This document shows positions 1 to 64,000 of a stretch of DNA of 64,000 nucleotides, one piece after another. The notes beneath the pieces are model-generated. The model did no database searches. It was not told where the DNA came from and saw only the letters and a list, made by a program, of their open reading frames with translations. Numbering within the stretch: position 1 is the first letter of the stretch; each line of letters opens with the position of its first letter. The DNA comes from an uncultured Candidatus Rokubacteria bacterium (GTDB lineage Bacteria; Methylomirabilota; Methylomirabilia; Rokubacteriales; CSP1-6): contig CAVVEU010000033.1 in the NCBI GenBank assembly GCA_963747235.1, positions 223,282 through 287,281 of the forward strand, in the 5' to 3' direction. The position numbers and the translations under genes were made by a program.

Positions 1-164
1 TCCGGGTCATGAAGCGCCAGATCTGGGAGGCGCAGTTCCAGAGCCTCGCGGAGGCCACCGCGGTGGGCGACGAGGAGATGCGGAAGAGCTTCACCACGGA
101 GGACTTCAAGGAGGGCGTGGCCCACTTCGTGGAGAAGCGCGCGCCCCGCTTCACCGGGCGCTAG
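1..164 (+). CDS. 3' end of enoyl-CoA hydratase/crotonase-family gene (partial)
   Basis: C-terminal peptide ...EDFKEGVAHFVEKRAPRFTGR* matches the conserved crotonase C-terminus; stop TAG at 162-164. Confidence 0.55.
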   Translation, partial: RVMKRQIWEAQFQSLAEATAVGDEEMRKSFTTEDFKEGVAHFVEKRAPRFTGR

Positions 165-167
165 CCG

Positions 168-710
168 ATGGCCCGCCTCGAGATCCTGCCGCCGGAGGCG
201 ATCGCCGATCCCGAGCTCCGCCGCATGGCGGAGGCCTCCGGCGACGAGATGTACGGCGTCTACGGCCACTGCCCCGAGCTCTTCGCGGCCTTCCTGCGCT
301 TCTACCGGCCCACGAAGTACGGCGGCCGGCTGCCCTTCGCGCTGAAGGAGCTGGTGCGGCTCCGGATCGCCGCGCTCAACGAATGCGCGCGCTGAGCGAC
401 CGCGCGCGAGCCCTCGGAGAGGGCGCCGGGACTGTACCTGGAGCTGCTGCCGAAGCTCAGCGGGGAGACGGAGCCGACCGAGCGCGAGCGGGCCGCGCTG
501 GATTTCGCTCAGAAGCTCGCGGCGAATCACACCACGATCGACGATGCGTTCATGACCGGGATGCGCAGCCACTTCACCGACGCCGAGCTGGTGGAGCTGG
601 GGCTGATCACCGGCGCCTTCATCATGCTCGGGCGGCTTCACCGGACCTTCGGCGTGGCGCCGATGGGTCCCCGCAGCCACGCGGTCCTCGAACGGGGGTA
701 CGACGCATGA
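168..710 (+). CDS. carboxymuconolactone decarboxylase (CMD/AhpD-like) family protein, apparent frameshift near 395-420
   Basis: N-terminal part (168-395) ends ...LRIAALNECAR* where family members continue C..C; the C-terminal half continues in another frame (..LYLELLPKLSGETEPTERERAALDFAQKL..ELGLITGAFIMLGRL..) to TGA 708-710. Confidence 0.6.
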
Positions 711-1759
711 CGTCCATCCGGAGATCTCTCCTCGCGGCTCTCGCCGTCCTGCTCGCGCTCGGCCCTGGGAACGGCCGGCCCCGCCGTCGCCTTCGACGGC
801 GAGAAGGCGCTCCACGAGGCGGCCAAGAAGGAGAAGGAGTTCACCTGGTACACCGCGCACTACAACTCGGAGACCGCGGCCGCCCTCTGCCAGGGCTTCG
901 AGAAGAAGTACCCCGGCGTGAAGTGCAACTACATCCGCACCACCGCCCAGGTCGCCTACCAGCGGCTGGCCCAGGACCAGAAGGCGGGCATCGCCCAGGC
1001 CTCGGTGATCAGCTCCACCGACCAGAGCCACTACACCAAGATGAAGCAGGACGGGTGGCTCCAGCCCTACAAGCCCAAGAACCTGCCCGAGCTGGTGGAC
1101 GCCTTCCGCTCCTTCAACGATCCGGACGACCTCTTCATCGCCACCGCGGCCGGCCTGGTGCTGATCACCTACAACACCAGCGTGGTCTCGGCCTCGGAGG
1201 CGCCCGAAGAAGTGGACCGACCTCGCCGATCCCAAGTGGAAGAACAAGGTCTCGATCGGCCATCCCGGCTTCAGCGGCTACGTGGGCACCTGGGTGGTCC
1301 AGATGAAGAAGCTCTACGGCTGGGACTACTTCAAGAAGCTCGAGCTGAACAAGCCGCGCATCGGCCGCTCGATCAACGACACCGTGACCATGCTGAACGC
1401 GAAGGAGTCCATCGTGGCCGCGGGGCCGTCGGCCACCACGCTCGAGAGCAAGGCCAAGGGCAACCCGCTCGCGGTCGTCTACCCGGAGGACGGCGCGATC
1501 CTGATGGTCTCCGCCTCCGGCATCCTCAAGAACGCGCCGGCGCCCAACGCGGGCAAGCTCTTCATGGAGTACCTGCTGAGCCGCGAGGGCAACGAGGTGA
1601 TGGTGCAGCAGCACCAGGACCCGGTGAACAAGCACGTGAAGCCGATGGCGGGAGGCAAGTCGATCGCGGAGGTCAAGACCATCCGGCCGACTCCCGATCG
1701 AGATCGAGAAGGGCATCCCCGAGGTCAAGGAGCTCTTCCGCGAGACCTTTGGCATCTGA
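707..1759 (+). CDS. ABC transporter periplasmic substrate-binding protein (SBP family 1, Fe3+/thiamine type), three apparent frameshifts
   Basis: Signal peptide MTSIRRSLLAALAVLLALG; homologous segments lie in three frames (AFDGEKALHEAAKKEKEFTWYTAHYNSE.. / ..KKWTDLADPKWKNKVSIGHPGFSGYVGTWVV..GNPLAVVYPEDGAILMVSASGI.. / ..IEIEKGIPEVKELFRETFGI*); ATG 707 overlaps the stop of the upstream gene. Confidence 0.7.
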
Positions 1760-3436
1760 CCGGTCCTTCGACAGGTCGCTCGTCGTCTGGCTGCTGCTGA
1801 TCGCGCTGCTGCTGCTGCTCGTGGTCAACCCGCTCGCCCGTCTGCTGTGGGCGAGCTTCGAGCACCCGGAGACCGGCGCCTTCACGCTCGAGAACTACGC
1901 GGCGGCCTACGGGCGCTGGCGGTACATCGAGGCGCTCATCAATTCGCTCGTGGTCGGCCTCGCGGTGGCGGTGGTCTGTACCGTCTTCGGGGTGCCGATG
2001 GCGTGGGCGGTGTCGCGCACCGACATGCCCGGCAAGGGCCTGGTGTGGGCCGCGGTGCTCGGCACGTTCATCATGCCGAACTACCTGGGCGCGGTGGCCT
2101 GGATCCTGATGGCCGGGCCCAACGCGGGCTGGCTCAACCGCATCTTCACCGGCCTCACCGGCGCGTCCGCCGGCCCCTTCAACGTCTACAGCATGTCCGG
2201 GCTGGTCCTGGTCATCGCCTGCTACTCGTTCCCGTACATGTTCGTGTTCACCCGCTCCGCGCTGGACCTGATCTCCTCCGAGATGGAGGACGCGGCCAGC
2301 ACCCTCGGCGCGGGCGCGCTGCGCACGACGCTCCGGGTGACCCTGCCGCTGGCCCTGCCCGCCATCATGGGCGCGTTCATCGTGGTGTTCCTCGAGGCCA
2401 TCGCGCTCTTCGGCGCCCCCGCGCTGATCGCGCTGCCCGCGCGCTTCCAGGTCATGACCACCACGCTGTGGCAGATGTTCGAGTTCCCGCCCCGCGTGCA
2501 GGTCGCCGCCGCCTACGCGATGCCGCTGCTGCTGATCACCGTGTTCCTGTTCTGGCTGCAGTACCGGATCATCGCCCGCAAGGGCTTCGTGGCGCTGACC
2601 GGCAAGGGCGGCGAGCGGCGCATGGTGCGCCTCGGCCCCTGGCGCTGGCCCCTGCTCGCCTACTGCCTCTTCGTCACCTCGCTCTCGTTCTTCATGCCCA
2701 TGCTGGTGGTGCTGCAGGCCGCCTTCGCGCGGGCCTGGGGCCGCGGGTTCTCGTGGGACAACGTCACGCTGCGCAACCTGCGCTTCGTGCTCTTCGACCA
2801 GACCGCCACCCGCGCGGCCACCGTGAACACCTTCGTCTACGCGGGAGCCGCCTCGATCATCGCGCTCGGGCTGGCCCTGGCCATCGCCTACATCGTGGCC
2901 CGGCGCCTGGTGCCGTTCGGCCGCGTGCTGACCTACGTGGCGATGGCGCCCTTCGTGATTCCGGGCATCGTGCTCGCGATCGGCTTCTACGCGGCCTACA
3001 CCACGAAGCCGCTGCTGCTCTACGGCACCGCGTGGATCCTGATCCTGGCCTTCGCCACCCGCTTCCTGCCGATCGCGTACTCCAACAGCGACGCGGCGCT
3101 CCGCAGCATCAACCCGGAGCTGGAGGACGCCGCGCGCATCCTGGGCGCGAGCCGGCTCCTGGCCCTGCGCCGCGTGGTGGCCCCGCTGCTGCGGCGCGGG
3201 CTCGCGGGGGCCTTCATCCTGGTCTTCATCCCGGCCACCCGCGAGCTCTCCTCCGCGATCTTCCTCTACACCACCGGCACCCAGGTGCTCTCGGTGCTGC
3301 TCTTCGACAAGAGCGACGAGGGCAACTTCGAGATCCTCTCCTCGATGGGCCTGATCCTGGTCGTGGTCACGGTGGCGCTCGTGCTGGTGGGCTTCCGCCT
3401 GGTCGGCCGCGACTTCCTGCTGCGGACGGACCGCCA
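1749..3436 (+). CDS. ABC transporter permease, double-domain (FbpB/ThiP-like)
   Basis: About 560 aa with two repeated six-TM permease halves, each with an EAA-like loop (..DAASTLGAGALRTTLRVTLPLALPA.. and ..DAARILGASRLLALRRVVAPLL..); TTG start at 1749 overlaps the SBP stop; there is no stop before the ATPase gene, so the 3' end is approximate. Confidence 0.75.
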
Positions 3437-4513
3437 CGTGAGCCGTCTCGTCCTCACCGACGTGAGCCGCCGCTTCGGCAGCGTGACCGCGGTGGACCGC
3501 TTCAGCCTGACGCTCCCCCCCGGCGAGTTCGTCTCGCTCCTCGGGCCGTCGGGCTGCGGGAAGACCACCACGCTGCGGATGATCGCGGGCTTCCTCGATC
3601 CGAGCGCGGGCACCATCGCGATGGACGGGCGCACCATCTCCTCGCCCGGCTCCACGCTGCCGCCCGAGAAGCGCAACATGTCCATGATCTTCCAGAGCTA
3701 CGCGATCTGGCCCAACATGACCGTCGCGGAGAACGTGGCGTTCGGGCTCGAGGTGCGGCGCCTGGGCCAAGGCCGAGATCTCGGCCAAGGTGGCCAAGAT
3801 CCTCGACGTGGTGCAGATGGGCCACCTGGGCGCGCGCTATCCGCAAGAGCTCTCGGGCGGCCAGCAGCAGCGCGTCGCGCTGGCCCGCGCCATCGTGGTG
3901 CAGCCGGCGGTGCTGCTGCTCGACGAGCCGCTGAGCAACCTCGACGCCAACCTGCGCGAGGAGATGCGCTACGAGATCCGCCGCCTGCACGACGAGTTCC
4001 ACATCACCACGGTGTACGTGACGCACGACCAGGCGGAGGCGATGGTGGCCTCGGACCGCATCGCGGTCATGAACCAGGGCCGGGTCGAGCAGGTGGACGC
4101 CCCGCGCGCCCTCTACGCGCGACCGCGCACGCGCTTCGTGGCCGGCTTCATCGGGCGCACCAACCTGCTGGACGGAGAGGTCCGCGGCGAGGAGGTCGTC
4201 TTCGACCGCTTCGCGATCGCGCGGCGCGCCTTCGCGGAGCCGGCCGCGCTCGCGGGCCGCGTGAGCTTCTCGCTGCGGCCGCAGTCCATCGTGCTGCACC
4301 GCCAGCCCCCGCCCGCGGACCGCGCGAGCGTCGTCCCGGGCCAGGTCACGCAGCGCGCCTACCTGGGCGAGCACTGGGACTACACGGTGCGCCCGGCGGA
4401 GCAGCGCGCTCGCGCTGCGGGTGACCGCGCGCCCGCACGAGATCTTCGAGGTGGACGAGAAGGTCTGGCTCGAGCTGGATCCGCGCCAGATGGCGGCCCT
4501 CGAGCCCGAGTGA
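3437..4513 (+). CDS. ABC transporter ATP-binding protein (FbpC/PotA-like with C-terminal TOBE domain), two apparent frameshifts
   Basis: Walker [10 protein letters not shown], signature [14 protein letters not shown], Walker [13 protein letters not shown]-loop VTHD; frame breaks near 3765 and 4400; true C-terminus ..[34 protein letters not shown] ends at TGA 4511-4513. Confidence 0.8.
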
Positions 4514-5061
4514 GGCTGATCCTCCTCAACAAGCCCTACGGCGTGCTGTGCCAGTTCACCGACACGGCGGGCCGGCCCACGCTCGCCCGCTACGTCTCGG
4601 TCTCCGGCGTCTACCCGGCCGGCCGCCTCGACCACGACAGCGAGGGGCTGGTGCTGCTCACCGACGACGGCGCGCTCCAGGCGCGCCTGGCCGAGCCGCG
4701 GCACGGCGTCGAGAAGACCTACTGGGCGCAGGTGGAGGGCGTGCCCGCGGAGGCCGCGATCGAGAAGCTTCGCGCCGGCGTGGTCCTGAAGGACGGGCGC
4801 ACGCGGCCGGCGCGCGCGCGGCTCATCGACGCGCCGCCCCGGCTCTGGCCGCGCGATCCGCCGATCCGGTACCGCGCGGCGATTCCCACGTCGTGGATCG
4901 AGATCGGGATCCGCGAGGGCCGCAACCGGCAGGTGCGGCGCATGACCGCGGCGGTGGGGCATCCGACGCTGCGGCTGATCCGCGTGTCGATCGGGCCGTA
5001 TGCGCTGGGCACGCTGCCGCCGGGGCAGTGGCGGGCGGAGGAGCCGGTGCGGCTGCGGTAA
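4510..5061 (+). CDS. rluE: 23S rRNA pseudouridine synthase, RluE-like
   Basis: [41 protein letters not shown] motifs of the RsuA/RluE family; GTG start overlaps the upstream stop. Confidence 0.7.
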
Positions 5062-5067
5062 GGACCG

Positions 5068-5150
5068 CCCCTCACCCTGCCCTCTCCCCTGAGGGGAGAG
5101 GGGGAGTTCGACCCCCTCTCCCTTCCAGGGAGAGGGTTGGGGTGAGGGTG
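5068..5150. repeat. dispersed palindromic repeat, copy A (inverted tandem pair)
   Basis: CTCACCCTGCCCTCTCCCCTGAGGGGAGAGGG followed by an inverted second unit (..CCCTCTCCCTTCCAGGGAGAGGGTTGGGGTGAGGG); a 10-bp stem and 3-nt loop hairpin core; intergenic between rluE and the SDR gene. Confidence 0.85.
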
Positions 5151-5153
5151 CGC

Positions 5154-5930
5154 CTAGAAGATGGCGTAGCCGCCGTCGATGACGAAGGTGTCGCCGGTGT
5201 GGTAGCTGCTCGCGTCGCTGGCCAGGTAGACCGCGATGCCGCCGAAGTCGCCGCCGGTGCCCCAGCGCCGCACGGGCACCCGCGGGAGCACGCGCGTCTG
5301 GAAGACCTCGCCGTGGACGGCCTTCTCGGTCATCGGCGTGTCGATCCAGCCGGGCACGATGGCGTTGACGCGGATCTTGTGGCGCGCGAGCCCGACCGAG
5401 AGCGCGCGCATGACCGAGAGCATCGCGCCCTTGCTGGCCGCGTAGTGGGCGCTGAGCGGCGAGCCCTCGAGCGCGGCGAGGCTCGCGGTGACCGCCAGCG
5501 AGCCGCCCGCCCCGCGCGCGGTCATGTGCCGGGCCGCCGCGCGCAGGGTGAAGAAGGCGCCGTCGAGATTCACCGCGAGCACCCGGTGCCACTCCTGGGT
5601 GGTCATCTCCGCGAAGCTCGTGGCGCCGCCGCGGCCGGACACGCCCGCGTTGACGAAGCAGGCGTCCACCCCGCCGAGGGTGGACACGGTCTCCTTGAAG
5701 GCGTGCTCCACGGCAGCCTCGTCGCTCACGTCGCAGCGGAGCGCCAGAGCCTTCGCCCCGATCGCGTGCAGGCGCGCGAGCGCGTGCACGTTCTTGTCCT
5801 CGTTGGTGCCCCAGATGCAGACCGCGGCGCCGGCGTGCGCCATCGCCTCCGCCATTCCGAGGCCGATGCCGCTGTTGCCGCCGGTGACGATCGCGGTCTT
5901 ACCGGTGAGATCGAAGGCCTTGTACGCCAT
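5154..5930 (-). CDS. SDR-family oxidoreductase (short-chain dehydrogenase/reductase)
   Basis: TGGNSGIGLG Rossmann motif, YAASKGAM catalytic Y-x3-K, 258 aa uninterrupted ORF. Confidence 0.9.
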   Translation of the reverse strand: MAYKAFDLTGKTAIVTGGNSGIGLGMAEAMAHAGAAVCIWGTNEDKNVHALARLHAIGAKALALRCDVSDEAAVEHAFKETVSTLGGVDACFVNAGVSGRGGATSFAEMTTQEWHRVLAVNLDGAFFTLRAAARHMTARGAGGSLAVTASLAALEGSPLSAHYAASKGAMLSVMRALSVGLARHKIRVNAIVPGWIDTPMTEKAVHGEVFQTRVLPRVPVRRWGTGGDFGGIAVYLASDASSYHTGDTFVIDGGYAIF

Positions 5931-5945
5931 GAGACGGCTCTCCTC

Positions 5946-7493
5946 CTACGGCCGCATGCGATGGGTGGACGGACCCACTTCGCGCAGCGGCGCGGCCAGC
6001 TCCGCGAACTCGCAGAGCAGCGGGCGCGTGGCGCGCGGGTCGATGATCTCCTCGATCCAGAAGGCCTCCGCCGAGCGGAAGGGCGAGCGAAGCTTCTGCA
6101 GCCGCTCCTCGATCTCGATCATCTTCGCGGCCGGATCGGCGGCGGCCTGGATGTCGGCGCGGTAGGCGGCCTCGATGCCGCCCTCGAGCGGCAGCGAGCC
6201 CCAGCGCCCCGACGGCCACGCGTAGCGCGGGCCGTAGCGCGCCCCCGGCTTGTGGGCCGCGCCGGCCACCCCGAACACGTTCCGGATGATGACCGCGCAC
6301 CACGGAATGGTCGACTGCCAGATCGCGGACATCGCGCGCACGCCCTGCTTGATGGTGCCGGTCTGCTCGGCCTCGAGCCCGATCAGGAAACCCGGGCAGT
6401 CCACCAGGTAGACCACCGGCAGGTGGAAGGTCTGCGCGAAGTCCACGAAGCGCTCCACCTTCTGGCAGGTGTCGGCGGTCCAGGCGCCGCCGTAGAAGTA
6501 GGGATCGCTGGCCAGCACCGCCACCGGCCAGCCGTCGAGCCGGGCGAGGCCGGTGATGATGGCGCGCCCGTAGAGCGGCTGGATCTCGAAGAACGACCCG
6601 CGGTCCACCACCGCCTCCACGATCGCGCGCATCTTGTAGGGCTTGCGGATGTCGCGCGGCACCGCGTCCGAGAGCCACTCCTCACGGCGCTCCCGGTCGT
6701 CGGTCTGCGGGCCGCGCGGCGGCAGCTCGTAGATGGACGAGGGCAGATACGAGAGGAAGCGCCGCGCCACCGCGAAGGCCTCCTCTTCCGTGTCCACCGC
6801 CTGGTCCACCGCGCCCGCCTTGAGCTGGATCTGCCAGCCGCCGAGCTCGTTCTTGGTGAGCTTCTGGCCGAGCCGCGCGACGACGGGCGGGCCGGCCACG
6901 AAGAGCGCCGACTTGTCCTTCACCATCACCGAGAGGTGCGCGGCCGCGAGATGCGCCGCGCCGAGGCCGGCGACCGAGCCCAGGCCCAGCGCCACGCGCG
7001 GCACGGTGCCGATGCTGTTGACGACCCACTCCCAGCCGGCGACGCCGGGCACGTTGGCGCGCCCGGTGGTCTCGATGGTCTTCACCGAGCCGCCGCCGCC
7101 CGAGCCCTCGACGATGCGGATCAGCGGCAGCCGCAGCTCGTTGGCCATCTGCTCGCACTGGTTGTGCTTGCCCTTGATCGTCGCGTCCGCCGAGCCGCCG
7201 CGCACCGTGAAGTCGTCCCCGCCCACCACCACCGGGCGGCCGTCGAGCCGCGCGCGGCCGAAGACGAAGTTCGACGGCGTCAGCTCCTTCAGATCGTTGT
7301 TGGCGTCGTAGGAGGCCTTCCCGGCGATCTTGCCGATCTCGTGGAAGCTCTGCGCGTCCACCAGGCGGTCGATGCGCTCGCGGATCGTGTAGCGCCCGCC
7401 GTCGTGCTGCCGCTTCACCCGCTCGGGGCCGCCGAGGCCCTCGGCGAACTCCTCGCGGCGCTTCAGGTCGTCCATCTCGGACTTCCAGTTCAT
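5946..7493 (-). CDS. acyl-CoA carboxylase carboxyltransferase beta subunit (propionyl-CoA/methylmalonyl-CoA carboxyltransferase family)
   Basis: 516 aa from MNWKSEMDDLKRREE..; family motifs across both CT domains (..GGSADATIKGKHNQCEQMA..; ..AIVEAVVDRGSFFEIQPLYG..); ATG at 7493. Confidence 0.9.
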   Translation of the reverse strand: MNWKSEMDDLKRREEFAEGLGGPERVKRQHDGGRYTIRERIDRLVDAQSFHEIGKIAGKASYDANNDLKELTPSNFVFGRARLDGRPVVVGGDDFTVRGGSADATIKGKHNQCEQMANELRLPLIRIVEGSGGGGSVKTIETTGRANVPGVAGWEWVVNSIGTVPRVALGLGSVAGLGAAHLAAAHLSVMVKDKSALFVAGPPVVARLGQKLTKNELGGWQIQLKAGAVDQAVDTEEEAFAVARRFLSYLPSSIYELPPRGPQTDDRERREEWLSDAVPRDIRKPYKMRAIVEAVVDRGSFFEIQPLYGRAIITGLARLDGWPVAVLASDPYFYGGAWTADTCQKVERFVDFAQTFHLPVVYLVDCPGFLIGLEAEQTGTIKQGVRAMSAIWQSTIPWCAVIIRNVFGVAGAAHKPGARYGPRYAWPSGRWGSLPLEGGIEAAYRADIQAAADPAAKMIEIEERLQKLRSPFRSAEAFWIEEIIDPRATRPLLCEFAELAAPLREVGPSTHRMRP

Positions 7494-7537
7494 GGGGAGA
7501 CCTCCGCGGGGATGGTAGCAGGGCGCGCGCGGGATGC

Positions 7538-7961
7538 CTAGGCGGGGCCGAACACGAGCGAGATGCGATTCCGGTCGTCCGCCCGCCGGTATTCCACGTG
7601 CCGGGCCATGGCGGAGACGAGGAGCACGCCGAGCCCACCCACCGGACGGTCCTGCACGTCCGCGTCCGGATCGGGGCTCACCACCGCCGCGAACGGGTCG
7701 TGCGGCGGGCCGGTGTCCTCGTAGACGAGCGTGATGCGGCCGGGCGCGACGCTCGCAGTCGAGCCGCACCGGCGCGTCGCTGTCCGCGCCGTGCCCGTGC
7801 ACGACCGTGTTGGTGAAGAGCTCCTCCACCAGGAGCGTGACCCGCAGGCACATCGCCCGGTCGAGCCCGGCCGCCGCGCACACCTCGGCGAGGAAGGCCT
7901 CGACCTGCGGCAGGGCGTCGCGGCGGGCGGGGAAGATCCGGAGGTATCGAAGGCCGCTCAC
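7538..7961 (-). CDS. anti-sigma regulatory factor (RsbW/SpoIIAB-like HATPase_c serine kinase), apparent frameshift near 7745
   Basis: N-terminal ..LPQVEAFLAEVCAAAGLDRAMCLRVTLLVEELFTNTVVHG.. then, after a 1-nt shift, ..GRITLVYEDTGPPHDPFAAV..PVGGLGVLLVSAMARHVEYRRADDRNRISLVFGPA*; about 141 aa; immediately upstream of the carboxyltransferase gene on the same strand. Confidence 0.7.
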
Positions 7962-8046
7962 TGAGCTATTGTAAGGGCCGCCGCGAGCGCGTCAACGCTC
8001 TGAGAGAGCCCTGGACCAACGCCGTCGTCGGGAGGAACACCGCGCC

Positions 8047-9069
8047 ATGCTTGATTCTCCTCGCTCATGCCTCTCGCGGCTCATCGCGCGGCTCGCGCTC
8101 GGCGCCTTGGTCTCGGTCGGCCTGGTCGCGGTACCGTGGCTGGCCGCCTCGCAGCCGGCCCAGAAGGTATTCCGGGTCGGTTACCTGTCGGCCACCGGTC
8201 GCACGCCCGACGGCGCGCCGCCCCGCCCCTTTCGCGAGACCTTGCGAGGGCTCGGCTATGTCGAGGGTCAGAACATCGTGTACGAGACGCGCTTTGCGGA
8301 GGCCAAGTTCGAACGGCTTCCGGAGATGGCGGCCGAGCTCGTGCGCCTCAAGGTCGACGTCCTCGTGACGCAGGGGGGATCGGCGACGGTGGCCGCGAAA
8401 CAGGCAACCTCGACCATTCCGATCGTCATGTCGCTGGCCTCCGGGGACGCGGTGGCTACCGGGATGATCGCGAGCCTCGCGCGCCCGGGCCAGAACGTCA
8501 CCGGGTTGACCGACGAATCCATCCAGCTCAGCGCCAAGCGCATGGAGATGCTCAAGGAAGCGGTCCCGAAGGCGGCACGGATCGCCGTCCTCTGGAACGC
8601 CAACGATCAGGGGATGACGCTGCGCTACCGCGAGATCGAGAAGGCGGCGCGGCTCCTCCAGGTGGAGGTGCAGGCGCTCGGCGTGCGCGAGCCGGATGAT
8701 TTCGACGGGGCGTTCTCCACGATGGCGCGACAACGGCCGGACGCCATGTTCCTGGTGGCGGATGCGCTCACGAACCTGAACCGCAAACGCTTCATCGACT
8801 TTGCCTCGGCGCAGCGCATTCCCGCCATGTACGAAACCTACCTCCTCGTCCGGGATGGCGGGCTGATGTCGTACGGGCCCAACTTCGAGGACAGCTTCCG
8901 TCAGGCCGCACTCTACGTCGATCGCATCCTCAAGGGCGCGAAACCCGCGGACCTCCCGGCGCAGCAGCCGACGACCTACATCCTCGCGGTCAACCTCAAG
9001 ACGGCGGCGACGCTGGGCTTGACCTTGCCGCCCTCGCTGCTCCTTCGCGCCGACGAAGTGATCCAGTAG
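8047..9069 (+). CDS. ABC-transporter substrate-binding protein (COG2984/ABC_sub_bind family)
   Basis: 340 aa, signal peptide, family-typical periplasmic-binding-protein-like motifs; intact. Confidence 0.8.
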   Translation: MLDSPRSCLSRLIARLALGALVSVGLVAVPWLAASQPAQKVFRVGYLSATGRTPDGAPPRPFRETLRGLGYVEGQNIVYETRFAEAKFERLPEMAAELVRLKVDVLVTQGGSATVAAKQATSTIPIVMSLASGDAVATGMIASLARPGQNVTGLTDESIQLSAKRMEMLKEAVPKAARIAVLWNANDQGMTLRYREIEKAARLLQVEVQALGVREPDDFDGAFSTMARQRPDAMFLVADALTNLNRKRFIDFASAQRIPAMYETYLLVRDGGLMSYGPNFEDSFRQAALYVDRILKGAKPADLPAQQPTTYILAVNLKTAATLGLTLPPSLLLRADEVIQ

Positions 9070-9136
9070 GCCGAGCCGTCACCCGCGCGGCTTGCTGGAG
9101 AGGTCAGACAAGGCCGGGCGGGCGGAGGCCCGTCAC

Positions 9137-9635
9137 CTATCCCGCGTGAGCCCGCCTCAGCTCCGCGATGTCGATCTTCTTCATGCGCAGCATCGCGGTC
9201 ATGACTCGCTGGGACTTCGCCGGATCGGGGTCCATGAGCAGCTCGACCAGCACGCGGGGCACGATCTGCCAGGAGACGCCGTACCGGTCCTTGAGCCAGC
9301 CGCACTGCTGGGCGTTCGGGTCCCCGCCCTCGGACAGCGTCGTCCAGTAGTGGTCCACCTCGGCCTGGGTCTCGCAATTGACCTGGAGCGAGATGGCCTC
9401 GTTGAACTTGAAGAACGGGCCGCCGTTGAGCGCGGTGAACGTCTGCCCATCCAGCTCGAAGGCGACGGTCATCACCGATCCCGCCGGCCTCCCGTGGATC
9501 TCCTTCCCGGCTTCTCCGTACCGGGACACGGTCACGACCTTCGAGTTCTTGAAGATCGCGGTATAGAACGCGCACGGCCTCCTCGGCCTGATCGTCGAAC
9601 CACAGGCAGGGGGTGATCTTCTGAACGACCGGCAT
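9137..9635 (-). CDS. PhnB-like/VOC-family protein (3-demethylubiquinone-9 3-methyltransferase-like domain), apparent frameshift near 9570
   Basis: Starts MPVVQKITPCLWFDDQAEEAV (ATG 9635, RBS GGAGGA); continues in a second frame ..AIFKNSKVVTVSRYGEAGKE..MTVAFELDGQTFTALNGGP..QQCGWLKDRYGVSWQIVP.. Confidence 0.7.
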
Positions 9636-9717
9636 GGTATTCCTCCTCTGGGGTCATTTCGGCTGACACGCGCCGTCCTCACCAGCTAGTCGCTCGAGGA
9701 CCCCCGGGATCGACACC

Positions 9718-10004
9718 TCATGCTCGGCGCTGGACGTTCCGAAAGCGGGCCGCCCCCTTCGCGCGGGCCTTCGCCGCCTCCGCCTCGCGGTCGCGGGGAC
9801 GGCGCGTTCGTGACGAGCGCATCGAGCAGGACCCGGGCCGCCTGCGCCACCTCATCGACCGCTCGGGTGAACGCCGGCTCGTTGGCCCTGGATGGCCTCG
9901 AGAACCCACTCAGCTTCCGGACGAACTGCAGAGCACGACGCCCGGATCTCCTCCTCCGTGGCCGGCGGCTTGAAGTTGTACAGCGTCTTGATGCTTCGGC
10001 ACAT
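9718..10004 (-). CDS. DUF2277-family small protein, two apparent frameshifts
   Basis: MCRSIKTLYNFKPPATEEEIRAS.. / ..LQFVRKLSGFSRPSRANEPAFTRAVDEVAQAAR.. / ..PRDREAEAAKARAKGAARF.. match the DUF2277 consensus across three frames; ATG 10004 with RBS. Confidence 0.55.
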
Positions 10005-10023
10005 GCGAACACCTCCTTATCTG

Positions 10024-10389
10024 TCAGGTGCTGTATCGAGCATCGACGTATGCCCACGCACGTACTCCCGATCGAAGGACCACCGCCACGCGCTTGACCG
10101 CCGCGACCTCGTACCGGTCGGCATTCTGAATCTCATCTGGCGTGACCGCAAACACCGTCCCCGCGATGACGTCCGAGGCCCGTCCGGTGAACCTGGCCAT
10201 GGTGTGCTGCGCCGTTCCGCTGATCGCAATCACCGCCGGGTCCTCGATCTCCAGCGAGGCCAGCTCGAATCCTACCAAAGCATCGCCGGTACCCGCCAAT
10301 GGCCGACCGAACGTCGCCATCTGTACCGACTCGAGCTGGAGCGTGCCGTACGAGAAGAGGAGCTCAGGGTACGCCTCGTTCACCGCCAT
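10024..10389 (-). CDS. gamma-glutamyl cyclotransferase-like (GGCT/AIG2-like) protein
   Basis: LFSYGTLQ N-terminal motif of the GGCT fold; 121 aa. Confidence 0.55.
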   Translation of the reverse strand: MAVNEAYPELLFSYGTLQLESVQMATFGRPLAGTGDALVGFELASLEIEDPAVIAISGTAQHTMARFTGRASDVIAGTVFAVTPDEIQNADRYEVAAVKRVAVVLRSGVRAWAYVDARYST

Positions 10390-10545
10390 GGGATCTCCGT
10401 TGCCGTCGAGGTTACTTCAAGCGTGCGAGACCACCCTCTGCCGCAAGGATAATGCACCCGCGACCCTGTTCGCCATTTGCGTTGGTGGCGGGCTGCTTCG
10501 TTTGAAGATGGCGGTGGCCTCGCGCCGCCGCCTAGCCGTCCCAGC

Positions 10546-10926
10546 TCAGCCGTCGGCTGGAGCACGCGAGACGACCACGTCCATCGCTCGACGAAGACTA
10601 CGAGAGCCTCTTGGCACTCTCTCGAGCTCGGAGAAGACCGCCTCCCATTGCGGTGGATCGAGCCATTCATAGAGATGGCCGTCATCATCAACATCAATGG
10701 TGGGCGCTAGCGACCGGATGCGCGCCTGCCACGCGGCAAACGCCCGCCTCGACGCGACTGCCTCCAGATGGCTCCGCCACATCAGCCACAGGCCGAGTGC
10801 CATGGCTAGACCGAATAGCCAAAGGAACAGAGGACTCCATGGCCGAGGCCGCACAACGACAAACACGAGAAGGAGTAGCGCCCAGAGAAGATAGTGCGCG
10901 AATTGAGAACGCAGGAACCTAGTCAT
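10546..10926 (-). CDS. hypothetical membrane protein (two predicted TM helices)
   Basis: ORF in the lower-GC islet; hydrophobic segments YLLWALLLLVFVVV and LFLWLFGLAMALGLWLMW; no recognisable family. Confidence 0.4.
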   Translation of the reverse strand: MTRFLRSQFAHYLLWALLLLVFVVVRPRPWSPLFLWLFGLAMALGLWLMWRSHLEAVASRRAFAAWQARIRSLAPTIDVDDDGHLYEWLDPPQWEAVFSELERVPRGSRSLRRAMDVVVSRAPADG

Positions 10927-10985
10927 CGCTCTGGCTCCAAACGTTCGCGCTAACCGGCCGCCGAGGAGCGAAGCGACGAGGGATC

Positions 10986-11004
10986 CCGCAAGCGCAGCTT
11001 GCGG
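10986..11004 (-). terminator. perfect hairpin CCGCAAGC-GCA-GCTTGCGG downstream of the minus-strand methyltransferase operon
   Basis: 8-bp stem and 3-nt loop, 85 nt beyond the methyltransferase stop; no U-tract, as is common in high-GC genomes. Confidence 0.3.
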
Positions 11005-11088
11005 ACGGTCCGGTTGAGCGCGGGGTTAGGGGCCATCCTGGCCGGCGGGCGATACGGGCAGGCGGATACGCGGACGCGTGGCCTTGGG

Positions 11089-11907
11089 CTACGGTTGGGC
11101 GACCGCAATTTGACCTTCAATCGGGAATGCCAATCCGTCATCGTTCAAATAACTCTGCATTGCTTCGGTCACTTGACGGATCAATGCCTCACGCACGGCG
11201 TCGTCGACTTGGGCGACGTGGGTGGCCAGGGGCGAGCCCGCCACTTGATACCGGACGAACGCCGCGGGCGATGCAAAGCGGACCATTCGCACGTCTGCGC
11301 CCACGCGAACTGTTCGGAACCCTGCCTGCGTCAGCAAATCGCGAAGGCCGTCGGTGCGGTCACCAAACACAAACGGTGCGCGCATTACCGCAGCAGCTGC
11401 GGGGCTCACATTCAGTTCTAAGGCCGTCGCCAGGGCGGCAAAGCCAGGACTGTGGGCGAGCGCTCGCCAAACCAAGGTCACCAGGCGCCCAGTGGGCTTG
11501 AGGACCCGATGCATCTCGCGCGCAGCCTGTTGCCGGTCTGGGAAGTATTGGAACCCAAGCTGACAGAACACTGCATCAAAACTGCTCGTGTCAAACGGCA
11601 GCGCCCCGGCATCCCCTTCTCGCCAATCCACTGTCGCACCTCCGGGCGGCGCCGAGCCGCGGGCGCGGGCGAGCATGCCCGGGTTGAGATCAAGGCCTAC
11701 GACATGTCCCGTCGGTCCGACCTGTGGTGCGACCAAGCGCGTAACGGCGCCCGTGCCGCATGCAACGTCGAGCGCATGCTCACCCGCACGAAGTGCCGCT
11801 TGGGCCACGAGTACAGGTGCCCATGGCCCAAAGATGGCGGGCACGAGCTGAGTCTCGTAGACCTCTGGAGCATTGCCGCCGAGTTGCCACCCCTCCGCTT
11901 GACTCAT
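11089..11907 (-). CDS. class I SAM-dependent methyltransferase (Methyltransf_11/25-like)
   Basis: LDVACGTGAVTR motif I, DAVFC motif; probable start MSQAEGWQL. Confidence 0.85.
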   Translation of the reverse strand: MSQAEGWQLGGNAPEVYETQLVPAIFGPWAPVLVAQAALRAGEHALDVACGTGAVTRLVAPQVGPTGHVVGLDLNPGMLARARGSAPPGGATVDWREGDAGALPFDTSSFDAVFCQLGFQYFPDRQQAAREMHRVLKPTGRLVTLVWRALAHSPGFAALATALELNVSPAAAAVMRAPFVFGDRTDGLRDLLTQAGFRTVRVGADVRMVRFASPAAFVRYQVAGSPLATHVAQVDDAVREALIRQVTEAMQSYLNDDGLAFPIEGQIAVAQP

Positions 11908-11945
11908 CTGTGTCTCCTTTGTGGCCCCTACCGGCGGCTTATCCC

Positions 11946-12365
11946 TCATAGGGCTTTCTTCATCAGCGCGAGATAGAAGCCCTTGGCGTAGCCCTCAAGC
12001 CGGACTACCTCCTCGTAGCCATGCTTTTGGTAGAACCGCGGCGCCTGCCACTCGAAGGTCTCGAGAGCCGCGTTTCGCGCCCCCATCTCTCTCGCGAGAC
12101 ACTCGGCCTCAGTCAATAATCGGGAGCCGATGCCCCTCCCGCGCGCAGCCTCGTCAACCCAAAGAACTTCGACACGGAGCCAATAGAGCGCCACAATCGC
12201 TCGAATTCCACCTACGACGGACCCATCGGCCTCTCGGGCGTTGAGCCGAATGTACTCCGTCGCCGGGTACTCGCCGACATACGTATGGTTGAACTCGCGA
12301 AGCCGGCGACCAATCTCACCGGACTGAACCTCTTCTTCGGTGGCAAGCGAAATGGTGACAGTCAT
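11946..12365 (-). CDS. GNAT-family N-acetyltransferase
   Basis: ..VDEAARGRGIGSRLLTEAE.. acetyl-CoA binding motif (R-x-x-G-x-G/A); 139 aa. Confidence 0.85.
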   Translation of the reverse strand: MTVTISLATEEEVQSGEIGRRLREFNHTYVGEYPATEYIRLNAREADGSVVGGIRAIVALYWLRVEVLWVDEAARGRGIGSRLLTEAECLAREMGARNAALETFEWQAPRFYQKHGYEEVVRLEGYAKGFYLALMKKAL

Positions 12366-12380
12366 GAGGGATAACGTGCG

Positions 12381-12695
12381 TTAGGTGGAATACGCAGGGC
12401 CACCTACGCCAGGAACCACCATCGTTTTAAGGATTACCGATTCCCGGTCGGTTGCCAACGACAACAGCTCGAGGTCAGCGCGATAGGCAGCGAACTGTTC
12501 CTGACCAGGGAAGCTGACAAGATGTATCTCAAACGGGATATCCGGCGAATTCTCTTGCCCCGTGCGAATCACCTTTTCGATTGAGCCGCCATACTTCCTC
12601 ATGATTCGGGCCGCCTTTCGCTCATAGGCTTCGAATTCAGCAACGGCGCCTGGGCGGACCCACAGACTTACGACCCGATAGATTGGACTCTGCAC
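12381..12695 (-). CDS. DUF1330-domain protein
   Basis: About 104 aa; ..EFEAYERKAARIMRKYGGSIEKVIRTG..EIHLVSFPGQEQFAAYRADLE.. typical of DUF1330 (dimeric alpha/beta barrel). Confidence 0.65.
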   Translation of the reverse strand: MQSPIYRVVSLWVRPGAVAEFEAYERKAARIMRKYGGSIEKVIRTGQENSPDIPFEIHLVSFPGQEQFAAYRADLELLSLATDRESVILKTMVVPGVGGPAYST

Positions 12696-12797
12696 TCAAA
12701 CCTCCAAGCCCACCCAACGATTTGTTAGACGCCCTCAAACGGCAACTAGCCACCGCGAGTACACACCCTCTATCAGGTCAGTACCTGTCACATGTGC

Positions 12798-13250
12798 TCA
12801 GCGGGAAGTCTGCTGCCCGAGCTCTTGGGCAAGCCCGATGAGAATTCCTTCGGGGCCGCGGATGTAGCAGAGCCGATACATGTCTTCGTACTGGACCACT
12901 TTGCCGACGAGCTCCGCGCCGCGTTTGCCGAGCCGGGCGAGCGTATCGTCGACGTCCTCCACGGTGAACATGACGCGCAGGTAACCGAGAGCGTTCACCG
13001 GGGCGCTGCGGTGATCGGCGACCACAGGCGGCGCGAGAAATCGGGACATCTCGAGCCGGCTGTGACCGTCCGGTGTACGCATCATGGCAATCTCGACGCG
13101 CATGTCGCGCAATCCAGTGACGCCATCTGCCCAGGCTCCTTCGATTGGAGCGCGCCCCTCGAGCTCGAGGCCAAGTTCGGTGAAGAACTCAATGGCGGCG
13201 TCGATGTCTTCTACCACGATGCCGACGTTGTCCATACGCTTCACCGTCAT
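12798..13250 (-). CDS. VOC-family protein (glyoxalase/bleomycin-resistance fold)
   Basis: MDNVGIVVEDIDAAIEFFTELGLELEGR..; 150 aa. Confidence 0.8.
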   Translation of the reverse strand: MTVKRMDNVGIVVEDIDAAIEFFTELGLELEGRAPIEGAWADGVTGLRDMRVEIAMMRTPDGHSRLEMSRFLAPPVVADHRSAPVNALGYLRVMFTVEDVDDTLARLGKRGAELVGKVVQYEDMYRLCYIRGPEGILIGLAQELGQQTSR

Positions 13251-13261
13251 GATGTCTCCTT

Positions 13262-13337
13262 GGCGTCTAACGATCCCGCTCAGCGGCCGGGGTGAGCAAC
13301 GCGAACCCCGGTCCGCTGCAGTGGGAAGTTAGACGCC
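13262..13337. repeat. 10-bp perfect inverted repeat GGCGTCTAAC...GTTAGACGCC flanking a nested GC hairpin; a third copy of the 10-mer at 12724-12733
   Basis: Direct reading of the sequence; sits between the VOC gene start and the small membrane gene stop, and the third copy lies in the DUF1330 promoter region. Confidence 0.6.
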
Positions 13338-13595
13338 TCACTGCGACAAGCCGCGGGCCAACATGTAAATACCGGCCGCACCCACCAGGACCGACACCAC
13401 GCCAATCGCTCGGGTGACAAGCACGTAAGCCCGACTCCCTAAGTACCGCGCTCCCGAACGGGTCACGGCAATTCCCTCGGCTCTGGGGGCCAGGCGCCGC
13501 TGATTCGACTCGGCCGTCGACAGGCAGTAAATGCCTACAACCACAAACACCACGCTCACGAACCAGGGAAATACAGAACTGAGAACGTGTCCCAC
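13338..13595 (-). CDS. small hypothetical membrane protein (two TM helices)
   Basis: 85 aa, two hydrophobic helices; no family recognised. Confidence 0.4.
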   Translation of the reverse strand: MGHVLSSVFPWFVSVVFVVVGIYCLSTAESNQRRLAPRAEGIAVTRSGARYLGSRAYVLVTRAIGVVSVLVGAAGIYMLARGLSQ

Positions 13596-13659
13596 TCTGC
13601 CCTACCCCCTCAATCCCGGGCCCCCACCAGTGCGTCTCTAACTAGAAGTATCTAGGTCT

Positions 13660-13707
13660 GGATAATTCGGCCGGGCGCGGGCTTGATGCGGATAATCCGG
13701 CCGGGCG
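13660..13707. promoter_or_regulatory. direct repeats GGATAATTCGGCCGGGCG / GGATAATCCGGCCGGGCG (30-bp periodicity) upstream of the FecR-OmpA pair
   Basis: Two 18-bp copies with one mismatch; each contains a GATAAT hexamer (Fur-box-like unit). Confidence 0.4.
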
Positions 13708-13926
13708 GACCGGGGCGGTTTGGCTGGAGCGGCTTTGGGGGATGCGGGGTTGCGCATGGTCCCGTGGTGCGGGTCTAGTTTTACACAGACCTGGACATTT
13801 CTGGATGGGAGCTCGGGGGACGGGGTGCGGGAGTTCCGGCCGACGGGTTCGACGCTTTGCGCTATGATGAGGCGCTCTCGGCCCGGATGCGCTCGGGCCT
13901 CGATCCCCGCAGTCGAAGGAGACGGT

Positions 13927-14376
13927 ATGAAGCGCATGGTTCTCTCGCTGGTCGTGGTGGTGGCGGCTCTCGGGGTGGCGCCGGCGGGCGCTCAGGAGGC
14001 CGGGCATATCAAGGTGGCCAAGGGCGCGGTGCAGATCGAGCGGGCCGGGCAGAAGGTGCCGGCCACGCTGGGCGCGGTGGTGCAGGCCGGTGACGTGGTG
14101 GTGACGGGGGCCGATGGGTCGGTGGGCATCACCTTCCTGGACAACAGCCTGCTGTCCGCGGGGCCCAACAGCGTGCTCGCGATCGATCGCTTCGCCTTCG
14201 ACTCGACCACGCACCAGGGCTCCTTCGAGAGCTCGCTCAAGAAGGGCACGCTCGCCGTCGTCTCCGGCAAGCTCGCCAAGCAGTCGCCGGACGCCATGAA
14301 GGTGAAGACGCCCGCCGCGGTGCTGGGCGTGCGCGGCACCGAGTTCCTCGTCCGCACCGGCGACCCGAAGAACTGA
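13927..14376 (+). CDS. FecR-domain protein (periplasmic, signal peptide)
   Basis: MKRMVLSLVVVVAALGVAPAGAQ signal; ..GDVVVTGADGSVGITFLDNSLLSAGPNSVLAI..VLGVRGTEFLV.. FecR/DUF4880-like beta-sandwich motif; RBS GGAGAC. Confidence 0.7.
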   Translation: MKRMVLSLVVVVAALGVAPAGAQEAGHIKVAKGAVQIERAGQKVPATLGAVVQAGDVVVTGADGSVGITFLDNSLLSAGPNSVLAIDRFAFDSTTHQGSFESSLKKGTLAVVSGKLAKQSPDAMKVKTPAAVLGVRGTEFLVRTGDPKN

Positions 14377-14390
14377 CGCGCGGCGCGGCG

Positions 14391-14991
14391 ATGGCCAGCC
14401 GGGCCGCCCTCGCGGCGCTCGCACTGCTCCTCCTGGTGGGCTGCGCCAAGCCCATGCGCGACGATCTCTACGTGCTGATGCCGGACAAGGACGGCAAGAC
14501 CGGCGTGCTCAGCGTGGAGAGCGGCGGCCAGCAGGCCGTCCTCGATCAGCCCTATGCCTCCGCGCGCGTGACGGAGCCGGGCCGCGTGGCGGCGGGCCCG
14601 ATCACGGAGCAGGAGGCCCGCCGGGCCTTCTCGGGCGCGCTGGACGCGCAGCCGCCGCGGCCGACGTCCTTCATCCTCTACTTCCTCGAGGGCCGGGACG
14701 AGCTGACCCCGGACTCCCGCCAGCTCCTCGGCCGCATCGTGGACGAGATCGCCCGGCGGCCCGCGCCGGAGATCATCGTCATCGGCCACACCGACCGGGT
14801 CGGCGCGGTGCCCTACAACGACACGCTCTCGCTCCGGCGCGCCGAGCGGGTGCGGGACGAGCTGGTGAAGGTCGGCATCGCGGCCGACCGCATCCGGGTG
14901 GAAGGGCGCGGGGAGCGCGAGCCGCTCGTGCCGACGCCGGACGAGGTGGCCGGAGCCGCGGAATCGGCGGGTGGAGATCAACGTCCGGTAG
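14391..14991 (+). CDS. OmpA-family lipoprotein, apparent frameshift near 14950
   Basis: Lipobox LLVGCA; OmpA C-domain IVIGHTDRVGAVPYNDTLSLRRAERVRDELVKVGIAADRIRVEGRGEREPL; canonical end ..EPRNRRVEINVR* only in the +1 frame (TAG 14989-14991). Confidence 0.75.
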
Positions 14992-14992
14992 A

Positions 14993-15041
14993 GCCCCTCA
15001 GGGGCCCCTCACCCTGCCCTCTCCCCTGAGGGGAGAGGGAG
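14993..15041. repeat. dispersed palindromic repeat, copy B
   Basis: CCCCTCAGGGGCCCCTCACCCTGCCCTCTCCCCTGAGGGGAGAGGGAGAG between convergent genes. Confidence 0.85.
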
Positions 15042-15043
15042 AG

Positions 15044-17190
15044 TCAGGTGCCGGTGTAGCGGATGATCAGGACCGCCATGTCGTCTGACGGCTCGGTGCC
15101 ACCGGTGAAGGCGGCCACGTCGCGGCGGATCGCTTCACCCACCTCGGCCGCGCTCGCCGCCCCGCCCACGCGACCCAGCAGCGCGTGGAGCCGCTCCCGG
15201 CCGTAGAGCTGCCCGTCGGGGCCGGCCGCCTCGGTGATGCCGTCGGTGAACAGGCACAGCGTGTCGCCGGGCTCGAGCCGGCGCGTCGCCGGCACGTAGG
15301 GAAACCCGTCCACCGCAGCAGAGCGGCGGGCCCCCGCCCTCGGCCAGGCGGCAGCAGCGCGCGGCCGCCGCGCGGGAGCAGCAGCGGCGGCTCGTGGCCC
15401 GCGCTGCAGTACTCGAGCTCGCCGGTGCGGGCGTCGAGGATGCCGGCCAGCACCGTGACGAAGAGGTCCTCCGCGTTGTCGCGCGAGATCTCCGCGTTGG
15501 CCTCGCGCATCATCACCGCCACCTGGCCGTGCCGGCGCAGCGCGGTGCTCTTGTAGAGCGCCTTGCTGATCGCCATGAAGAGGCTGCCGGGCAGGCCCTT
15601 GCCCGAGACGTCGCCGATCATGAAGAAGAGATGGTCGGCATCCAGCAGAAAGAAGTCGTACAGGTCGCCGCCGACCTCGCGCGCGGGCTCCAGCATCGCG
15701 TACAGATCGAAGCGGCGTCTCGCCCGGAAAGGCGGCCGCCGCGCGCGGCAGGGTGCCCATCTGGATCCGGCGCGCGGCCTCCAGCTCGCCGGCCAGCCGC
15801 GCCGCCGCCTCCCGCTGCTGCTCCACCTGCCGGCGCAGCGCGCGACGCTGCGTCTGGGTCTCGGTGAGGGTGACCACGAGCATCATGGAGAACAGCAGGG
15901 CGAGGGCCACGGAGGGGACGGCGACGTCCAGGAGGACGCCCATCCTCAGATAGAGGAGCAGCCCGAACCCCGCCATCGCCGCGACCAGGACGGCGAGCAG
16001 TCCCACCGACGCGCGGGCCGGCAGCCGCGGCACCAGCCCGATGAGGAGCAGTCCGCCGACCAGCAGCCAGCCGATCTCGATCCACCGGACGAACCGCGGA
16101 CGCGAGAGCAGCGATCCCTCCACGATGTTCTCGAGCAGCTGGGCGTGGATCTCGACGCCCGCCATGTGATCGCCCACCGGCGTCGCCAGATGATCCGACA
16201 AGCCGAGCGCGGTCACGCCGATGAGCACCAGGCGACCCTGGAAGAGGCTCGCATCCGCCTGGCCCGCGAGCACGTCGGCCGCCGACACGAAGCGATCGGG
16301 ATCGTGCCGGGTGTAGTGGACCCAGGCGCTGCCGTCCGGGTCGCTGGGAGCCACGAAGGCGCCCACCCCCACCGACTGGATGCCGCGCGGCGGAGACGCG
16401 CACCGAGATCGGGGGCCCGCCTTCCCGCCACGCGGAGCATCTCGAGGCCGAGCGACGGAACCAGCCGCGCCGGCCGACCATGGCCAGCAGGGGGACGCGG
16501 CGGACCACCCCACGCTCCAGGTCCACGCTGGTCAGGCCGTGGCCGAGCGCGGCACGGTCGATCTCATCCACGCTGTGCAGCGCGGCCTCGAAGCGACGGA
16601 GGAAGGGCGCGGGATCGCCGCCGATCGAGCGCACCGGCGCGTGACGGACCTCGGTCGTCGCCTCCGGCGCGCGGCTCTCGAGGCCGGCGATGCCGAGCAC
16701 CACCGGTTGCCCGCGCATCGCCTCGGCCAGCACCGTGTCGTTCCCGCGCAACCGCGAGAGCCGCTGCGCCATGTCGGCGTCCAATGCCGGCCACCATCTC
16801 GGGCAGCCGGGCCGGCGAGAGACGGTCGGGCTCCGCCATGAGGATGGCCAGGCCGATGGCGGCCGGCCGCGCGGCCGCGACCGTCCCCACGATTCGCGCC
16901 AGCCAGGTGCGCGGCCACGGCCACTGCCCGTGCTGCCGCAGGCTCTCCTCGTCGATGGCGACGATGACCACCGGGGCCGTGCGCGGGACGCGCGGGTGGA
17001 GGCTCTGGTAGGTGTCGAACGTGCTAGCGCGCAGCAGGCGGAGCCCCGGCAGCTCCGGCAGCAGCAGCCCGAGCAGGAGCGCGGCCAGCAGCAGCGCGCC
17101 GGCCGGCCGGCCGCGCCCGCCCAGGAGCGCGCGGGCCCACCGCCGCTCCGCCCAGTGCGAGGCGGCCGCGGGCCGCTGGTCGGACGACGT
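15044..17190 (-). CDS. CHASE2 sensor domain + PP2C/SpoIIE serine phosphatase (RsbU/RsbP-like), at least three apparent frameshifts; start approximate
   Basis: N-terminal TM + CHASE2 (..VVIVAIDEESLRQHGQWPWPRTWLARI..), several TM helices, then PP2C (..LEPAREVGGDLYDFFLLDADHLFFMIGDVSGKGLPGSLFMA.. and ..PGDTLCLFTDGITEA..) across three frames. Confidence 0.7.
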
Positions 17191-17210
17191 CGATGCTCAG
17201 GCCGGTCTCC

Positions 17211-18167
17211 TCAGAGCGCGAGCTCCAGGCCGTCGTAGGCGGCCCAGACCTCCACGCGGTGATCGGTCCGCGTGATCTCCTCGAGCCGGCGCGTCTCGGC
17301 CAGCAGCCGGGCGATGCGCTCGTCGTCGAAGATCGGCTCGTGGTGATAGAGGCAGAGGCGGCGGGCCCGCGCGAGCTGGCACATCTCCACGCCCACCACG
17401 TTGCTCGAGTGCCCCCAGTCCTCCTTGACCGAGATGGCGTCGGCGAGCGAGTACTGGGCGTCGAAGATCACGAGGTCGGCGTCGCGGAAGAACTCCACGA
17501 ACGCGGCCACCTCGTCCGGGTCGTCCTGCTTGTGCTCGGAGTCGGTGGAGTAGACGACCACCTTGCCGCGCTGCTCGATGCGGTAGCCGTAGGAATCGCC
17601 GCCGTGGTGCTGGCGCTTCGCCCGGACGCGGAGGCCCGCGATGTCGTAGTTCCGCTCGGGCTCGAGCCGCACGAACTCGATGCGCGCTTCCATCCTCGAG
17701 AAGTCCACCGGGAAGGACGGGGCGCGGTTCTGCCGGCGGAACGCTTCCTCCAGCGTGTCGTGGCAGCCGTAGATCGTCACGTGGTTGCCGGGCAGGTACG
17801 CGGGCATGAAGAACGGGAAGCCCATGATGTGGTCCCAGTGCAGGTGCGACATGAAGACGTGGAACCGGTGCCCGGAGGGCCCGCGCGTGGCGAGCAGCGA
17901 GTTGCCGAAGGCCCGCGCGCCGCTGCCCAGGTCGCAGAGCACGTAGTCGGCGCCGTCGGTCTCGAGCTGCACGCAGGAGGAGTTGCCCCCGAAGGTGTGG
18001 GAGACCGAGAAGTCGAGCTCGTTCTCGACGAAGGCGCGCGCCTTGCCCGGGGTGTCGAGCCCGCGGCCCGCCGCGGCCACCAGCGCGGTGACGAGCTTGC
18101 GCTGCACCTCGGCGGAGGTCATGGCCACCGGGATCGAGCCGCGGGTGCCCCAGAAGCGGACGCGCAC
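17211..18167 (-). CDS. MBL-fold metallo-hydrolase
   Basis: GTG start VRVRFWGTRGSIP; HxHxDH motif (SHLHWDHIMG); 318 aa. Confidence 0.8.
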   Translation of the reverse strand: MRVRFWGTRGSIPVAMTSAEVQRKLVTALVAAAGRGLDTPGKARAFVENELDFSVSHTFGGNSSCVQLETDGADYVLCDLGSGARAFGNSLLATRGPSGHRFHVFMSHLHWDHIMGFPFFMPAYLPGNHVTIYGCHDTLEEAFRRQNRAPSFPVDFSRMEARIEFVRLEPERNYDIAGLRVRAKRQHHGGDSYGYRIEQRGKVVVYSTDSEHKQDDPDEVAAFVEFFRDADLVIFDAQYSLADAISVKEDWGHSSNVVGVEMCQLARARRLCLYHHEPIFDDERIARLLAETRRLEEITRTDHRVEVWAAYDGLELAL

Positions 18168-18175
18168 GCCCGGCC

Positions 18176-18551
18176 TCAGGCCGACTCGAAGGCGGCCAGC
18201 GCGGCGGGCGAGAGCTTGGCCAGGGCCTCCCGCAGCGTGGGGAAGACCTCGAGGACCAGGTTGAAGCGGCTGATCTCGAAGATCTCGCGCACCACCGGCT
18301 GCAGGTCCGCCACCGCGAGCGCGCCGCCCTGGGCCTTCACCTGCTTGCTCGCGAGCATGAGCACGCGCAGCCCGACGCTGCTGATGTACTCCACCCCGGC
18401 CAGGTCGATCACCGCGCGATCGCGCCCGGATGCGACGGCGGCCAGATGCGGCGCCAGCGCGGCCTTGAAGGCGTCCGCGCGTCGCGTGATCGATCCGCCC
18501 GGTAGGAAAGAGCGCCACGGTGTCGGCGAAGCGCTTTGTGGCCAGCTCCAT
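18176..18551 (-). CDS. STAS-domain anti-sigma-factor antagonist (RsbV/SpoIIAA-like), apparent frameshift near 18490
   Basis: MELATKRFADTVALFPTGRID.. then, after the shift, ..ADAFKAALAPHLAAVASGRDRAVIDLAGVEYISSVGLRVLM.. (conserved phospho-Ser region). Confidence 0.7.
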
Positions 18552-18599
18552 GGGGGACCGATTCTAACACCGGGGCCGGCTGTGGCACACTGGGACGTC

Positions 18600-19833
18600 T
18601 TGGACAAATCAGACCTCCTCAGCCAGTTGCGTATCGACCGCGGGGCGGACCGTCCGCCGCGCCGGCGCACCCGTCTGTACATCATCCTCGCGGCGGCCGG
18701 TGCTCCTCCTGGGCGGCGGGCTCTGGTTCGGCGTGCTCCGCGCGCGGCCCCTGGTGGTGCAGACCGCGGTGGCGCGCGCGGCCGGCCAGGGCGGCGGGGC
18801 CGGCTCGGTGCTCGACGCGAGCGGCTACGTCACCGCCCGGCGCCAGGCCACCGTCTCCGCCAAGATCACCGGCAAGGTGACCGAGGTGCTGATCGAGGAA
18901 GGCCAGCGCGTGCGCGAGGGCGCGGTGCTCGCCCGGCTCGACGACACCGAGGCGCAGGCGCAGCTCGGGCTCACGCGGGCCCAGCTCGTCGCCGCGCGCT
19001 CCCAGCTCGCCGAGGTCCAGGCCCAGCTCGTCCAGGCCGAGCAGGACCACGCGCGCCAGAAGGAGCTCCACGACCGCAAGCTCATCGCGCCGCAGGCGCT
19101 CGACGCCGCGCTGGCCCAGCGCGACATGCTGCGGGCGCGCCTGGGCGCCACCGAGGAGCAGGTCAAGGTCGCGCAGCAGTCGCAGTCGGTCGCCCAGGTG
19201 CAGCTCGACAACACGGTGATCCGCGCCCCGTTCAGCGGCGTGGTCATCGCCAAGTCGGCGCAGCCCGGCGAGATGATCTCGCCGATCTCGGCGGGCGGCG
19301 GCTTCACGCGCACCGGCATCGGCACCATCGTGGACATGGACTCGCTGGAGATCCAGGTGGACGTCAACGAGTCCTACATCAACCGCGTGACCCCCGGCCA
19401 GCCGGTGGAGGCGACGCTCAACGCCTATCCGGACTGGAAGATCCCCGGCGAGGTGATCGCGATCATCCCGACCGCGGACCGGAGCAAGGCCACCGTCAAG
19501 GTCCGCATCGCGATCAAGACGAAGGACGCGCGCATCGTGCCCGACATGGGCGCGCGCGTGGGCTTTCTCGACAGCAAGCCCGCGGCCGGGGCGCCGGCCC
19601 CCGCCCCCAGCGTGCTGGTGCCGGCGGACGCGGTGCGCACCGAGGGCGACGCGTCGGTGGTCTTCGTCTACACCGCGAGCGGCAAGGTCGAGCGGCGGAG
19701 CGTGACGCTGGGACCCGACGTCTCCGGCCAGCGTCGCGTGCTGAGCGGCCTGCGCGACGGCGAGCGCGTGGTGCTCGCCCCGCCGCCCACGCTGGCCGAC
19801 GGCCAGGCGGTGAAGCCGGCCGAGAGCAAGTGA
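18600..19833 (+). CDS. efflux transporter periplasmic adaptor subunit (HlyD/MacA family), apparent frameshift near 18700
   Basis: N-terminal ..DKSDLLSQLRIDRGADRPPRRRTRLYIIL.. + TM, coiled-coil hairpin, lipoyl/beta-barrel domains (..VIRAPFSGVVIAKSAQPGE..); the TTG start is tentative. Confidence 0.8.
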
Positions 19834-20528
19834 GCGCGGTGCCCACCCTGGTCGAGATCCGCGGCGTCACCAAGGTCTACAAGCGCGGCCGCGAGCGCAT
19901 CGAGGTGCTGCACGGCATCGATCTCGACATCCCGAGCGGGGACTTCGTGGCCCTCATGGGGCCGTCGGGCTCGGGCAAGACCACGCTGCTGAACCTGATC
20001 GGCGGGCTCGACACCCCGACCGACGGCAGCATCACGGTGGGGGACCGGCGCATCGATCGGCTCTCGGGCGGGGAGCTGGCCGCCTGGCGGGCCGGCCACG
20101 TGGGCTTCGTCTTCCAGTTCTACAACCTGCTGCCCGCGCTCTCGGCCCAGCGGAACGTGGAGCTGCCGCTGCTCCTGACCGATCTCTCCGCGTCCGAGCG
20201 CCGCCGGCGCGCCCACATCGCGCTGACGCTGGTCGGCCTCGAGGATCGCGCCCGGCACAAGCCGCGCGAGCTCTCGGGCGGCCAGGAGCAGCGCGTGGCC
20301 ATCGCGCGCGCCATCGTCTCCGATCCCACCCTGCTGGTCTGCGACGAGCCCACCGGCGATCTCGACCGCGCCACCGCCGACGAGGTGCTGCGCCTCATCC
20401 AGATGCTCAACCGCGAGCACGGCAAGACGGTGGTGATGGTCACCCACGATCCCAAGGCCGCGGAGTACGCGCGGCGGCGCGTGCACCTCGACAAGGGGAC
20501 GATGACCGCGGAGCCCGTCTCCGCGTGA
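19830..20528 (+). CDS. ABC transporter ATP-binding protein (MacB/LolD-type)
   Basis: GPSGSGKTT, LSGGQEQRVAIARA, LLVCDEPTGDLD; GTG start overlaps the adaptor stop. Confidence 0.9.
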   Translation: MSAVPTLVEIRGVTKVYKRGRERIEVLHGIDLDIPSGDFVALMGPSGSGKTTLLNLIGGLDTPTDGSITVGDRRIDRLSGGELAAWRAGHVGFVFQFYNLLPALSAQRNVELPLLLTDLSASERRRRAHIALTLVGLEDRARHKPRELSGGQEQRVAIARAIVSDPTLLVCDEPTGDLDRATADEVLRLIQMLNREHGKTVVMVTHDPKAAEYARRRVHLDKGTMTAEPVSA

Positions 20529-21688
20529 GATACCTCCCCCTGCTCTGGGCCGGTCTCTTCCGCAAGAAGACGCGCACGGTCCTCACGCTGCTCTCCATCG
20601 TGGTGGCCTTCGCCCTCTTCGGCCTCCTGCAGGCGGTGCAGGTCGCCTTCGAGTCGGGCGCCGACGCGGCCGACGCCAAGCGCCTGCTCACCACCGCGCG
20701 CTACTCCATCATCGAGCCGCTGCCCATGTCCTACCTGCGCCGGATCGAGCAGGTGCCGGGCGTGGTGGGCGTGGCCTCCGCGGACTGGTTCGGGGCCAAG
20801 TACCAGAACGAGTCCAATGCCTTCCCGGTCTTCGCGGTGGACCCGGCGCGCTACCTGGACATGTACCCGGAGTTCACCATCGAGCGCGCGCATCGCGAGG
20901 CCTTCGCGCGGACGCGCACCGGCGCGATCGCGGGCAAGCGACTGGCCGATCGCTTCGGCTGGAAGGTCGGGCAGAAGCTGCCGATCAGCTCGGAGATCCA
21001 CGCCAAGACCGACGGCAGCCTGAACTGGGAGTTCGACCTGGTCGGCATCCTCGACGCCGACGATCCGGCGGTGCGCGGCAACACCGACATGGTCCTGATC
21101 AACGTGGCCTACTTCGACGAGGCCCGCCAGATCGGCCGCGGCAAGACCGGCTGGTACATCGTGCGCGTGGCCGACTCCACCCAGGCCCGCGCCATCTCGG
21201 CGACGATCGACACCCTCTTCACGAACTCGCCCGACGAGACCAAGACCCAGCCCGAGAAGGAGTTCGCGCTGGGCTTCGCCAAGCAGATCGGCGACATCGG
21301 CGCGCTGGTCACCCGCATCCTGATCGCGGTGTTCTTCACCATCCTGATCCTGACCGGCAACACGATGGCCCAGTCCATCCGCGAGCGCATCCCGGAGCTG
21401 GCGATTCTCAAAACGCTCGGCTTCTCCGACGGCAAGGTCACCGCGCTGGTGCTCGCGGAGGCGGTCCTGCTGCTGATCCTGGGCGGCGCCATCGGCATGG
21501 GCGCGGCGGTGGCCGCCATGCCCGCGCTCAACGGCTCCACCGGCGGCCGCTTCCCCCCGCTCTTCGTCGGCCCCGAGACCTGGCTCCTGGCCGCCGCCAT
21601 CGCGGCCCTCGTCGCGCTCTGCATCGGCCTCCCCCCCGCCCTGCGCGCCAACCGCCTGAAGATCGTCGACGCCTTGTCCGGGCACTAG
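20525..21688 (+). CDS. ABC transporter permease, FtsX-like (MacB-type), copy 1
   Basis: 387 aa, N-terminal TM, large periplasmic domain, C-terminal three-TM FtsX domain. Confidence 0.85.
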   Translation: MRYLPLLWAGLFRKKTRTVLTLLSIVVAFALFGLLQAVQVAFESGADAADAKRLLTTARYSIIEPLPMSYLRRIEQVPGVVGVASADWFGAKYQNESNAFPVFAVDPARYLDMYPEFTIERAHREAFARTRTGAIAGKRLADRFGWKVGQKLPISSEIHAKTDGSLNWEFDLVGILDADDPAVRGNTDMVLINVAYFDEARQIGRGKTGWYIVRVADSTQARAISATIDTLFTNSPDETKTQPEKEFALGFAKQIGDIGALVTRILIAVFFTILILTGNTMAQSIRERIPELAILKTLGFSDGKVTALVLAEAVLLLILGGAIGMGAAVAAMPALNGSTGGRFPPLFVGPETWLLAAAIAALVALCIGLPPALRANRLKIVDALSGH

Positions 21689-21883
21689 AGGCACTCGGTG
21701 CGGTTCATGACGCGCGCAGGTACGGCATTGATCTTATTGGGGGGGAGCGGCGGCGCTCCTCCCCCAAGCCCCCCCACCGCATCATTCACTTGCGCGGGGC
21801 CGGTTCCGGTCTGCGGGCGGACATCCGTCGACCACAGGTCTGCTCGATGCGCACGCTGACTCAGATCGTCGGCCATCACCCTC

Positions 21884-23041
21884 ATGAACCTGCGCAACCT
21901 GCCCTCGCGGGTCGGCACGTCGCTCGTGGTGGTCGTGGGCATCGCGGGCGTGGTCGGGGTGCTGGTGTCGGTGCTCGCGATGTCGGAGGGGTTTCGCCAC
22001 ACGCTGGCCAGCACCGGGCGCGGGGATCGCGTGATCATGCTGCGCGCCGGCTCCGACGCGGAGCTCTCGAGCGGCGTGGATCGCGACCAGGCCACGCTGC
22101 TGGCGGCGCTGCCCGGCGTGGCCCGCGACGCCGCCGGGCGCTCGCTCGCCTCCGCGGAGCTGGTGGTGATGGTGGACCTGCCACGCAAGGGCGAGAGCCA
22201 TCCCAACAACGTGCCGTTTCGCGGCGTGCAGCGCGCCGCGTTCGACATCCGGGACGAGGCGCGGCTCGTCGAGGGGCGCCGCTTCGAGCCGGGCGTCCGC
22301 GAGGTCGTGGTGGGCCGCAAGGCGGCCGGCCAGTTCGCGGGCCTCTCGGTCGGCTCGCGCATCGGCTTCCGCGACAGCGACTGGACGGTGGTCGGCATCT
22401 TCGAGAGCGGCGGCGACGTGCACGAGTCGGAGATCTGGGCCGACGCCGAGGTGGCCATGTCCGCCTTCCGGCGCACCGGCTACCAGTCGGTGACGGCCCG
22501 GCTCGCCGATGGCTCGGACGGAGGCCTCGCCGCCTTCCGCGACTCGGTCAGCCGCGATCGCCGGTTCTCGATCAGCGTGCTGCGCGAGCCCGAGTACTAC
22601 GCCAAGCAGGCCAATGTGCTGGCGGGGCTCATCAACGTGCTGGGCTACACGGTGGCCACCTTCATGGCGGTGGGCGCCACCTTCGGCGCGCTCAACTGCA
22701 TGTACTCGGCGATCGCGAGCCGCCAGGTGGAGATCGCGACCCTGCGCGCCATCGGCTTCGGCGGGACGCCGGTGGTGATCTCGGTGATGATCGAGGCCCT
22801 CGTGCTGTCGCTGCTGGGCGGGGCGGTGGGCGGCGGCCTGGCCTACGTCTACTGCGACGGCGCCTCGCTCTCCACGCTCAACTTCAACACGTTCTCGCAG
22901 GTGGCCTTCGACTTCCGCGTGACGCCGGGCCTGCTCCTCCGCGGGCTCACCTGGGCGCTGGTCATCGGCCTGGCCGGCGGGCTCCTGCCCGCGGTGCGCG
23001 CGGCCCGTATCCCGGTCACCGAGGCGCTGCGGACCGGTTGA
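21884..23041 (+). CDS. ABC transporter permease, FtsX-like, copy 2
   Basis: 385 aa, same architecture as copy 1; separated from it by 195 bp containing a GC hairpin. Confidence 0.85.
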   Translation: MNLRNLPSRVGTSLVVVVGIAGVVGVLVSVLAMSEGFRHTLASTGRGDRVIMLRAGSDAELSSGVDRDQATLLAALPGVARDAAGRSLASAELVVMVDLPRKGESHPNNVPFRGVQRAAFDIRDEARLVEGRRFEPGVREVVVGRKAAGQFAGLSVGSRIGFRDSDWTVVGIFESGGDVHESEIWADAEVAMSAFRRTGYQSVTARLADGSDGGLAAFRDSVSRDRRFSISVLREPEYYAKQANVLAGLINVLGYTVATFMAVGATFGALNCMYSAIASRQVEIATLRAIGFGGTPVVISVMIEALVLSLLGGAVGGGLAYVYCDGASLSTLNFNTFSQVAFDFRVTPGLLLRGLTWALVIGLAGGLLPAVRAARIPVTEALRTG

Positions 23042-23107
23042 CTCGCTTGCCGCCCCCGGGCTAGCCTCGGGCGGTCAGGCAAGCCGACCAGCCCAGGAGG
23101 CCTCCCC

Positions 23108-24795
23108 GTGCACGATCTCGTCATCGACAACGCGCGTCTCATCGACGGTCTCGGCACGCCCGCGCGTGACGGCAGCCTCGCGGTCACGGACGGCCGCATC
23201 GCCGCGATCGGCGGCGACCTCGGCCCCGCGCGCGAGCGGGTGGACGCGGGCGGCCTCGTGCTCGCCCCCGGCATCGTGGACCTGCACACCCACTACGACG
23301 CCCAGCTCACCTGGGATCCCTTCGCGACGCCCTCGACCTCGCTCGGGGTGACCACGGTGGTGATCGGCAACTGCGGCTTCACGATCGCCCCGTGCCGCCC
23401 GGCCAACCGCGATCTCGTCGTGCGCAACCTCACCCACGTCGAGGGCATGTCGCTCGAGGCCATGCGCGCGGGCATCCAGTGGGACTTCGAGAGCTATCCC
23501 GAGTACCTGGCCTCGCTCGAGCGCCGCGGGCTCGTGCCCAACGTGGCCTCGTTCGTCGGCCACTCCTCGGTGCGCACCTACGTGCTCGGCGAGGAGGCCA
23601 GCCGGCGGAAGGCCACCGACGCGGAGATCGCGGAGATGCGGCGGATCGTGGTGGAGGCGCTGCGGGCCGGCGCGATCGGCTTCGCCACCTCCACGCTCGA
23701 GCAGCACAACGGCGAGCACGGCATCCCGATGCCCTCGCGGCTGGCCGACGAGCGCGAGATGGCCGCGCTCACCGGCGCGCTCGGCGAGGTCGGCCGCGGC
23801 GTGTTCATGCTGACCAAGGGCATGACCTCGACAGTTCCCTGGCTCGAGGGCATCGCGGCGGCCACCCGCCGGCCGGTGATGATCGCGGCCATGTTCGTGG
23901 ACCCGGGCGATCCGACCCGCGTCTTCCGCGAGCTGGGCGAGATCGAGGCCGCGCGCAGCCGGGGGCGCGAGCTGTGGGCGCAGGTGGGGTGCTTCCCGCT
24001 CGGCATGGAGTTCACCCTCCGCCACCCCTACCCGCTCGAGGCCTTCATCGCCTGGCGGCCCGCCATCGAGGCCGCCGAGGAGGCGCGCTACCGCGCGGTG
24101 CTGGCGGACCCGTCGTTCCGCGCCGCGCTCAAGAAGGAGATCGGCCAGCCCGGCGTGCCGAACCGCTTCAGCGACAAGAACTGGGATCACCTGACGATCG
24201 CGGAGGTGCAGCGCCCCGAGCACCGGGATCTGGAGGGCCAGACCATCGGCGCGCTGGCCCGCGAGCGCGGCCAGCATCCGTGGGACACCTTCCTCGACTT
24301 CGGCCTCGACGGCGAGCTCGACGCCATGTTCGACTGCCGTCTCTTCAACATCGACGAGACCGAGGTGAAGCGGCTGCTGCGCCACCCCCACGCCGCGGTG
24401 GCCCTGTCCGACGCGGGCGCCCATCTCTCGTTCCTCTGCGACGCGGGCTTCGGCCTGCACCTCTACGGGCACTGGGCGCGCGAGCGCGGCGATCTCACCC
24501 TCGAGCAGGCGGTGCGGGCGGTGACCAGCGCGGTGGCCGACGCCTACCGCATCCAGGACCGCGGCCGGCTCCAGGCCCGGCGCCTGGGCCGACCTCATGC
24601 TGTTCGACCCGAAGACGGTCGGCCGGGGCGGCAAGCGCCGCGTGAACGACCTGCCCACCGGGGCCAGCCGGCTGGACACGCCGGCCGTCGGCCTCCACGG
24701 GGTGTGGGTGAACGGGGTCCGGACCGCGAACGAGCGCGGCGTGATCCCCGGAGTGCGGCCGGCCGGGCCGGCTCCTGCGGGATTTCCCCGGCTAG
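23108..24795 (+). CDS. N-acyl-D-amino-acid deacylase (D-aminoacylase) family amidohydrolase, two apparent frameshifts near 24575 and 24755
   Basis: ..VLAPGIVDLHTHYDAQLTWDP.. metal-binding HxH; C-terminal ..APGAWADLMLFDPKTV..GVWVNGV.. and ..PGRLLRDFPG* appear only after frame shifts. Confidence 0.8.
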
Positions 24796-24832
24796 GAGCC
24801 TCCGCGGCCCCCGGCGGAACCCGCCGGAAATT

Positions 24833-24867
24833 AGGGTTGACAACCCTTCTTCATTAGGTTTACCTAA
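24833..24867. promoter_or_regulatory. two adjacent palindromes (AGGGTTG-A-CAACCCT and TTAGGT-TT-ACCTAA) upstream of the TonB-dependent receptor; candidate operator(s)
   Basis: Perfect 7-1-7 and 6-2-6 inverted repeats; the first embeds TTGACA; 140 bp upstream of the receptor start. Confidence 0.45.
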
Positions 24868-25004
24868 GTCCCGCCCCGGTCGTGGACCGGGGCCGGCCGG
24901 TTCCCGAGCGCGAGGACCCCGCCGAAACGATTCGCTAGCCAGCCTCCGGTTTCGCGACCCAAGCTAGCCAGCCCGGTCAGCCCACTTCTCCCGGGAGGCA
25001 TCGC

Positions 25005-27177
25005 ATGGGTCGCCGTCGAGCATTCGTCAGGAACATCAAGCGCGCCAGTCGGCGCGGGGTCCCGTTCATGGGTCTGGCGCTCGCCGCCACCTCGGCGTGG
25101 GCACAGACGCCGCCCGCCGATACCAAAGGACGGCAAGGACGACGTCTCGCTGCCCGGCGTGGACGTCCGAGGCCAGCGCAACCAGTTCAAGATCGAGGAG
25201 CCGAGCCTCTACAAGCTGCCCGACTCGATCAAGGACACCCCGCAGTCCATCACCGTGCTGCCCGAGCAGATGCTCGAGGAGCGCGCGCTCTTCACGCTCC
25301 GCGACGCGCTGCGCACCGTGCCCGGCATCAGCCTGGCCGCGGGCGAGGGCGGCGGCCGGCAGGGCGACAACCTCACGCTGCGCGGCTTCCCCGCCGGCAA
25401 CGACATCTACATCGACGGGGTGCGCGACCTCGGCCAGTACGGGCGCGACACGTTCAACCTGGAGTCGGTCGAGGTGCTCAAGGGCCCGTCCGCGGTCCTG
25501 TTCGGCCGCGGCTCCACCGGCGGCATCATCAACCAGGTCAGCAAGTCGCCGAAGCTCACCCCGTTCTACGAGCTCAGCGGCACGGTGGGGAACGGCCCGC
25601 AGGGGCGGGTCGCGGTGGACGTCAACCAGCCGATCGGGGGCTCGGGCGCCCTGCGCCTCAACCTGATGGGCTTCAAGGGCGAGACGCCGGGCCGGGACTT
25701 CATCGAGCAGCAGCGCCTCGGCGCGGCGCCGTCCGTCGGCATCGGCCTCAACGGCCCCACCCGCTTCATCGTGAGCTACTTCTACCTGAACGACGACAAC
25801 ATGCCGGACTACGGCTTCCCGTATCTCAACGGCAAGCCGGCGCCGGTGGGCCGGGCGGTGCGGACGGAGAACTTCTACGGCATCCCCGACCGGGACTACG
25901 AGCACGACGACGTCCACATCGGCACCCTGCGCTTCGAGCACGACTTCAACGAGAACGTGCGCCTGCGGAACACGCTGCGCCTGGCCATGATCGACCGGGG
26001 CTCGCTGGTGTCCATCCCGGCCATCGTGGGCACCCCGGCCCCGGGCACCCCGCTCGCCGCGATCCAGGTGTCGCGCACCGGCACCCAGCGGAGCCAGCAG
26101 GACACGAGCGTCATCAACACCACCGACGTGGTGGTGAAGTTCAACACGTGGAAGTTCAAGCACACCCTGGTCGCGGGCGTCGAGGCCTCCCAGGAGACGT
26201 CCGACATCCAGCGCTACACCTTCACCGGCGTCCCGAACGCCAGCCTCATCAACCCGGACAACGATCCGAACCTGGCGGGCATGGGGCGGGTCAAGAACTT
26301 CAACGGCTCCTCGTCGGCGACCGCGGTCGGCGTCTACGCGGTGGACGAGATGGCCATCACCGACCAGTGGAAGATCATGGGCGGCCTGCGCTACGACCTC
26401 TTCGACGCCCACTTCCGCAACCGCTTCGCGGCCCAGAAGTTCTCGCGGACCGACGAGGCGCTGAGCCCGCGCGCCGCGCTGATCTTCCTGCCCACCAAGG
26501 AGCAGACCTACTACTTCTCCTACGGCACCGCGTTCAACCCCTCCGCGGAGGCCCTCGTGCTCGCGCTCAACAACGCGGGCACCGAGCCCGAGAAGAACGA
26601 GACCTTCGAGCTGGGCGCCAAGTTCGACCTCTTCAACGGCGCCCTCGGACTGCGCGGCGCGGTGTTCCAGATCAACAAGACCAATGCCCGCACCACCGAT
26701 CCGGTGCTGGGCATCCAGGTCACCGACGGCCGGCAGCGGGTGCGCGGCTTCGAGATCGAGGCGGTGGGCCAGATCATGCGCGGCTGGAACATCTTCCTCG
26801 GCTACGCCTACCTCGACTCCCGCGTCACCGAGTCGTTCGACCTCCAGGTCGGCATCCCGGTCGAGGGCAAGCGCATCGCCAACGTGCCCGAGCACTCGGC
26901 GAGCCTGTGGACCACCTACGACATCACGAGCCAGTGGCAGGTGGGCGGCGGCGCCTTCTTCGTGGACAAGCGCTTCGCCAACAACAACAACGTCAACGAG
27001 GTGCCCTCCTACGTGCGCGGCGACGTCTCGATCGCCTACCGCCCGATCAAGCCCCTCGAGCTGCGCTTCAACATCCTGAACATCGCCGATACGACCTACT
27101 ACGACGCGGTGCACCCCGGCCACGTGATCCCCGGCGCGGCCCGCACCTTCCTCATGACCGGCACCTGGAGGTTCTAG
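25005..27177 (+). CDS. TonB-dependent outer-membrane receptor (siderophore/iron type), apparent frameshift near 25120
   Basis: Plug domain (..[32 protein letters not shown]..), 22-strand barrel, C-terminal ..TGTWRF*; RBS GGAGG before ATG 25005. Confidence 0.9.
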
Positions 27178-27187
27178 ACCCCGCGCC

Positions 27188-27868
27188 ATGCTCCTCCACG
27201 TCCCCAAGGTCTTGACCGAGACGCAGGTGGCGCGCTGCCGCGCGCTGCTGGACGACGCCAAGTGGGTGGACGGCCGGATGACGGCCGGCCACCTCTCCGC
27301 GAAGGCCAAGCACAACCTGCAGGTCGCCGAGGGGACGCCGGAGGCGCGGGAGATGGGCGAGGTCATCGTGACCGCGCTCGAGCGCAACCCGCTGTTCATG
27401 TCCGCCGCGCTGCCCCTGCGCGTCTTCCCGCCGCTCTTCAACCGCTACGAGCCCGGCATGGCCTTCGGGGCCCACGTGGACAACGCGATCCGGCAGGTCG
27501 CGGGCAGTCCGCTCCGGGTGCGCACCGATCTCTCGGCCACGCTCTTCCTGACCCCGCCCGAGGCGTACGACGGGGGCGAGCTGGTGGTGGACGACACCTA
27601 CGGCGCGCACTCGGTCAAGCTCCCCGCCGGCGACATGATCCTCTACCCGGCCACGAGCCTGCACCGGGTCATCCCGGTGACGCGGGGCGCGCGTCTGGCC
27701 TCGATCTTCTGGGTCCAGAGCATGGTGCGCGACGACGGGGAGCGCTCGCTGCTCTTCGATCTCGACATGGCCATCAGCCAGGTGAGCGAGGCGACCCCGG
27801 ACAACCCCGGCGTGGTCGCGCTCACGAGCTGCTATCACAACCTGCTGCGCCGCTGGGCGGACGCCTGA
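27188..27868 (+). CDS. piuC: Fe(II)/2-oxoglutarate-dependent oxygenase PiuC/YbiX family
   Basis: 226 aa; HxD...H motif (AFGAHVDNA .. LHRV); characteristic neighbour of iron receptors. Confidence 0.8.
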
Positions 27869-27881
27869 GGAGCCGGTCACG

Positions 27882-28616
27882 ATGATGCGCGCGGGACTCG
27901 CGGGCTGGCCGCTCTGGATCTCCGTCGGCGTGCACGTGGTCGGACTCGCCACCGCGTCGTCCGTCGTCGCGCTCGCGCGCCACGAGCCCGAGCGCGTGCT
28001 CGTGCCGGTCGAGCTGGTGCGGGTGGAGCCGCCGCCGCCCGAGCCGCCGAAGCCCCCGCGCGTGATCCCGCGGACGAGCCCGGTGGTCCGATCCGCCCCG
28101 ATCACCCAGACCCTGATGCAGCCGGATCCGGTGCCCCAGCCGGTCCGGCCCGAGCCCGTCCCGACCGCGCCCGATCGCCGCTACATGGCCTCGGCCAACG
28201 TGCCCGGCCCCGCGCTGGCGATCCCCGGCGACGCCGGCGCGGGCGGACTCCTGCTCCCCGCGCCCGAGATCCCGGGCGCCGCGCCGGGAGCCCGCGTCGG
28301 CACCGGCGTGGCGCGCGGCACCGCCGAGGGCGTCACGTCGTTCGCGCGCCCGCTCGGCGGCTATCAGACCACCCCCCACTACCCGGAGAGCGCGCGACGC
28401 GAAGGCGCCGAGGGCGTCGTGACGCTCCGATTCGAAGTGCTCACGAGCGGCAAGGTCGGCACGGTGCAGGTCCAGCGCTCCGCCGGGCGACCGGATCTGG
28501 ACCGGGCCGCCACGGAGGCTATCAGGACATGGCTGTTCGAGCCCGCTCGTCGAGGAAAGGAGGCCGTCGCCGTATGGGTCATCTTGCCGGTTCGCTTCGA
28601 GCTGAACGCCCGTTGA
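27882..28616 (+). CDS. tonB: energy transducer TonB
   Basis: N-terminal TM, Pro-rich spacer (PPPPEPPKPPRV), TonB C-terminal domain (..YPESARREGAEGVVTLRFEV..G.V..V..S). Confidence 0.85.
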   Translation: MMRAGLAGWPLWISVGVHVVGLATASSVVALARHEPERVLVPVELVRVEPPPPEPPKPPRVIPRTSPVVRSAPITQTLMQPDPVPQPVRPEPVPTAPDRRYMASANVPGPALAIPGDAGAGGLLLPAPEIPGAAPGARVGTGVARGTAEGVTSFARPLGGYQTTPHYPESARREGAEGVVTLRFEVLTSGKVGTVQVQRSAGRPDLDRAATEAIRTWLFEPARRGKEAVAVWVILPVRFELNAR

Positions 28617-29450
28617 GCCGCCGTCCCCGCGGTCATCACTGGACGGCCGTCGGGCTCGCCTTCTGCGCCATCGCCACCGCGGGCACCGCGGGGGCCCAGG
28701 GCATCTGGGACGATCCCGCCTTCGCGCTCTACCGCCAGGCCGTCGAGGCCATGGACCGGAAGGACTACGCGAAGGCGAGCGAGCTCTCCGGGCAGGCCAT
28801 CGCCCAGCAGCCCACGCACGTGCTCGCCCACTACCTGCGCGGGCAGGCCGCGATGTTCCAGTCGCGGTGGGAGGACGCGGCGGCCGCGTTCGGGAAGGCG
28901 GTGGAGCTCTACCCGGGCTCGTTCGCGGCCCAGCGGGACCTGGGCGGCGCGCTACGAGCAGCTCAATCGCGTGGACGACGCCGCGCGCGCCTACGAGGCG
29001 GCCCTCGCCCTGCGCGACCAGGACGATCTGCGGCTCCGCCTGGCCTTCATGCTGCTGAAGGCGAACCAGCAGCCGCGCGCGCTCACGCATCTCCAGACGC
29101 TGGCCGATCGCGACACCAAGACGCCGGAGGTCTGGAGCACGCTCGGGCGCCTGGCCTACGAGAAGAACGATCTCCCCGGCGCCGAGAAGGCCTTCACCCG
29201 CGCCGCCACGCTCCGCGACGAGGGCCGCGCGTGGTTCAACGTGGGCGTGGTGCGCACGCGGCTGAACGATCTCCCGGGGGCGCTCCAGGCCTACGAGAAG
29301 GCCGCGCAGCACAGCGAGACGCGCGAGCCCGCGCAGAAGGAAGTGGCGAAGGTGCGTGAGGCCATGAAGGGCCCGAGCACCGGCACCGCGCCCGACCGGG
29401 CGATGCCGGGCAGCGCCCCGGGCCAGCCGGTCCCGACCCGCCGCTACTAG
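28613..29450 (+). CDS. TPR-repeat protein (secreted), apparent frameshift near 28935
   Basis: Signal peptide; TPR-like helical repeats (..AHYLRGQAAMFQSRWEDAAAAFGKAVELYPGS.. ; ..WFNVGVVRTRLNDLPGALQAYEKAAQ..); TTG start overlaps the tonB stop. Confidence 0.6.
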
Positions 29451-29457
29451 CGCGATC

Positions 29458-30660
29458 ATGTCGCTGCGCACGCTGCTCTTCTGGCTGCACCTGCTGGTCG
29501 GGGTGACCGCGGGCGCGGTGATCCTGTTCATGTCGGTCACCGGCGTGATCCTGGCCTTCGAGCCGCAGATCACCGACTGGCTCGAGCGGGATCGCCGGAT
29601 CATCACGCCGCCGCCCGACGCGCGCCCGCTCTCCGCGGAGGCCATCCTCGCCAAGGCGCGCGAGGCCCGGCCGGACGTGCGCCCCACCGCGCTCACGCTG
29701 CGCGCCGACCCGAGCGCGTCGGCGGTGGTGAGCTTCGGCCGCGAGGGCGGCGCGCTCTTCGTGGACCAGTACCGCGGCGTGGTGCTGGGCGGCCTCTCGC
29801 CGGTGCACGACGCGCTCCACGAGGTGGTCGAGTGGCATCGCTGGCTCGGCTCGCGCGACAACCTCCGGCCGGTCACGGGCGCGGCCAACCTGGGCTTCCT
29901 CGGGCTCGTCGTGCTCGGCGTCTACCTCTGGTGGCCGCGCCGGTGGACGCGCGAGACGGTGCGGGCCGTCACGCTGTTCCGGGGGGGCCTCGGCGGCCGC
30001 GCGCGCGACTTCAACTGGCACAACGTGATCGGCATCTGGTGCGCGCCCGTGCTCCTGGTCCTGACGCTCACCGGCGCGATCATGTCCTACCAGTGGGCCA
30101 ACAACCTCCTCTACACCCTGACCGGCAACGAGCCCCCTCCGCCGCCGCCGGCCCCCGCCGCGGGCGCGCAGGCCGCCCGCGAGGGCCAGCGACGCCAGCG
30201 CCCGCCCGCGGCCGAGACCGGGCGCGCGGCCGCGGGGCTCGACGCGCTCTGGGCCCGCGCCGAGCGCCAGGTCCCGGGCTGGATCGCCATCAATGCCCGG
30301 CTGCCGCAGCGGCCCGATGCGCCGGTGACCTTCTTCATCCAGGAGCCGGTCGGCTGGCATCCTTCTCCGCGCTCGCAGCTCGTGCTCGACCCGGTCACCG
30401 CGGACGTGGTCAAGTGGGAGCCCTTCGCGGGGCAGAACATGGGTCGCCGGCTGCGGGCCTGGGTGCGCCCCCTCCATACCGGCGAGGCGGGCGGGCTCGT
30501 CGGCCAGACGATCGCCTTCCTGGCGTCCGCCGGCGGCGCGATGCTGGTCTGGACCGGGATCGCGCTGGCCTGGCGGCGCTTCAGGAGCTGGCGCCGCCGC
30601 GCCGGGTCGAGCGAGGCTATCCTGGCTCCCGAGGCCCGCCAAGAAGTGTCAGCAGACTGA
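29458..30660 (+). CDS. PepSY-associated TM helix protein (PiuB-like iron-regulated membrane protein)
   Basis: 400 aa; PepSY_TM architecture with four TM helices; conserved HxxxGxW (LHEVVEWHRWLG; RPLHTGEAGG). Confidence 0.85.
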   Translation: MSLRTLLFWLHLLVGVTAGAVILFMSVTGVILAFEPQITDWLERDRRIITPPPDARPLSAEAILAKAREARPDVRPTALTLRADPSASAVVSFGREGGALFVDQYRGVVLGGLSPVHDALHEVVEWHRWLGSRDNLRPVTGAANLGFLGLVVLGVYLWWPRRWTRETVRAVTLFRGGLGGRARDFNWHNVIGIWCAPVLLVLTLTGAIMSYQWANNLLYTLTGNEPPPPPPAPAAGAQAAREGQRRQRPPAAETGRAAAGLDALWARAERQVPGWIAINARLPQRPDAPVTFFIQEPVGWHPSPRSQLVLDPVTADVVKWEPFAGQNMGRRLRAWVRPLHTGEAGGLVGQTIAFLASAGGAMLVWTGIALAWRRFRSWRRRAGSSEAILAPEARQEVSAD

Positions 30661-30801
30661 CACACCCCGCCAGAGTCGTCGGCGCAGTGCGCCGTTCCTT
30701 CCTGACTTTTCAGTAACTTGGCCTGAAATCCTACTGGCAATCCGCTTGCACACTCCTCCCCTCGTCCGGGCTCGCCCGGAGAGACCGAGAGGAGGCAGGC
30801 A

Positions 30802-31305
30802 ATGGGTGGAGTTACCGTCGCGAAACGGCTGGAGCGGCTGGTCCGGTTCGTTCCCGGAGTCGCGGGCTATCAGGACCGGGAAAATGCCCGGGCCACCGAC
30901 AAGCAGGTCCGGATGCGGCTCGTCGGCGAGATCCAGCGGCTCATCCAGAGCCTCGAGGAGGACAAGGAGCGCATCGCCGGCTCCGGCGATCTCTCCTCCC
31001 TGCCGCGCCTCGACCGGCTCGCGGGACGCCTCGAGCGCCTCGGCCGCACCGTGGAGTTCGCGGGCCGTGGCTACGCGGGCCTCTTCGATCTCCACACGGT
31101 GGACGGCGACACGCTGGAACAGCTCTACGCCTTCGACCTCGGGCTCTTCGACGCGCTGAGCGCGGTACGGGCCAAGGCGGAAGCGGTGCGCGCCGCGCTC
31201 CCCGATCCGGAGGCGCTCCGGAGCGCGGCCGAGCACATGCGGGAAGCGCTGGACGACTTCGGGGAGCTCTTCGACCAGCGCCGGCGCATCGTCGACGCGG
31301 ACTAG
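30802..31305 (+). CDS. hypothetical alpha-helical/coiled-coil protein, first gene of the SPFH operon
   Basis: 167 aa, strong RBS GAGGAGG, helical heptad-like composition; no family recognised. Confidence 0.55.
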   Translation: MGGVTVAKRLERLVRFVPGVAGYQDRENARATDKQVRMRLVGEIQRLIQSLEEDKERIAGSGDLSSLPRLDRLAGRLERLGRTVEFAGRGYAGLFDLHTVDGDTLEQLYAFDLGLFDALSAVRAKAEAVRAALPDPEALRSAAEHMREALDDFGELFDQRRRIVDAD

Positions 31306-31319
31306 GACGGACCAACGCC

Positions 31320-32376
31320 ATGTCACCGATCATGATGGAAGTCATCGAGTGGTTCGACAAGACCGGCACCGCCATCGTGCAGCGCTACCCGGAGGACGGC
31401 TCGGGCGACATCAAGATGGGCGCGCAGCTCATCGTGCGCGAGAACCAGGCCGCGGTGTTCTTCCGCGACGGCCAGGCGCTCGACGCGTTCGGGCCCGGCC
31501 GCCACACGCTCTCCACCCAGAACCTGCCGATCCTGACCCGGCTCCTCTCGCTGCCGTGGGGCTTCCAGAGCCCGTTCCGCGCCGAGGTGTACTTCGTCAA
31601 CCTGAAGGTCTTCACCAACATGCGCTGGGGCACGCGCGATCCGGTGGCCTTCAAGGACAGCCAGCTCGGCCTGATCCGCCTGCGCGCCTTCGGCAGCTTC
31701 ACCATGCGGGTCACCCAGCCGCTCCTCTTCGTCAACAGCCTGGTGGGCACGCAGGGCAGCTACACCACGGATCAGATCGAGGACTATCTCCGGGAAGTCA
31801 TCGTGGCCCGGCTGAACGACTTCCTCGGCGAGACCGTGCAGAGCCTGCTCGAGCTGCCGCGGCAGTACGACGAGATGGCGGTGGCGCTCAAGACCCGCCT
31901 GGTCGACGAGTTCCGCAAGTACGGCACCGAGATGGTGGACTTCTACATCAACCGCATCACGCCGCCCGAGGACGTCGAGCGGATGATCGACGAGCGCTCG
32001 AGCATGGGCGCGGTCGGCGATCTCGATCGCTTCCTCAAGTTCAAGGCGGCCAAGGCCATGGGCGACGCGGCCCAGGGCCACGGGGGCGGGCTGGACGGCG
32101 GCGCCGCCGCCGGGGTGGGCGTGGGCGTCGGCGCGGGGCTCGGCATGATGATGCCGGGCATGCTCGCGAAGAGCCTCGGGCGCCGATCCCGCGGGCGCCG
32201 CGGTGGCGACCGTGAGCTGCCCGGGCTGCCAGTCGGCGGTCGCGGCGGACAGCCGCTTCTGCCCGCGCTGCGGCCGCCAGATCGCGACCGCCACGCGGTG
32301 CGCGCGCTGCCAGGCCGAGCTGCCGGCCGGCGCGCGGTTCTGCTCGGCCTGCGGCCAGGCGGTGCCCGGCGCCTAG
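31320..32376 (+). CDS. SPFH/Band-7-domain protein with C-terminal zinc ribbon (COG4260-like), apparent frameshift near 32175
   Basis: ..QLIVRENQAAVFFRDGQALDAFGPGRHTLSTQNLPIL.. SPFH fold; C-terminal CPGCQSAVAADSRFCPRCG..CARCQAELPAGARFCSACG zinc ribbon only in the shifted frame. Confidence 0.75.
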
Positions 32377-32418
32377 CGCCGGCGCTCCGCCCCGCACGCC
32401 TTCTTCGACGACGTCTCC

Positions 32419-33929
32419 ATGAGCCAGGTCGTCGTCTCGACCGAGTGCCCCACCTGCAGCGGCCCCCTCGATTTCTCCGAGGGGGCCAATGCCATCCGCT
32501 GTCCGAGCTGCGGCTCGAATCTGCTCGTCACCGGCCGCAAGCAGGTGCTGAGCTACTGGGTCGCCCCGAAGGTCGAAGGCCGAGGTCGCGGGCGCCGTCG
32601 CCCGCACCGGCCGCCTCGAGGCGCGCGTGGCGGGCGCCCGGCTCTTCTTCGTGCCCTTCTACCGCCTGACCGGCCACGACTTCCAGTGGCTGGACGTGCC
32701 GCCCAAGCCCGAGCCGGAGAGCGCGGCCTTCCCCACCGTCGGCGAGAGCCTGGGTGGCGGCGAGCCCGACCGGCCCGAGATCGAGATCCCCATCGGCGCG
32801 ATGCTGGGCTGGGGCGCCGATGTGCTGCTCGGCCGCAAGGCCGGCGACACCGTGCGCGATCTGCTGGGCGAGCCCCCGACGCCCGAGCGCCCGCTCGACC
32901 TGGCCGTGCTGACCGCCATGCGCGCGACCCCATCCCGGTCCGCGCCCGACGGACAGGTGCAGTTCCTCGATCGCTACGTGGAGAAGACGTTCCCGGCCGC
33001 GGATCTGGCGGACCTCGGCGTGGCCTCGCTCGGCGTGCGCGCCCAGGTGCTCCGGGTGTCCTTGTTCGAGCGCTCGGCCCTGGCCGCGCTCGGCACGATC
33101 GTCGCGCCGCGGATCACGCCGGAGCGCGCGATGGCGCAGGGGCTCTCCGCGCGCGGCTTCGAGCACGTGATCTACCGGCAGGTCCTCGGGCGCATCCTGA
33201 GCGTGATCTATTTCCCCTTCTGGGTGGTGGAGCTCGCTCGGAATGCCGAGCGCTGGCTCACCGTCGTGGACGCGGTGGCCGAGAGCGTCGTGCAGCCGCG
33301 CGCGCCCCTGTCGCTCCGCGAAGCCCTCGAGCGGCCCGCGAGCGACGAGCCGCGCACGGTGGGGCTCCGCCCACTGGTCTGCCCCAACTGCGGCTGGGCC
33401 CTGCCCGTCGAGCCCGACGACGTGATCTTCTTCTGCGGCTCCTGCCACCGGGCCTGGCAGATCCACGGCGTCGAGCTCGGCGACATGCCGCACGAGATCG
33501 CCGACACGCGGCCGGACGCGGCGAACCCCGGCCCCGCGGCGGACGCGATCTACCTGCCGTTCTGGCAGCTCGATCCCGCGGGCGCGCCCGATGCGCCGCG
33601 CGCCTGGGCGCCCGCCTTCCGCTACCGCCGGCTCAAGGCGCTGCACGACCTGGCCGCGCGGCTGACCGCCAAGCCGCCCGCGTACCGGCCGTGGACCGGC
33701 GAGCGCCCCGCCGCGCACGGCTGCTTCTACGACGCCGAGGACGCCGCGCTGCTCGCGCGCTTCGCGGCGGCGGGCCGGCGCCGGACGCCCCGCGAGGTGG
33801 CAGGCGGCCGCGGAGGCCGAGCCCGCGTTCACCGGCGCGCGGCTCACGTGGCTGCCGTTCCGGCGCGAGGCCCGGTCGCTCCTCGACCCGTCCACCGGGC
33901 TCGCGCTCCAGGAGGGACTCCTTGGCTAG
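32419..33929 (+). CDS. double zinc-ribbon protein of unknown function (about 500 aa), two apparent frameshifts
   Basis: CPTCSGPLDFSEGANAIRCPSCG and CPNCGWALPVEPDDVIFFCGSCHRAW ribbons, each followed by an aromatic block (LSYWVAP..FFVPFYRL / AIYLPFWQLD); C-terminus ..LTWLPFRREARSLLDPSTGLALQEGLLG* only in the shifted frame. Confidence 0.6.
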
Positions 33930-33975
33930 ACGACGCGCGCAATCCCGCCGATCATGGAGCACCGCCGCGAGCACC

Positions 33976-34431
33976 GTCTTGAGCACCACTCCCGTCGCAC
34001 GCGTGGTTCGCGTCACGCTGATCGTGGTGCTCGCCGTGGGGGTCTCCGTGGTGGGCTACCACGCGCTCCGCTTCGTGCGCTCCTGCGCCACGCTCGACGG
34101 CGCGCGCGAGGCGGTGGAGGCCCACGTCCGGGGCAAGCAGGTGCGGCGGATGGCGCGGGTGCTGAAGACCGCCGATCGGGAGATCCTGGCCGCGCGGACC
34201 GCGGTGCGGGTGACCGCGCTGACCTGCGGGCCGAGCCTGCTGGGCGGCATGACGTGCCGCACGCGCTACGTGGTCAACGGCCAGAGCGTGGGGATGGAGG
34301 CCAGCGACCACTACTTCCGGGTGGACTACTCGCTGCTGGCCGGCTGGCAGGCGACGAGCGTGACCGAGACGTCCGGGCTGCGCTACTCGCTCACGCCGTG
34401 CCGCTGCTCGTGGGCCGCCGACGGCCGATAG
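33976..34431 (+). CDS. hypothetical membrane-anchored protein
   Basis: N-terminal TM (VTLIVVLAVGVSVVGY) + about 120-aa soluble domain; the start codon (TTG/GTG) is uncertain. Confidence 0.35.
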   Translation, partial: VLSTTPVARVVRVTLIVVLAVGVSVVGYHALRFVRSCATLDGAREAVEAHVRGKQVRRMARVLKTADREILAARTAVRVTALTCGPSLLGGMTCRTRYVVNGQSVGMEASDHYFRVDYSLLAGWQATSVTETSGLRYSLTPCRCSWAADGR

Positions 34432-35045
34432 CCGCGCTCGCCGGGCCGGTCGCCGTGATTGGCGGCCGGCCGCGACCGCGGGTGCGCGCGTGGCTCGTGC
34501 CGCGCGGGCGCCCGGCCCCCGAGCCTGCGCGCCCAGTCCCCGTCGCGCTTCTTTGATCCGATAAGCGGGAACACTTCCCGCACCAGCCCCTCGTACTCCT
34601 CGACGGTGCGCCGGTAGATGTCCAGCCCCGGCACCAGGTGGAGATCCAGCGTGCTGGGCGGCGCGGCCGGCGGCAGGATCGAGACGTGGATGGCCTGGAA
34701 GCACGAGCGGCCGAGCTCGGGCCGGTCCGTCACCAGGATCTCGTAGAGCTCCGGCCACTGCAGCGCCACCTCGGGCGAGCGCGCGGGCGTCTCGCGGCGG
34801 AGGTGGTCCTCCAGGTCGGCGCAGTACTTCACCTCGATGGCGAGCAGCAGGTACGAGCGGTGGCCCAGGCTCGGCTCGTCCAGCGCCTTCCAGACCACGA
34901 AGTCCGGCACGCTCTGGCCCGTGCGCATGAGCGCGGAGACCTGCGTCTCGCGCGCCACCCGCGCGACCATGTACTGCGCGCGCTTGAAGATGCCCTCGAC
35001 CAGCGCCTCCGCCATCCGGCCCTTCAGCAGATTGATGTCGTCCAT
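34383..35045 (-). CDS. hypothetical protein with a PD-(D/E)xK-like nuclease motif
   Basis: ..PDFVVWKA...YLLLAIEVKY.. resembles the D..(D/E)xK core of the restriction-endonuclease-like fold; the C-terminal 60 aa are low-complexity and may reflect a frameshift. Confidence 0.45.
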   Translation of the reverse strand: MDDINLLKGRMAEALVEGIFKRAQYMVARVARETQVSALMRTGQSVPDFVVWKALDEPSLGHRSYLLLAIEVKYCADLEDHLRRETPARSPEVALQWPELYEILVTDRPELGRSCFQAIHVSILPPAAPPSTLDLHLVPGLDIYRRTVEEYEGLVREVFPLIGSKKRDGDWARRLGGRAPARHEPRAHPRSRPAANHGDRPGERGYRPSAAHEQRHGVSE

Positions 35046-35048
35046 GGC

Positions 35049-35469
35049 TCAGCGCTGCGCGTCCGAGATCCGGGTGGCCAGGGCCCGCAGCCGGTCGAGC
35101 GTCTCCGGGCGGAGCATCGCCGCGAAGCCGGCCGGATCGGACTTGGCGCGGTCGAGCGCCGCGCTGAGCTGCCGCGGGTCGCCGCCCGTGCTCCGCGCCA
35201 GGTCCGCGAAGACCTCGGCCGCGAGGCCGTAGACCTCCTGGGCGAGCTGGGAGGAGCCCGCCATGCCCTGGACCTGCCGGTCGACCGCCGCGGCGTTCGG
35301 GTCGGTGGCGAGGATCTGGCCCCGGGCCGCCGGGTCCGCCAGCATCCGGAGGGTCGCGGCGAGGGCCTCCGCGGCGGCCGGATCGAGCGTCTGCGCGGAG
35401 AGCGCAGGTGGCCGGGAGGACGAGCAGGGACAGCGCGGCGAGCAAGGCGGTGGCGAGTCGTTTGATCAT
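35049..35469 (-). CDS. small secreted hypothetical protein, apparent frameshift near 35380
   Basis: MIKRLATALLAALSLLVLPATCA signal; helical Ala-rich body ending ..LDRLRALATRISDAQR*. Confidence 0.45.
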
Positions 35470-35670
35470 GCCGTCCGGAAGGAGCAAGAGTCGGACCACG
35501 CGCGGCGGCCCGCAATCATGGAGAATTCCAGCGTTGGCCGCGGGCCGCCGGGAGCGAAGCTGACGGCCGGTGTCACGCCACGGCGCTTTCGTGGACACGG
35601 CTTGACCATCGGGCCCGGCCGGAGAATAATCGCCGCGCACTTCCACCCCCAAGCGCGCGAGGAGAGCACG

Positions 35671-36156
35671 ATGCCCACAGCCGCTCATCGACCCGCAGCT
35701 CATCGAGAAGAGATCTGGGTCCCGGGCATGCCGGAGCCCATCAGCCACTTCGTCCACGTGGTCCGCGCCGGGCGGCTCGTCTTCGTCTCCGGCTGCGTGG
35801 CCAGCGACGCCCAGGGGCGCACGGTGGGCGGCAGCGACATCGTGGCCCAGACCCGCCAGGTCCACGAGAACATCAAGGGCTGCCTGGCCGCCGCGGGCGC
35901 CACCTTCGCCGACGTCTGCAAGGTGACCGTGTTCCTCAAGAACATCGCGCACCGGGAGGCGGTCAACACGGTGCGCAAGGAGTACTTCGGCAAGAGCCGG
36001 CCCGCGAGCACCCTCATCGAGATCTCGCAGTTCGTGCGCCCGGAGCTGCTCATCGAGATCGAGGCGACCGCGGTCCTGCCCGAGAAGAAGACGAGCGCGC
36101 CGCGGCGCAAGGCGCCCGCGAGCAAGCCGGCCCGGAAGGCGCGCCGCCGCCGCTGA
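35671..36156 (+). CDS. RidA/YjgF-family protein with a basic C-terminal tail
   Basis: ..PISHFVHVVRAGRLVFVSGCVASDAQGRTVGG..QTRQVHENIKGCLAAAGATFADVCKVTVFLKN..PASTLIEI.. RidA signature; RBS GAGGAGAG; Lys/Arg-rich 25-aa C-terminal extension. Confidence 0.8.
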   Translation: MPTAAHRPAAHREEIWVPGMPEPISHFVHVVRAGRLVFVSGCVASDAQGRTVGGSDIVAQTRQVHENIKGCLAAAGATFADVCKVTVFLKNIAHREAVNTVRKEYFGKSRPASTLIEISQFVRPELLIEIEATAVLPEKKTSAPRRKAPASKPARKARRRR

Positions 36157-36160
36157 GTGC

Positions 36161-37825
36161 TCAGCCGGCCGCATCGCGGGCCTGCTCGCGCAGCGCGCGC
36201 TTGAGGAGCTTGCCGGAGGCGGTCTTCGGCAGGGCGGGCACGAAGCGCACCGCGCGCGGCGCCTTGTAGACCGCCATCTGGGCGCGGCACCAGTCGACGA
36301 TCTCGCGCTCGGTGACGCGGGCGTCCGGGTGCCGCACCACGAAGGCGAGCACGTCCTCGCCGCGGTAGGCGTCGGGCACGCCGACCACGCCCACCTCCGC
36401 CACCGCGGGGTGGCGGTACATGATCGCCTCCACCTCGGCGGGGAACACGCTGTAGCCCGAGGCCTTGATCATGTCCTTCTTCCGCTCCTCGATCGTGAAA
36501 TAGCCTTCCTCGTCCGCGCGCCCGATGTCGCCGGTGCGGAGCCAGCCGTCCTGGATCGCCTCCGCGGTCGCGTCGGGCCGTCGCCAGTAGCCCTTGGTGA
36601 CCATGGGCCCGCGGACGGTGATCTCGCCCGACTCGCCCAGGGGCAGCTCGGTCACGCCGTCCTCCAGGCTCACGATGCGCACGCCGGTGAACGGCAGCGG
36701 CACGCCGACCGTGCCGTAGCGCGGCCGGTGCGGCGGGTTCGAATGGCTGGGCGCGGTGGTCTCGGTGAGCCCGTAGCCTTCAATAAGTTGGTGCCCGGTG
36801 ATGGCCTCCCAGCGCCGCGCGATCTCGGGCGGGACCGGCGCGCCGCCCGACGTGCAGAGCCGCAGCGAGCCCAGGTCGTACTCGGGCGTCTTCGGGTGGT
36901 TCACGATGGCCACGTTGACGGTGGCGATCAGCGTGGTGATGGTGCAGCGGTGCTGCTGGATCGCCCGCAGCGCGGTCTCCACGTCGAAGCGGTGCAGCGC
37001 CACCAGGGTCGCGCCGGTGTAGGCCATCATGTTGAGCTGCACTTCCATCCCGGTGATGTGAAACCACGGGACGACGCCCAGCATCACGTCCGCCGGGGTG
37101 AACCCGAAGAAGGCGCGCATCAGCTCGCAGTTCGCGGTGATGTTGCCGTGGGTCAGCTCGGCCCCCTTCGGCGCGCCCGTCGTGCCCGAGGTGTACTGGA
37201 TCAGCGCGGTGTCGTGCTGGGCGCGCGGCTCCGGCGACTGCAGCCGGGCCGGCGCGGCCACGATCGCGGAGAAGGGCTCGACGCCCGCCGCGCGCCCTCC
37301 CACCGGGCCGGCCGGCTCCTCGAGGAGCGACGGGGGCAACGGCAGGCCCGGCGGCGCGGGCACGTAGTCGCGATAGGAGACCAGCGCGACCACCTCGACC
37401 GGCGTCTGCGCGCGGACCGATTCGACGATCTCGCGGCCCGCGTGGGCGGCCACCAGCACCCGGGCGCCCGAGTCCTCCAGCTCGTGCTGGAGCTCGATGG
37501 CCTTGTGCATGGGATTGAGCGGCACCGTGATGGCGCCCGCCTTGAGCGCGCCGAAGTGCGCGATGGCGAACTGGGGGCAGTTCTCGAGATAGAGCGCGAC
37601 GCGGTCGCCCGGCCCGATGCCGCGGGCGCGGAGCCAGCCCGCGAAGCGATCGCTCGCGTCGTCGAGCTCGGCGAACGTGATCGCGCGCCCGTAGAAGACG
37701 ATGGCCGCCTTGCGCGGGGTGCGCGCCGCGTGACCCTGGAGGAAGGTGGTGATCGGCTCGCCGGGAAGCCGGATGCGGGCCTCGTCGAGGCCGGGCGGCC
37801 AGTGCTTCTGCCAGATCCGGTTCAT
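36161..37825 (-). CDS. acyl-CoA synthetase / long-chain-fatty-acid--CoA ligase (AMP-binding family)
   Basis: 555 aa; YTSGTTGAPKG P-loop, GYGLTE, ..TGDIGRADEEGYFTIEERKKDMIKASG.. motifs. Confidence 0.9.
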   Translation of the reverse strand: MNRIWQKHWPPGLDEARIRLPGEPITTFLQGHAARTPRKAAIVFYGRAITFAELDDASDRFAGWLRARGIGPGDRVALYLENCPQFAIAHFGALKAGAITVPLNPMHKAIELQHELEDSGARVLVAAHAGREIVESVRAQTPVEVVALVSYRDYVPAPPGLPLPPSLLEEPAGPVGGRAAGVEPFSAIVAAPARLQSPEPRAQHDTALIQYTSGTTGAPKGAELTHGNITANCELMRAFFGFTPADVMLGVVPWFHITGMEVQLNMMAYTGATLVALHRFDVETALRAIQQHRCTITTLIATVNVAIVNHPKTPEYDLGSLRLCTSGGAPVPPEIARRWEAITGHQLIEGYGLTETTAPSHSNPPHRPRYGTVGVPLPFTGVRIVSLEDGVTELPLGESGEITVRGPMVTKGYWRRPDATAEAIQDGWLRTGDIGRADEEGYFTIEERKKDMIKASGYSVFPAEVEAIMYRHPAVAEVGVVGVPDAYRGEDVLAFVVRHPDARVTEREIVDWCRAQMAVYKAPRAVRFVPALPKTASGKLLKRALREQARDAAG

Positions 37826-37898
37826 GGTCCCGGGCCGGATACTACACGCGCGACCCGCGTTTGACACGCGGGGAGCCGCCCGGTAGCATCCCCCGACG

Positions 37899-39941
37899 AT
37901 GACGCGCCGGGGCCTCGTCGCGCTGATCCTGCTCGTCGTCGCCACCCCCGCGCGCGCGCAGGACGCCGAGCGGCTCGAGCCGGTGGTGGTGACCGCGACA
38001 CGCACCGAACAGCGGCTCGGTGAGGCGCCGGCCAGCGTCAGCGTGCTCACCCGCGCGGACGTCAGCCGGACCGCGGCCCAGAGCCTCGACGATCTCCTGC
38101 GGCAGGTGCCCGGTTTCAGCCTCTTCCGCCGGTCTTCCAGCCTCGTCGGCCATCCCACGACCCAGGGCGTCTCGCTGCGGGGCATCGGCCCGAGCGGCGC
38201 CAGCCGCGCCCTCGTGCTGCTCGACGGCGTCCCCATCAACGATCCCTTCGGGGGGTGGGTGTACTGGGACCGAGTCCCGCTGCAAAGCATAGACCAGGTG
38301 GAGGTCGTGCGCGGGGGCGGCGCGAGCGTGTGGGGCAACTACGCGCTCAGCGGCGTGATCAACATCATCACGCGGCGGCCCACCGAGCGCGCCGCCTTCT
38401 TCGAGGGCAGCTACGGCACCAGCGACACCCGGCACGCGGATCTGCTGCTGACCGAGGCGATCGGCCCCTTCCGCCTGAGCCTCGAGGGTACCTACTTCAA
38501 GACCGACGGCTACCCGGTGGTGAACGCCTCGCGCCGGGGGGCCATCGACGTGGACGCGGGCTCCGAGCACGTCACCTTCAACGGGCGCGCGGAGCTCGTC
38601 CTCTCGCCGGATCTCTCGGTGTTCGTGCGCGGGACCTACTACGAGGAGAGCCGGGACAACGGCACCCGGCTGCAGATCAACAACACCGACTCCGGCTCGT
38701 TCGCGACCGGGGTGCGCGCGCGCACCGGCGAGGGCAGCGAGTGGACCGGCACCGTCTTCGCCGACTTCCAGGCCTTCCGCAGCACGTTCTCCACCCAGGC
38801 CGCCGACCGCAACTCGGAGACCCTCGCGCTGGACCAGCGGGTGCCGAGCACGTCGGTGGGCGCCGCGCTCTCGTGGAGCCGGACCTTCGGGGACCATCGG
38901 CTGCTCGCGGGGACCGACTTCCGGTGGATCGACGGGGAGACCGACGAGCGGGTCTACGTGGCGGGCAACTTCGCCCGCACGCGGGTGGCGGGCGGCGAGC
39001 AGCAGATCTACGGGCTCTTCGTGCAGGACGTCTACCGGCCCCTCCCCATGCTCGAGCTGGTCGCGGGCATCCGCGGCGACTACTGGCGCGCCTACGACGG
39101 CTTCCGGCGCGACACCCCGCCGCCCGCCGGCATCCCCGCCCGCCAGACCTACTCGGACATCGACCGCATCGGCGTGAGCCCGCGCGTCGCCGCGCTCGTG
39201 CACGCCACGCCCACCACCGACGTGCGCGCCTCCGCCTATCAGGGCTTCCGGGTGCCGACGATCAACGAGCTGTACCGCGTCTTCCGCGTCCGCAACGACG
39301 TGACGGTGGCCAACGAGCACCTGAAACCGGAGCGGCTCACCGGCGGCGAGGTCGGCGTGGAGCAGCGCTGGGGGCCGTTCACCGGCCGCGCGACCGCGTT
39401 CTGGAACGAGGTGGAGGACCTGATCGCCAACGTGACCCTCACCAGCCGCCTGCCGGATTGCCCGGTGGGGACCACGTGCCGGCAGCGGCAGAACCTCGAC
39501 CGCGCGCGCATCCGCGGCATCGAGACCGAGCTCGAGGTGCGCCCGGCCCGCGACTGGAAGATCATCGCCGGCTACATCTTCACCGACACCACGGTGCTGG
39601 AGTCCCCGCAGCAGGTGGCCCTCGAGGGCAAGCGCCTGGCCCAGGTGCCCCGGCACGGCGCCTCCGTCACCGTGCGCTACGACAACCCCGCGCTCTTCAC
39701 CGCGGCGGCCACCGTGCGCTTCGTGGGCCGGCAGTTCGAGGACGATCTCAACACGCTGCCGCTCGGCAGCTACGCGCTGGTGGATCTCTTCCTCTCGCGC
39801 CACCTCACCCGCTGGGCCGAGGTCTTCGTCGGCATCGAGAACCTGCTCGACACGACCTACAGCACCGGGCGCACCAGCGAGGGCGTCGTCTCCATCGGGG
39901 CGCCGTTCCAGGCGCGCGGCGGAGTGCGCTTGCAGTTCTGA
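37899..39941 (+). CDS. TonB-dependent receptor (BtuB/CirA-like), intact
   Basis: 680 aa; signal peptide, TonB box region (EPVVVTATR), plug motifs, terminal ..RLQF*. Confidence 0.9.
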   Translation: MTRRGLVALILLVVATPARAQDAERLEPVVVTATRTEQRLGEAPASVSVLTRADVSRTAAQSLDDLLRQVPGFSLFRRSSSLVGHPTTQGVSLRGIGPSGASRALVLLDGVPINDPFGGWVYWDRVPLQSIDQVEVVRGGGASVWGNYALSGVINIITRRPTERAAFFEGSYGTSDTRHADLLLTEAIGPFRLSLEGTYFKTDGYPVVNASRRGAIDVDAGSEHVTFNGRAELVLSPDLSVFVRGTYYEESRDNGTRLQINNTDSGSFATGVRARTGEGSEWTGTVFADFQAFRSTFSTQAADRNSETLALDQRVPSTSVGAALSWSRTFGDHRLLAGTDFRWIDGETDERVYVAGNFARTRVAGGEQQIYGLFVQDVYRPLPMLELVAGIRGDYWRAYDGFRRDTPPPAGIPARQTYSDIDRIGVSPRVAALVHATPTTDVRASAYQGFRVPTINELYRVFRVRNDVTVANEHLKPERLTGGEVGVEQRWGPFTGRATAFWNEVEDLIANVTLTSRLPDCPVGTTCRQRQNLDRARIRGIETELEVRPARDWKIIAGYIFTDTTVLESPQQVALEGKRLAQVPRHGASVTVRYDNPALFTAAATVRFVGRQFEDDLNTLPLGSYALVDLFLSRHLTRWAEVFVGIENLLDTTYSTGRTSEGVVSIGAPFQARGGVRLQF

Positions 39942-40351
39942 TGGGCCCGCTCCGCATCCGGCTGGGGCCGCTGACCTTCAGCGCGCGCTGGGAGGAGATC
40001 GCCGCGCCACGCACCTGCGCCGCCTTCCGCCGCCTCCTGCCCTACCGGCAGCGGATCATCCAGGCGCGCTGGAGCGGCGAGGCGGGCTGGATCCCGCTCG
40101 GCGAATTCGACCTGGGGGTGGGCGCGGAGCACGCGACGAGCGAGCCCGCGCCCGGCGCGCTGCTCTTCTATCCCGCCGGCGTCAGCGAGACCGAGATCCT
40201 GTTCCCGTACGGCGCCGCGCGCTTCGCGAGCGTGCACGGCCCGCTGGCCGGCAACCACTTCCTCACGATCGAGGAGGGCCGCGCGCAGCTCCCGGAAGTC
40301 GGACGGCTCCTCTGCTGGGAAGGCGCCCAGGACATCACCTTCGAGGCGTAG
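39941..40351 (+). CDS. DUF3830-family (cyclophilin-like) protein, translationally coupled to the receptor
   Basis: ATG overlaps the receptor TGA (ATGA); 136 aa ..RWSGEAGWIPLGEFDLGVGAEHATSEPAPGALLFYPAGVSETEILFPYG.. Confidence 0.6.
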   Translation: MGPLRIRLGPLTFSARWEEIAAPRTCAAFRRLLPYRQRIIQARWSGEAGWIPLGEFDLGVGAEHATSEPAPGALLFYPAGVSETEILFPYGAARFASVHGPLAGNHFLTIEEGRAQLPEVGRLLCWEGAQDITFEA

Positions 40352-41287
40352 CGACCGGGGCGCCGGTCGGCTCCGGCTTCGCGCGCCAGCTCCGCGCCAG
40401 CTCCTCGGCACGCACGAGCTGCTCGGGGTTGAGCTGAGTCTTGACCGAGTCCCGCGCCTGGCGCGCGGTGTCCGCCTCTCGGCCGAGGAGGCTCTGGGCC
40501 GCGACGCTGAACCACTGGTAGGCCCGCACCGGGTCGCGCGCCACGCCCTGGCCGTTGACGTAGCGCACGCCCAGGTTGAACTGCGCGAACGCCACGCCCT
40601 GCTCGGCGGCTCGCCGGTACCACTTCACGGCCTCGACGTAGTCGCGGGTGACGCCGTCGCCGTTGGCGTAGCGTAGCCCGAGCTGGTACTGCGCGGGCGC
40701 GATCCCCTGCTCGGCGGCCAGCCGGTACCAGTACACCGCCTGCTGGGCGTCCTGGGGCACGCCCTCGCCGGTGGCGTAGCGCACGCCGAGCTGGTACTGG
40801 GCGGTGGCGCCGCCGCGATCGGCCGCGCTCCGCAGCAGCAGCGCGTCGCGCGTGCCGCCCGGCGTGGGGAGCCGGCCCTCCGCGCGCAGCTCGTCGAGCG
40901 CGGCCTGGGCGGCCCGGTTGCCCCGCGCGGCGGCGCGGCCGTACCAGTCGGCGGCCTGCATGTCGTCCCGGTCCACCCCGCGGCCGTAGGCGTAGAGGAA
41001 GCCCAGGCGGAACTGGGCGTGCACGTCGCCCTGGAGCGCGGCGCGGCGATACCAGGCCACGGCCTCGGCGGGATCCGGCGGCAGGCCCTGCCCGCGCTCG
41101 TGCATGAAGCCCACGAGGAACTGGGCCGCGGCGTCCCCGCCCTCGGCGAGCGGCTGCCACTCGCGGTAGGCGGTCGCGTAGTCGCCGCGGTCGTAGGCGC
41201 GGCGGCCGTCCTCGAACGTGGCGTGGGCGGGGGCCGCCGCCAGCAGGAGCGCGAGCGCGGCCAGCGCGAGGGCGGCGCGGCGGGGGC
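40335..41287 (-). CDS. Sel1-repeat (SLR/TPR-like) periplasmic protein; start codon not identifiable
   Basis: Signal peptide AALALAALALLLAAAPAHA, then at least six Sel1 repeats (..AAQFLVGFMHERGQGLPPDPAEAVAWYRRAA..); no ATG/GTG/TTG in frame before the signal peptide (GTA/CTG only). Confidence 0.7.
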
Positions 41288-41569
41288 TTACTTCCAGCGC
41301 ACCTGCACCTTGATCTTGGGGTACTCCGGCTCCTTGCCTTCCACGTCCACGATGCGGAGCACACCGTCGCTGCCCTCGAGCAACAGGTTGTTGTTCGAGA
41401 AGCCCACGAGCTTGCCCCACGCCTTGGGGATGCCGACCTCGTACTTGGCGAGCGTCTGGGCGTCCACCGCGGCCGGGCGGAGCTGCCCCTGCCAGAGGTG
41501 GGCGGCGATGGCCACGAGGGCCAGGGCGATCACGGTGAGCACACTCTTCACGTAGCGATCGGCGAGCAT
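41288..41569 (-). CDS. small signal-anchored hypothetical protein
   Basis: 93 aa; N-terminal TM (VLTVIALALVAIAAHLW), then a beta-rich domain; the stop abuts the Sel1 gene. Confidence 0.5.
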   Translation of the reverse strand: MLADRYVKSVLTVIALALVAIAAHLWQGQLRPAAVDAQTLAKYEVGIPKAWGKLVGFSNNNLLLEGSDGVLRIVDVEGKEPEYPKIKVQVRWK

Positions 41570-41599
41570 GCGGTTCCTCCTCGGCGCCGGAGGCCGGCG

Positions 41600-42472
41600 C
41601 TAGAGCAGCCCGGGCACGAACGCGTCGCGTCCCCGCACGTAGGTGGCCTGACGCTGGGCCGCGTTGCGGTTGATCAGCGGGCGCATGTACATGGGATGGG
41701 TCGCGCAGCGAACCTCGTGCTCGATCTCGGAGAGCTTCCCGCCGCTCTCCGGATCGGCGATGACCTGGAAGCGGTACTGATACGGATTGCTCTCCTCGGT
41801 CAGGAGCCCGTGCTCCACCAGCCAGGCGTGCGGGCCCGAGAAATCGGAGATGTAGACCGCGACGTGATGGCCGTCGTAGGGCGCGATGGCCGCGTCGGTC
41901 TCGCGGAACACCATCTCCTGCCGGTTGCCGACGCTGATGCGCGCGGCCATCCCGGCGTCGTCCTGGCTCACGGAGGCGGTCGCCTGGAGCGCGGTCTTGT
42001 AGAAGGACGCGATGCCCGCGGCGGCGCCGCGCGCCACCGGCACTTCCACGCGCGAGATGCCGAGCGTCATGTCGCCGTACTCGGGCGCGGGGCCCACGCA
42101 GCGGAACTGGTTGCCCCACGGGCACGTCACCGCCACGTGCTTGTCGCGCATCTCGAAGGCGAACCGGGTGCCCGCGAGCGGCTCCCGCACCGCGGCCAGC
42201 CGCCGCATCAGCGCGTCGAGATCCGGCACCACCATCTCCACGTGGCCCTGCAGCACGTTCGGGGCGCCGGTGGGCAGGTGGAACTGGGTCTGCCCCGCGT
42301 TCGCCCACATGTTCTCCACGCTCACCATCAGGTAGGGATCGCGCGTCAGCCCGAGCCCCGCGATGTAGAACAGCGTGGCCGCATGCTGGTCCGGCACCCG
42401 CACGTTCACGTGCTCCAGCAGCAAGATGTTGCCGAGATCCTGCTCCCGCCGATCGAACGTCATCCCCGCCAT
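41600..42472 (-). CDS. hypothetical two-domain protein (possible VOC/glyoxalase-like metalloenzyme)
   Basis: 290 aa from MAGMTFDRREQDLGNILLLEHVNVRVPDQ..; repeated H/E-containing beta-alpha modules; no confident family. Confidence 0.5.
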   Translation of the reverse strand: MAGMTFDRREQDLGNILLLEHVNVRVPDQHAATLFYIAGLGLTRDPYLMVSVENMWANAGQTQFHLPTGAPNVLQGHVEMVVPDLDALMRRLAAVREPLAGTRFAFEMRDKHVAVTCPWGNQFRCVGPAPEYGDMTLGISRVEVPVARGAAAGIASFYKTALQATASVSQDDAGMAARISVGNRQEMVFRETDAAIAPYDGHHVAVYISDFSGPHAWLVEHGLLTEESNPYQYRFQVIADPESGGKLSEIEHEVRCATHPMYMRPLINRNAAQRQATYVRGRDAFVPGLL

Positions 42473-42511
42473 GGCCCCGGCCCTCCCCGGCCTGGGGGCA
42501 AGCATACTATT

Positions 42512-42727
42512 TCAGCGGGCGACCCGCACCCCTGCATTCGGCGCCGCGACCACCGCGTCCGGCGCCAGCCAGTGCCCCAGCCGGATGAGGGCGGACCCGA
42601 CCGCGGGGCCCACTCCGCGCGGGCCGATCCGGGCGGACTCGACCAGGGCCGGCCCGCGCGCCGGCCGCGCGCAGATCGGCCAGACGCCCGCGGCGATCTT
42701 CTCGATGGCGTACGTGTTGAAATCCAT
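42512..42727 (-). CDS. small hypothetical ORF (71 aa)
   Basis: ATG-initiated ORF directly upstream of the preceding gene; could be spurious. Confidence 0.25.
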   Translation of the reverse strand: MDFNTYAIEKIAAGVWPICARPARGPALVESARIGPRGVGPAVGSALIRLGHWLAPDAVVAAPNAGVRVAR

Positions 42728-42749
42728 GATGGCTCTCCTCTTCTGGCTC

Positions 42750-43154
42750 TCAGGCCGCCCGGCTGAGCCGGCCGGCCCCGCGGGTGGCGTCCGCCACCCG
42801 GCTCTGCTGCCACGGACGGACCGCCTGCGGGATCAGGACCAGGCGCAGCCGCGGCGGATCCTGCCGGTCGAGCCGGCGGAAGACATCCTGGGTGAGCCGG
42901 GTGATGACGCCGACCATGCCCTCGCGATGGAGCGGCAGCCGCATCGAGACCGTCCACTCGCCGGTCAGGCTCCGGGTGACCTCGGGCGCCGCGGCGGCGC
43001 CCAGCTCGCGGTGGATGGCGTCGGTCAGCGCGATCTGACGCGCCACGCGCTCCTCGCGGCGCCGCTGGACGCGGCGACTCAGGTCGAGCAGGACCCACAC
43101 GGCCAGGAATGGAATCAGCGCGATCATGATCGTGGTCTCCGTCTCCAGGCTCAT
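42750..43154 (-). CDS. hypothetical membrane protein
   Basis: Start MSLETETTIMIALIPFLAVWVLL (TM) with RBS GGAGGAG; 134 aa. Confidence 0.5.
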   Translation of the reverse strand: MSLETETTIMIALIPFLAVWVLLDLSRRVQRRREERVARQIALTDAIHRELGAAAAPEVTRSLTGEWTVSMRLPLHREGMVGVITRLTQDVFRRLDRQDPPRLRLVLIPQAVRPWQQSRVADATRGAGRLSRAA

Positions 43155-43247
43155 CGTTCTCTCCTCCGGTGGTGGCTGCCGTTTCTTCACCCCGTGAGAC
43201 ACCGGGGGCGAGACGGTGTGAAACGGCGGAGGACGGCGCGGGACTGG

Positions 43248-44213
43248 CTAGGCCGGGAGCGGATGCAGATCGGGCCGGCAGCTGGTGCAGGGCGCGAAGC
43301 CGGCGGCCTCGGCGACTTCCCGCGTCCCGAACAGCGTGAGCGTGGACATCGACATCGACGGGAGCGAGCCGCAGGTCGGCACGCAGTACTCGCGATCCCC
43401 GGTGACCATGGTGTACATGGCCTCGCGGTCCACCTTGAAGTCGTTCCGCGCCTCGACCGTCTTCACGCCCTCGACCGCGAGCAGGCGCTGCTTGAGATCC
43501 ACGCGGCGGCCCGCGTAGCCGGTCAGCGCGCCCGAGCCGCCGATGACCCGGTGGCAGGGGATGACGATCGGCAGCGGGTTCCAGCGCAGCGCCTGCGCGA
43601 CCGGGCGCACCGCGGAGGGCGCGCCGATGCGCGCCGCGATGCCCGCGTAGGAGGTGACCGCGCCGTAGGGCAGCGCGGCCGTCGCCTCGAGCACGCGCCG
43701 CTGGAAATCGCTCCGCATCCGGCGCAGGTCGAGCGGCCAGTCGAGCCGCGCGCGCCGGCCCTCGAGATACTCCACCAGCTCCGCCCGCAGCCCCTCGGTC
43801 GCCGCGCGGTCCTCGACCGCGTCCTCGCCCAGGAGCCGCCGCACGTGCGCGGACAGCGGGCCGTCCGCGGGCAGGTACTGCACGAGCGCCACGCCCTGCT
43901 CGGAGCGGCCGATGAGGATGCGCCCCAGCGGCGACGCGAAGATCCCGAAGCCGACCATGCGCGAGCGCAGGTCCGAGAGACGCGAGGCGAGCTGCGCGCG
44001 CGCCAGCGTGGCGTCGTCGTCCGCGAGCGGCGCGCGCCGCAGCGTGCCCATCATGCCCTCCAGCGCGCGGTAGTGCGCGAGCTCGTCCCGGCAGAGCCGG
44101 CAACCGGCCACGTGCGCGTCGACGCGCCCGGCGGCGGCGGGTCCCGCCTCGCCCGCGGCGACGCTCAGGAGGTCCGGCTCGATGGCGCGGCAGAGGGGAT
44201 GCTGAGGGCTCAT
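43248..44213 (-). CDS. fusion protein: zf-HC2 anti-sigma N-domain + methylated-DNA--protein-cysteine methyltransferase (MGMT/Ogt) + Ada-type Zn-binding C-domain
   Basis: N-terminal ..AHVAGCRLCRDELAHYRALEG.. (anti-sigma H-x3-C-x2-C); central ..AVRPVAQALRWNPLPIVIPCHRVIGGSGALTGYAGR.. (PCHR active-site Cys); C-terminal ..YCVPTCGSLPSM..FGTREVAEAAGFAPCTSCRPD.. (Cys4 Ada_Zn_binding-like); ATG 44213 overlaps the ECF sigma stop (ATGA). Confidence 0.75.
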   Translation of the reverse strand: MSPQHPLCRAIEPDLLSVAAGEAGPAAAGRVDAHVAGCRLCRDELAHYRALEGMMGTLRRAPLADDDATLARAQLASRLSDLRSRMVGFGIFASPLGRILIGRSEQGVALVQYLPADGPLSAHVRRLLGEDAVEDRAATEGLRAELVEYLEGRRARLDWPLDLRRMRSDFQRRVLEATAALPYGAVTSYAGIAARIGAPSAVRPVAQALRWNPLPIVIPCHRVIGGSGALTGYAGRRVDLKQRLLAVEGVKTVEARNDFKVDREAMYTMVTGDREYCVPTCGSLPSMSMSTLTLFGTREVAEAAGFAPCTSCRPDLHPLPA

Positions 44214-44749
44214 GACCGGGACTCCATTCCGAGCGGGAGATGACCGTCGAGGCCCCGCCGCACCTTGCGGAGGGCCTGGAAGACGTGGGCGCGGGCACTC
44301 TCCTCCGAGCAGGAGAGGCTCGCTCCGATCTCCGCGTATTCGAGCTCGTGCATTTTCCTCATGATGAAGGCCAGTCGCTGCTTGCCGGGCAACCCGCCGA
44401 TCACCCGCTCCAACCGCTCGCGCGCCTCGTCGGCCAGCACCAGGCCGTCGGCCCGATCCGGCGCGTCCGGCCGCATTTCCATCGCCGCCGCCGCGTAGGC
44501 CCGGCGCCGGCGCCCCTGGGACCGGAAGTGATTGCGCCCGAGGTTCGTGGCGATCGTGAAGAGCCACGCGCGCACGTTCGAGCCCGGCGGCAGGGCGCGG
44601 TACGCCCGGAACGCGCGGAGAAAGGTCTCCTGCGAGAGATCGTCGGCGTCGCTACCCCGAGCCGTGATCCGCAGCAGGTACCGCCGGATCTCCGCGTGGT
44701 GGGCACCCACCACCGCCTCGAACGCGTCCTCTGCCATCACTCTAGCCAT
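44210..44749 (-). CDS. ECF-family RNA polymerase sigma-70 factor
   Basis: 179 aa; region 2 (..DADDLSQETFLRAFRAYRAL..NVRAWLFTIATNL..) and region 4 (..LAFIMRKMHELEYAEIGASLSCSEESARAHVFQALRKVR..). Confidence 0.9.
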   Translation of the reverse strand: MARVMAEDAFEAVVGAHHAEIRRYLLRITARGSDADDLSQETFLRAFRAYRALPPGSNVRAWLFTIATNLGRNHFRSQGRRRRAYAAAAMEMRPDAPDRADGLVLADEARERLERVIGGLPGKQRLAFIMRKMHELEYAEIGASLSCSEESARAHVFQALRKVRRGLDGHLPLGMESRS

Positions 44750-44796
44750 GAGACACCGCCGCCGGCCGGGTGTGAAACGGCCCCCCCCGGCGCGCG

Positions 44797-45787
44797 CTAA
44801 CCCCCTGTTCCGGCGCGCGTCTTGAGCGCAGCCGCCTGCTGCTCCCGGACGAAGCGGAGGGCGGTCACCGTGCTCACGGCCAGGCTCATGGCCACCGAGA
44901 CCAGGAGGGTGGCCACCAGGGTCAGGAGCACCGCACGCTGGTTCTCGAGGATCTGGCGCACCGAGGCCGCGAAGACCAGGTCCACCTTGAGCGTGGGCAT
45001 CACCGCCTGGGTGAGGAGCCACTCGTCGTCCTCGCCCAGGGTGACCAGGCCGTCGAATTGGCGCCGGCCCAGCCCCGCCACGAACGGGTGATTCTTCCAG
45101 TCTTCCTGGGTAAGCTGGCGGGTCTTCTGGTCCATGTAGATCGCCTGCTTGCCCGCGTCGATCATGATCAGCCAGCCTCCGGGGCCGACCTGCTCGATGG
45201 CCTCGATGGATCCCTGCAGCCGGATGCTCCCGATCAGGTAGGCGACGATCTGCTCGTCCAGCTTGATCGGCACCGCGGCGCCCACGATGAAATCGCGCGA
45301 GGCCCGGCCGAAGATGATGCCGGAGACGGCGGGCCCCTGCAGGCGAATGGCCTCCTGCAGCAGCGGCCGGTCCGCGTAGCGCAGCTCGAGATTGGACGGT
45401 GCCGTCCGGCCCGGTGAGCGGGCTGAACGCGAGCGGCCGGCCGTCGGGCGACACCACGAAGAGCGTCGGCATCTGCAGCATCGCCCGGATCGCGTCGATC
45501 TCGCGCTGCAGCGCGCGCGGCTCGTGCGAGGCCCAGCTCTGGGCGAAGTGGGCGGCGAGCGGGCCGAGGGCGGCGAGCTTGTCGCGCACCTGGGAGTCGG
45601 CCAGCCCCGCGAGCACGCGCACGATGTCCTGGCGCTGGGCGCGCGCGTCCCGGAGCGCCTGCGGCTTGAGCCGGAGCGTCCACGCGAGCCCCACCACCAG
45701 CAGGGCCACCACGGACACCACCGCCCACGTGGAGAGAAGGAAGAACAGGTGCGACCAGCGGAAACCCGTCATGGCGCCCCTCGTCAT
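44797..45787 (-). CDS. membrane protein with a periplasmic sensor-like domain flanked by two TM helices, apparent frameshift near 45290
   Basis: N-terminal TM (HLFFLLSTWAVVSVVALLVVGLAW), about 250-aa extracytoplasmic domain, second TM (AVLLTLVATLLVSVAMSLAV), short tail; no kinase or MCP output domain before the sigma gene. Confidence 0.5.
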
Positions 45788-45858
45788 GGCGACAGATGAT
45801 ACCGCGCTTGACAGGGCCAGCGCCCCACCGCATCATCGGCCGCGCAGCCCGGTGTTTC

Positions 45859-45894
45859 ACCCCTCACCCTGCCCTCTCCCCTGAGGGGAGAGGG
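45859..45894. repeat. dispersed palindromic repeat, copy C
   Basis: CCCTCACCCTGCCCTCTCCCCTGAGGGGAGAGGG in the promoter region of the alcohol dehydrogenase gene. Confidence 0.85.
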
Positions 45895-45912
45895 ATAAAG
45901 AAGGAGAATCCC

Positions 45913-47007
45913 GTGAAAGCCGCCGTCCTCTACAAGGCCAATACTCCGCTCGAAGTGGTCGATCTCGTCCAGGAGGGGCCGAAAGCCGGCGAGGCCCGCG
46001 TGAAGGTCAAGGCCGCGGGCATCTGCCACAGCGACTGGCACATCATGAACGGGGACTGGACGCCGCCCCTGCCGATGGTCCTGGGCCACGAGGCGGCGGG
46101 CATGGTCGAGGAGGTGGGCCCGGGCGTGACGAACGTCAAGCCGGGCGATCACATCATCTTCTCGTTCCGCCCGCAGTGCGGCCACTGCCTCTACTGCTCG
46201 ATGGGCCGCTCCATCCTCTGCGACGGGCACACCTCGCCGCGCTGGGGCATGCTCGACGGCACCTTCCGGCTCAAGCGCAACGGGCAGGACATCTTCCAGA
46301 TGGCGCGCATCGGGACGTTCTCCGAGCAGGTGGTGTGCCCGGCCGAGATGCTGGTGCCCATCCGCAAGGAGATGCCGTGGCCGCAGGCGGCGCTCATGGG
46401 CTGCTGCGTGCCCACCGGCGTCGGCGCGGTCACCCGCTGCGCGGAGGTGGAGGCGGGCGCCTCGGTGCTCGTCATCGGCTGCGGCGGCGTGGGGCTCAAC
46501 GTGGTGCAGGGCGCGAAGCTGGCCGGGGCCGGCATCATCGTGGCCGCCGACCTGCTCGACAGCAAGCTCGCCTACGCCAAGGACTTCGGCGCGACCCACA
46601 CCATCAACGCCAAGAGCGAGAACGTGGTGGACCGCGTGCGCGAGCTGACCCCGGGCGGCCGCGGAGTGGACTACGCCTTCGACGCCATCGGCGGCGAGGC
46701 CACCACGCTGCAGATCGTGGAGGCCATCCGGCCGGGCGGGACCGCGGTGATCGTGGGCATGGCCGCGCTCAACGTGCGCGCGCCGATCACGCCCTACAAC
46801 ATGGCGCTCCAGGAGAAGACGATCAAGGGCACGATGTACGGCTCGGTACGCCCGAACATCGACTTCCCGAAGCTGGTGGATCTCTACCTCGCCGGCCGCC
46901 TCAAGATCGACGAGCTGGTAAGCCGCACCTATAAGATCGAGGACATCAACGAGGGCTTCACCGCGCTGCGGACCGGCCAGGTCGCCCGCGGCGTGGTCGT
47001 CTTCTGA
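45913..47007 (+). CDS. Zn-dependent alcohol dehydrogenase (class III ADH / S-(hydroxymethyl)glutathione dehydrogenase-like)
   Basis: [30 protein letters not shown] Rossmann motif; GTG start with RBS AAGGAGA. Confidence 0.9.
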
Positions 47008-47040
47008 GAACGGTCGCCCAGGCGGCGGCCCGACTGCTGC

Positions 47041-47925
47041 TTGCGGTCGCTGGGGCGGTGGCTCAACCGCCGCCCCGGCGGCCCCATCGCCCCGCCCGCG
47101 CCGCTCGAGACGGTGCTGGTGGGCGACGACTCCCCCGCCGCGCTCACCCGCCTCCTCTGCGGCCGCGACAACGCGGCGCGGGAGACGGCCCTGCCTCGCT
47201 ATCTCCAGTACCGCGGCATCGCGTTCTCGCGCCATCGCTTCACGCGCCCCGAGGGCCGGGGCGACACCTTCGCGGTCGACCTCGGCGAGGGCCCGCGCGT
47301 GCTGGTGCTGTGCGCGCATCACGACGCGGTCCCGGGCAGCCCCGGCGCCAACGACAACGCGGCCGCGGTCGGCATCCTGCTCCACCTGATCCCGCGTCTC
47401 CCGGCCCGGATCCCGCGCGGCTGGCGGGTGCGCCTGCTCTTCACCGCCGCCGAGGAGCTCGACTACCTGGGCGCGCGCGCCTACGTGGAGGACACGCCGC
47501 TCAGCGATGTCGCGGGCGTGCTGAGCCTCGAGCTGTGCGGCATCGGCGACACGGTGGCGCTCTGGGACGTCGAGGAGCCTACACCGTTCCTCGGTAGCGT
47601 GACGGGGGCGCTGGAGTCAGCCGGGATAGCCCGCTCTGCGGGCTACGTTGTGATCGGCCGCATCCCCGTCTTCGGCAGCGACCACCGGGCCTTCGCCGCC
47701 GCGGGCATCCCCGCCTACGGCTTCACCATGGTGCCGGCGGCCCACGCCGACGCGCTGCGCCGCTTCGTGCTGAGCCCGGTGCGCTCCAGCGTGCGGAGCC
47801 TCATCCGCCGCCCGCCCCCGTTTCACACCTACCACACGAGCGGCGACGCGCTCGAGACGCTCGAGCCCAACGCGCTCCACCGCGCCGCGGCCGCCCTCAC
47901 CGCGATCGTCGCGGAGCTCGACTAG
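47041..47925 (+). CDS. M28-family metallopeptidase
   Basis: ..CAHHDAVPGSPGANDNAAAVGILL.., ..FTAAEELDYLGA.., ..GSDHRAF.. metal-ligand motifs; TTG start in the same frame as the upstream ADH (start uncertain). Confidence 0.7.
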   Translation: MRSLGRWLNRRPGGPIAPPAPLETVLVGDDSPAALTRLLCGRDNAARETALPRYLQYRGIAFSRHRFTRPEGRGDTFAVDLGEGPRVLVLCAHHDAVPGSPGANDNAAAVGILLHLIPRLPARIPRGWRVRLLFTAAEELDYLGARAYVEDTPLSDVAGVLSLELCGIGDTVALWDVEEPTPFLGSVTGALESAGIARSAGYVVIGRIPVFGSDHRAFAAAGIPAYGFTMVPAAHADALRRFVLSPVRSSVRSLIRRPPPFHTYHTSGDALETLEPNALHRAAAALTAIVAELD

Positions 47926-47939
47926 GCATCCTCCGACGC

Positions 47940-49049
47940 TTAGGTGAGCGTCGCGAGCTTCTTCCGCTCGATCAGCGCGAAGTCGATCTGAGCGCCCAGG
48001 CCGGGCGCGGTGGGCGCCCGCACCATCCCGTGCGAGTCCACCTCGATGTCGGCGACGAGCCCGTACTTCTGCGCTTCCGCGGGCAGCAGCACCTCGAAGA
48101 ACTCGCAGTTGCGGATCGCCATCGCCACGTGGAGGTTGGCCACGTTGTTGAGCGAGTTACCGCCGTGGTGGATCTCGAAGTTCATGTGGAAGCCCTCGGC
48201 GAGGTGCGCGGTCTTCACGAGCGCCGAGATGCCGCCCTTCACCGCCACGTCTCCCCGCAGATAGTCGGTCGCCCGCGCCACGAGCCACGGCGCGTAGGCG
48301 GTGAAGCCGCCCGGCACGTACTCGGTGGCGAGGATCGGGATCGAGAGGTGCTGCTTGAGCTTGACGTAGTTGTAGAGGTCGTCGTCGGCCAGCGGGTCCT
48401 CGTACCAGTAGTAGCCGAGCCGCTCGACCGCGCGGCCCACCCGGATCGCGGCCGGGTAGTCGTAGGCCCACGTGGAGTCGAGCATCAGCGTGAAGGCGTC
48501 GCCCACCATCCCGCGCACCGCCTCGCAGATCTCGATGTCGAGCTTGGGTTCGGTCGGCGGGTGGATCTTGTAGGCGGTCCAGCCCTCGCCCTTGAACCGC
48601 GCCGCCTCCTCGGCGTAGGCCTGCTTGGACGGCAGCACCGCGGAGCTCGCGTAGGCGGGCAGCCGCTCCCGGTAGGAGCCGAGCAACCGGTGGATGGGCA
48701 GCCCGGTCACCTTGCCCGCGAGGTCCCACAGCGCCACGTCCACCGCCCCGATCGCGCGCCACGTGGTCTGGCGGCTGCGCGAGAGCAGGGCCTGGTAGAG
48801 CCGCTCCCGGTCCAGCGGGTCCTGGTCCATCACGAGCGGCTTGAGCGCGCTCATCAGCGACTCGGCGTCGTAGTTGGCGCCGCGGCTCGCCGAGCCCAGG
48901 AAGGCGTGGCCCTCCGCGCCCTCATCGGTGCGGAGCGTGAGCAGGCCGAGCTGGCTCTGGCCGCCGAACTTGCCGGTGTGCCGTCCGTAGGTGGTGGCGG
49001 GAATGTTGTCCCAGGCGAACAGCGTGAGCGTGACGTCGGTGATCTTCAC
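47940..49049 (-). CDS. mandelate racemase/muconate lactonizing enzyme family (enolase superfamily) dehydratase
   Basis: 369 aa; ..YKIHPPTEPKLDIEICEAVRGMVGD..LMLDSTWAYD..YWYEDP.. conserved Mg ligands (D/E/D). Confidence 0.85.
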   Translation of the reverse strand: MKITDVTLTLFAWDNIPATTYGRHTGKFGGQSQLGLLTLRTDEGAEGHAFLGSASRGANYDAESLMSALKPLVMDQDPLDRERLYQALLSRSRQTTWRAIGAVDVALWDLAGKVTGLPIHRLLGSYRERLPAYASSAVLPSKQAYAEEAARFKGEGWTAYKIHPPTEPKLDIEICEAVRGMVGDAFTLMLDSTWAYDYPAAIRVGRAVERLGYYWYEDPLADDDLYNYVKLKQHLSIPILATEYVPGGFTAYAPWLVARATDYLRGDVAVKGGISALVKTAHLAEGFHMNFEIHHGGNSLNNVANLHVAMAIRNCEFFEVLLPAEAQKYGLVADIEVDSHGMVRAPTAPGLGAQIDFALIERKKLATLT

Positions 49050-49080
49050 GAGGCTCCTCCCCTTCTGCTAGATTCTGGCG

Positions 49081-49395
49081 GTGGCTGCTCCACCTGTTCC
49101 GCGCGACGGCGTCGTCCGGCTCTTCCGCGACCGCGGAGGACGCAACGGCAAGACCGTGACCGTGATCCACGGATTACCCGAGCGCGGCCCCGCGCTCGAC
49201 GCGCGCCTCTCCGAGATGAAGCGGCTCTGCGGCGCCGGCGGCACCCTGAAGGACGGCGTCGTGGAGATCCAGGGCGACCACCGGGAGCGCCTCGCCACGC
49301 GGCTGCGCGCGCTCGGCTACACCGTGAAGCTGGCCGGCGGCTCCACCGCTACTCCACCTCCTTCAGGCGGAGGACTTCCGGGCGGCCCTCCATGA
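49081..49395 (+). CDS. translation initiation factor SUI1/YciH-like protein
   Basis: ..GVVRLFRDRGGRNGKTVTVIHGLPE..LKRLCGAGGTLKDGVVEIQGDHRERLATRLRALGYTVKLAGG..; GTG start; the N-terminus may be truncated by a frameshift (an upstream frame encodes a GGGCSTCS knuckle). Confidence 0.6.
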   Translation: MAAPPVPRDGVVRLFRDRGGRNGKTVTVIHGLPERGPALDARLSEMKRLCGAGGTLKDGVVEIQGDHRERLATRLRALGYTVKLAGGSTATPPPSGGGLPGGPP

Positions 49396-49636
49396 ACTCG
49401 CCCATCTTCCGGCCCAGCGCCTTGAAGTAGTCGGCGGCGCGGTGCGCTTCCACCGCCGCCTGGTCCGCGTAGCGCTCCATGAACACGTAGGTCTGCGGCG
49501 CCTCACCGTGATGGAGCGCGTAGAGCCGGCAGCCCGGCTCGTTGGCATTGACCTTGGCCACCAATTCCTTGGCGACGGCCTCGAACTGCGACTCCATTCC
49601 CGGCTTCACCTTGATCGTCGCGACGACACCGAGCAT
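49349..49636 (-). CDS. antibiotic biosynthesis monooxygenase (ABM) domain protein
   Basis: 95 aa MLGVVATIKVKPGMESQFEAVAKELVAKVNANEPGCRLYALHHGE..YVFMERYADQAAVEAHRAADYFK.. Confidence 0.75.
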   Translation of the reverse strand: MLGVVATIKVKPGMESQFEAVAKELVAKVNANEPGCRLYALHHGEAPQTYVFMERYADQAAVEAHRAADYFKALGRKMGEFMEGRPEVLRLKEVE

Positions 49637-49825
49637 CGGCAGCCTCCGGGCGGCGTGTCCGGATGGACACCCGCTGTTGATGAGATGACAACCTCCGGCC
49701 ATCATGCGCCGAATTTTGTTGGTATTCGGGCCCCCATGGCCCCCGGCAACTGCGGCCGATATGAGCTATTTCAGCAGGTTAGAGGCAGTGTCACCTGTGG
49801 AACGCGTCTTGCTCACCAGGCTTGC

Positions 49826-50227
49826 ATGAGAAATCGAGATCGCGTACACGGCCCCCGGGAGAGCGCAGCCAGGCAGCACGTCACCGATCCCCACCCTCCT
49901 GAGGTCCGCCGGAAGCGCGGCCGACCGAAGGGTAGCACCGGCATCAGCCGGCGCCATCCGGACTCGGTGCTGGCCGCCGAGATCGCCAAGTCGCCGCTCG
50001 CGACCGTCTACGCGAGCCATGACGGCGAGCTCTACCACGCGATCTGCAAGCAGCCGCTCGAGTTCCAGGGCCGCCGCGCCCAGCTCGAGCTCGATTTCTA
50101 CTGCCTGCGCTGCATGGAGCACGTCGCGCTCCCTCAGTTCGCGCTGAGCCGCATCCGCTTCGACCTCCCCCGGCCGACCGATGTCGACCTTCCGGAGTGG
50201 GCCACGAGCATCGTCGCCTACCAGTAA
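49826..50227 (+). CDS. hypothetical protein with an AT-hook-like RKRGRPKG motif and a Cys/His cluster
   Basis: 133 aa ORF following a locally lower-GC intergenic region; no family recognised. Confidence 0.35.
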   Translation: MRNRDRVHGPRESAARQHVTDPHPPEVRRKRGRPKGSTGISRRHPDSVLAAEIAKSPLATVYASHDGELYHAICKQPLEFQGRRAQLELDFYCLRCMEHVALPQFALSRIRFDLPRPTDVDLPEWATSIVAYQ

Positions 50228-50340
50228 GCTCGTTCGCCTCTCTCCCGACTTTCGCTCAGGGCCCGGTCCAGCCGGGCCCTTTCCCGTCCCGTCCTCGCCA
50301 TGGGATCATAGCCGCCACGGAGGCGGCGTTGAAGATCGAA

Positions 50341-51133
50341 ATGGTCGAGGATCCCACCGACCCGCGCATCGCGGGATTTCGCGACGCGCGTGACGGTGAA
50401 TTGCGGCGCCGCGAGGGCCTGTTCCTCGCCGAGGGCCGCCTCCTGGTTCGCCGCCTGCTCGCGACCCGCCGGTTCCCCGTCCAGTCCCTCCTGCTGACGC
50501 CGCCCGCGCTCGACGATCTCCGCGACCTGCTCGCCCGCGACGACTCGACGCCCGCCTACGTGGCCTCGGCCGAGACGATCCGCGCCATCGTCGGCTTCAA
50601 GTTCCACCGCGGCTGCCTGGCCCTGGGCGTGCGCGGCGAGCCCGTCGCGCCCGAGGCGCTCATGGACCCGGTGGGCCCGCGCACGCTGCTGGCGCTCGAG
50701 GGCGTGACCGATCCCGACAATGTCGGCGCGATCTTCCGGAACGCGGCGGCCTTCGGAGTGGCCGGGGTGCTGCTGTCGAGCCACTGCGCCGATCCGCTCT
50801 ACCGCAAGGCGATCCGCGTCTCCATGGGCGCCACGCTCGCGCTGCCGTTCGCGCAGGTGCCGGACTGGGCGGCCACGCTCGCGGCCCTGCGCCAGCGCCG
50901 GATACCGGCTGGTGGCACTCTGCCCCGGGGCGGAAGCGGAGGACATCGTCGAGGTGGCGGGCCGCGCGCCGCGCCGGCCGAGGCTCGCGCTCCTGCTGGG
51001 CGCCGAGGGCGCGGGGCTCAGCGATGCGACGCGGGCCGCCGCCGACGTCGAGGTGCGCATCCCGATGGCCGCCGGAGTGGATTCGCTCAACGTCGCGGCC
51101 GCCTGCGGCATCGCGCTCCATCGCTTCGCATGA
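50341..51133 (+). CDS. SpoU/TrmH-family RNA 2'-O-methyltransferase, apparent frameshift near 50900
   Basis: ..LLALEGVTDPDNVGAIFRNAAAFGVAGVLLS.. and, after the shift, ..LLLGAEGAGLSDATRAAADVEVRIPMAAGVDSLNVAAACGIALHRF.. (SPOUT knot motifs). Confidence 0.8.
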
Positions 51134-51850
51134 TCGCCATCGGCACGTCCGGCTACAACTATCCGGAGTGGCGCGGCTCCTTCTATCCGGAGAAGTTCCC
51201 CACCGGCAAGATGCTGCCCTACTATGCCGAGCGCTTCTCCACGGTGGAGATCAACTACACCTTCTACCGGATGCCCAATGCCAAGACCATCGCGGGCTGG
51301 GTCGCGGAGACGCCCGCGAGCTTCTCGTTCACGCTGAAGGCGCCGCAGCGGATCACCCACTTCGCGCGGCTACGCGAGATCGGCGATCCGCTGCGCTACT
51401 TCCTCGACACCGCGGCCGGCCTCGGGCCCAAGCTCGGCCCGGTGCTGTTCCAGCTCCCGCCCAACTTCAAGAAGGACCTGGCGCGGCTGGGCGGTCTGCT
51501 CGATCAGCTCCCCGCGGGCCTGCGCTGCGCGATGGAGTTCCGTCACGAGAGCTGGTTCGCGGACGACGTGTACGAGCGCCTGCGCGCGGCCAACGCCGCG
51601 CTCTGCGTGGCCGATACCGAGGAGGCCACCACGCCGGTCGAGGCGACCGCCGACTGGGGCTACCTGCGCCTGCGCGACCAGGGCTATACCGCGGCCGATC
51701 TCGAGGGCTGGGGCCGGCGGATCCAGGAGATGGGCGCGCGGTGGGGCGACACCTTCGTCTACTTCAAGCACGAGGAGGCCGGGACCGGCCCCGCGTTCGC
51801 CCGCCAGCTCCGGGAGCTCTCGACCCTGAGTCCTGACCCGCCACTCCTCA
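51130..51850 (+). CDS. DUF72-family protein; the 3' end runs into a repeat element
   Basis: MIAIGTSGYNYPEWRGSFYPEK..YYAERFSTVEINYTFYRMP..VLFQLPPNFKKD.. DUF72 signature; the ORF has no stop until 52077 because it reads through repeat copy D, so the true end is uncertain. Confidence 0.75.
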
Positions 51851-51875
51851 CCGCCCTCTCCCTGAGGGGAGAGGG
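51847..51875. repeat. dispersed palindromic repeat, copy D (diverged left arm)
   Basis: CTCACCGCCCTCTCCCTGAGGGGAGAGGG between convergent DUF72 and ligD; both ORFs terminate inside or near it. Confidence 0.8.
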
Positions 51876-54511
51876 TTCTGGCGGGGCTCGATGCGCTCGA
51901 GGGCGGCGGCCATGTCGATGCCGTCGCCCAGCACCGGCGTCAGCGGATCCGCCATCTTGTCGAAGCGCGACGGGCAGGGTCTTGAGCGTGAAGCGCGCCG
52001 GATCGAGGCGCGGCGTCACCTCGCGCCACTCGAGCGGGCAGGAGGCGGGGGCGCCGGGCAGCGGCCGCAGCGAGTAGGGCGCGACGATGGTCTGGCCGTG
52101 GCCGTTCTGGCCGAAGTCGATATAGACCTTGCCCCCGCGGATCGCGGAGCGGCCGGGCCACCGTCGAGATCTCGGGCTCGGCCTCCACGCCCATCACCGC
52201 GAGCAGCCGCGCGAAGGTCCGGCACTGCTCGTAGGTGTAGCGCGCGGCCAGCGGCAGCAGGATGTGCAGCCCGGTGGCGCCCGAGGTCTTCACGTAGCTC
52301 GGCAGCTCGAGCCGATCCAGGATGCGGCGCAGGGCGAGCGCGACGCGGACCACGTCGGTGAAGGGCGCGCCCTTGGGGTCGAGGTCGAGCACCAGCCAGT
52401 CCGGCCGCTCGAGCGACGGGACCCGCGACGCCCAGAGATGGATCGGGATCGCGCCGCTATTGGCCACGTAGCGCAGCATCTCGACGTCGTCCACGACCAG
52501 GTACGCGATGTCGCGCTCGGTGTCCCGCGAGTAGATGCGCTCGGTGCGCACCCAGGCCGGCGCGAAATCGGGCGCGTCCTTCTGGTAGAACGACTTGCCG
52601 GTGATCCCGTCGGGAAAGCGCGTGAGCACCAAGGGGCGGTCCCGGAGATACGGCAGCATCAGGGGCGCGACACGCTCGTAGTACGCGATCAGATCGCCCT
52701 TGGTGTAGCCCTCGGCGGGCCAGAATACCTTCTTGATGTTCGTTGGCTTGAGCCGGGGCTCTTCCTGCTCGAGCCCCCTCACCCTGCCCTCTCCCCCTCT
52801 CGGGGGAGAGGGAGCATCCGCTCTCACCCTCTCCCCTCGGCGGAGAGGGCAGGGTGAGGGGCGGCTCCTCCAGAGCTTCCTCCCGCCGGCACTCCAGCGG
52901 CTTCTTGTCGTCGCGCAGGCCGATGAACGTGGGGTGACGGAGGCCGCCGTCCTCGGTCCAGTCGGTGAAGCGCACCTCGGCGACGAGACGGGGCTCGACC
53001 CAGTGGTGGCCGCGGCCGGTCGGGATCGTGCCCGCGTCGAAGGGCGGGGTGGCGCGGGCGAGCGGGCGGAGCTTGTCCAGGATCGCCTCGAGCCTCGCGT
53101 CGTCGAAGCCGGTGCCGACCTTGGAGACGTAGACGAGGCGCGGGGCGGAAGCGGGCCCTTCGTAGACGCCCAGATGCAGCGCGCCGAAGTGGCCGCGGGA
53201 GCCCTGGGGGTCCGTGTAGCCGCCGATCACGAACTCCTGGCGGCGCTGGCACTTGATCTTGATCCAGTCGCGCGTGCGCGCACCCGAATACACGCTCCGC
53301 GCCCGCTTGGCCACCATCCCCTCGAGGCGCTGCTCGGCGGCCAGCTCGAAGAAGGCCTTGCCCTCCTCCATGACGTGGTCGCCGTAGCGGACGGCGCCGA
53401 GCGACGGAACCAGCAGCCGCAGGCACTCCTTGCGGTCCACGAGCGGCAGCTTCCGCAGATCGCGATCGTCGAGCATCAGGCAGTCGAAGAACACGCCGAT
53501 CGCGGGGCGCTGGACGGCCATCCGCTCGATCTCGCGCAGATCGGTGAGCGCCATGCGCGGCTGCAGCCGCTGGAAGCTCGGACGCCCCGCGTCGTCGAGA
53601 GCCACGATCTCGCCGTCGATGACGAAGGACTCCACGGGCAGCGCGCGCAGCGCGCGGACCACCTCCGGGTAGCGCGAGGTGGTGTCCTGACCGCTCCGAC
53701 CGTACAGCTCGACGCGGTCCCCACGCCGCGAGGCGAGCACGCGCACGCCGTCGTACTTGATCTCGAAGAGCCAGGCCGGATCCGAGAACGGCTGCTCGGC
53801 GAGGGTGGCCAGCGTGAAGGGCTGGCGGCGCGCGGTCACCTCGCCGCGCGGCGCCTTCAACGCGTCGAGGCGCGCGCGGATCGTGGCGAGCCGCCCGGAG
53901 ACGTTGGCCATCTCCTCGACGGTGAGCCCGGAAAGCACCGACTGCGGGTAGCGCTCGGTCAGCTCGGCCGCGTCGGGCGGAATCGCGGCGCCGTCCGCCT
54001 TCTTCAGCAGCAGCCAGTCCTTGTCCTTGCCCGACATGCGGGCCAGCGTCCAGCGCCCGCGCATCTTGTGGCCGAAGATCTCCACCTCGAGCTTGCCGCG
54101 CGCGAGCTGCGTGAGCGGATCCTCGGGCTTGGCGGACCGGTACCAGCCGCGGTCCCACACGATGACCGAGCCGGCGCCGTAGTTGCCGGGCGGGATCACG
54201 CCCTCGAAGTCGCCGTACTCGATGGGGTGGTCCTCGACGTGGACCGCGAGCCGCTTCTCCTCCGCGCGCAGGGACGGCCCCTTCGGCACCGCCCAGCTCT
54301 TCAGCACCCCGTCCATCTCGAGGCGCAGATCGTAGTGCAGCCGCCGCGCCGCGTGCTTCTGCACCACGAAGAGCCGGCCGCCGGTGGGCGGCCGCCCGCC
54401 GAAGGGCTCCGGCGTGCGCTCGGGGTCGCGCTTCTTGCGGTACGTGGTGAGCTCGGGCCCAATACGTCGCCCCTTCTTGCCGCGTGCACCACCATCCCGT
54501 GCGGTTGCCAT
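51848..54511 (-). CDS. ligD: ATP-dependent DNA ligase D (PE-ligase-polymerase domain order), two apparent frameshifts near 52000 and 52800
   Basis: Phosphoesterase domain (..RLFVVQKHAARRLHYDLRLE..WAVPKGPS..), ligase domain (FEIKYDGVRVL adenylation Lys), polymerase/primase domain (..KPTNIKKVFWPAEGYTKGDLIAYYE..KTSGATGLHILLPL..); repeat copy E sits in the ligase-polymerase linker. Confidence 0.85.
52776..52861. repeat. dispersed palindromic repeat, copy E (inverted pair) inside the ligD interdomain linker
   Basis: CCCTCACCCTGCCCTCTCCCCCTCTCGGGGGAGAGGG ... CTCACCCTCTCCCCTCGGCGGAGAGGGCAGGGTGAGGGG; translated as ..PLTLPSPPRGEGESGCSLSPERGRGQGEG.. within the ligD ORF. Confidence 0.85.
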
Positions 54512-54563
54512 CGGAGTCTTGGAGCATAACGGGGTGCGTGGTACTGTGCAAAGCCTCACGGCC

Positions 54564-55457
54564 ATGGCGCCTCATTCACTCGGATCCGGCACCATTTCCT
54601 TCGGGCTCGTCTCGATCCCGGTGAAGCTGTACACCGCCGCGTCGTCGGGCAGCGTGAGCTTCAACCTGCTGCACGCCAAGTGCGGCAGCCGGATCAAGCA
54701 GCAGACGTTCTGCCCGGTCGACAACGAGGTCGTCGAGCGCAGCGCGCTGGTCAAGGGCTACGAGTTCCAGAAGGACCAGTACGTGCGCTTCACCGACGAG
54801 GAGCTGAAGGCGCTGGAAGGCGAGTCCTCGAAGGTCATCGACATCGAGGAGTTCGTCCCCCTCTCCTCGGTGGACCCGATCTACTTCGAGAAGACGTACT
54901 ACCTGGGGCCCGACAAGGGCGGCGAGAAGCCCTACCGCCTCCTCGCCGACGCGATGGCCAAGAGCGACAAGGTGGCGCTCGCCACCTTCGTCATGCGCGG
55001 CAAGGAGAGCCTCGTGCTCGTCCGCCCCGCGCAGGACGGGCTGATGCTGCACACGATGTACTTCGCCGACGAGGTGCGCGACTTCGGCGAGATCGAGAAG
55101 GGCAAGTCGGTGAAGCTCCGCGAGGGCGAGCTCGGCCTGGCCGAGCGGTTGATCGGCGAGCTCTCGCACGACCAGTTCAAGCCCGAGCAGTACCGGGACC
55201 AGTACCGCGAGCGGGTCCTCGACCTCGCGAACTCCAAGGTCGAGGGCAAGGAGATCACCGCGGTCGAGCCGGAAGCGCAGCGCGCCCAGGTCATCGATCT
55301 GATGGACGCGCTCAAGCAGAGCCTGGCCAAGCGGGCCGGCGCCGCGGCCGCGCAGCCCGCGGACAAGGCCGGCTCCCCGACCGCCAAGAAGCCCCCCGCG
55401 AAGGCGCCCCGCCGCGCCGCCGCACCGGACCGGAAGGCCCAGGGCGGCAGGAAGTAG
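54564..55457 (+). CDS. ku: Ku protein (NHEJ DNA end-binding)
   Basis: ..GTISFGLVSIPVKLYTAAS..YRLLADAM..KVALATFVMRGKESLVLVRP.. Ku core, Lys/Ala/Pro-rich basic C-terminal tail; divergent from ligD with a 52-bp spacer. Confidence 0.9.
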   Translation: MAPHSLGSGTISFGLVSIPVKLYTAASSGSVSFNLLHAKCGSRIKQQTFCPVDNEVVERSALVKGYEFQKDQYVRFTDEELKALEGESSKVIDIEEFVPLSSVDPIYFEKTYYLGPDKGGEKPYRLLADAMAKSDKVALATFVMRGKESLVLVRPAQDGLMLHTMYFADEVRDFGEIEKGKSVKLREGELGLAERLIGELSHDQFKPEQYRDQYRERVLDLANSKVEGKEITAVEPEAQRAQVIDLMDALKQSLAKRAGAAAAQPADKAGSPTAKKPPAKAPRRAAAPDRKAQGGRK

Positions 55458-55574
55458 CGCGCCCCGCCGGACGGACCCGCCGCCTGCCGAAAAGTGGGCC
55501 GCGCGGGTGACGGGCGGCGTCAGGCTCCTGGGTTCAGCAGCTCGATTCCCCCGTTAATTCAGCTACTTCCGACC

Positions 55575-55590
55575 TGGCAACTGCATTGCA
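55575..55590 (+). promoter_or_regulatory. candidate sigma-54 (-24/-12) promoter TGGCAA-N5-TTGCA
   Basis: Matches TGGCAC-N5-TTGCW at all but one position, with exact spacing; 57 bp upstream of the small secreted protein ATG. Confidence 0.45.
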
Positions 55591-55646
55591 CTGTCCTCGG
55601 TCATCGTAGCTCGCACTCCTACTTCCACATTCCCCGGGGGAGCAAG

Positions 55647-55913
55647 ATGATGAGGACGCTGATCGGCTGGACCGTGGGCGCCGCGTGCGCCACCTTGATC
55701 GTGAGCGGAGTCACCGCGTTGCCCGTGCAGGGTAACCAGGACGTGAAGCACGAGCGGAAGGACGTCGAGGCCTCGCGCCAGAAGCTTCGCGAGGCCTACA
55801 AGTCGGGTGACCCCGCCGCCATCAAGACGGCGCGCGAGAACTACCAGAAGGCCCGCAACGAGCCGTCGAAGGACAAGCGCGAGCGCCGCACCGGCGCTCC
55901 GGACCCGAAGTAG
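55647..55913 (+). CDS. small secreted hypothetical protein (88 aa)
   Basis: Signal peptide MMRTLIGWTVGAACATLIVSGVTA; charged helical C-terminus; RBS GGGGGAG. Confidence 0.5.
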   Translation: MMRTLIGWTVGAACATLIVSGVTALPVQGNQDVKHERKDVEASRQKLREAYKSGDPAAIKTARENYQKARNEPSKDKRERRTGAPDPK

Positions 55914-55934
55914 CCCCGACCGGAACCGGCCGGT

Positions 55935-57335
55935 CTAGACGTCGGCGGGGTGCCGCCGATGCCACTCGGTGGCCGCCTGGTAGGCGCGGGCGGCGGCCAG
56001 GATCGTGTTCTCCTCCCAGGCGCGCCCCATGAATTGCAGGCTCGTCGGTAGCCCGCGCGCGCCGAAGCCGTTCGGCACCGCCACCGCGGGCAGCCCCGCG
56101 CCGTTGCCGACCGCGCCCATCACGTCCCGCGCGGTCCCCCGGATCGCGCTGCGCACCTCGCCCCCCAGCATCGCGGCCACCGTGGAGCGCCCGGGCGCCA
56201 CCAGCGCGTCCAGCGAGGCCAGCACCCGATCGGCCTCGCGCGCCATCACGCCCCGCAGCCGCAGCGCCTTCAGGTAGTCCTTGGCGAGGATCGCGTCGCG
56301 CGCGTAGGCGGTGTAGCGGTCCTCCGGCGCGGTGAGCCCCGCGATGGCGCCGCTCTCGATCAGGTCCTCGAACGCGCTCGCCGCCTCGGCGAACAGGATG
56401 GTGCGCGTGATGTCGTCGTACGGAAGATCCGGCAGCGCGACCTCCTCGACGGTGCCGAGCCCGCGCAGCACCTCGAGCGAACCCGCGAAGTTCTCCTTCA
56501 CCGCGTCCTCGCAGCCGTCGGTGATGCCGCGCAGCACGCCGAAGCGGAAGCGCCGGCCGGCCGGATCGCCCGCGGCGTAGCGGTAGGGCCGGTCCACCGT
56601 GGTCGGATCGGCGGGGTCGCGCCCCGCGATGGCCTCGAGCACCAGGCCGCAGTCGTCCGCGGTGAGGGCGAGCGGGCCCAGCTTGTCGAGCGTCCAGCAG
56701 AGGGCCATCGCGCCGTGGCGGCTCACCCGCCCGTAGGTCGGCCGCAGGCCCGCGAGGCCGCAGTTGCCGGCGGGCGAGAGGATCGAGCCCCACGTCTCCG
56801 AGCCGATGGCGAACGGGACGAGCCCCGCCGCGACCGCGGAGCCCGAGCCGCTCGACGACCCGCCGCTCCACGCCTCCCGGTTCCACGGATTCACGCCGGG
56901 CCCGGTGAACGCGGCATTGGGCTGGCGGTAGCCCATGCCGCCCGCCAGCTCCACCATCGCGAGCTTCGCGCAGAGCACCGCGCCCGCGGCCTCCAGCTTG
57001 AGGATGGCCGTCGCGTCGAAGTCGAAGCAGCGGTCCTTGAAGGGCGCGGCGCCCCACGTGGTCGGGATGCCGCCGGAGGTCGCGAGCAGATCCTTGGCGC
57101 CGTACGGGATGCCGTGCAGCGGGCCCCGGTAGCGCCCCGCCGCGATCTCCGCCTCGGCGCGCCGCGCCTGCTCGAGCGCGCGGGCGCGGGTGACCGTGAC
57201 CACCGCGTTGTAGCGCGGGCCGAGACGCTCGAGCCGGTCGAGAAAGGTCTCGGCCAGCGCGACCGGGGAGAGGCGGCGGGTGCGGACGCCCTCCGCGAGC
57301 TGCCGCACCGGGGTGAAGACCACGTCCTCGGCCAT
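55935..57335 (-). CDS. amidase (amidase-signature family, GatA-like)
   Basis: ..GIPYGAKDLLATSGGIPTTWGA.. and GGSSSGSGSAVAAGLVPFAIGSETWGSI (AS signature with Ser-cisSer-Lys triad residues); ATG overlaps the upstream small-ORF stop. Confidence 0.9.
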   Translation of the reverse strand: MAEDVVFTPVRQLAEGVRTRRLSPVALAETFLDRLERLGPRYNAVVTVTRARALEQARRAEAEIAAGRYRGPLHGIPYGAKDLLATSGGIPTTWGAAPFKDRCFDFDATAILKLEAAGAVLCAKLAMVELAGGMGYRQPNAAFTGPGVNPWNREAWSGGSSSGSGSAVAAGLVPFAIGSETWGSILSPAGNCGLAGLRPTYGRVSRHGAMALCWTLDKLGPLALTADDCGLVLEAIAGRDPADPTTVDRPYRYAAGDPAGRRFRFGVLRGITDGCEDAVKENFAGSLEVLRGLGTVEEVALPDLPYDDITRTILFAEAASAFEDLIESGAIAGLTAPEDRYTAYARDAILAKDYLKALRLRGVMAREADRVLASLDALVAPGRSTVAAMLGGEVRSAIRGTARDVMGAVGNGAGLPAVAVPNGFGARGLPTSLQFMGRAWEENTILAAARAYQAATEWHRRHPADV

Positions 57336-57547
57336 CACGGCTCCGCGCGATAGGCCGCGAAGGGCTGGGCGGGCTCGTCGGCGTTGGTGAGGCGCACCGC
57401 GCGGAGGGCGCGCGCGGCCTGCACGATCGCCTCGATCGAGGTGCGCACGCCCGCGAGCTGCTCGGCGTCCAGCCGGCTGCCGTACCGCTCGCGCACGAGC
57501 GCGAGCATGGTCTCCACTTCCGCGCGCACCACGTCGACGTCGCTCAT
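57335..57547 (-). CDS. DUF4089-like small protein (70 aa) coupled to the amidase
   Basis: MSDVDVVRAEVETMLALVRERYGSRLDAEQLAGVRTSIEAIVQAARALRAV..; size, helical character and amidase-adjacent context fit DUF4089 (assignment from memory, not searched). Confidence 0.5.
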   Translation of the reverse strand: MSDVDVVRAEVETMLALVRERYGSRLDAEQLAGVRTSIEAIVQAARALRAVRLTNADEPAQPFAAYRAEP

Positions 57548-57559
57548 GCCGCCCGCATT

Positions 57560-58450
57560 CTAGCGGAGGCGCGGATCGAGCGCATCGCGGAGTCCGTCGC
57601 CCAGCAGGTTGAACCCGAGCACGGCCAGGAAGATGGCGAGTCCCGGCAGCGCGGCCACGTGCGGCGCCACGTTCATGTACTGCCGGCTGCTGGAGAGCAT
57701 GCTGCCCCAGTCGGAGGTCGGCGGCTGGACGCCCAGGCCCAGGAAGGACAGCCCGGCCAGCGCGGTGATCATGCCGCCCACGTTGAGCGTGACCGCCACC
57801 ACGATCGGGGCGAGGCAGTTGCGGAGCACGTGCGAGAGCGAGAGCCGCAGCTCGGAGAGGCCGAGGGCGCGCGCCGCCTCCACGTACTCGGTCTGCTTCA
57901 CGGCCAGCACGGTGGCGCGCACGATGCGGCCGTAGAACGGGATGTTCACGATCGCGACCGCGACCATCCCGTTGACGAGGCCGGGGCCGAGCGTGGCGAT
58001 GATCGCGATGGCGAGCAGGAAGTACGGGAAGGCCATCAGGGTGTCGATCGAGCGCATCACGACCTGGTCCACCCACCGGCCGACGAAGCCCGCGAGCAGC
58101 CCAAGCCCCGAGCCGGCCACCGCGGCCAGCACGGTGGCGGCGAGGCCGACCACCAGGGACGTGCGCGCGCCGTAGAGCAGCCGGCTCAGGAGATCGCGGC
58201 CGAACTCGTCGGTGCCGAGCAGGTGCCCGGCGGTGAAGGGCCGGGCGAGCCGGCGCGCGGTGTCGATGGTGTCCGGATTGTGCGGCGCGAGCAGCGGAGC
58301 CAGCACCGCGGCGGCCCCGAGGGCTATCACCAGGACCAGGCCGAACACCGCGCTGCCGCTCTTGCGGAACATCCGCGCAACCTCGGCCAGGCCGGAGCGG
58401 CCCGCGGGCGCGAGGGCCACCGCGCCGCGGCTCGTGGCCACGCTACTCAT
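57560..58450 (-). CDS. ABC transporter permease (DppC/OppC family)
   Basis: 296 aa; six TM; EAA-like loop ..YVEAARALGLSELRLSLSHVLRN.. Confidence 0.85.
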   Translation of the reverse strand: MSSVATSRGAVALAPAGRSGLAEVARMFRKSGSAVFGLVLVIALGAAAVLAPLLAPHNPDTIDTARRLARPFTAGHLLGTDEFGRDLLSRLLYGARTSLVVGLAATVLAAVAGSGLGLLAGFVGRWVDQVVMRSIDTLMAFPYFLLAIAIIATLGPGLVNGMVAVAIVNIPFYGRIVRATVLAVKQTEYVEAARALGLSELRLSLSHVLRNCLAPIVVAVTLNVGGMITALAGLSFLGLGVQPPTSDWGSMLSSSRQYMNVAPHVAALPGLAIFLAVLGFNLLGDGLRDALDPRLR

Positions 58451-59414
58451 AGCGGATGCGCGGGTCGAACACCGCGTAGAGCAGGTCCACGATCAGGTTC
58501 ACCACCACGAAGGTGGTGGCGATCAGCAGCACGCCGCCCTGCACCAGCGGATAGTCGCGGGCCTGGATGGCGCGCACCATCATGGAGCCGAGCCCGGGCC
58601 ACGAGAACACGGTCTCGGTCAGGATGGCGCCGCCGAGCAGATAGCCCACCTGCACGCCGATCACGGTGAGGATCGGGTTGAGCGCGTTCTTGAGCACGTG
58701 CCGCGCGATGACCGCCCGCTCCGCGAGGCCCTTGGCCCGCGCCGCGCGGACGTAGTCCTGGCGGATGATCTCGAGCACGCTCGAGCGGGTGAGGCGCGCC
58801 ACCGCCGCCGCGGAGGCGGTGCCGAGGGTGATCGCGGGCAGCACGAGGTGCCAGAGCATGTCGGTGAAGCCGCCGCCGTAGGGCGAGAACATTCCTGCCG
58901 ACGGAAACCACCGGAGCGACAGGGCGAACACCAGGATCAGCATGATGCCGGTCCAGAAGACGGGCAGGCTCACGCCGGTCACCGCCACCGCCATGCTGAG
59001 CTTGTCGAGCCAGGAGTACTGCCGGGTGGCCGAGACGATGCCCGCGGTCAGCCCGAGCGTCACCGCGATGGCGAGCGCGCCCGCGGTCAGGATCACGGTG
59101 GCCTTGAAGCGCAGCAGCACCTCGGGCAGCACCTCGCGCCCGAGCGGGATGGAGCGGCCGAGATCGCCCTGGACCACGCGGCCCATCCACTGGAGGTACT
59201 GCAGCGCCACCGGCCGGTCCAGCCCGAGGTCGCGGCGCAGGCGCTCCACGTCTTCCTTCGTGGCCTGCGCGCCCAGCATGATGGCGGCCGGATCGCCCGG
59301 GGCCAGGCGCATCACCCCGAACACGAGCAGCGAGACCCCGACCAGGACGGGCAGCGCCAGCAGGACGCGGCGGACGACGTAGCCCTGGAGGCCCGCCCCT
59401 CCTACTGCAGCCAC
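58443..59414 (-). CDS. ABC transporter permease (DppB/OppB family)
   Basis: ..YVVRRVLLALPVLVGVSLLVF..; EAA loop ..YVRAARAKGLAERAVIARHVLKN..; GTG start inferred; overlaps the SBP stop. Confidence 0.8.
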   Translation of the reverse strand: MAAVGGAGLQGYVVRRVLLALPVLVGVSLLVFGVMRLAPGDPAAIMLGAQATKEDVERLRRDLGLDRPVALQYLQWMGRVVQGDLGRSIPLGREVLPEVLLRFKATVILTAGALAIAVTLGLTAGIVSATRQYSWLDKLSMAVAVTGVSLPVFWTGIMLILVFALSLRWFPSAGMFSPYGGGFTDMLWHLVLPAITLGTASAAAVARLTRSSVLEIIRQDYVRAARAKGLAERAVIARHVLKNALNPILTVIGVQVGYLLGGAILTETVFSWPGLGSMMVRAIQARDYPLVQGGVLLIATTFVVVNLIVDLLYAVFDPRIRYE

Positions 59415-60958
59415 ACCTGCGTCAGCACCAGGTCGAAGTTCGGGTGGAGCTTGAACCCCTGCACGCGCTTGCGGTAGACGATGACCTGCTTGCCGTGGTC
59501 CACGAAGATCCACGGCGCGTCCTCCACCACCAGGCGCTGCGCCTCACGGTAGAGCGGGATGCGCTCCTTCTCCTCGATGGTGGTGCGGCCCTTCCGCAGC
59601 AGCTCGTCCACGCGCGGGTTCTGGTAGAAGCCCGCGTTGAACGCGGGCGGGAACCGGTCGGAGGACAGCAGCATGTACATCATGTGGTCGGGATCGCCGA
59701 TGGACGGGTTCCAGGACATCTCGGCCATGTCGGGCGCGTCGAGATATTTCTTGAGATAGGCGCCCCACTCCATGGTCTGGATCTTGGCGCGCACGCCCAC
59801 CGCGGCCAGGTTCGCCTGGATCACGGTGCCCATCTCGACGGGCGACTGCATGCCGGAGCCGGACTCGGGCACGTAGAAGGTCACGTCGAAGCCGCCGGCG
59901 AAGCCCGCTTCCTTCAGGAGCGCCTTGGCCTTCTCGGGATCGTAGGGATACCGGACGGTCTTGTCCTCGTGATACGGCCCGTACACCGGCGAGAGCGGCG
60001 TGGTCGCCACGATCGCGGTGCCCTTCAGGATGTCGCGGATGATCGCGTCCTTCTGCACCGCGTAGTTGAGGGCCTGGCGCACCCGCTTGTCCTTCAGCGC
60101 GGGGTGCCGGGTGTTGAGCGCCACGTACCAGACCGCGGAGGAGTTGGTCTCCGCCACCACCACGTCCGGGTCCTTGCGGAGATCGGCCAGGCTGTCCGGC
60201 GGCACGTCCATGGTCAGGTCGATCTCGCCGGTCTTGATCGCGGACAGCCGCGCCTGCGCCTCGATGATCGGCACGTAGATGGCCTGGCGGACCTTGGGCG
60301 CCCCGCCCCAGTACTGGTCGTTGCGCGCGAGCACCACGCGCACGCCCGGCTCCCACGTCTCGAGCTTGAAGGGTCCGGTGCCCACCGGGTGCTTCACGAT
60401 GTCCTTGCCCCACTTCTTGAGCGCGTCCGGGCTGTAGATGTAGAGCGAGTGGTGCGCCAGGTACTGGAGGAACGGGGTCAGCGGCGCCTTGAGCCGGATC
60501 TGCACCGTGGTCGGGTTCACCACCTCGACGCCCGCGACGTTGCCGAGAAAGCCCTTCACGTAGGGGTAGGTCCCGGTCGCGTAGAACGGCCCCTGGTCGT
60601 TGAGCTGCCGATCGAAGCAGAACTTCACGGCCTCGGCGGTGAGCGGGGTGCCGTCGTGGAACTTCACGTTCGGCCGCAGGTGGAAGGTGTAGGTGAGCCC
60701 GTCCTTGGAGATGTCCCACGACTGGGCCAGCCCGGGAATGATCTTGTAGGTGCCGAGCTCCTGCGCGGTGAGCCCCTCGAACATGCGCTTGATGACGCGC
60801 GTGGAATTCAGATCGGTGATCTGGGGCGGATCCATGGTGACGGGCTCGGCGAGCAGCCCGATCACCATCGCGTCCTTCGGCGGCGCGGCCGTCGCGGTGG
60901 ACACGGCAACCATGGCCAGCAGCACCAACCCGATTCCCCACGCGCGGCGCTTCGACAT
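59402..60958 (-). CDS. ABC transporter substrate-binding protein, family 5 (peptide/nickel/opine type)
   Basis: 518 aa from MSKRRAWGIGLVLLAMVAVSTATA; SBP_bac_5 architecture; RBS GGAGGA. Confidence 0.85.
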   Translation of the reverse strand: MSKRRAWGIGLVLLAMVAVSTATAAPPKDAMVIGLLAEPVTMDPPQITDLNSTRVIKRMFEGLTAQELGTYKIIPGLAQSWDISKDGLTYTFHLRPNVKFHDGTPLTAEAVKFCFDRQLNDQGPFYATGTYPYVKGFLGNVAGVEVVNPTTVQIRLKAPLTPFLQYLAHHSLYIYSPDALKKWGKDIVKHPVGTGPFKLETWEPGVRVVLARNDQYWGGAPKVRQAIYVPIIEAQARLSAIKTGEIDLTMDVPPDSLADLRKDPDVVVAETNSSAVWYVALNTRHPALKDKRVRQALNYAVQKDAIIRDILKGTAIVATTPLSPVYGPYHEDKTVRYPYDPEKAKALLKEAGFAGGFDVTFYVPESGSGMQSPVEMGTVIQANLAAVGVRAKIQTMEWGAYLKKYLDAPDMAEMSWNPSIGDPDHMMYMLLSSDRFPPAFNAGFYQNPRVDELLRKGRTTIEEKERIPLYREAQRLVVEDAPWIFVDHGKQVIVYRKRVQGFKLHPNFDLVLTQVWLQ

Positions 60959-61083
60959 GCGATCCTCCCTCGGAAGTGGTCCCGCCAAGTGCCCCGCATA
61001 GTGCCCCAAGGGGCGCGGCTTGGCAACGGCCTCGCGCGGGGCTAAGATCGCGGGGTCTCTCACCGAACCAGGAGGAACTCGAG

Positions 61084-62140
61084 ATGGCCAAGCGGATGCT
61101 CTTCATCGGCGCGGGTGCGATCGGCAGCTACCTGGGCGCGTTCCTCGCGCGGGCCGGCCACGAGGTCACCCTGGTGGATCCGTGGCCCGAGCAGGTCGAG
61201 ACTTTGAAGCGTCAAGGTATCGCGGTCAGCGGCCCGCACGATCCCTTCGAGGCCAAGCCGGTCGCGATCCACGTGCACGAGCTGCAGCGCCTCGGCGTCC
61301 GACTTCGACATCGGGTTCATCGCGATGAAGGCGTACGACACCGCGTGGGCCACCTGGATGGCGCTGCCCCATCTCAAGCCCGAGGGCTACCTGGTCTCCG
61401 CCCAGAACTGCTGGAACGATCCGATCCTGGCGGGCATCGCGGGCGCGGAGCGCTCGGTCGGCCTCATCATGTCGAAGATCGGCGTCGCCCTCTGGAAGCC
61501 GGGCCAGGTGGAGCGCGGGATGGAGAAGGGTCAGGGCGCCGGCCACGATGTCTTCCGCGCGGGCGAGCACGACGGGCGCATCACCGAGCGGGTCACCGAG
61601 CTGGCCGACATCATGAGCGTGGTGGACGGCGCGCGGCCCACCGACAACCTGTGGGGCGAGCGCTGGTCCAAGCTCTGCGCGAACTGCATGGGCAACCCGG
61701 TGCAGGCCATGACCGGCCTCGGCTCGGTCGAGATCGCCGAGCAGGCGCGCGGGCGCGAGATCACGATCCGCATCGCGCAGGAGTCCGCCGCGGTGGGGCT
61801 CAAGCTCGGCTACCGCATCCCCAAGTTCAACGGCCGCGAGGCCGAGCAGTGGGCGCAGGCCGGCCGCCCCGACGTGTACGGAGAGCTCGACGCCGCGCTC
61901 ACCCCCAAGGAGGGCGGCTCCGCCCGCAACTGGCGCGCCTCGATGGCCCAGGACGCGATCAAGGGCCGCCGCAGCGAGATCGACTACATGAACGGGCTCG
62001 TGGTGGACAAGGGCCGCGAGGTCGGCGTGCCCACGCCGGTGTCGAGCGCGGTGGTCGCCCTGATGCGCGAGGTGGACGCGGGGACGCGGAAGCCGTCGCC
62101 GGAGCACATCGAGCTCGCGCTCAAGCGCGCCGGGAGCTGA
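61084..62140 (+). CDS. 2-dehydropantoate 2-reductase (ketopantoate reductase PanE/ApbA family), apparent frameshift near 61290
   Basis: MLFIGAGAIGSYLGAFLARAGHEVTLV Rossmann N-terminus; C-domain ..WGERWSKLCANCMGNPVQAMTG.. in a second frame; RBS GGAGGAA. Confidence 0.75.
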
Positions 62141-62161
62141 CCCGGCGCGGGACTAGCCGGA

Positions 62162-62810
62162 TCAGCGGATCGGGGGCAGCTCGCTGACGCGGAGGTTGGT
62201 GAAGAGCACCTCCATGCCCCGCTGGTCCACGTAGAGCCCGAGCGTGCCGCTGGCCTCCGCGGCCAGCTCCGCGGTCGCCACCGGCCGGCCGTTGACGTAG
62301 GCCACGATGGACCGGTCGCGCAGCTCGACGGCCAGCGTGTTCGGGGCGCCGTACTCGGTCTTCACGCTCCGGGTCGCGGTGGGCGGCACCGGGTAGTTCC
62401 ACTTCCCGCCGATCCAGCTCGCCACCCGGTAGGTCCCGTTGGCGGTGAGCCCGAACGTGGCGAAGGTGCGGTTGTCGGCCCCGCCGCGGCTGGCGAACAT
62501 GAGCCCGAACGCGCCCTCGCGCGTGCCCTTGCGCAGCCGGGCGGTCACCTCGATGCGCACGCCGGCCGGGAACGACTCCGGGCGCACCGGACCGAGCAGG
62601 CAGGGGGCGGACGGCGCGATGTTCTCGACGACCAGCCCCTCGTCGGCGTAGCCCGACCGGCAGATGGTGCCGGTGCCGGCCGCCCAGTTGCGCGGCGCGC
62701 GGAGCTCATCGTCGAAGACCACGCGGGGGCCGGCGGCGATCACGGTGCGCGGCTCGGTCGCGGGCGCGCAGGCGGTGGCGAGCGAGCGCCAGCGCCAACG
62801 TCAGGACGAG
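62162..62810 (-). CDS. hypothetical lipoprotein, apparent frameshift near 62745
   Basis: MSRLVLTLALALA-(shift)-ATACAPATEPRTVIAAGPRVVFDDEL.. lipobox; beta-rich 190-aa body; RBS GGAGGCG. Confidence 0.5.
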
Positions 62811-62917
62811 CCGCGACATCGATCGCCTCCAGGTTCGTGAGGGTGAGCACTGCTGGCCGTCGGCCACCTCATCTTTTACACTACACCGGCCTCTAACGAC
62901 AACGAGGGGGTGGACCC

Positions 62918-63967
62918 ATGCGCGGCATCGTCTTCACGGGTAACCGGCAGCTCGAGCTCCGAGACTTCCCCGATCCGACGCCCGGTCCGGGCGAGGTGGT
63001 GCTGGAGATCAAGGCCTCCGGCATGTGCGGGAGCGATCTCAAGTTCTACCGCGCGGACGGCAACGAGACGGCCTCCCTCGGCCTGGGCGGCAGCGGCAAG
63101 AAGGTGATCGCGGGGCACGAGCCCTGCGGGGTGATCGCGGCGGTGGGCCCCGGGGTGCGCGAGACGGAAGGCCGCGTGGGCCAGCGCGTGATGAACCACC
63201 ACTACGAAGGCTGCGGACACTGCAAGCACTGCCGCGTGGGATGGTCGCAGCTCTGCAAGGCCGGCATCACCGTCTTCGGCGCCACCGGCGACGGCGCCCA
63301 CGCGAAGTACATGAAGGTGCCCGCCCGCACCAACGTGCCCCTGCCCGACGAGCTCACCTTCGAGGAGGGCGCGGCGGTGTCCTGCGGCACCGGCACCGCC
63401 TACGGCGCGCTCAAGCGCATCGACGTGTCCGGCCGCGACACCCTGGCCGTGTTCGGCCAGGGGCCGGTCGGCCTCTCCGCCACCATGCTGGGCGTGGCGA
63501 TGGGCGCGCGCGTCATCGCGGTGGACATCGCGGCCGAGCGGCTGGGTCTGGCGAAGGAATTCGGCGCCGACGCGGTCGTCAACTCGCGCGAGACCGACCC
63601 GGTGAAGGCCATCATGGATCTCACCCACGGCGAGGGCGCCGAGGCCACCATGGACTGCACCGGCCTGCCCGAGCCCCGGGTGGCCGCGGTGCGGAGCACC
63701 GCCACGTGGGGACGCATGTGCTTCGTGGGCGAGGGCGGCGCCACCTCCATCGACGTGAGCCGCGACCTGATCCGCAAGCAGCTCACCCTGGTGGCCTCGT
63801 GGACGTTCAGCAGCATGGGCCAGTGGGAGTGCGCGCGCTTCGTGGCCGACCGCAAGATCCCCCTCGGCCGGATCTTCACCGACCATTTCCGCCTCGATCA
63901 GGCCGCGGAGGCCTACAAGCGCTTCGACACGCAGACCACCGGCAAGGGCGTGTTCACCTCGTTCTAG
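62918..63967 (+). CDS. Zn-dependent medium-chain dehydrogenase (threonine/sorbitol dehydrogenase-like MDR)
   Basis: GMCGSDLKFY, GHEPCGVIAAVGPGV, C-x2-C-x2-C-x7-C structural Zn (CGHCKHCRVGWSQLC), GQGPVGL Rossmann motif. Confidence 0.9.
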   Translation: MRGIVFTGNRQLELRDFPDPTPGPGEVVLEIKASGMCGSDLKFYRADGNETASLGLGGSGKKVIAGHEPCGVIAAVGPGVRETEGRVGQRVMNHHYEGCGHCKHCRVGWSQLCKAGITVFGATGDGAHAKYMKVPARTNVPLPDELTFEEGAAVSCGTGTAYGALKRIDVSGRDTLAVFGQGPVGLSATMLGVAMGARVIAVDIAAERLGLAKEFGADAVVNSRETDPVKAIMDLTHGEGAEATMDCTGLPEPRVAAVRSTATWGRMCFVGEGGATSIDVSRDLIRKQLTLVASWTFSSMGQWECARFVADRKIPLGRIFTDHFRLDQAAEAYKRFDTQTTGKGVFTSF

Positions 63968-64000
63968 GATCCAGGAGACGCATCGTGCCCGACGTGAAGA

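What the first reader, a model, noticed from the sequence alone, without database searches (positions are those of the whole stretch)
5068..52861. Family of dispersed palindromic GGGGAGAGGG-hairpin repeats, including a copy inside the ligD linker
At least five copies of a 35-85 bp element are present at 5068, 14993, 45859, 51847 and 52776. The core is CTCACCCTGCCCTCTCCCCTGAGGGGAGAGGG, a perfect 10-bp stem with a TGA loop. Two copies are inverted tandem pairs that form larger cruciforms. The copies sit between convergent genes (rluE/SDR, OmpA/PP2C, DUF72/ligD) and in one promoter region (the alcohol dehydrogenase). One copy lies inside the ligD reading frame between the ligase and polymerase domains, translated as PLTLPSPPRGEGESG, and coincides with a frame break. 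DUF72 and ligD both lose their normal stop codons and terminate inside copy D. This behaves like a REP/MITE-type element that also serves as a bidirectional terminator and is occasionally exapted or inserted into coding linkers.
Basis: seen in the sequence. Interest (0 to 1): 0.6.

Follow-up and report, generated by a model that had tools for sequence, protein, structure and literature searches.

The report
BoxC palindromic repeats, some inside ligD
The repeats are real, but they belong to the known BoxC / "triplex motif" family first described in E. coli; what is new is that a soil Methylomirabilota-like bacterium carries them and that two sites lie in frame inside the DNA-repair gene ligD.

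Summary
The repeat family is real: seven hairpin units at five loci, against about 0.02 expected by chance. It is the known BoxC / PIT / TMECO element (Holder et al. 2015, PMC4666352). One unit is 35/36 identical to an E. coli K-12 copy. The same core occurs in at least 10 phyla and on 347 plasmids.

No unit has a T-tract, and published E. coli tests found no promoter or terminator activity. No RAYT homologue turned up in 1.43 Mb of BoxC-bearing DNA. The terminator and REP/RAYT readings are therefore not supported.

Copies come and go quickly. A contig 99.2% identical to the window has 7 nt where the window has the 92-nt pair.

The ligD claim is half right. The pair does lie in the ligase-polymerase linker. 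In 79 of 79 orthologous loci the linker is in frame, and 12 close relatives translate the same pair. The window's frame break is one of about 22 single-base indels in this error-prone sequence. In that linker the paired bases are almost invariant, while loops, bulges and neighbouring synonymous sites diverge. Copy E also lies in frame in ligD's 3' tail in relatives.

Verdict: a known kind in a new host, with a modestly novel in-frame, sequence-constrained coding insertion.

The parts
5065..5102 (-). BoxC unit A1. On the - strand it reads CCCTCTCCCCTCAGGGGAGAGGG-CA-GGGTGAGGGG. On the + strand the CCCCTCACCC head comes before the hairpin.
   Evidence: Exact core. Matches the TMECO pattern with a 2-nt second loop. 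Sequence read.
5114..5150 (+). BoxC unit A2, CCCTCTCCCTTCCAGGGAGAGGGTTGGGGTGAGGGT. With A1 it forms an inverted pair with the heads facing outward. The pair fills the 92-nt spacer between the rluE-like stop (5059-5061) and the SDR stop (5154-5156).
   Evidence: Matches the published TMECO pattern exactly. It is 35/36 identical to E. coli K-12 TMECO no. 12. The pair folds at -78.5 kcal/mol. The pair is absent in L119, which is 99.2% identical. A2 is absent in L046.
15002..15039 (-). BoxC unit B, between the true OmpA-like stop (TAG 14989-14991) and the CHASE2-PP2C stop (15044-15046). A small extra hairpin, GAGCCCCTCAGGGGC, lies at 14991-15005.
45857..45894 (-). BoxC unit C, in the divergent region upstream of the Zn-ADH gene (GTG at 45913). 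It lies downstream of a sigma-70-like promoter match at 45808-45836, so it is probably in the ADH 5' UTR.
51844..51875 (-). BoxC unit E, degenerate, with shortened G runs. It lies in the 3' tail of ligD where ligD converges on DUF72. Here it is read NPLPSGRGR*, with the TGA inside GGTGAGG.
   Evidence: Orthologues L120, 121, 124, 126 and 132 read the same element in frame (KPSPLRGEGRVRG) and continue to ...GGRTRGRSRPPRA*. L127, 129 and 130 retain only CCCTCT at the site, and L133 has a partly deleted copy.
52774..52812 (+). BoxC unit D1 (11-bp stem, loop TCTC). In ligD sense it is the second unit, hairpin then tail, translated SPSPPRGGEGRVRG in relatives.
52827..52862 (+). BoxC unit D2. In ligD sense it is the first unit, head then hairpin, translated PPLTLPSPPRGEGE. 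D2 and D1 form an in-frame inverted pair in the ligase-polymerase linker of ligD.
   Evidence: The RNA fold of the pair is -83.9 kcal/mol.
51764..54565 (-). ligD (phosphoesterase, ligase and primase-polymerase domains), the host gene of units D1, D2 and E. In this window it is broken by frame shifts at about 52791 (in the pair spacer), 52141 and 51963.
   Evidence: Pfam domains. Three-frame reading. HMM frame switches. 79 intact orthologues.

Best explanation
These are copies of the BoxC element, also called PIT or TMECO, the "intrastrand triplex motif". It is a non-coding GC-rich palindromic repeat of 35-40 nt. Its form is CCCTCNCCC-loop-GGGNGAGGG followed by a third segment GGGTGAGGG, or preceded by CCCTCACCC in the other orientation.

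The source is a Methylomirabilota (Rokubacteria)-like genome carrying about 0.1 unit per kb, as single units and as inverted pairs.

How it behaves:
- Shown: it encodes nothing, has sharp ends and has no conserved flanks.
- Shown: its stems are nearly invariant and its loops are free.
- Shown: it is gained, lost, partly deleted or partly duplicated at orthologous sites even between near-identical strains.
- Shown: it has no intrinsic-terminator anatomy.
- Shown: it sits where extra DNA is tolerated. These places are short spacers (somewhat more often convergent than divergent), a 5' UTR, and disordered protein segments.
- Shown: in ligD an inverted pair sits in frame in the ligase-polymerase linker and a single unit in the C-terminal tail. 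Both are translated as P/S/G/E/R-rich peptide in relatives.
- Inferred: it persists as a selfish or at best weakly useful structured repeat. Its hairpin or triplex-prone single strand provokes replication slippage and repair. That would explain its local instability and its spread, which would need an unknown trans-acting or repair-linked route, possibly helped by plasmids.
- Inferred: the window's frame break inside the pair is a 1-nt sequence error, not biology.
- Shown: in the ligD linker the paired positions are held constant while unpaired and synonymous positions drift.
- Inferred: so the sequence itself is under constraint, by selection or by a correction process.
For: Identity:
- The published pattern and Table 1 of PMC4666352 fit four units. 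Only A2 has the published 3-nt second loop; A1, B and C fit when a 2-nt loop is allowed.
- Unit A2 is 35/36 identical to K-12 copy no. 12.
- The 49-nt unit hits 5400 of 5426 E. coli genomes, with a median of 15 places, all unannotated intergenic DNA.

Distribution:
- More than 118 loci in Methylomirabilota, Alpha-, Beta- and Gammaproteobacteria, Desulfobacterota, Planctomycetota, Acidobacteriota, Verrucomicrobiota, Nitrospinota, Chloroflexota, Elusimicrobia and Omnitrophota.
- 347 plasmids but only 2 phages.
- Loops vary, the ends are sharp, and the flanks are not conserved.

Turnover:
- L119, 99.2% identical to the window, has 7 nt in place of the 92-nt pair.
- L046, 87-90% identical, has an extra copy at window 5931-5950, lacks A2 and has tandem head fragments.
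- The ligD-tail site is intact, partly deleted, duplicated or reduced to CCCTCT in different relatives.
- L189/190 carry a decayed copy and L192/194 an amplified arm.

Not a terminator: and the paper's report of negative promoter and terminator tests.

In-frame coding copies:
- 79 of 79 orthologous linkers are in frame.
- The stems are conserved in place. 26 of 31 pairs never vary and 98.6% of cells pair. Only 6 of 67 stem or head columns vary, about half of them at bulge positions. Loop identity is 0.65-0.73, spacer identity 0.66, and flanking third-codon identity 0.73 with 65 of 90 columns variable.

Sequence errors:
- About 22 frame switches without a stop codon.
- Four of them coincide with 1-nt insertions relative to syntenic L046.
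- The pair spacer is 14 nt here, against 16, 19, 22 or 25 nt in relatives, which are all 1 mod 3.
Against: - The mechanism of spread is not shown, here or in the literature. No filled-versus-empty comparison gave a clean insertion signature.
- Several "empty" sites keep CCCTCT and look like deletions, so gain was never observed directly.
- Near-invariance of the stems across phyla and at an orthologous coding site is more than a purely neutral selfish element predicts. It suggests a function or a sequence-specific partner.
- No compensatory changes exist, so structure and sequence constraints cannot be separated.
- The source genome as a whole could not be scanned, so density rests on 64 kb plus related metagenome loci.
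- MAG taxonomy may be affected by mis-binning for short contigs, although hits also lie on contigs of 0.9-4.8 Mb.
Confidence: 0.78

Rival explanations
1. The units are REP/REPIN-type elements mobilised by a RAYT (IS200/IS605-like Y1 transposase) encoded elsewhere in the genome. The inverted pairs would be the replicative REPIN form.
For: - Inverted doublets exist at 2 of 5 loci.
- Copy number is high.
- Presence or absence differs between close strains.
Against: - No GTAG-like conserved tetranucleotide flanks the hairpin.
- tblastn with E. coli RayT against the window plus 1.43 Mb of BoxC-bearing loci gave nothing better than E = 0.47. The one long hit lies antisense in an aminotransferase gene.
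- REP families are normally species-specific, whereas this sequence is shared across phyla.
- Holder et al. found no link to mobile elements in E. coli.
- The RAYT test is weak: one query, and no whole genome.
Confidence: 0.07
2. The units are functional transcript elements: bidirectional terminators or 3'-end or 5'-end stabilising hairpins, selected at gene ends.
For: - The hairpins are very stable.
- Two loci lie between convergent genes and one lies in a likely 5' UTR.
- In 79 high-GC loci, sites at convergent junctions outnumber divergent ones 21 to 9, against a background of 78 to 75.
Against: - No U-tract follows any unit on either strand.
- Most sites are between tandem genes (45 of 75).
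- Three units lie inside the ligD ORF and are read through in relatives.
- E. coli PIT elements showed no promoter or terminator activity.
- In E. coli they lie more often upstream than downstream of ORFs.
Confidence: 0.1
3. The element is a sequence-specific functional DNA site, for example the binding or processing site of a widely conserved protein, or a triplex/G-quadruplex switch. It would be kept by purifying selection, and its coding copies in ligD would be maintained for that function.
For: - Paired positions are invariant at an orthologous in-frame site while loops, bulges, spacer and synonymous sites diverge.
- Stems are near-identical across at least 10 phyla with free loops.
- The purine strand carries four G-tracts, GGGG-AGA-GGG-CA-GGG-TGA-GGGG (read directly from the sequence).
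- The triplex forms in vitro (PMC4666352).
Against: - Copies are lost between 99%-identical strains without visible consequence.
- In-frame copies decay in some lineages.
- In vivo footprinting did not detect the triplex, and no gene class is associated with the motif.
- No partner protein is known.
Confidence: 0.2
4. The pattern is chance or an assembly artefact, with one locus collapsed or duplicated.
For: The window sequence is of poor quality, with many 1-nt indels.
Against: - Zero copies are expected in shuffles.
- Every copy has different flanks.
- Independent assemblies carry copies at the same orthologous sites.
Confidence: 0.01

Closest known systems
BoxC / PIT / TMECO intrastrand triplex motif of E. 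coli and other Proteobacteria (Bachellier et al. 1990s; Hoyne et al. 2000; Holder et al. 2015, PMC4666352)
   Same: - The sequence is the same: CCCTCNCCC-loop-GGGNGAGGG-N-GGGTGAGGG, and one unit is 35/36 identical to a K-12 copy.
- Loops are free and stems are conserved.
- It is multi-copy, with some inverted pairs.
- It has no coding capacity and no terminator anatomy.
- Loci are unstable between strains.
   Different: - The host is Methylomirabilota-like. The published survey listed only proteobacterial genomes, whereas the core is found here in at least 10 phyla.
- The commonest variant has a 2-nt (CA) rather than a 3-nt second loop.
- Many copies elsewhere carry both head and tail, forming a fully symmetric long hairpin.
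- Pairs have their heads outward, whereas the K-12 alx-sstT pair has them inward.
- In E. coli the motif is described as always intergenic. Here three units lie in frame inside ligD.
REP/BIME and REPIN elements with their RAYT transposases
   Same: Both are short GC-rich extragenic palindromes. Both occur as singlets and inverted doublets, are often found at gene ends, reach high copy number, and vary between strains.
   Different: There is no GTAG-type recognition motif. No RAYT was found nearby or in 1.43 Mb of related loci. The sequence is shared across phyla rather than being species-specific.
Rickettsia palindromic elements (RPEs), selfish DNA inserted in frame in protein genes (reviewed in PMC10969869)
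   Same: Both are palindromic repeats found in frame inside conserved protein genes. Both are translated as extra peptide segments in tolerated surface or linker positions.
   Different: The sequences are unrelated and BoxC is much shorter (about 40 nt against about 150 nt). In-frame copies are the minority here. The hosts are free-living high-GC bacteria.
Intrinsic (Rho-independent) terminators
   Same: Both have a GC-rich stem-loop, often placed after stop codons.
   Different: No U-tract is present. Published reporter tests of the family were negative.

Membership tests
BoxC / PIT / TMECO | Sequence pattern 5'-CCCTCNCCC N3-6 GGGNGAGGG N3 GGGNGAGGG-3', with one mismatch allowed (PMC4666352) | tested here: met
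   four units match when the second loop is allowed to be 2-3 nt. A2 matches the strict N3 form. D1 has an 11-bp stem, D2 has one mismatch, and E is degenerate.
BoxC / PIT / TMECO | Direct sequence similarity to the E. coli copies | tested here: met
   A2 is 35/36 identical to K-12 TMECO no. 12, including the TTCCA loop. blastn finds it in 5400 of 5426 E. coli genomes at up to 93% identity over 44 nt.
BoxC / PIT / TMECO | Many dispersed copies per genome, some as closely spaced inverted pairs | tested here: met
   There are 7 units in 64 kb, with 2 inverted pairs, and 0.10 units per kb in related loci. The pair arrangement (heads outward) differs from the K-12 example.
BoxC / PIT / TMECO | Intergenic location only (as described for E. 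coli K-12) | tested here: not met
   Units D1, D2 and E lie within the ligD reading frame, and relatives read them in frame. Units A, B and C are intergenic. This is a descriptive property of the E. coli copies rather than part of the sequence definition.
BoxC / PIT / TMECO | Loci unusually variable between close relatives | tested here: met
BoxC / PIT / TMECO | The isolated purine-rich strand folds into an intrastrand triplex in vitro | not testable with these tools
   This needs CD or NMR. The three sequence blocks required for it are present.
REP / REPIN (RAYT-dependent) | Conserved GTAG-like tetranucleotide next to the hairpin, recognised by the RAYT (from established knowledge of REP-RAYT systems) | tested here: not met
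   None of the 7 units has it, and neither do the flank consensus sequences of 126 instances.
REP / REPIN (RAYT-dependent) | A cognate RAYT gene in the genome, typically flanked by its REPs | tested here: inconclusive
   tblastn with E. coli RayT found no relative in the window or in 1.43 Mb of loci. Only one query was used and the whole genome was not available.
MITE | Terminal inverted repeats plus a target-site duplication, derived from an IS | tested here: not met
   Filled-versus-empty comparisons show no duplication. The element is only the hairpin itself, and no related IS was seen.
Intrinsic terminator | GC-rich hairpin immediately followed by a U-rich tract | tested here: not met
   Zero terminator-like sites at all five loci on both strands.
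RPE-like in-frame selfish insertion (a behaviour, not a sequence family) | The repeat lies inside a conserved ORF with the reading frame preserved across orthologues | tested here: met
   79 of 79 LigD linkers are in frame, and 12 carry the same pair. The tail site keeps its frame across inserts of 66-153 nt.

The most novel reading that the evidence does not exclude
BoxC may not be mere junk. Its paired bases are held constant at an orthologous, translated position in ligD while neighbouring synonymous sites turn over, and the same stems recur in at least 10 phyla. This could mean that a conserved, sequence-specific cellular partner or process recognises, copies or corrects the element across bacteria. 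Candidates are a repair or replication factor, or a yet unknown mobilising enzyme carried on plasmids. The ligD copies would then offer a natural handle for finding that partner.
Probability: 0.2. Interest if true: 0.7.

Novelty: new member of a known kind. Interest (0 to 1): 0.4.

Why it matters
BoxC has been known for about 30 years, yet it has no known function or mechanism of spread.

- The same sequence occurs far outside the Proteobacteria, and one unit is 35/36 identical to an E. coli copy. This sharpens the question of how it moves or why it is kept.
- The in-frame ligD copies are a useful natural experiment. At one orthologous site, sequence constraint on the element can be measured against the synonymous rate of the host gene. 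Here the constraint is strong at paired bases.
- The result is also a practical warning. In high-GC genomes these repeats are swallowed into ORFs and shift apparent stop codons. In error-prone assemblies they invite false readings of frameshifts and pseudogenes.

Tried and rejected
- Rfam, gathering mode on the whole window: nothing. E-value mode around two loci gave only sub-threshold generic long-hairpin (miRNA-precursor) hits.
- Protein-database search with the 42-aa translated pair: no hits.
- RAYT search by tblastn: no hit. The only long alignment (L094) lies antisense in an aminotransferase gene.
- Low-GC stretch at 9.5-13.9 kb, checked for a transposase: it holds methyltransferase, GNAT and DUF2277 genes and no mobile-element protein.
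- A first crude GC3 phase plot missed short frame shifts. It was replaced by a 7-state Viterbi model.
- The downstream codon alignment for the synonymous-rate control was misaligned by a one-codon indel in L125/L126. Only the upstream 90 codons were used.
- The idea that the ligD frame break is a programmed or insertion-caused shift was rejected. All 79 orthologues are in frame, and the window has many unrelated 1-nt indels.
- The idea that the "empty" ligD-tail sites are pre-insertion sites was rejected as unproven. They retain CCCTCT and look like deletions.
- The source contig itself could not be retrieved. Only a 1.5-kb JGI contig carrying the identical SDR protein was found.

Full report
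**Observation**

The reported repeat is in the sequence.
- The 32-nt core CTCACCCTGCCCTCTCCCCTGAGGGGAGAGGG is exact at 5071, 15008 and 45863 on the + strand. It has two mismatches at 52827-52858 on the - strand. Shuffles of the window give none.
- A relaxed hairpin pattern, CCCTCNCC-N2-12-GGNGAGGG, finds seven units at five loci: 5080, 5114, 15017, 45872, 51854, 52787 and 52827. About 0.02 are expected.
- Reading the loci shows a common plan. A 10-11-bp hairpin CCCTCTCCCC/GGGGAGAGGG has a free loop. It is preceded by CCCCTCACCC-TG or, in the other orientation, followed by CA/TTG-GGGTGAGGGG.
- At 5065-5150 and 52774-52862 two units lie in inverted orientation with the head and tail outward. Each pair folds as one long hairpin, at -78.5 and -83.9 kcal/mol and z about -7 to -8.

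**Identity**

A full-text search for the motif led to Holder et al. 2015 (PMC4666352). This is the BoxC repeat of E. coli. It was later called the PIT element and then TMECO, a G/C-rich "intrastrand triplex motif".
- Its published pattern is 5'-CCCTCNCCC N3-6 GGGNGAGGG N3 GGGNGAGGG.
- The paper reports 23 copies in K-12, all intergenic, five of them as inverted pairs.
- It reports 3610 copies in 262 proteobacterial genomes, and triplex formation by the isolated strand in vitro but not detected in vivo.
- It reports no promoter or terminator activity in earlier tests, and unusually variable loci between strains.

Four window units fit the pattern when the second loop may be 2-3 nt. Unit A2 (5114-5149) is CCCTCTCCCTTCCAGGGAGAGGGTTGGGGTGAGGGT. 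It differs by one base from K-12 copy no. 12, which I read directly in the alx-sstT spacer. The 49-nt unit matches 5400 of 5426 complete E. coli genomes, with a median of 15 places per genome and no annotated feature under the matches. Rfam has no family for it.

**Host and distribution**
- The window is 87-90% identical over 6.6 kb to a contig of a Candidatus Methylomirabilota MAG (L046). The source is therefore a Methylomirabilota/Rokubacteria-like organism with about 71% GC.
They came from Methylomirabilota, Alpha-, Beta- and Gammaproteobacteria, Desulfobacterota, Planctomycetota, Acidobacteriota, Verrucomicrobiota, Nitrospinota, Chloroflexota, Elusimicrobia and Omnitrophota. Some hits lie on contigs of 0.9-4.8 Mb.
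- Across 126 instances the loop is free (GGA, TGA, AGA, GCAGGC and others). The left end is sharp at CCCCT, and nothing beyond the element is conserved.
- The pair also occurs on 347 plasmids: Klebsiella, Azospirillum chromids with up to 39 places, Rhizobium, Aeromonas and others. It occurs in only 2 of 50,697 phage records.
- Density is 0.11 units per kb in the window and 0.10 in related metagenome loci.

**Turnover**
- A JGI metagenome contig, 99.2% identical to the window over 1464 nt, encodes the identical SDR protein. It has only GAGGAGC between the SDR and rluE-like stop codons, where the window has the 92-nt pair.
- L046 keeps one unit there with several tandem head fragments and lacks A2. 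It also has an extra unit just upstream of the SDR start, where the window has none.
- At the ligD 3' site, relatives show an intact unit, a 15-nt or 21-nt internal duplication, a partial deletion, or only the first six bases CCCTCT.
- This matches the instability described for E. coli. No comparison showed a target-site duplication or another clean insertion signature. Several "empty" sites look like deletions.

**Quality of the window**

Several genes are broken.
- A seven-state GC3-phase Viterbi model finds about 22 same-strand frame switches with no stop codon nearby.
- Four of them (1207, 1690, 3769, 4404) coincide with 1-nt insertions in the window relative to syntenic L046.
- The breaks affect SpoU methylase (50903), the OmpA-like gene (14948), CHASE2-PP2C (four breaks) and ligD (three: 52791, 52141 and 51963).
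- A frame break in this window therefore carries no biological weight by itself.

**ligD linker**

I rebuilt the LigD ligase-C-terminus/polymerase sequence from the three frames and fetched 80 orthologous metagenome loci at 69-89% identity.
- The segment between LRHPTFIGLRDDKKP and TNIKKVFWP is in frame, with no stop, in all 79 loci where both anchors were found. Only the window is out of frame, at 154 nt against 156-165 nt in its closest relatives.
- Twelve close relatives carry the same inverted BoxC pair in frame. It is translated ...EEPPLTLPSPQRGEGEEEGVSPSPPRGGEGRVRG.... One more relative, L127, has only the second unit.
- The spacer between the two units is 16, 19, 22 or 25 nt in relatives and 14 nt in the window. 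This fits a 1-nt insertion error.
- Other LigD clades carry other in-frame BoxC copies: HPSPPLRGRGQGEG in L163 and L165-173, and PLTLPSPPEGERG in L191-194. One copy has a triplicated arm, and L189/190 carry a decayed remnant.
- Still other clades carry a second, unrelated palindromic repeat in either orientation (LIGGERAPLLPQ or LGGGAASAPPQ).
- The linker is thus a tolerated landing place for palindromic repeats. This behaviour is best known from Rickettsia palindromic elements (PMC10969869).

**Constraint at the linker copy**

Across 12 orthologous loci, 26 of 31 base pairs of the pair never vary, and 98.6% of cells form pairs.
- Only 6 of 67 head or stem columns vary, and about half of those are the unpaired TG/CA bulges.
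- Loops have a pairwise identity of 0.65-0.73 and the spacer 0.66.
- Third codon positions in the 90 codons upstream have 0.73 identity, with 65 of 90 columns variable.
- Loops differ by single substitutions, and close relatives share them. This argues for vertical descent rather than repeated replacement.
- There are no compensatory changes, so the constraint cannot be assigned to structure rather than sequence. Still, the paired sequence is clearly kept, by selection or by some correction process. This is the most interesting result of the follow-up.

**ligD 3' end and DUF72**
- After two further frame corrections, the window's LigD ends ...ERIEPRQNPLPSGRGR*, with the TGA inside the GGTGAGG of unit E.
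- In most orthologues the ORF continues 22-51 codons past ...ERIE and ends in a conserved GGRTRGRSRPPRA*. This tail is encoded antisense to the conserved C-terminus of the convergent DUF72 gene. The frame is kept across inserts of very different length.
- In L121, 124, 126 and 132 the BoxC unit is read in frame as KPSPLRGEGRVRG within that tail. L120 reads it the same way but reaches a stop 63 nt past the anchor, at the end of the held sequence.
- The window still has ...APGAGGRTRGRSRPPRA* in the same frame after its TGA. Unit E here is short in its G runs, so either a real truncation or sequence errors are possible.
- DUF72 does not stop inside the unit. As written, it reads through to 52077. 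Relatives end ...ARQLRELLDR*, and a 1-nt deficit at about 51815 explains the window. The corrected end is LDPES* at 51836.
- OmpA likewise ends at NRRVEINVR* before unit B, not in the TGA loop.

**Function**
- No unit is followed by a T-tract on either strand.
- Unit C lies downstream of a sigma-70-like match, TTGACA-17-CATCAT at 45808-45836, so it is probably in the ADH 5' UTR.
- In 79 high-GC loci, BoxC sites lie at convergent junctions 21 times, divergent junctions 9 times and tandem junctions 45 times. The background is 78, 75 and 330. This is a mild preference for 3' ends, not a rule.
- No RayT relative was found in the window or in 1.43 Mb of BoxC-bearing DNA, and no transposase lies in the window's low-GC stretch.

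**Conclusion**

The terminator and RAYT readings are not supported, and the frame break is a sequence error.

The best-supported account is of a non-coding, structure-prone palindromic repeat.
- Shown: it turns over quickly.
- Shown: it accumulates wherever extra sequence is tolerated, including disordered protein segments.
- Shown: its paired sequence is nonetheless held constant.
- Inferred: its spread and instability come from hairpin or triplex formation during replication and repair, or from an unidentified trans-acting factor.

Noticed in passing
window 21731-21781: A second palindromic repeat family, CTTATTGGGGGGGAGCGGCGGCGCTCCTCCCCCAAGCCCCCCCACCGC, lies in an intergenic stretch. The same element sits in frame in the LigD linker of L128, 129, 136, 144 and 152 in one orientation (PVLIGGERAPLLPQAPPP). 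It sits in L134, 135, 137 and 155 in the other orientation (GGLGGGAASAPPQSEQ).
   Followed up: partly
window 1-64000 (for example 1209, 1692, 3764, 4400, 14948, 15314, 15710, 16380, 16783, 50903, 51963, 52141, 52791): There are about 22 same-strand frame switches without a stop codon. Several are verified as 1-nt insertions relative to a syntenic relative. The sequence looks like an unpolished long-read or otherwise error-prone assembly, so apparent pseudogenes here should not be trusted.
   Followed up: yes
window 51764-51845 (- strand) and L121-L161, L176-L194: In most orthologues the LigD ORF overlaps the convergent DUF72 gene antisense by about 60-70 nt. It ends in a conserved basic tail, GGRTRGRSRPPRA*. 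The frame is preserved across inserts of 66-153 nt, which suggests the tail is really translated.
   Followed up: partly
window 9500-13900: This stretch has lower GC (61-63% against about 71%). It holds a class I methyltransferase, a GNAT acetyltransferase, a DUF2277 gene and several ORFs without Pfam hits. No transposase was found, and the GC3 model calls it non-coding because its codon usage differs.
   Followed up: partly
L046 2290-2400 (orthologous to window 5040-5110): A tandem run of four degenerate BoxC heads (GCCCCTCACC...) sits next to a single intact unit. This looks like slippage products of the head segment.
   Followed up: no
L192 and L194 LigD linker and tail: The 3' arm of an in-frame BoxC unit is triplicated (EGERG repeats). 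The LigD tail of the same loci carries a REAEG repeat after another unit. Both expansions are in frame.
   Followed up: no
window 45808-45836: A near-consensus sigma-70-type promoter match, TTGACA-17-CATCAT, lies upstream of the Zn-dependent alcohol dehydrogenase gene. BoxC unit C lies between it and the ribosome-binding site.
   Followed up: no

Follow-up and report, generated by a model that had tools for sequence, protein, structure and literature searches.

The 64-kb window, by which we mean the whole stretch of DNA analysed here, encodes an RsbW/SpoIIAB-type serine kinase, a single-domain STAS protein, an MBL-fold hydrolase, and a phosphatase that combines a CHASE2 sensor, three transmembrane helices, and a coiled linker with a SpoIIE-type PP2C domain (Table 1). 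A sequence-only reading of the same DNA had recognized these four genes and called their domains correctly, and with them a partner-switching set that includes an extracytoplasmic CHASE2 sensor, but it overlooked ten frameshifts that break three of the four. The kinase gene spans 424 nt, a length not divisible by three, and an extra base at 7751 throws it out of frame. Once this base is deleted, the ORF reads ...LDCEVAPGRI..., as it does in relatives, and the product gives an essentially full-length match to HATPase_c_2 (9e-22, positions 1-126 of 127), which bears out the kinase assignment. The 948 homologues of this protein, the best of them 97% identical, are all about 140 aa, and the N-box EELFTNTVVHG, a DTG motif (DxG), and a GGLG motif can be read from its sequence. 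After removal of one extra base near 18480, the STAS protein matches Pfam STAS (2e-18) and scores 68.7 bits against NCBIfam ant_ant_sig, exceeding the cut-off of 53.45, and it carries a serine aligned with Ser58 of SpoIIAA. The phosphatase gene holds eight extra bases (16786, 16476, 16469, 16427, 16385, 15717, 15348, and 15315), and their deletion yields a single open frame with no internal stop and with matches to CHASE2 (3.5e-54) and SpoIIE (9e-39, positions 2-191 of 192); its best homologue, 93% identical, is intact at 707 aa. The closest relative uses a TTG start for this gene, and the window has TGG at 17139. The STAS, MBL, and phosphatase genes form the tight minus-strand operon that had been described, with an 8-nt gap from the stop codon of STAS to the start codon of MBL, and this operon is indeed divergent from a MacAB-like operon of MFP, ABC, and FtsX genes.

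Table 1. Features of the locus, in window coordinates.
Feature	Position	Strand	Remarks
SDR gene	5930->5154	-	After Carboxyl_trans gene
Carboxyl_trans gene	7493->5946	-	Pfam 5.5e-84; 44 nt downstream of kinase
RsbW/SpoIIAB-type serine kinase (HATPase_c_2)	7538..7961	-	140 aa after deleting base 7751
Lineage-specific accessory insertion between kinase and FecR, 5.7 kb	8047..13700	.	GC, Pfam, and slot comparison
ABC_sub_bind	8047-9069	+	Pfam; within accessory insertion
3-dmu-9_3-mt	9137-9682	-	Pfam; within accessory insertion
Secreted FecR-domain protein	13927..14376	+	About 149 aa; Pfam FecR 1.3e-12
OmpA-domain lipoprotein	14391..~14991	+	About 199 aa; Pfam OmpA 7e-19
CHASE2 sensor/three TM helices/coiled linker/SpoIIE-type PP2C	15044..~17139	-	About 697 aa
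MBL-fold hydrolase	17211..18167 (18167->17211)	-	318 aa, intact; Pfam Lactamase_B_2 3e-18; candidate output enzyme
Single-domain STAS, anti-sigma antagonist type	18175..18551 (18551->18175)	-	124 aa after repair

Two further genes, encoding a secreted FecR-domain protein and an OmpA-domain lipoprotein, converge on the phosphatase gene; these conserved parts of the system were missing from the earlier reading. In a tblastn comparison, residues 1-149 of the FecR protein align with the FecR protein of one relative (L006) at 87% identity, and its relatives show a signal-peptide-like N-terminus. The OmpA protein carries the lipobox LLVGC and is 98% identical to that of a second relative (L002) over residues 1-187, after which the frame is lost, with an extra base near 14951. 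The CHASE2 domain lies between transmembrane segments, with the gene for the secreted FecR protein adjacent, as in other CHASE2-FecR sensory modules.

Across a set of 80 species-level MBL loci from Burkholderiales, Alpha-, Gamma-, and Deltaproteobacteria, and Binatus, 32 have a complete six-gene cassette and 39 keep FecR, adjacent to CHASE2. On one strand lie STAS, MBL, and CHASE2/PP2C; the OmpA-FecR pair converges on them, and the RsbW kinase, divergent from FecR, is its immediate neighbour. This order is kept in Rokubacteria/Methylomirabilota relatives down to 64% PP2C identity, as well as in a more distant lineage (L011). Cultured carriers of all six genes are Duganella flavida FT135W, whose locus was confirmed with Pfam, and Rugamonas CCM 8940. 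By comparison of gene order, the kinase and the STAS, MBL, and phosphatase genes of the window are parts of one conserved six-gene cassette that occurs in several bacterial phyla. The earlier descriptions of the system as split and of its kinase as an orphan do not survive this comparison: 31 of the 32 complete cassettes have the kinase immediately next to FecR, at a distance of 80-310 nt between domain envelopes, and the gap in the window is a lineage-specific insertion of accessory genes. The inserted stretch has a GC content of 61-67%, compared with about 72% for the window, and it holds DUF2277, GGACT, methyltransferase, GNAT, and glyoxalase genes in addition to those in Table 1. The content of this slot varies from relative to relative (empty in L010, one small ORF in L006, and other genes in L005, L008, and L003), and BLASTN of the insertion against L001 returned only patches in common. 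In five or six of the species loci the other genes have no RsbW kinase within 5 kb, indicating that the kinase can be unlinked. The surroundings of the cassette are not conserved, as no family occurs in more than five of the 115 ORFs flanking 31 cassettes. A conserved seventh gene or target beside the kinase was considered and rejected, given that the small ORFs upstream vary in every relative and the flanks of the 31 cassettes share nothing.

The presence of an MBL gene between the STAS gene and its phosphatase had been singled out as unusual, and it holds up as a meaningful oddity. Eight residues of the MBL protein (H108, H110, D112, H113, H188, D209, H253, and H275) are invariant, covering the HxHxDH motif and the remaining metal ligands. 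A Foldseek comparison of a predicted model of moderate confidence (pLDDT 74) found ElaC, RNase Z, YhfI, PhnP, PDE1, and Apyc1 as the nearest folds, with E-values of 4e-13 to 7e-7 for the best structural matches and Apyc1 ranking 29th, and this modelled fold, similar to that of RNase Z/ElaC, PhnP, and YhfI, points to an enzyme of the phosphodiesterase type. RNase Z/ElaC, YhfI, PhnP, class II PDE1, and Apyc1 share the fold and the HxHxDH binuclear-metal motif with the cassette protein but only about 20% identity, and the cassette family has traits of its own in an N-terminal FWGxRGS motif, a helical insert, and a regular tie to STAS. Assignment to any of the characterized families was rejected: the protein scores 60.2 bits against the RNase Z/ElaC model TIGR02651 (cut-off 293), and RNase Z from the PDB matches only part of it, at 1e-5; it scores 56 bits against NF041851 (cut-off 400), which speaks against an Apyc1-like cyclic-nucleotide phosphodiesterase, the precomputed Pfam Anti-Pycsar_Apyc1 matches being only 'weak'; and its PhnP score is far under the cut-off.

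The tie to STAS is evident from protein fusions. Among the best 150 MBL cluster representatives, 44 of the 46 multi-domain relatives (those longer than 400 aa) have STAS beside MBL within one protein, in the orders STAS-MBL, MBL-STAS, and MBL-STAS-Pkinase(-AAA_16-TPR), and MBL relatives below about 45% identity are mostly without a detectable STAS neighbour. All STAS proteins of the cassette, and every STAS protein encoded near an RsbW or SpoIIE gene, carry the serine equivalent to Ser58 without exception; it is absent from the Pkinase fusions, which implies that the relation between STAS and MBL is not always driven by phosphorylation. Phosphorylation of the same STAS serine by the fused Hanks kinase is accordingly unsupported, as that serine is missing from those fusions. 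An anti-phage defence function was also rejected, since the cassette proteins are without a PADLOC match and the one part that does match is the giant fusion's generic kinase domain.

The partners, signal, and substrate that we infer for the cassette can be set out as a single pathway. A cue from the envelope, or an otherwise extracytoplasmic one, would be sensed by the periplasmic CHASE2 domain, probably with two partners, the secreted FecR protein and the OmpA lipoprotein, which binds peptidoglycan; the CHASE2 domain would then set how active the cytoplasmic PP2C domain is. Phosphate would be added to the conserved STAS serine by the RsbW-type kinase and removed from it by the PP2C domain, and the phosphorylation state of STAS would select its binding partner, most likely the co-conserved MBL phosphodiesterase, reached either directly or via release from the kinase. 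The non-sigma output raised as one option by the sequence-only reading is plausible in our judgment, and we consider it probable that the six genes make up one cassette in which an envelope sensor acts through a STAS phospho-switch on the MBL phosphodiesterase rather than on a sigma factor.

A classical anti-sigma switch, in which the kinase holds a sigma factor encoded elsewhere, dephosphorylated STAS frees it, and the MBL protein is a passenger or accessory, is unlikely but deserves serious consideration: after repair, the HATPase_c_2 kinase, the STAS protein with its retained phospho-serine, and the SpoIIE-family PP2C constitute the canonical Rsb/SpoIIA set, and only 64 kb of the genome is visible. 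However, the window is devoid of a group-3 sigma factor, as had been stated, and its sole sigma factor is of the ECF type, located at about 44.2-44.8 kb, 26 kb from the cassette. No sigma family is among the 14 families found in two or more flanking ORFs of the 31 cassettes, so that a cognate sigma factor was found neither in the window nor in the recurrent flanks. In addition, the occurrence of STAS-MBL fusions in both orders argues that the MBL protein is more than a passenger, and no other protein of the operon is as well conserved: it shares 99% identity with its counterpart in L002, while the PP2C and STAS proteins, after repair, reach 96-98%. It is rather improbable that the MBL protein instead acts upstream, binding a ligand or degrading a second messenger and in this way modulating STAS or the kinase, while the real output lies elsewhere. 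The giant MBL-STAS-Pkinase-STAND-TPR fusions do place MBL at an N-terminal 'sensor' position, and in Campylobacterota a FecR protein and a cAMP phosphodiesterase share a gene cluster with CHASE2 cyclases (PMC9239204), but the invariant catalytic metal ligands are more in keeping with an active enzyme than with a protein that only senses, and no other candidate output is encoded in the cassette.

There are ~20 extra bases in the window, all of them single-base +1 insertions, across nine genes. They break the kinase, STAS, and phosphatase ORFs as written, and the same kind of insertion breaks the SBP, ABC ATPase, OmpA, MFP, amidohydrolase, and TonB receptor genes; no deletions are present, and full ORFs without internal stops result once the extra bases are removed. 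Relative to L002, which is 95% identical, dN/dS is 0.18 for the repaired STAS gene, 0.25 for the repaired PP2C gene, and 0.16 for MBL, inside the range of the neighbouring genes (0.05-0.33), and homologues of the PP2C and kinase genes are intact. Because repair gives full ORFs with dN/dS of 0.18-0.25, the insertions are most reasonably read as assembly errors and not as marks of pseudogenes. It is very improbable that the partner-switching genes are true pseudogenes of a system decaying in this strain, a view that could appeal to ten frameshifts in three of four genes, to their clustering (eight within the 2.1 kb of PP2C versus none in 4.2 kb of FtsX/ABC/MBL), and to the lost TTG start of the phosphatase, but which has to contend with the spread of the same insertions over unrelated genes and with sister long-read contigs (L001 and L003) in which different genes are broken. 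Programmed frameshifting was rejected on the grounds that the insertions lack slippery sites, are always +1 throughout the window, and leave genes under purifying selection after repair. The case is a warning for annotation: where a long-read assembly of high-GC DNA carries erroneous single-base insertions, spurious pseudogenes and spurious 'fusion' ORFs arise. Here the unrepaired N-terminal half of the kinase is in frame with the carboxyltransferase, giving a mechanical ORF of 671 aa, and the unrepaired STAS N-terminus enters the MBL frame, giving one of 446 aa.

The carboxyltransferase and SDR genes do follow the kinase on the same strand, as reported, and the name pccB given to the former is not supported by its TIGR01117 score (292 bits against a cut-off of 999); an informal look through the window translations noticed no biotin carboxylase. 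On the evidence of synteny these genes are presumably unrelated neighbours. The earlier proposal that the kinase is functionally tied to them, with the STAS switch regulating acyl-CoA (fatty-acid/propionate) metabolism, is scarcely credible, because the adjacency, with its 44-nt gap, is kept only within the Rokubacteria lineage, where a pseudouridine synthase and an ABC transporter are equally syntenic as unrelated neighbours, and is gone in L011 and Duganella, with Carboxyl_trans after the kinase in 1 of 31 cassettes, so that the cross-phylum comparison already contradicts it.

The cassette shares a SpoIIE-family PP2C, a single-domain STAS protein with a phospho-serine, and a small HATPase_c_2 kinase with the RsbU-RsbV-RsbW and SpoIIE-SpoIIAA-SpoIIAB systems of Bacillus. 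It differs from these in having no sigma factor in or beside it, in the membrane CHASE2 sensor that serves as its phosphatase, in three additional conserved members (the MBL hydrolase, the FecR protein, and the OmpA lipoprotein), and in a kinase that is divergent and outside the STAS operon. The control of enzymes by STAS/PP2C/kinase modules has been discussed for SiaABCD (PMC9239204). In SiaABCD of Pseudomonas aeruginosa and in HptB-HsbR-HsbA-HsbD, a small antagonist-like protein is switched by a sensor PP2C and a serine kinase and in turn controls an enzyme from the same locus, a logic the cassette would share. The output of those systems, however, is a GGDEF diguanylate cyclase, whereas the candidate here is an MBL-fold phosphodiesterase; no GGDEF gene is present in the cassette, and a single unrelated one lies beside the Duganella locus only. 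Furthermore, SiaC is not a Pfam STAS protein, unlike the cassette antagonist, the cassette phosphatase falls outside the SiaA family (NF038263, 40.6 bits against a cut-off of 700), and CHASE2/FecR/OmpA sensing is absent from both systems. For a CHASE2 transmembrane sensor encoded beside a secreted FecR-domain protein, the searchable literature yielded only two sources of precedents (PMC5192318, PMC9239204), namely the BiofilmReg CHASE2 histidine kinase of Burkholderia, paired with a LysM-FecR protein, and the CHASE2 adenylate cyclase of Campylobacterota, whose gene cluster also encodes a FecR protein and a phosphodiesterase for cAMP (PMC9239204). These resemble the cassette in the CHASE2 sensor adjoining a FecR gene and, in Campylobacterota, also in the phosphodiesterase, but their output runs through a histidine kinase or cyclase domain rather than through a PP2C feeding a STAS switch, and the OmpA lipoprotein and the MBL-type hydrolase are specific to the cassette. 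Searches of the literature for CHASE2 with FecR and OmpA found nothing, and those for CHASE2 with partner-switching, PP2C, SpoIIE, or STAS, and for STAS with MBL, metallo-beta-lactamase, or Lactamase_B_2, found no description of the cassette.

Partner-switching modules are common, and their outputs outside the Firmicutes are mostly unknown; CHASE2 is, to our knowledge, a sensor domain without a known ligand. The cassette joins the two and offers a specific, testable candidate for an output enzyme, and its occurrence in cultured, tractable bacteria (Duganella and Rugamonas) makes the idea directly testable. More tentatively, and at somewhat less than even confidence, STAS and the MBL phosphodiesterase may constitute a widespread, undescribed regulatory pair and a new output class for partner switching. 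If so, an envelope signal received by CHASE2, FecR, and OmpA would be passed through STAS phosphorylation to the control of a phosphodiesterase that possibly degrades a cyclic or other nucleotide messenger, and in other phyla the same pair would also be coupled to Hanks-type kinase/STAND/TPR proteins.

The four signalling proteins named in the sequence-only reading, an RsbW/SpoIIAB-type kinase, a STAS protein, an MBL-fold hydrolase, and a CHASE2-sensor PP2C phosphatase, were correctly identified, as each matches its Pfam family over the full length once frames are repaired, and the gene at 7538-7961 is indeed a HATPase_c-type kinase (HATPase_c_2); that reading overlooked ten frameshifts in the kinase, STAS, and phosphatase genes. 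The divergence of the STAS operon from a MacAB-like efflux operon (MFP/ABC/FtsX) is likewise confirmed. The window has a GC content of ~72%, and its proteins have their nearest relatives under the names Candidatus Rokuibacteriota or Methylomirabilota.

Cassette genes, adjoining genes, and single-base insertion sites in the window
Feature	Position	Strand	Remark
RsbW/SpoIIAB-type HATPase_c_2 kinase	7961 to 7538	-	Full-length Pfam match after manual frame repair
Carboxyl_trans gene	7493 to 5946	-	44 nt after kinase
SDR gene	5930 to 5154	-	After Carboxyl_trans gene
STAS gene	18551 to 18175	-	Full-length Pfam match after manual frame repair
MBL-fold hydrolase gene	18167 to 17211	-	8 nt after STAS; full-length Pfam match
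CHASE2-SpoIIE (PP2C) gene	~17139 to 15044	-	Full-length Pfam matches after manual frame repair
FecR gene	13927-14376		Not named in the sequence-only reading
OmpA gene	14391-~14991		Not named in the sequence-only reading
Insertions, solute-binding protein	765-1756		
Insertions, ABC ATPase	3438-4510		
Other insertions	7751, ~14951, 15315-16786, ~18480, ~18698, 24576, 24753, 25125		

The claim of a split system with an orphan kinase does not hold. In Rokubacteria relatives (64-93% phosphatase identity), the gene order is STAS-MBL-CHASE2/PP2C, then convergent genes for an OmpA lipoprotein and a FecR protein, with the kinase divergent from FecR; in the distant relative L010, 217 nt separate the FecR and kinase start codons. 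The slot between FecR and the kinase contains different small genes in each relative; the window has 5.7 kb of accessory genes there, lower in GC (ABC_sub_bind, 3-dmu-9_3-mt, DUF2277, GGACT, methyltransferase, GNAT, and glyoxalase). At 9100-13700, GC is 61-63% across an island of small minus-strand genes (3-dmu-9_3-mt, DUF2277, GGACT-like, class I methyltransferase, GNAT, glyoxalase/VOC, and two family-less ORFs). Neighbours of the Rokubacteria cassette (window 18582-27200 and the relatives L002 and L008) comprise MacAB-like efflux, amidohydrolase, TonB-dependent receptor, PKHD 2OG-oxygenase, TonB, TPR, and PepSY genes, and these are not beside the cassette in other phyla. A Band_7/SPFH protein with zinc-ribbon neighbours also lies near the cassette, at 31310-34000 in the window and at 2687-5695 in L010.

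The same six genes recur well beyond this lineage. Diverse relatives of the MBL protein were aligned, one genome per species was scanned, and 80 loci were annotated with custom-built profiles; 32 of these have the full set of six, and they come from Burkholderiales, Alpha-, Gamma-, and Deltaproteobacteria, Binatus, and Rokubacteria, including the cultured Burkholderiales Duganella flavida FT135W and Rugamonas sp. CCM 8940. The kinase is directly beside FecR in 31 of the 32 complete cassettes, and the Duganella locus was confirmed gene by gene with Pfam. Five or six species loci have no kinase within reach, so true separation does happen elsewhere. The flanks are not conserved; in the 115 ORFs that flank 31 cassettes, no family turns up more than five times.

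Of the operon's proteins, the MBL hydrolase is the best conserved (99% identity with its counterpart in L002); it belongs to a family of 6497 cluster representatives at E<=1e-3. Among the best 150 of these representatives, 46 exceed 400 aa in length, 44 of them with a STAS domain adjoining the MBL domain. The orders found among the best 150 are MBL-STAS-Pkinase (35, often followed by AAA_16 and TPR), STAS-MBL (seven, two of them <400 aa), and MBL-STAS (four). Distant loci have the gene order RsbW-STAS-MBL (Armatimonadota) or an MBL gene adjoining STAS-RsbW, and in Leptospira, STAS and MBL are divergent and a SpoIIE gene lies close by. In every case with an RsbW or SpoIIE gene close by, the serine aligned to SpoIIAA Ser58 is invariant; the Hanks-kinase fusions have it replaced. 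Giant Chloroflexi proteins (P0388, P0392, and P0398; loci L068, L075, and L077) of 1200-1640 aa run MBL, STAS, Hanks Ser/Thr kinase, AAA_16 (STAND), and TPR, their STAS domain being without the phospho-serine. The metal ligands of the MBL protein are invariant (HxHxDH, H188, D209, H253, and H275), and its structural model, of moderate confidence (pLDDT 74), most resembles ElaC, RNase Z, YhfI, PhnP, PDE1, and Apyc1, all of which are phosphodiesterases. Sequence scores fall far under the cut-off of every one of these families, and membership in any of them was rejected.

We propose that CHASE2, the secreted FecR protein, and the OmpA lipoprotein would sense an envelope cue and set PP2C activity, that PP2C and the RsbW-type kinase would in opposition set phosphorylation of the STAS serine, and that STAS would bind the kinase in one state and bind or release the MBL phosphodiesterase, as the output, in the other. 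The envelope-sensing and STAS phospho-control steps follow from established knowledge of Rsb/SpoIIA systems and from conserved residues, while the action of STAS on MBL is one that we infer from the fusions and co-conservation. Every component comes from a known family, and in its logic the cassette is similar to known partner switches with enzyme outputs; PMC9239204 cites SiaABCD, a precedent for PP2C/kinase/STAS control of an enzyme. The CHASE2-FecR pairing has precedents in PMC5192318 and PMC9239204, the sole two reports on it found in a limited body of literature, in which we found a description of neither the cassette nor the STAS-MBL pair. The main rival, a sigma factor encoded elsewhere as the target, is unlikely. 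The STAS protein does clear the NCBI anti-sigma-antagonist model; against this rival, the sole sigma factor in the window is of ECF type, near 44.5 kb and adjoining a ZAS/MGMT fusion, and the families that recur in the 115 ORFs flanking 31 cassettes include no sigma family. That the MBL hydrolase is an input rather than the output strikes us as improbable.

Several genes are broken as assembled. The 424-nt kinase span is shifted in frame by an extra base at 7751, so that its N-terminal half as written reads into the carboxyltransferase frame, and an extra base near 18480 takes the STAS N-terminus into the MBL frame; automatic gene callers would give the resulting false fusion ORFs (5946-7961, -, 671 aa; 17211-18551, -, 446 aa) as odd long proteins. 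Eight extra bases lie in the phosphatase gene, which reads TGG at 17139 (-), where the nearest relative has its TTG start; from the upstream stop (17199) to 16971, no ATG, GTG, or TTG occurs in frame. Across window 1-27200 there are ~20 single-base +1 insertions in nine broken genes and zero deletions, the further genes affected encoding a solute-binding protein (twice), ABC ATPase (twice), OmpA, MFP, amidohydrolase (twice), and TonB receptor. Against L002, a JGI contig 95.4% identical to the window across 12.9 kb with all genes intact, each of the 15 single-base length differences deep within coding regions is an additional base on the window's side, mostly C preceding G on the gene strand; a missing base at 15050, beside the phosphatase stop, was left out of this count because the stretch is poorly aligned. 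The insertions are clustered, with eight per 2.1 kb of the phosphatase gene versus none per 4.2 kb of FtsX/ABC/MBL. That the partner-switching genes are real pseudogenes is very hard to credit: removal of the extra bases leaves no internal stop in any gene, dN/dS against L002 is 0.18 for STAS, 0.16 for MBL, and 0.25 for PP2C (neighbours 0.05-0.33), intact homologues abound for the kinase (948 matches, ~140 aa) and phosphatase (2697 matches, ~690 aa), and two sister long-read contigs are broken too, in different genes. We conclude that the frameshifts are most probably assembly errors, not biology, and their pattern looks like systematic long-read consensus error in high-GC DNA. In 42700-45800, 49900-51900, and 51900-54500, the codon-position GC model changes frame repeatedly without stop codons, which suggests further indel errors; for instance, the ECF sigma factor is fused to a sensor-like region in a mechanical ORF of 525 aa. 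At 42750-44820 (-), the gene after this sigma factor encodes a protein joining an anti-sigma-like N-terminus (HxxxCxxC) to O6-methylguanine methyltransferase and Ada zinc-binding domains, and at 51900-55900 a LigD-like multidomain ligase (-, with frame switches) adjoins a Ku protein (54599 onward, +), an NHEJ repair pair.

The sequence-only reading had also tied the kinase to propionate metabolism through a neighbouring pccB, a name unsupported at the family level. Carboxyl_trans occurs once in the flanks of 31 cassettes, at a Rokubacteria-type locus, and neither carboxyltransferase nor SDR follows the kinase in the more distant lineage L011 or in Duganella; the adjacency is thus a neighbourhood inherited within one lineage, and control of the carboxyltransferase by the kinase merits almost no credence. 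What was first described, a split system with an orphan kinase linked to propionate metabolism, is largely wrong; behind it lies an uncharacterised cassette that is conserved across phyla and offers a concrete candidate for the output.

What the first reader, a model, noticed from the sequence alone, without database searches (positions are those of the whole stretch)
30802..35469. SPFH (Band-7) plus double zinc-ribbon operon flanked by uncharacterised small genes
Three co-directional genes have 15-45 bp spacers: a 167-aa coiled-coil protein, a COG4260-like SPFH protein ending in a Cys4 zinc ribbon, and a roughly 500-aa protein with two zinc ribbons. Each ribbon is followed by an aromatic block (YWVAP...FFVPFYRL and IYLPFWQLD). 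The arrangement recalls the Bacillus pspA-ydjGHI membrane-stress module (zinc-ribbon protein, unknown protein, SPFH protein), but the large double-ribbon protein has no family I can assign. Immediately downstream lie a membrane-anchored small protein, a convergent PD-(D/E)xK-like putative nuclease and a secreted small protein, all without assignable function. SPFH scaffolds together with nuclease-like partners occur in several recently described anti-phage or membrane-integrity systems, so this block is a candidate novel stress or defence module.
Basis: partly seen in the sequence, partly recalled or inferred. Interest (0 to 1): 0.7.

Follow-up and report, generated by a model that had tools for sequence, protein, structure and literature searches.

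The report
SPFH operon with duplicated YdjG-like partner
This is a conserved three-gene operon from an uncultured high-GC soil bacterium: a small helical protein, a soluble SPFH/Band-7 scaffold with zinc ribbons, and a double zinc-ribbon protein that proves to be a duplicated, anchor-less relative of Bacillus YdjG; it looks like a variant of the YdjGHI/SamGHI membrane-stress module, not an anti-phage system.

Summary
The genes exist. Unrelated genes in the window are split the same way, and close relatives carry intact genes. The breaks are therefore most likely assembly errors.

The conserved unit is three genes: a 165-aa helical-bundle protein, a Band_7_1 SPFH protein with a double zinc ribbon, and a ~500-aa protein. 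SPFH sits directly upstream of the ~500-aa gene in 52 of 55 assessable species-level loci from Methylomirabilota, Nitrospirota, Binatia and Acidobacteriota. The trio persists even where the ~500-aa protein is only 23% identical.

The "unassignable" ~500-aa protein is a tandem-duplicated homologue of B. subtilis YdjG/SamG that lacks the transmembrane segment (hhalign 93.8%, E 1.8e-7, 241 colinear columns). No PspA or TPM/YdjH gene lies nearby.

The downstream membrane, "nuclease" and secreted genes are conserved only in close relatives. The putative PD-(D/E)xK Asp and Lys vary among orthologues. PADLOC finds nothing.

Verdict: a new variant of the YdjGHI/SamGHI-type SPFH module, of moderate interest.

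The parts
30802..31305 (+). Gene 1: 167-aa soluble helical-bundle protein, first gene of the conserved trio
31320..32376 (+). Gene 2: YdjI/SamI-like cytosolic SPFH protein (Band_7_1 + Gly/Met-rich linker 32112-32165 + double zinc ribbon 32218-32355); 351 aa after frame repair
   Evidence: Pfam Band_7_1 at E 1.9e-69, DZR at E 2.1e-10. tblastn of B. subtilis YdjI gives 26% identity, E 1e-24. An intact 351-aa orthologue exists in L001.
32176..32178 (+). Frame break in the SPFH gene: one extra G (GGG in the window, GG in the intact relative)
32419..33929 (+). Gene 3: ~502-aa tandem-duplicated, TM-less YdjG/SamG-like protein (ZnR1 32446-32514; ZnR2 33380-33457; conserved hydrophobic-PFW strands at 32642-32668, 33203-33232, 33548-33574 and 33843-33869)
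32574..32578 (+). Frame break 1 in gene 3 (net +1 nt relative to the intact relative)
33799..33803 (+). Frame break 2 in gene 3 (+1 nt relative to the intact relative)
33922..34431 (+). Lineage-specific fourth gene: bitopic membrane protein (Arg-rich N-tail, one TM, Cys-containing C-terminal domain). Its TTG start overlaps the gene 3 stop by 8 nt.
   Evidence: Present only in close Methylomirabilota loci. No family hit.
34383..35045 (-). Convergent 220-aa protein with a PD..ExK-like motif. Not part of the conserved core, and a nuclease role is not supported.
   Evidence: No Pfam, NCBIfam, PADLOC or PDB-profile hit. Motif Asp48 and Lys73 vary among 14 orthologues.
35049..35469 (-). Small secreted protein (signal peptide MIKRLATALL...), co-transcribed with the 220-aa gene. 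Frame-broken in the window at about 35404.
   Evidence: An intact 149-aa orthologue exists in L001.

Best explanation
The core of the finding is a conserved three-gene operon.

Components:
- (i) A soluble 165-aa five-helix-bundle protein.
- (ii) A cytosolic YdjI/SamI-type SPFH protein: a Band_7_1 domain, a Gly/Met-rich linker and a double zinc ribbon.
- (iii) A ~500-aa protein made of two tandem copies of the cytoplasmic part of YdjG/SamG. Each copy is a zinc ribbon followed by PepSY/YpeB-like alpha+beta units with a signature hydrophobic-PFW strand. It has no transmembrane segment.

Proposed mechanism, by analogy with B. subtilis YdjGHI/SamGHI:
- In B. subtilis the YdjG-YdjH membrane pair docks the soluble SPFH protein YdjI at the membrane, as part of an envelope-stress sensor and repair platform.
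- Here the SPFH protein would oligomerise at the inner face of the membrane, and the double-YdjG protein would bind it as a dedicated partner or adaptor.
- The helical-bundle protein would be a third subunit, either regulator or output. In some Nitrospirota a REC-GGDEF cyclase takes its place.
- In this Methylomirabilota lineage, a translationally coupled single-pass membrane protein (33922-34431) may supply the missing membrane anchor.

Shown here: the homologies, the domain architectures and the gene linkage.
Inferred: the physical interactions, the membrane association and the stress function.

The frame breaks in the window are most likely sequencing or assembly errors.
For: - SPFH identity: Band_7_1 at 233.9 bits plus DZR. 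B. subtilis YdjI has the same architecture and matches the window at E 1e-24.
- Gene 3 homology to YdjG: sub-HMMs hit YdjG 55-148 at i-E 7.7e-5.
- Gene 3 homology to YdjG: sub-HMMs without the ribbon beat all 2000 shuffles (12.4 and 9.0 bits).
- Gene 3 homology to YdjG: the broad profile of the N-half aligns colinearly with YdjG 50-315 at probability 93.8%, E 1.8e-7, over 241 columns. The C-half gives 41.8%, E 2.7e-4.
- Linkage: SPFH lies directly upstream of gene 3 in 52 of 55 species-level loci with enough upstream DNA.
- Linkage: gene 1 lies a median of 11 nt upstream of SPFH in 36 loci.
- Linkage: the trio is kept at 23% gene 3 identity.
- B. subtilis function: YdjG and YdjH recruit YdjI, and YdjI recruits PspA (PMC8581546). 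SamGHI acts as a stress-sensor complex (bioRxiv 10.64898/2026.02.06.704340).
- Artefactual frameshifts.
Against: - No PspA or TPM/YdjH homologue is found in the window or within about 6 kb in any of 69 loci.
- Gene 3 has no TM segment, so a defining feature of YdjG as a membrane anchor is missing.
- Gene 1 shows no similarity to PspA (hhalign probability 0.3%) or to any characterised family.
- The YdjG homology rests on a single YdjG sequence rather than a YdjG family profile. Part of the score comes from generic zinc ribbons.
- No experiment exists for any member of this trio, and all carriers found are uncultured MAGs.
- A subfamily of gene 3 relatives (GYF_2 fusion) and three MAG loci lack the SPFH neighbour.
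Confidence: 0.6

Rival explanations
1. The block is an anti-phage or abortive-infection system. An SPFH scaffold senses infection, and a nuclease (34383-35045) or a membrane-active helical bundle (gene 1) acts as effector.
For: - The window copy of the 220-aa protein carries a PD..ExK-like pattern.
- Some distant loci sit among toxin-antitoxin and caspase-like genes (L003, L005).
Against: - PADLOC gives no hit for any of the six proteins.
- The nuclease-like gene is convergent, belongs to a separate operon and occurs only in close relatives.
- Its motif Asp and Lys vary among orthologues.
- The SPFH protein is 58-100% identical across phyla, with stable chromosomal synteny in Methylomirabilota. 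This is unlike fast-evolving, mobile defence islands.
- The helical-bundle matches are generic; designed repeat proteins score equally well.
Confidence: 0.07
2. The trio is a general SPFH-type scaffold or chaperone for assembly or turnover of some membrane or sub-membrane complex. It would be unrelated to envelope stress or the PSP network, sharing only ancestry with YdjG and YdjI.
For: - PspA and TPM are absent from all loci.
- SPFH proteins commonly act as assembly or quality-control scaffolds. Ravi et al. 2024 propose a chaperone-like role for band-7 (PMC11237479).
- Flanking genes vary between lineages.
Against: - The only experimentally studied YdjI/YdjG pair works in envelope-stress sensing.
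- No candidate client gene is conserved next to the trio.
Confidence: 0.2
3. The locus is a decaying pseudogene cluster in this genome. The frameshifts are real.
For: Four uncompensated +1 insertions affect three genes within 3.3 kb.
Against: - Frame breaks of the same kind split Pfam domains in unrelated genes across the window, and the TPR gene at 28951 is broken too.
- GC3 stays at 0.9-1.0 in the shifted frames.
- Other MAGs carry breaks at different positions in the same gene (P0037, P0105), while many relatives are intact.
Confidence: 0.05

Closest known systems
B. subtilis YdjI / SamI (Band_7_1 SPFH with C-terminal zinc ribbon; COG4260)
   Same: - Band_7_1 domain, no TM anchor, Met/Gly-rich low-complexity linker and C-terminal zinc ribbon(s).
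- Direct similarity at E 1e-24.
- Encoded next to a YdjG-like zinc-ribbon protein.
   Different: - Only 26% identical.
- Carries a double ribbon (and more in Nitrospirota).
- The gene order is SPFH before the YdjG-like gene, and no pspA or ydjH is in the operon.
B. subtilis YdjG / SamG (two zinc ribbons + YpeB/NTF2-like domain + C-terminal TM)
   Same: - Zinc ribbon followed by strand-helix-hairpin units with the hydrophobic-PFW motif.
- Shared terminal motif: '...P[FV]W[MV]V...(D/N)G.(S/T)G.V'.
- Colinear hhalign match at 93.8% probability.
- YpeB and YpmB are the top structural neighbours.
   Different: - Gene 3 contains two tandem copies of the module separated by a ~75-residue disordered linker.
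- It has one ribbon per copy and lacks the TM segment, so it cannot by itself be the membrane anchor.
pspA-ydjGHI / samGHI operon (PSP envelope-stress network)
   Same: Pairing of a YdjI-type SPFH protein with a YdjG-type zinc-ribbon protein in one operon.
   Different: - No PspA/ESCRT-III gene and no TPM-domain YdjH.
- An unrelated 165-aa helical-bundle protein is the third conserved member.
- Found in Methylomirabilota, Nitrospirota, Binatia and Acidobacteriota rather than Firmicutes.
Archaeal 'Meth_adaptin' ESCRT loci (Makarova et al. 2024, PMC10936438)
   Same: An SPFH protein with coiled-coil and zinc-ribbon regions is encoded with a zinc-ribbon-containing partner protein.
   Different: The partner there carries adaptin-appendage domains, and the loci include ESCRT components. 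No such domains were detected here.

Membership tests
YdjI/SamI-type SPFH (Pfam Band_7_1 PF13421 + C-terminal zinc ribbon) | Band_7_1 domain above the Pfam gathering score | tested here: met
   233.9 bits against a cut-off of 24, covering HMM positions 3-210 of 211.
YdjI/SamI-type SPFH (Pfam Band_7_1 PF13421 + C-terminal zinc ribbon) | C-terminal zinc ribbon(s) after a low-complexity linker, with no TM anchor | tested here: met
   DZR scores 41.1 bits (cut-off 27.3) and Zn_Ribbon_1 scores 42 bits (cut-off 25) in the frame-repaired protein. YdjI has the same layout. The highest Kyte-Doolittle (KD) hydropathy average over a 19-residue window is 1.42, in the Gly/Met linker.
YdjI/SamI-type SPFH (Pfam Band_7_1 PF13421 + C-terminal zinc ribbon) | Continuous open reading frame in this window | tested here: not met
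   A +1 insertion at 32178 separates the SPFH domain from the ribbons. It is judged an assembly error because frame breaks occur across the whole window.
YdjG/SamG-like protein | N-terminal zinc ribbon(s) followed by the YpeB/NTF2-like alpha+beta domain, with sequence similarity to YdjG beyond the ribbon | tested here: met
YdjG/SamG-like protein | C-terminal transmembrane segment (membrane anchor) | tested here: not met
   The alignment of 30 homologues ends in a conserved soluble motif, LTWFPF...DPFTG..L..LL, with no hydrophobic tail. The most hydrophobic 19-mer is a confidently modelled beta-hairpin.
pspA-ydjGHI / samGHI (PSP) operon | PspA/IM30 gene in the operon | tested here: not met
   No tblastn hit for B. 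subtilis PspA in the window (E<=1) or in 69 loci (E<=1e-3). Gene 1 against PspA gives hhalign probability 0.3%. The rest of the genome could not be searched.
pspA-ydjGHI / samGHI (PSP) operon | TPM-domain membrane protein (YdjH/SamH) | tested here: not met
   No TPM_phosphatase hit among the six proteins. No tblastn hit for YdjH in the window or the loci.
pspA-ydjGHI / samGHI (PSP) operon | Induction by envelope stress, and interdependent membrane localisation of the proteins | not testable with these tools
   Requires experiments. Known only for B. subtilis.
Known anti-phage defence systems (PADLOC-DB v2) | Any component matching a defence-system model | tested here: not met
   No hit at E<=0.01 for any of the six proteins. 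The only match is a chance-level HEC-08 hit at E 0.031 on a zinc ribbon.
PD-(D/E)xK nuclease (for the 220-aa protein, 34383-35045) | Conserved catalytic Asp and (D/E)xK residues, and similarity to a nuclease family | tested here: not met
   The motif is present in the window copy. Among 14 orthologues, Asp48 is replaced by Ala or Glu, and Lys73 by Thr, Arg, Glu or Gln, while the neighbouring residues are invariant. There is no Pfam, NCBIfam, PADLOC or PDB-profile hit. The fold was not modelled.

The most novel reading that the evidence does not exclude
The trio would be a self-contained sub-membrane machine that works without PspA. The SPFH oligomer would be capped or bridged by the soluble double-YdjG protein. 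The small helical bundle would be a membrane-inserting effector of the MLKL, CC-NLR or HeLo kind, released on membrane damage or infection. That would make it a new kind of bacterial membrane-surveillance or abortive-infection system, widespread in uncultured phyla.
Probability: 0.08. Interest if true: 0.75.

Novelty: new variant of a known kind. Interest (0 to 1): 0.4.

Why it matters
YdjI/SamI-type soluble SPFH proteins are known functionally only from B. subtilis. There they need the membrane proteins YdjG and YdjH, and they act with PspA.

This locus shows that the YdjI-YdjG pairing is much older and more widespread. The profile search finds 1259 cluster representatives of the gene 3 superfamily. 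Species-level loci come from Methylomirabilota, Nitrospirota, Binatia and Acidobacteriota.

The pairing also exists in a form without PspA, without the TPM protein and without a TM anchor on the YdjG-like partner. A new small helical protein is the third member.

Three practical consequences follow:
- A large unannotated protein family, currently auto-named 'LSD1 zinc finger' or 'RpoP', gets an assignment.
- SPFH-YdjG emerges as the invariant functional core.
- The direct SPFH-YdjG-module contact becomes a testable hypothesis.

The result also removes a false lead: there is no evidence for a defence or nuclease system.

Tried and rejected
- Pfam, NCBIfam and PADLOC on all six proteins. Only the SPFH protein is assignable. 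Gene 1 has a sub-threshold LIMLP_15305 hit.
- PDB sequence and profile searches for SPFH, gene 1, gene 3 and the nuclease-like protein. Nothing was found beyond generic zinc ribbons.
- Gene 1 as a PspA/ESCRT-III analogue: rejected.
- hhalign of the narrow gene 3 alignment against a single YdjG sequence aligned only the ribbon. A broader alignment and half-protein profiles were needed.
- rRNA or tRNA as an explanation for the lower-GC block at 9800-14000: rejected, with no Rfam or tRNA hit.
- The promoter and terminator scan of the region gave nothing informative for the operon.
- A search for further conserved neighbours of the trio found none beyond gene 1.
It was redone with database ids.

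Full report
**1. What is in the sequence**

The window is about 72% G+C, so long spurious ORFs are common. I located real coding frames with a GC3 frame plot and three-frame translations.

- Gene 1 (30802-31305, 167 aa) is intact.
- The SPFH gene starts at 31320. After '...MLAKSLG' it must change frame at about 32178 to reach its zinc ribbons and its stop at 32376.
- The next gene starts at 32419 and needs two frame changes, at ~32575 and ~33801, to reach its stop at 33927-33929.
- On the minus strand, the small secreted-protein gene (35049-35469) also changes frame, at ~35404.
- The spacers are 14 and 42 nt.

**2. Are the frame breaks real?**

A close relative (L001; 88.4% DNA identity over 9.8 kb, fully syntenic) has intact genes of 167, 351, 502, 158, 220 and 149 aa.

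- Base-by-base comparison shows that the window carries uncompensated single-base insertions at 28951 (a TPR gene), 32178 (GGG versus GG), ~32575, ~33801 and ~35404.
- Elsewhere in the window, single Pfam domains are split between reading frames. SpoIIE is split at HMM 2-94 and 109-178, SpoU methylase at 3-74 and 96-142, and SBP_bac_6 at 6-82 and 78-225.
- Two other database relatives of gene 3 (P0037, P0105) are broken at different positions.
- GC3 remains at 0.9-1.0 after each shift.

The simplest reading is an indel-prone assembly, not decay of this locus. Only the reads can prove this.

**3. The conserved unit**

- The repaired ~500-aa protein has 324 relatives in the 90%-clustered database. 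The best are intact 502-aa proteins at 93% identity, and none has a Pfam domain.
- An exhaustive profile search finds 1259 representatives at E<=1e-3, of which 650 are at E<=1e-10.
- A scan of species-representative genomes returned 61 loci, all from MAGs. They come from Methylomirabilota/Rokubacteria, Nitrospirota (Manganitrophaceae, Nitrospira, Thermodesulfovibrionales), Binatia, Thermoanaerobaculia/Acidobacteriota and Desulfobacterota-like lineages.
- In 52 of the 55 loci with at least 1 kb of upstream DNA, a Band_7_1 SPFH gene lies immediately upstream. Three edge-truncated loci still show its C-terminus, and three related MAG loci lack it.
- Gene 1 lies a median of 11 nt upstream of SPFH in 36 loci.
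- In three Nitrospirota loci a REC-GGDEF protein occupies the gene 1 position.
- A locus whose gene 3 is only 23% identical still has gene 1 (E 9e-26), then SPFH, then gene 3 with overlapping stop and start.
- No other neighbour is conserved.
- The membrane-anchored, nuclease-like and secreted genes occur only in 19 close Methylomirabilota loci, together with the downstream RidA gene. That pattern is ordinary lineage synteny.
- SPFH is the slowest-evolving member (58-100% identity) and gene 3 the fastest (33-91%).

**4. What the proteins are**

*SPFH protein.* It contains Band_7_1 (E 1.9e-69) plus a double zinc ribbon. B. subtilis YdjI has the same architecture and matches the window at E 1e-24. 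I recovered the YdjI sequence from metagenome contigs carrying pspA-ydjGHI.

*Gene 3, structure.*
- The AF2 model is good (pTM 0.75) apart from a disordered linker at about residues 100-176.
- Ravi et al. [quoted passage not shown]

*Gene 3, sequence.*
- YdjG shows the same motifs...VIPFTIS..., MYIPFWMFD and VLLPVWMVSY...MNGQTGKVVG.
- Gene 3 sub-HMMs hit YdjG 55-148 at i-E 7.7e-5.
- Ribbon-free sub-HMMs score above all 2000 shuffles.
- With a more diverse alignment (Neff 6), the N-terminal half of gene 3 aligns colinearly with YdjG 50-315 at 93.8% probability (E 1.8e-7, 241 columns). The C-terminal half aligns at 41.8% (E 2.7e-4).
- The two ribbon-containing units of gene 3 also align with each other (probability 78%).

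Gene 3 is therefore best described as a tandem duplication of the YdjG cytoplasmic module without the TM anchor.

*Gene 1.* It is a confident five-helix bundle (pLDDT 88). It has only generic structural neighbours and no relation to PspA.

**5. How it probably works**

In B. subtilis, YdjG and YdjH recruit soluble YdjI to the membrane, and YdjI recruits PspA (PMC8581546). The complex is now viewed as a membrane stress sensor, SamGHI.

Here the invariant pair is the YdjI-like SPFH protein with a YdjG-like partner. This argues that the SPFH-YdjG-module contact is the ancestral core. PspA and TPM are absent locally.

I infer the following; none of it is shown:
- SPFH oligomerises beneath the membrane. 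A conserved Gly/Met-rich segment is a candidate membrane-associating element, because both YdjI and this protein have one.
- The double-YdjG protein binds SPFH.
- Gene 1 is a regulatory or output subunit.
- In this lineage the translationally coupled single-pass membrane protein (33922-34431) may act as the tether.

**6. What it is not**

- PADLOC finds nothing.
- The 220-aa 'nuclease' is in a separate convergent operon. It has no family or PDB-profile hit, and its putative catalytic Asp and Lys vary among close orthologues.
- The defence reading is therefore unsupported, though not strictly excluded.

**7. Verdict**

The genes are real, but three are frame-broken in the window, most likely as artefacts.
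- The YdjGHI analogy is upheld and sharpened.
- The defence and nuclease idea is not supported.
- This is a new variant of a known kind of system, of moderate interest.

Noticed in passing
window 717-1701 (+), 15089-16192 (-), 28529-29450 (+), 50380-51127 (+): Unrelated genes are split between reading frames: a solute-binding protein, a CHASE2-SpoIIE phosphatase (two breaks), a TPR protein and a SpoU methylase. Single Pfam domains continue across the break in the first, second and fourth, and the TPR break is seen against the intact relative. This indicates an indel-prone assembly throughout the window.
   Followed up: yes
window 9800-14000: A block of lower G+C (0.61-0.63 against ~0.72) has weak coding signal and no rRNA, tRNA or Rfam match. 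It contains a SAM-methyltransferase-like ORF (11089-11949, -) and a glyoxalase/VOC-like ORF (12798-13250, -). It may be a foreign or decayed island.
   Followed up: partly
window 25159-30660: An iron-uptake-type cluster lies directly upstream of the operon: TonB-dependent receptor, PiuC-like 2OG-Fe(II) oxygenase, TonB_C protein, TPR protein and PepSY_TM protein. It is syntenic in L001 but replaced by ABC-transporter and amidohydrolase genes in L002, so it is not linked to the trio.
   Followed up: partly
L035 3394-4830, L038 1731-3182, L054 155-1603: In three Nitrospirota loci a REC-GGDEF diguanylate cyclase sits 30-41 nt upstream of the SPFH gene, in the position gene 1 normally occupies. This hints at a c-di-GMP signalling link.
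   Followed up: partly
L075 4350-6197 (protein P0452): A distant subfamily of gene 3 relatives (615 aa, weak N-terminal GYF_2 hit) stands alone without an SPFH neighbour. Three MAG loci (L066, L068, L069) also lack SPFH.
   Followed up: partly
P0094 residues 133-151 (L007); window gene 3 linker, about 32800-32870: The otherwise disordered linker of gene 3 holds a short conserved helix. In Nitrospirota versions it is strongly hydrophobic (FFLLEFVIGVITNLFQWCL; Kyte-Doolittle (KD) hydropathy 1.78 over 19 residues). It could be a membrane-binding element that replaces the missing TM anchor.
   Followed up: no
L012, L013, L014, L020, L023, L024: Contigs labelled Acidoferrum, Limnocylindria, Deferrimicrobiaceae, Verrucomicrobiia, Dormiibacterota and Nitrosotalea carry loci 69-89% identical and fully syntenic to the Rokubacteria one. 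These are probably mis-binned or mislabelled MAG contigs.
   Followed up: no
window 33922-33929: The TTG start of the membrane-anchored protein overlaps the stop codon of gene 3 by 8 nt, which suggests translational coupling. This makes it a lineage-specific fourth operon member.
   Followed up: partly

Follow-up and report, generated by a model that had tools for sequence, protein, structure and literature searches.

An ECF sigma factor gene overlapping a gene for an anti-sigma domain fused to alkyltransferase and Ada-type zinc domains in Rokubacteria: a candidate alkylation-responsive switch

Among alternative sigma factors the ECF sigma factors form the largest family, and for many of their groups the input is not known. 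In several described pairs (RsrA/SigR, ChrR/SigE, RslA/SigL and RsiW/SigW) the inhibitor carries an N-terminal four-helix HxxxCxxC anti-sigma domain and is encoded directly downstream of an autoregulated ECF sigma gene, an arrangement that the locus presented here appears to share. A second point of comparison is Ada of E. coli, in which the methyl transfers to C38 and C321 are both suicidal and the methylation of C38 constitutes the regulatory switch (PMC4437013). A conserved neighbourhood with a 6-O-methylguanine DNA methyltransferase has been noted for the ECF sigma factors of group ECF122, which has a representative from Cellulomonas (Casas-Pastor et al., 2021; summary in PMC8999054); the summary entry gives 'mechanism unknown, no anti-sigma' for this group (PMC8999054), and the main text of Casas-Pastor et al. 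mentions neither ECF122 nor methyltransferases. In the literature searched we found no description of an anti-sigma factor with a suicide repair enzyme and an Ada zinc domain, and none of the three-part fusion or of any mechanism for it. The novelty claimed in a preliminary description of the locus is too sweeping, since the association of an ECF sigma factor with a methyltransferase had already been listed as ECF122 (PMC8999054).

The locus lies in a 64-kb stretch of DNA from an uncultured Candidatus Rokubacteria bacterium (the window; Table 1) and consists of an ECF sigma gene and a downstream gene for a 321-aa fusion protein. When the fusion protein was compared with Pfam, DNA_binding_1 (E=5.4e-28, residues 169-250), Ada_Zn_binding (E=2.6e-7, 31 bits versus a gathering score of 23, residues 265-315) and Methyltransf_1N (E=4e-5, 24.5 bits versus 21, residues 90-163) were all matched above their gathering scores, which argues against a plain Ogt, while zf-HC2 (E=1.7e-3, residues 8-42) scored 18.9 bits, slightly under its gathering score of 22.2. 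The anti-sigma N-terminus that had been proposed therefore falls short of the Pfam threshold, but is supported as an HxxxCxxC domain: together with an upstream Cys the zinc ligand pattern reads C-x25-H-x3-C-x2-C, four helices are predicted in the structure model (residues 6-20, 25-37, 39-60 and 68-83), and the domain is significantly similar to solved anti-sigma domains. The alkyltransferase part shows a two-domain fold, ribonuclease-like plus HTH, with full-length structural matches to Ogt/MGMT; the structures matched include 4zyg, a methylated alkyltransferase of S. solfataricus. The strings by which the three parts had been recognised (AHVAGCRLC, IPCHRVIGGSG and YCVPTCGS...AAGFAPCTSCRP) are all found where they had been placed, and the overall anatomy, a coupled ECF sigma factor and anti-sigma/alkyltransferase/Ada-zinc fusion, is supported by HMMs, profile-PDB searches, the structure model and comparative genomics.

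Table 1. Features of the sigma/fusion locus and its surroundings, in the order of transcription of the minus strand (positions in the window).
Feature	Coordinates	Strand	Remarks
Upstream membrane-protein gene, frameshifted in the window	44797-45787	-	330 aa, two TM in relatives
P1, putative promoter of ECF type (TTTCAC-N17-GTCTC), immediately before the sigma gene	44750-44777	-	Exact match
ECF sigma gene, 175 aa from the conserved ATG	44210-44737	-	Pfam, NCBIfam, conserved start context
Anti-sigma/alkyltransferase/Ada-zinc fusion gene, 321 aa, soluble	43248-44213	-	Start overlaps sigma stop by ATGA
Residues 1-88: class I anti-sigma domain	43950-44213	-	Zinc ligands C8, H34, C38, C41
Residues 90-163: alkyltransferase N-terminal (ribonuclease-like) domain	43725-43946	-	Pfam and full-length structural matches
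Residues 169-250: alkyltransferase C-terminal DNA-binding/active-site domain	43464-43709	-	PCHR with C220, Y189, R203, N212, Y233, E248
Residues 265-315: Ada-type Cys4 zinc domain	43269-43421	-	C277, C281, C309, C312
P2, second copy of TTTCAC-N17-GTCTC, after the anti-sigma gene and before the 134-aa ORF	43196-43223	-	Exact match
134-aa single-TM protein, first gene behind P2	42750-43154	-	GGAGGAG ahead
Possible further P2-transcript genes, same strand	40335-42727	-	Short inter-ORF gaps
71-aa ORF	42512-42727	-	Possible P2 transcript member
301-aa weakly VOC/glyoxalase-like protein	41600-42505	-	Possible P2 transcript member
93-aa ORF	41288-41569	-	Possible P2 transcript member
Sel1-repeat protein	about 40335-41363	-	Sel1 1.2e-55 (Pfam)

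Similar to Ada, the fusion unites both suicide methyl-acceptor modules, including a PCHR active site, in one polypeptide of predicted regulatory function, and positive autoregulation of the sensor-encoding gene is likewise predicted. The Cys4 zinc site that marks members of the Ada fold is present, with a spacing of C-x3-C-x27-C-x2-C compared to x26 in Ada. In contrast to Ada, the order of the domains is reversed, the alkyltransferase preceding the zinc domain, and an AraC/HTH output domain is lacking: HTH_AraC was not matched in the 321-aa protein (Pfam), which terminates 9 residues past its last Cys. The first ~15 positions of the Ada_Zn_binding profile are missing as well, the match covering only positions 16-65 of 65 without the N-terminal helix (positions 1-15). 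Since the NCBIfam Ada equivalog scores only 105.6 bits versus a cutoff of 345, the protein is not an Ada orthologue, and its predicted output, the release of an ECF sigma factor, differs from the direct promoter binding of Ada. Compared to RsrA, ChrR, RslA and RsiW, it is the C-terminal part, a suicide DNA-repair enzyme followed by an Ada zinc domain, that sets the fusion apart; it resembles ChrR in being soluble with a C-terminal domain that could be the sensor, but differs from RslA and RsiW in having no TM segment. With stand-alone Ogt/MGMT and ATL proteins it shares the two-domain fold and the catalytic residues, and ATL-like genes occur in the Binatia-like clusters described below. Unlike stand-alone Ogt/MGMT, however, it is extended at both ends, by the 88 residues of the anti-sigma domain at the N-terminus and by ~70 residues that include the Ada zinc domain at the C-terminus, and its gene has an obligate sigma partner.

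Our comparison of 23 Rokubacteria homologues (64-93% identity) demonstrated that C8/H34/C38/C41 of the anti-sigma domain, Y189/R203/N212/P219-C220-H221-R222/Y233/E248 of the alkyltransferase and C277/C281/C309/C312 of the Ada-type zinc domain are invariant. We take Y189/R203/N212/C220/Y233/E248, aligned by eye with the human sequence, to correspond to human Y114/R128/N137/C145/Y158/E172. The HxxxCxxC, PCHR and Cys4 patterns are also retained in eight loci from three distant lineages. The invariance of the catalytic and zinc residues and their retention over such distances suggest selection on the alkyl-acceptor chemistry and not on the scaffold alone.

The sigma protein (175-179 aa) contains Sigma70_r2 (6.3e-17) and Sigma70_r4_2 (7.6e-12) as its only Pfam domains and matches NCBIfam sigma70-ECF (TIGR02937, 2.1e-24); with these two sigma domains, a co-transcribed partner and a conserved, putatively autoregulated promoter, it belongs to the ECF (group IV) sigma factors. 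Its start had been placed at 44749, but this position belongs to the conserved -10-like box, and 14-15 nt after the box comes the conserved context GTGATGGCA; the ATG at 44737 is therefore the more likely start. The ATGA overlap between the sigma stop and the fusion start is kept in 58 of 61 related, independent metagenome loci, and wherever the flank is long enough, in each of the lineages examined, the sigma gene is the immediate upstream neighbour of the fusion; the coupling noted in the window is therefore neither an assembly artefact nor a chance adjacency. We find the pair of sigma and fusion repeatedly in Rokubacteria, Binatia and Tectomicrobia, and two-part or shorter versions in Chloroflexota, Gemmatimonadota and Actinomycetota. 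A genome scan for the family returned mostly plain alkyltransferases among the matches listed. Alkyltransferase-linked sigma factors are 33-48% identical to that of the window (about 33% only for those of Actinomycetota), compared to 25-28% for unrelated ECF sigma factors in the same flanks, and this pattern, together with a promoter motif shared with the Binatia-like loci, points to one co-evolving family of sigma factors and partners. Sigma/alkyltransferase loci resembling ECF122 were recovered in Actinomycetota (L008, L028 and L058) and Chloroflexota. The likeness of our locus to ECF122 lies in the neighbourhood trait alone, an ECF sigma gene next to a methyltransferase gene, and in contrast to the summary entry for that group the partner in the window clearly contains a zinc anti-sigma domain, with an Ada zinc domain in addition.

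Upstream of the sigma gene the motif TTTCAC-N17-GTCT is perfect in 48 of 49 related loci, at a fixed distance of 14-15 nt before the conserved ATG, and behind the anti-sigma gene, before the gene of the 134-aa protein, it is perfect in 76 of 77. The complete window holds only these two matches, P1 and P2, even when one mismatch is allowed, and five Binatia-like loci (L167, L168, L170, L171 and L172) likewise carry the motif ahead of their sigma genes. A motif placed before sigma and behind the anti-sigma gene is what marks an autoregulated ECF circuit, and we regard both copies as putative promoters. In the window the motif has the look of an inverted repeat (ACACC...GGTGT), but a palindromic transcription-factor site was rejected, as the 'ACC' half varies across 102 unique sites; among these only TTTCAC and CGGnGTCTCA are conserved, the boxes being invariant and the spacer variable, and a bipartite -35/-10 element is the reading we prefer from this pattern. 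A scan of the operon for intrinsic terminators and sigma-70 promoters gave nothing informative on the minus strand. Nearly all of 80 Rokubacteria-like loci have the 134-aa gene behind the fusion, as does the distant locus L002. Its family (360 matches) appears confined to Rokubacteria; the protein has no Pfam match, and its AF2 model (pLDDT 61, pTM 0.27) was too poor for a fold search. The genes behind it keep the same order in L082-85 and are absent from the more distant L002, so that their membership in the P2 regulon can only be presumed. Among them, the 301-aa VOC-like protein gave only weak, sub-threshold Glyoxalase matches in Pfam and no sequence match in the PDB. The window contains no second alkyltransferase, no ATL and no other HxxxCxxC anti-sigma-like ORF.

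We consider an alkylation-triggered, single-use anti-sigma factor the best reading of this locus, with about an even chance of being correct and with direct thiol sensing as its main rival. According to this reading, translational coupling through ATGA would provide the ECF sigma factor and a cytoplasmic anti-sigma factor at about 1:1, and the N-terminal four-helix zinc domain would, as judged from its homology to RslA, RsiW and ChrR, hold the sigma factor, while the remainder of the protein would act as a sensor with two suicide methyl acceptors. Cys220 of the alkyltransferase may accept alkyl groups from O6-alkylguanine or O4-alkylthymine, and the zinc-bound Cys277 of the Ada-type domain may accept a methyl group from DNA methylphosphotriesters. 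Irreversible transfer to one or both sites would then inactivate the anti-sigma factor, possibly by destabilisation of the alkyltransferase fold next to helix IV and subsequent proteolysis, or by a charge switch like that of Ada, through which the protein would remain locked to DNA. Alkyltransferases are known to lose stability and to be degraded once alkylated. The freed sigma factor would transcribe from TTTCAC-N17-GTCT promoters, of which P1 would serve its own operon and thereby supply fresh unmethylated repair/anti-sigma protein that resets the switch, and P2 would drive the gene of the 134-aa membrane protein, possibly along with those that follow it. The circuit would thus amount to a stoichiometric count of consumed repair protein, an Ada-like adaptive response with the AraC-type DNA-binding domain replaced by an anti-sigma domain. 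Release of the sigma factor by self-methylation would be coherent with the conserved catalytic and zinc residues and with the ATL-like genes of the Binatia-like relatives, where all five clusters contain, beside a SnoaL-like gene, a small alkyltransferase-like protein with (P/L)WQR replacing PCHR, which ties the module to O6-alkylguanine damage. Somewhat more tentatively, the locus may represent a second, independently assembled adaptive response in which each methyl transfer consumes one inhibitor and frees one sigma factor, so that the output would be set by the number of lesions repaired.

Several observations count against an alkylation switch. In the structure model helix IV and the linker (residues 61-82) have a pLDDT below 50, and in one distant family member (P0123) PSHR replaces PCHR. 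In Rokubacteria no local target is conserved other than the 134-aa membrane protein, which is no recognisable repair protein, and the 64-kb window contains none of alkA, alkB and aidB. Moreover, the sigma-linked alkyltransferases of Actinomycetota and of some Chloroflexota are wholly without an HxxxCxxC domain and begin with a short N-terminal helix instead; in these, either the sigma factor is held by another contact or the logic of the pairing differs.

In the alternative that survives best, sensing falls to the zinc anti-sigma domain, in the manner of RsrA/SigR: soft electrophiles or oxidants would attack the zinc-bound thiolates C8/C38/C41, zinc would be lost and sigma freed, while the alkyltransferase and Ada-zinc modules would be cargo, either repair activities produced in step with sigma or a DNA tether. 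The invariant C-x25-H-x3-C-x2-C pattern has the same spacing as the zinc ligands C11/H37/C41/C44 of RsrA, and because oxidants and electrophiles react with a C-H-C-C ligand set as such, the cysteines of the alkyltransferase and Ada domains are not necessarily the trigger. In line with this, several neighbours in related loci have a thiol, redox or electrophile flavour, namely OsmC adjoining the cassette in L001 and L082, glutaredoxin/GST_N and DinB in L169 (Tectomicrobia), GST and nitroreductase in L171, and Glyoxalase_6 under the motif in L166 and L173. However, many zinc anti-sigma domains, ChrR and RslA among them, are not simple redox sensors, and direct thiol sensing leaves unexplained the strict conservation of both Ada-type acceptor sites across several phyla, the sigma-linked alkyltransferases without an HxxxCxxC domain, and the alkyltransferase-like gene of the Binatia-like clusters. 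We regard it as unlikely, although it deserves serious consideration.

An envelope signal appears considerably less probable. Here the 330-aa two-TM protein, the 134-aa TM protein or both would respond to a signal from outside the cytoplasm and act on the soluble anti-sigma factor by partner binding or proteolysis, and the alkyltransferase/Ada part would be restricted to DNA repair. ECF systems classically answer envelope cues, and most of the 80 Rokubacteria-like loci keep the four genes in the order membrane protein, sigma, fusion and 134-aa TM protein, the upstream membrane-protein gene preceding sigma in most metagenome loci with enough flank. This gene does lie directly upstream on the same strand, as the preliminary description had it, but the 'sensor-like' domain attributed to its product could not be substantiated, the 330-aa protein matching no family at all in Pfam and no sequence in the PDB, and having no recognisable sensor or output domain. 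In the window the gene is interrupted by a 1-nt frameshift at about 45397: the protein of related locus L082, where the gene is intact (3447-4439), matches 45766-45398 in frame -1 and 45396-44827 in frame -2 (tblastn). In L001 the gene is split. Furthermore, neither TM protein adjoins the pair in Binatia-like, P0133-like (L166, L173), Tectomicrobia (L169) or Chloroflexota loci, and only the sigma-alkyltransferase pair is universal. Finally, that the 321-aa protein is no anti-sigma factor but a repair enzyme whose zinc finger serves other DNA or protein binding, in an operon for co-expression only, seems the most improbable alternative, although the zf-HC2 score lies under the gathering score and the summary entry lists ECF122 sigma factors without an anti-sigma factor (PMC8999054); the N-terminal domain is, as described above, significantly similar to solved anti-sigma domains.

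What distinguishes this locus is that the chemistry of the sensor can be read from the sequence, with two irreversible methyl-acceptor sites joined to a canonical anti-sigma domain. If an alkylation switch is indeed at work, the principle of Ada, in which a repair event is the regulatory signal, would have been re-used with a wholly different output device, and a new class of ECF signal input would be at hand that is covalent, derived from DNA damage and single-use. It would also offer a mechanism for the orphan ECF122-type sigma/alkyltransferase neighbourhoods across several phyla, and the sigma factor, the anti-sigma factor and the TTTCAC-N17-GTCT promoter would together make a compact orthogonal biosensor of DNA alkylation. 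For the abundant uncultured soil lineages Rokubacteria, Binatia and Tectomicrobia, these genes would point to a dedicated response to alkylating agents.

The preliminary description read three modules in the 321-aa protein, namely an anti-sigma domain, an alkyltransferase and an Ada-type zinc domain. Pfam, profile and Foldseek evidence shows that all three are real. Every sequence string quoted for them was found in the window and all four expected Pfam families were matched, although zf-HC2 remained below its gathering score. This sub-threshold call was firmly rescued by a profile of 23 diverse family members covering their first ~88 residues, which matched among solved structures the anti-sigma factors RslA (2.3e-8), DdvA (4.4e-5), RsiW (1.4e-3) and ChrR (9e-3) with no other significant match, and by the zf-HC2 matches of 16 of these 23 members themselves (best 1.1e-7). 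In an AlphaFold2 model of the protein (mean pLDDT 75), four predicted N-terminal helices lead into the alkyltransferase, and the C-terminal domain behind it reaches pLDDT ~90; a Foldseek search with this model matched Ogt/MGMT structures over their full length, among them E. coli C-Ada and, at 37% identity, M. tuberculosis OGT. Likewise, when the last 64 residues were searched as a profile, E. coli N-Ada was the only protein with matching entries across the PDB, with C277, C281, C309 and C312 aligned to Ada C38, C42, C69 and C72.

Coordinates of the module and of related features (window positions unless a related locus, L, is named; residues refer to the 321-aa protein)
Feature	Position	Strand	Details
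Membrane-protein gene	45787-44797	minus	single-base frameshift near 45397
Motif copy P1	44750-44777		5' of sigma gene
321-aa gene		minus	start ATG and sigma stop codon overlap as ATGA
Motif copy P2	43196-43223		between 321-aa and 134-aa genes
134-aa ORF	42750-43154	minus	single TM; 93-nt gap after 321-aa gene
VOC/glyoxalase-type gene	41600-42505		weak Pfam matches only
zf-HC2 (Pfam)	residues 8-42		E=1.7e-3, 18.9 bits (gathering score 22.2), sub-threshold
Methyltransf_1N (Pfam)	residues 90-163		E=4e-5, 24.5 bits (gathering score 21)
DNA_binding_1 (Pfam)	residues 169-250		E=5.4e-28, 97.1 bits (gathering score 27)
Ada_Zn_binding (Pfam)	residues 265-315		E=2.6e-7, 31 bits (gathering score 23)
OsmC-family gene	L001 4004-4357; L082 3014-3367
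~59-aa hydrophobic ORF	L001 7046-7225		also L086-L090, L092, L093 and others
α/β-hydrolase gene	L003 2588-3439		Abhydrolase_1, 8.5e-32
TTTCAC-N17-GTTA	L166 2727; L173 2546
ATL genes, Binatia-like loci	L167 5672-6037; L168 5196-5612; L170 6477-6842; L171 5505-5870; L172 5657-6013

The reactive residues are strictly conserved. In all 23 homologues compared (64-93% identity), the anti-sigma zinc ligands C8, H34, C38 and C41 (C-x25-H-x3-C-x2-C), the alkyltransferase residues Y189, R203, N212, P219-C220-H221-R222, Y233 and E248, and the four Ada-type cysteines were invariant, and the three motifs were also intact in eight loci from three far more distant lineages, whose fusions are ~36-44% identical to that of the window. 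One distant three-part family member, P0123, carries PSHR for PCHR, with the acceptor Cys replaced by Ser; since this is a single sequence, it could be a sequence error or a naturally inactive sensor.

The window has a G+C content of ~72% and its nearest protein relatives are in Candidatus Rokubacteria/Methylomirabilota metagenome-assembled genomes. Four minus-strand genes lie between 45787 and 42750, encoding a membrane protein, the ECF sigma factor, the 321-aa fusion and a 134-aa protein. Among 80 metagenome loci gathered by a search with the C-terminal tail, the sigma gene was immediately 5' of the fusion gene wherever enough upstream sequence was present, and the 4-nt overlap recurred in 58 of 61 related loci. 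The motif TTTCAC-N17-GTCT occurs at exactly two sites in the 64-kb window, even allowing one mismatch. It was perfect 5' of sigma in 48 of 49 related loci and between the fusion and 134-aa genes in 76 of 77, and the consensus of 102 unique sites (cgTTTCACa...CGGnGTCTCA, spacer variable) has the pattern expected of ECF promoter -35/-10 elements. The sigma start previously placed at ATG 44749 falls within the conserved -10-like box and had to be revised; a conserved ATG in the context GTGATGGCA follows GTCT by a fixed 14-15 nt in 48/49 loci, so that the corresponding ATG 44737 is the more likely start, suggesting a leaderless or nearly leaderless mRNA. Together, gene coupling and motif positions point to an autoregulated sigma/anti-sigma operon with putative promoters and one conserved target, the 134-aa TM protein. 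The family of this protein gave 360 matches, all 'hypothetical' and only in Rokubacteria-like sequences, and its structure model was too poor for use. Its C-terminus is conserved as ...RLSRAA, similar to ClpX-type C-terminal degrons, and a degron function would be speculation. In roughly a quarter of loci the second promoter copy lies ~207 nt, not ~40 nt, 5' of the 134-aa gene, with a ~59-aa hydrophobic ORF occupying the gap, and in one Rokubacteria locus (L003) an α/β-hydrolase gene, by eye of epoxide-hydrolase/haloacid-dehalogenase type, separates the fusion gene from this copy. Close relatives carry after the 134-aa gene a ~70-aa ORF, a weakly VOC/glyoxalase-like protein, a 93-aa ORF and a Sel1-repeat protein.

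The sigma/alkyltransferase partnership extends well beyond Rokubacteria. An exhaustive representative search yielded ~40 clusters at 50% identity, counted by eye, of alkyltransferases with an N-terminal anti-sigma region, some with and others without the Ada zinc tail. Three-part proteins were found in Rokubacteria, Candidatus Binatia, Candidatus Tectomicrobia and 'bacterium HR23', and the distant ones had an ECF sigma gene directly upstream in 8/8 loci examined (4-nt overlap in four, 3-39 nt apart in the others). Among the matches listed from species-representative genomes, ECF sigma genes also lie directly 5' of alkyltransferases in other phyla, with the zinc domain present in Gemmatimonadota (L005) and Dehalococcoidia (L032) and HxxxCxxC lacking in Chloroflexota (L004, L014, L020, L070) and Actinomycetota (L008, L028, L058). 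The HxxxCxxC-less proteins keep a short helical N-terminal extension of 24-40 residues, in several cases aligning with helix IV (~61-88) of the window protein, which may be a minimal sigma-binding element. Alkyltransferase-linked sigmas share 33-48% identity with the window sigma, compared with 25-28% for unrelated ECF sigmas encoded in those flanks, and TTTCAC-N17-GT(C/T)T also precedes sigma in five Binatia-like loci. In two loci of a third lineage, TTTCAC-N17-GTTA lies 5' of a Glyoxalase_6 gene (126 aa), itself located before sigma. The phylum spread, sigma identities and common motif argue for an old and co-evolving partnership, of which the Rokubacteria form is the most elaborate version.

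The neighbouring genes provide functional hints. In all five Binatia-like clusters the sigma/fusion pair has a SnoaL-like gene on its downstream side, followed by a DNA_binding_1 protein of 118-138 aa with the active-site motif PWQR (LWQR in L172) instead of PCHR, an alkyltransferase-like protein (ATL) in which Trp replaces the acceptor Cys. ATL proteins bind O6-alkylguanine and pass the lesion to excision repair. Other recurring neighbours, namely VOC/glyoxalase proteins, nitroreductase, GST/glutaredoxin, DinB, OsmC and α/β-hydrolase, anecdotally fit an electrophile or alkylating-agent theme. A VOC/glyoxalase-type gene also lies behind the 134-aa gene of the window.

We consider a suicide-sensor anti-sigma factor, from which alkyl transfer frees sigma, the most likely mechanism, with about as much doubt as confidence. 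The N-terminal domain, by homology, would sequester sigma, and suicide sensing would fall to the alkyltransferase and Ada zinc modules. Neither methyl transfer in E. coli Ada is reversible, and methylation of C38 is a regulatory switch (PMC4437013). The anti-sigma would be inactivated once C220 and/or C277 had accepted an alkyl group, either by destabilisation of the alkyltransferase fold directly after helix IV or by an Ada-like loss of negative charge locking the protein on DNA. Alkylated alkyltransferases become destabilised and are then degraded; a structure of a methylated S. solfataricus alkyltransferase was among the structural matches of the model. Freed sigma would transcribe from P2 and from P1, the latter yielding more sigma and fresh sensor/repair protein that would reset the switch, and translational coupling would supply the 1:1 stoichiometry required by such a counter. 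The main rival, in which the C-H-C-C zinc site itself directly senses thiol/electrophile stress and the repair modules are carried along as cargo, is suggested by the RsrA-like spacing of the zinc ligands and appears rather unlikely. Control by the flanking membrane proteins is improbable, since the sigma/alkyltransferase pair is the one part that is universal and the upstream membrane-protein gene is broken in the window. Residues 7-129 and residues 130-320 of the latter match in different frames, owing either to a sequencing error (an indel) or to the gene being a pseudogene; the gene is unbroken (330 aa) in the short-read assemblies L082-85 and split elsewhere along its length in the long-read contig L001. 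In L001 and L082 an OsmC-family gene lies between the alcohol dehydrogenase and membrane-protein genes, and it is absent from the corresponding interval of the window (45788-45912, only ~125 nt). That the 321-aa protein is no anti-sigma at all is very improbable, as profile, fold and gene position contradict it.

The preliminary description regarded such regulation as undescribed, which holds in part. The neighbourhood association of sigma and alkyltransferase is already on record, as the catalogued group ECF122, with a representative from Cellulomonas, has a conserved 6-O-methylguanine DNA methyltransferase, no anti-sigma and an unknown mechanism (PMC8999054), and the Actinomycetota type fits this published description. 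Apart from that catalogue statement, our full-text literature search found no paper joining anti-sigma factors with alkyltransferases, and none describing the three-part fusion. To our knowledge, the new elements are an explicit zinc anti-sigma domain attached to an alkyltransferase, a further Ada zinc domain, the putative promoter motif, the conserved 134-aa target and the ATL link. In this system an ECF sigma would be paired with a class I anti-sigma that bears an unprecedented module, for which sensing is the proposed role.
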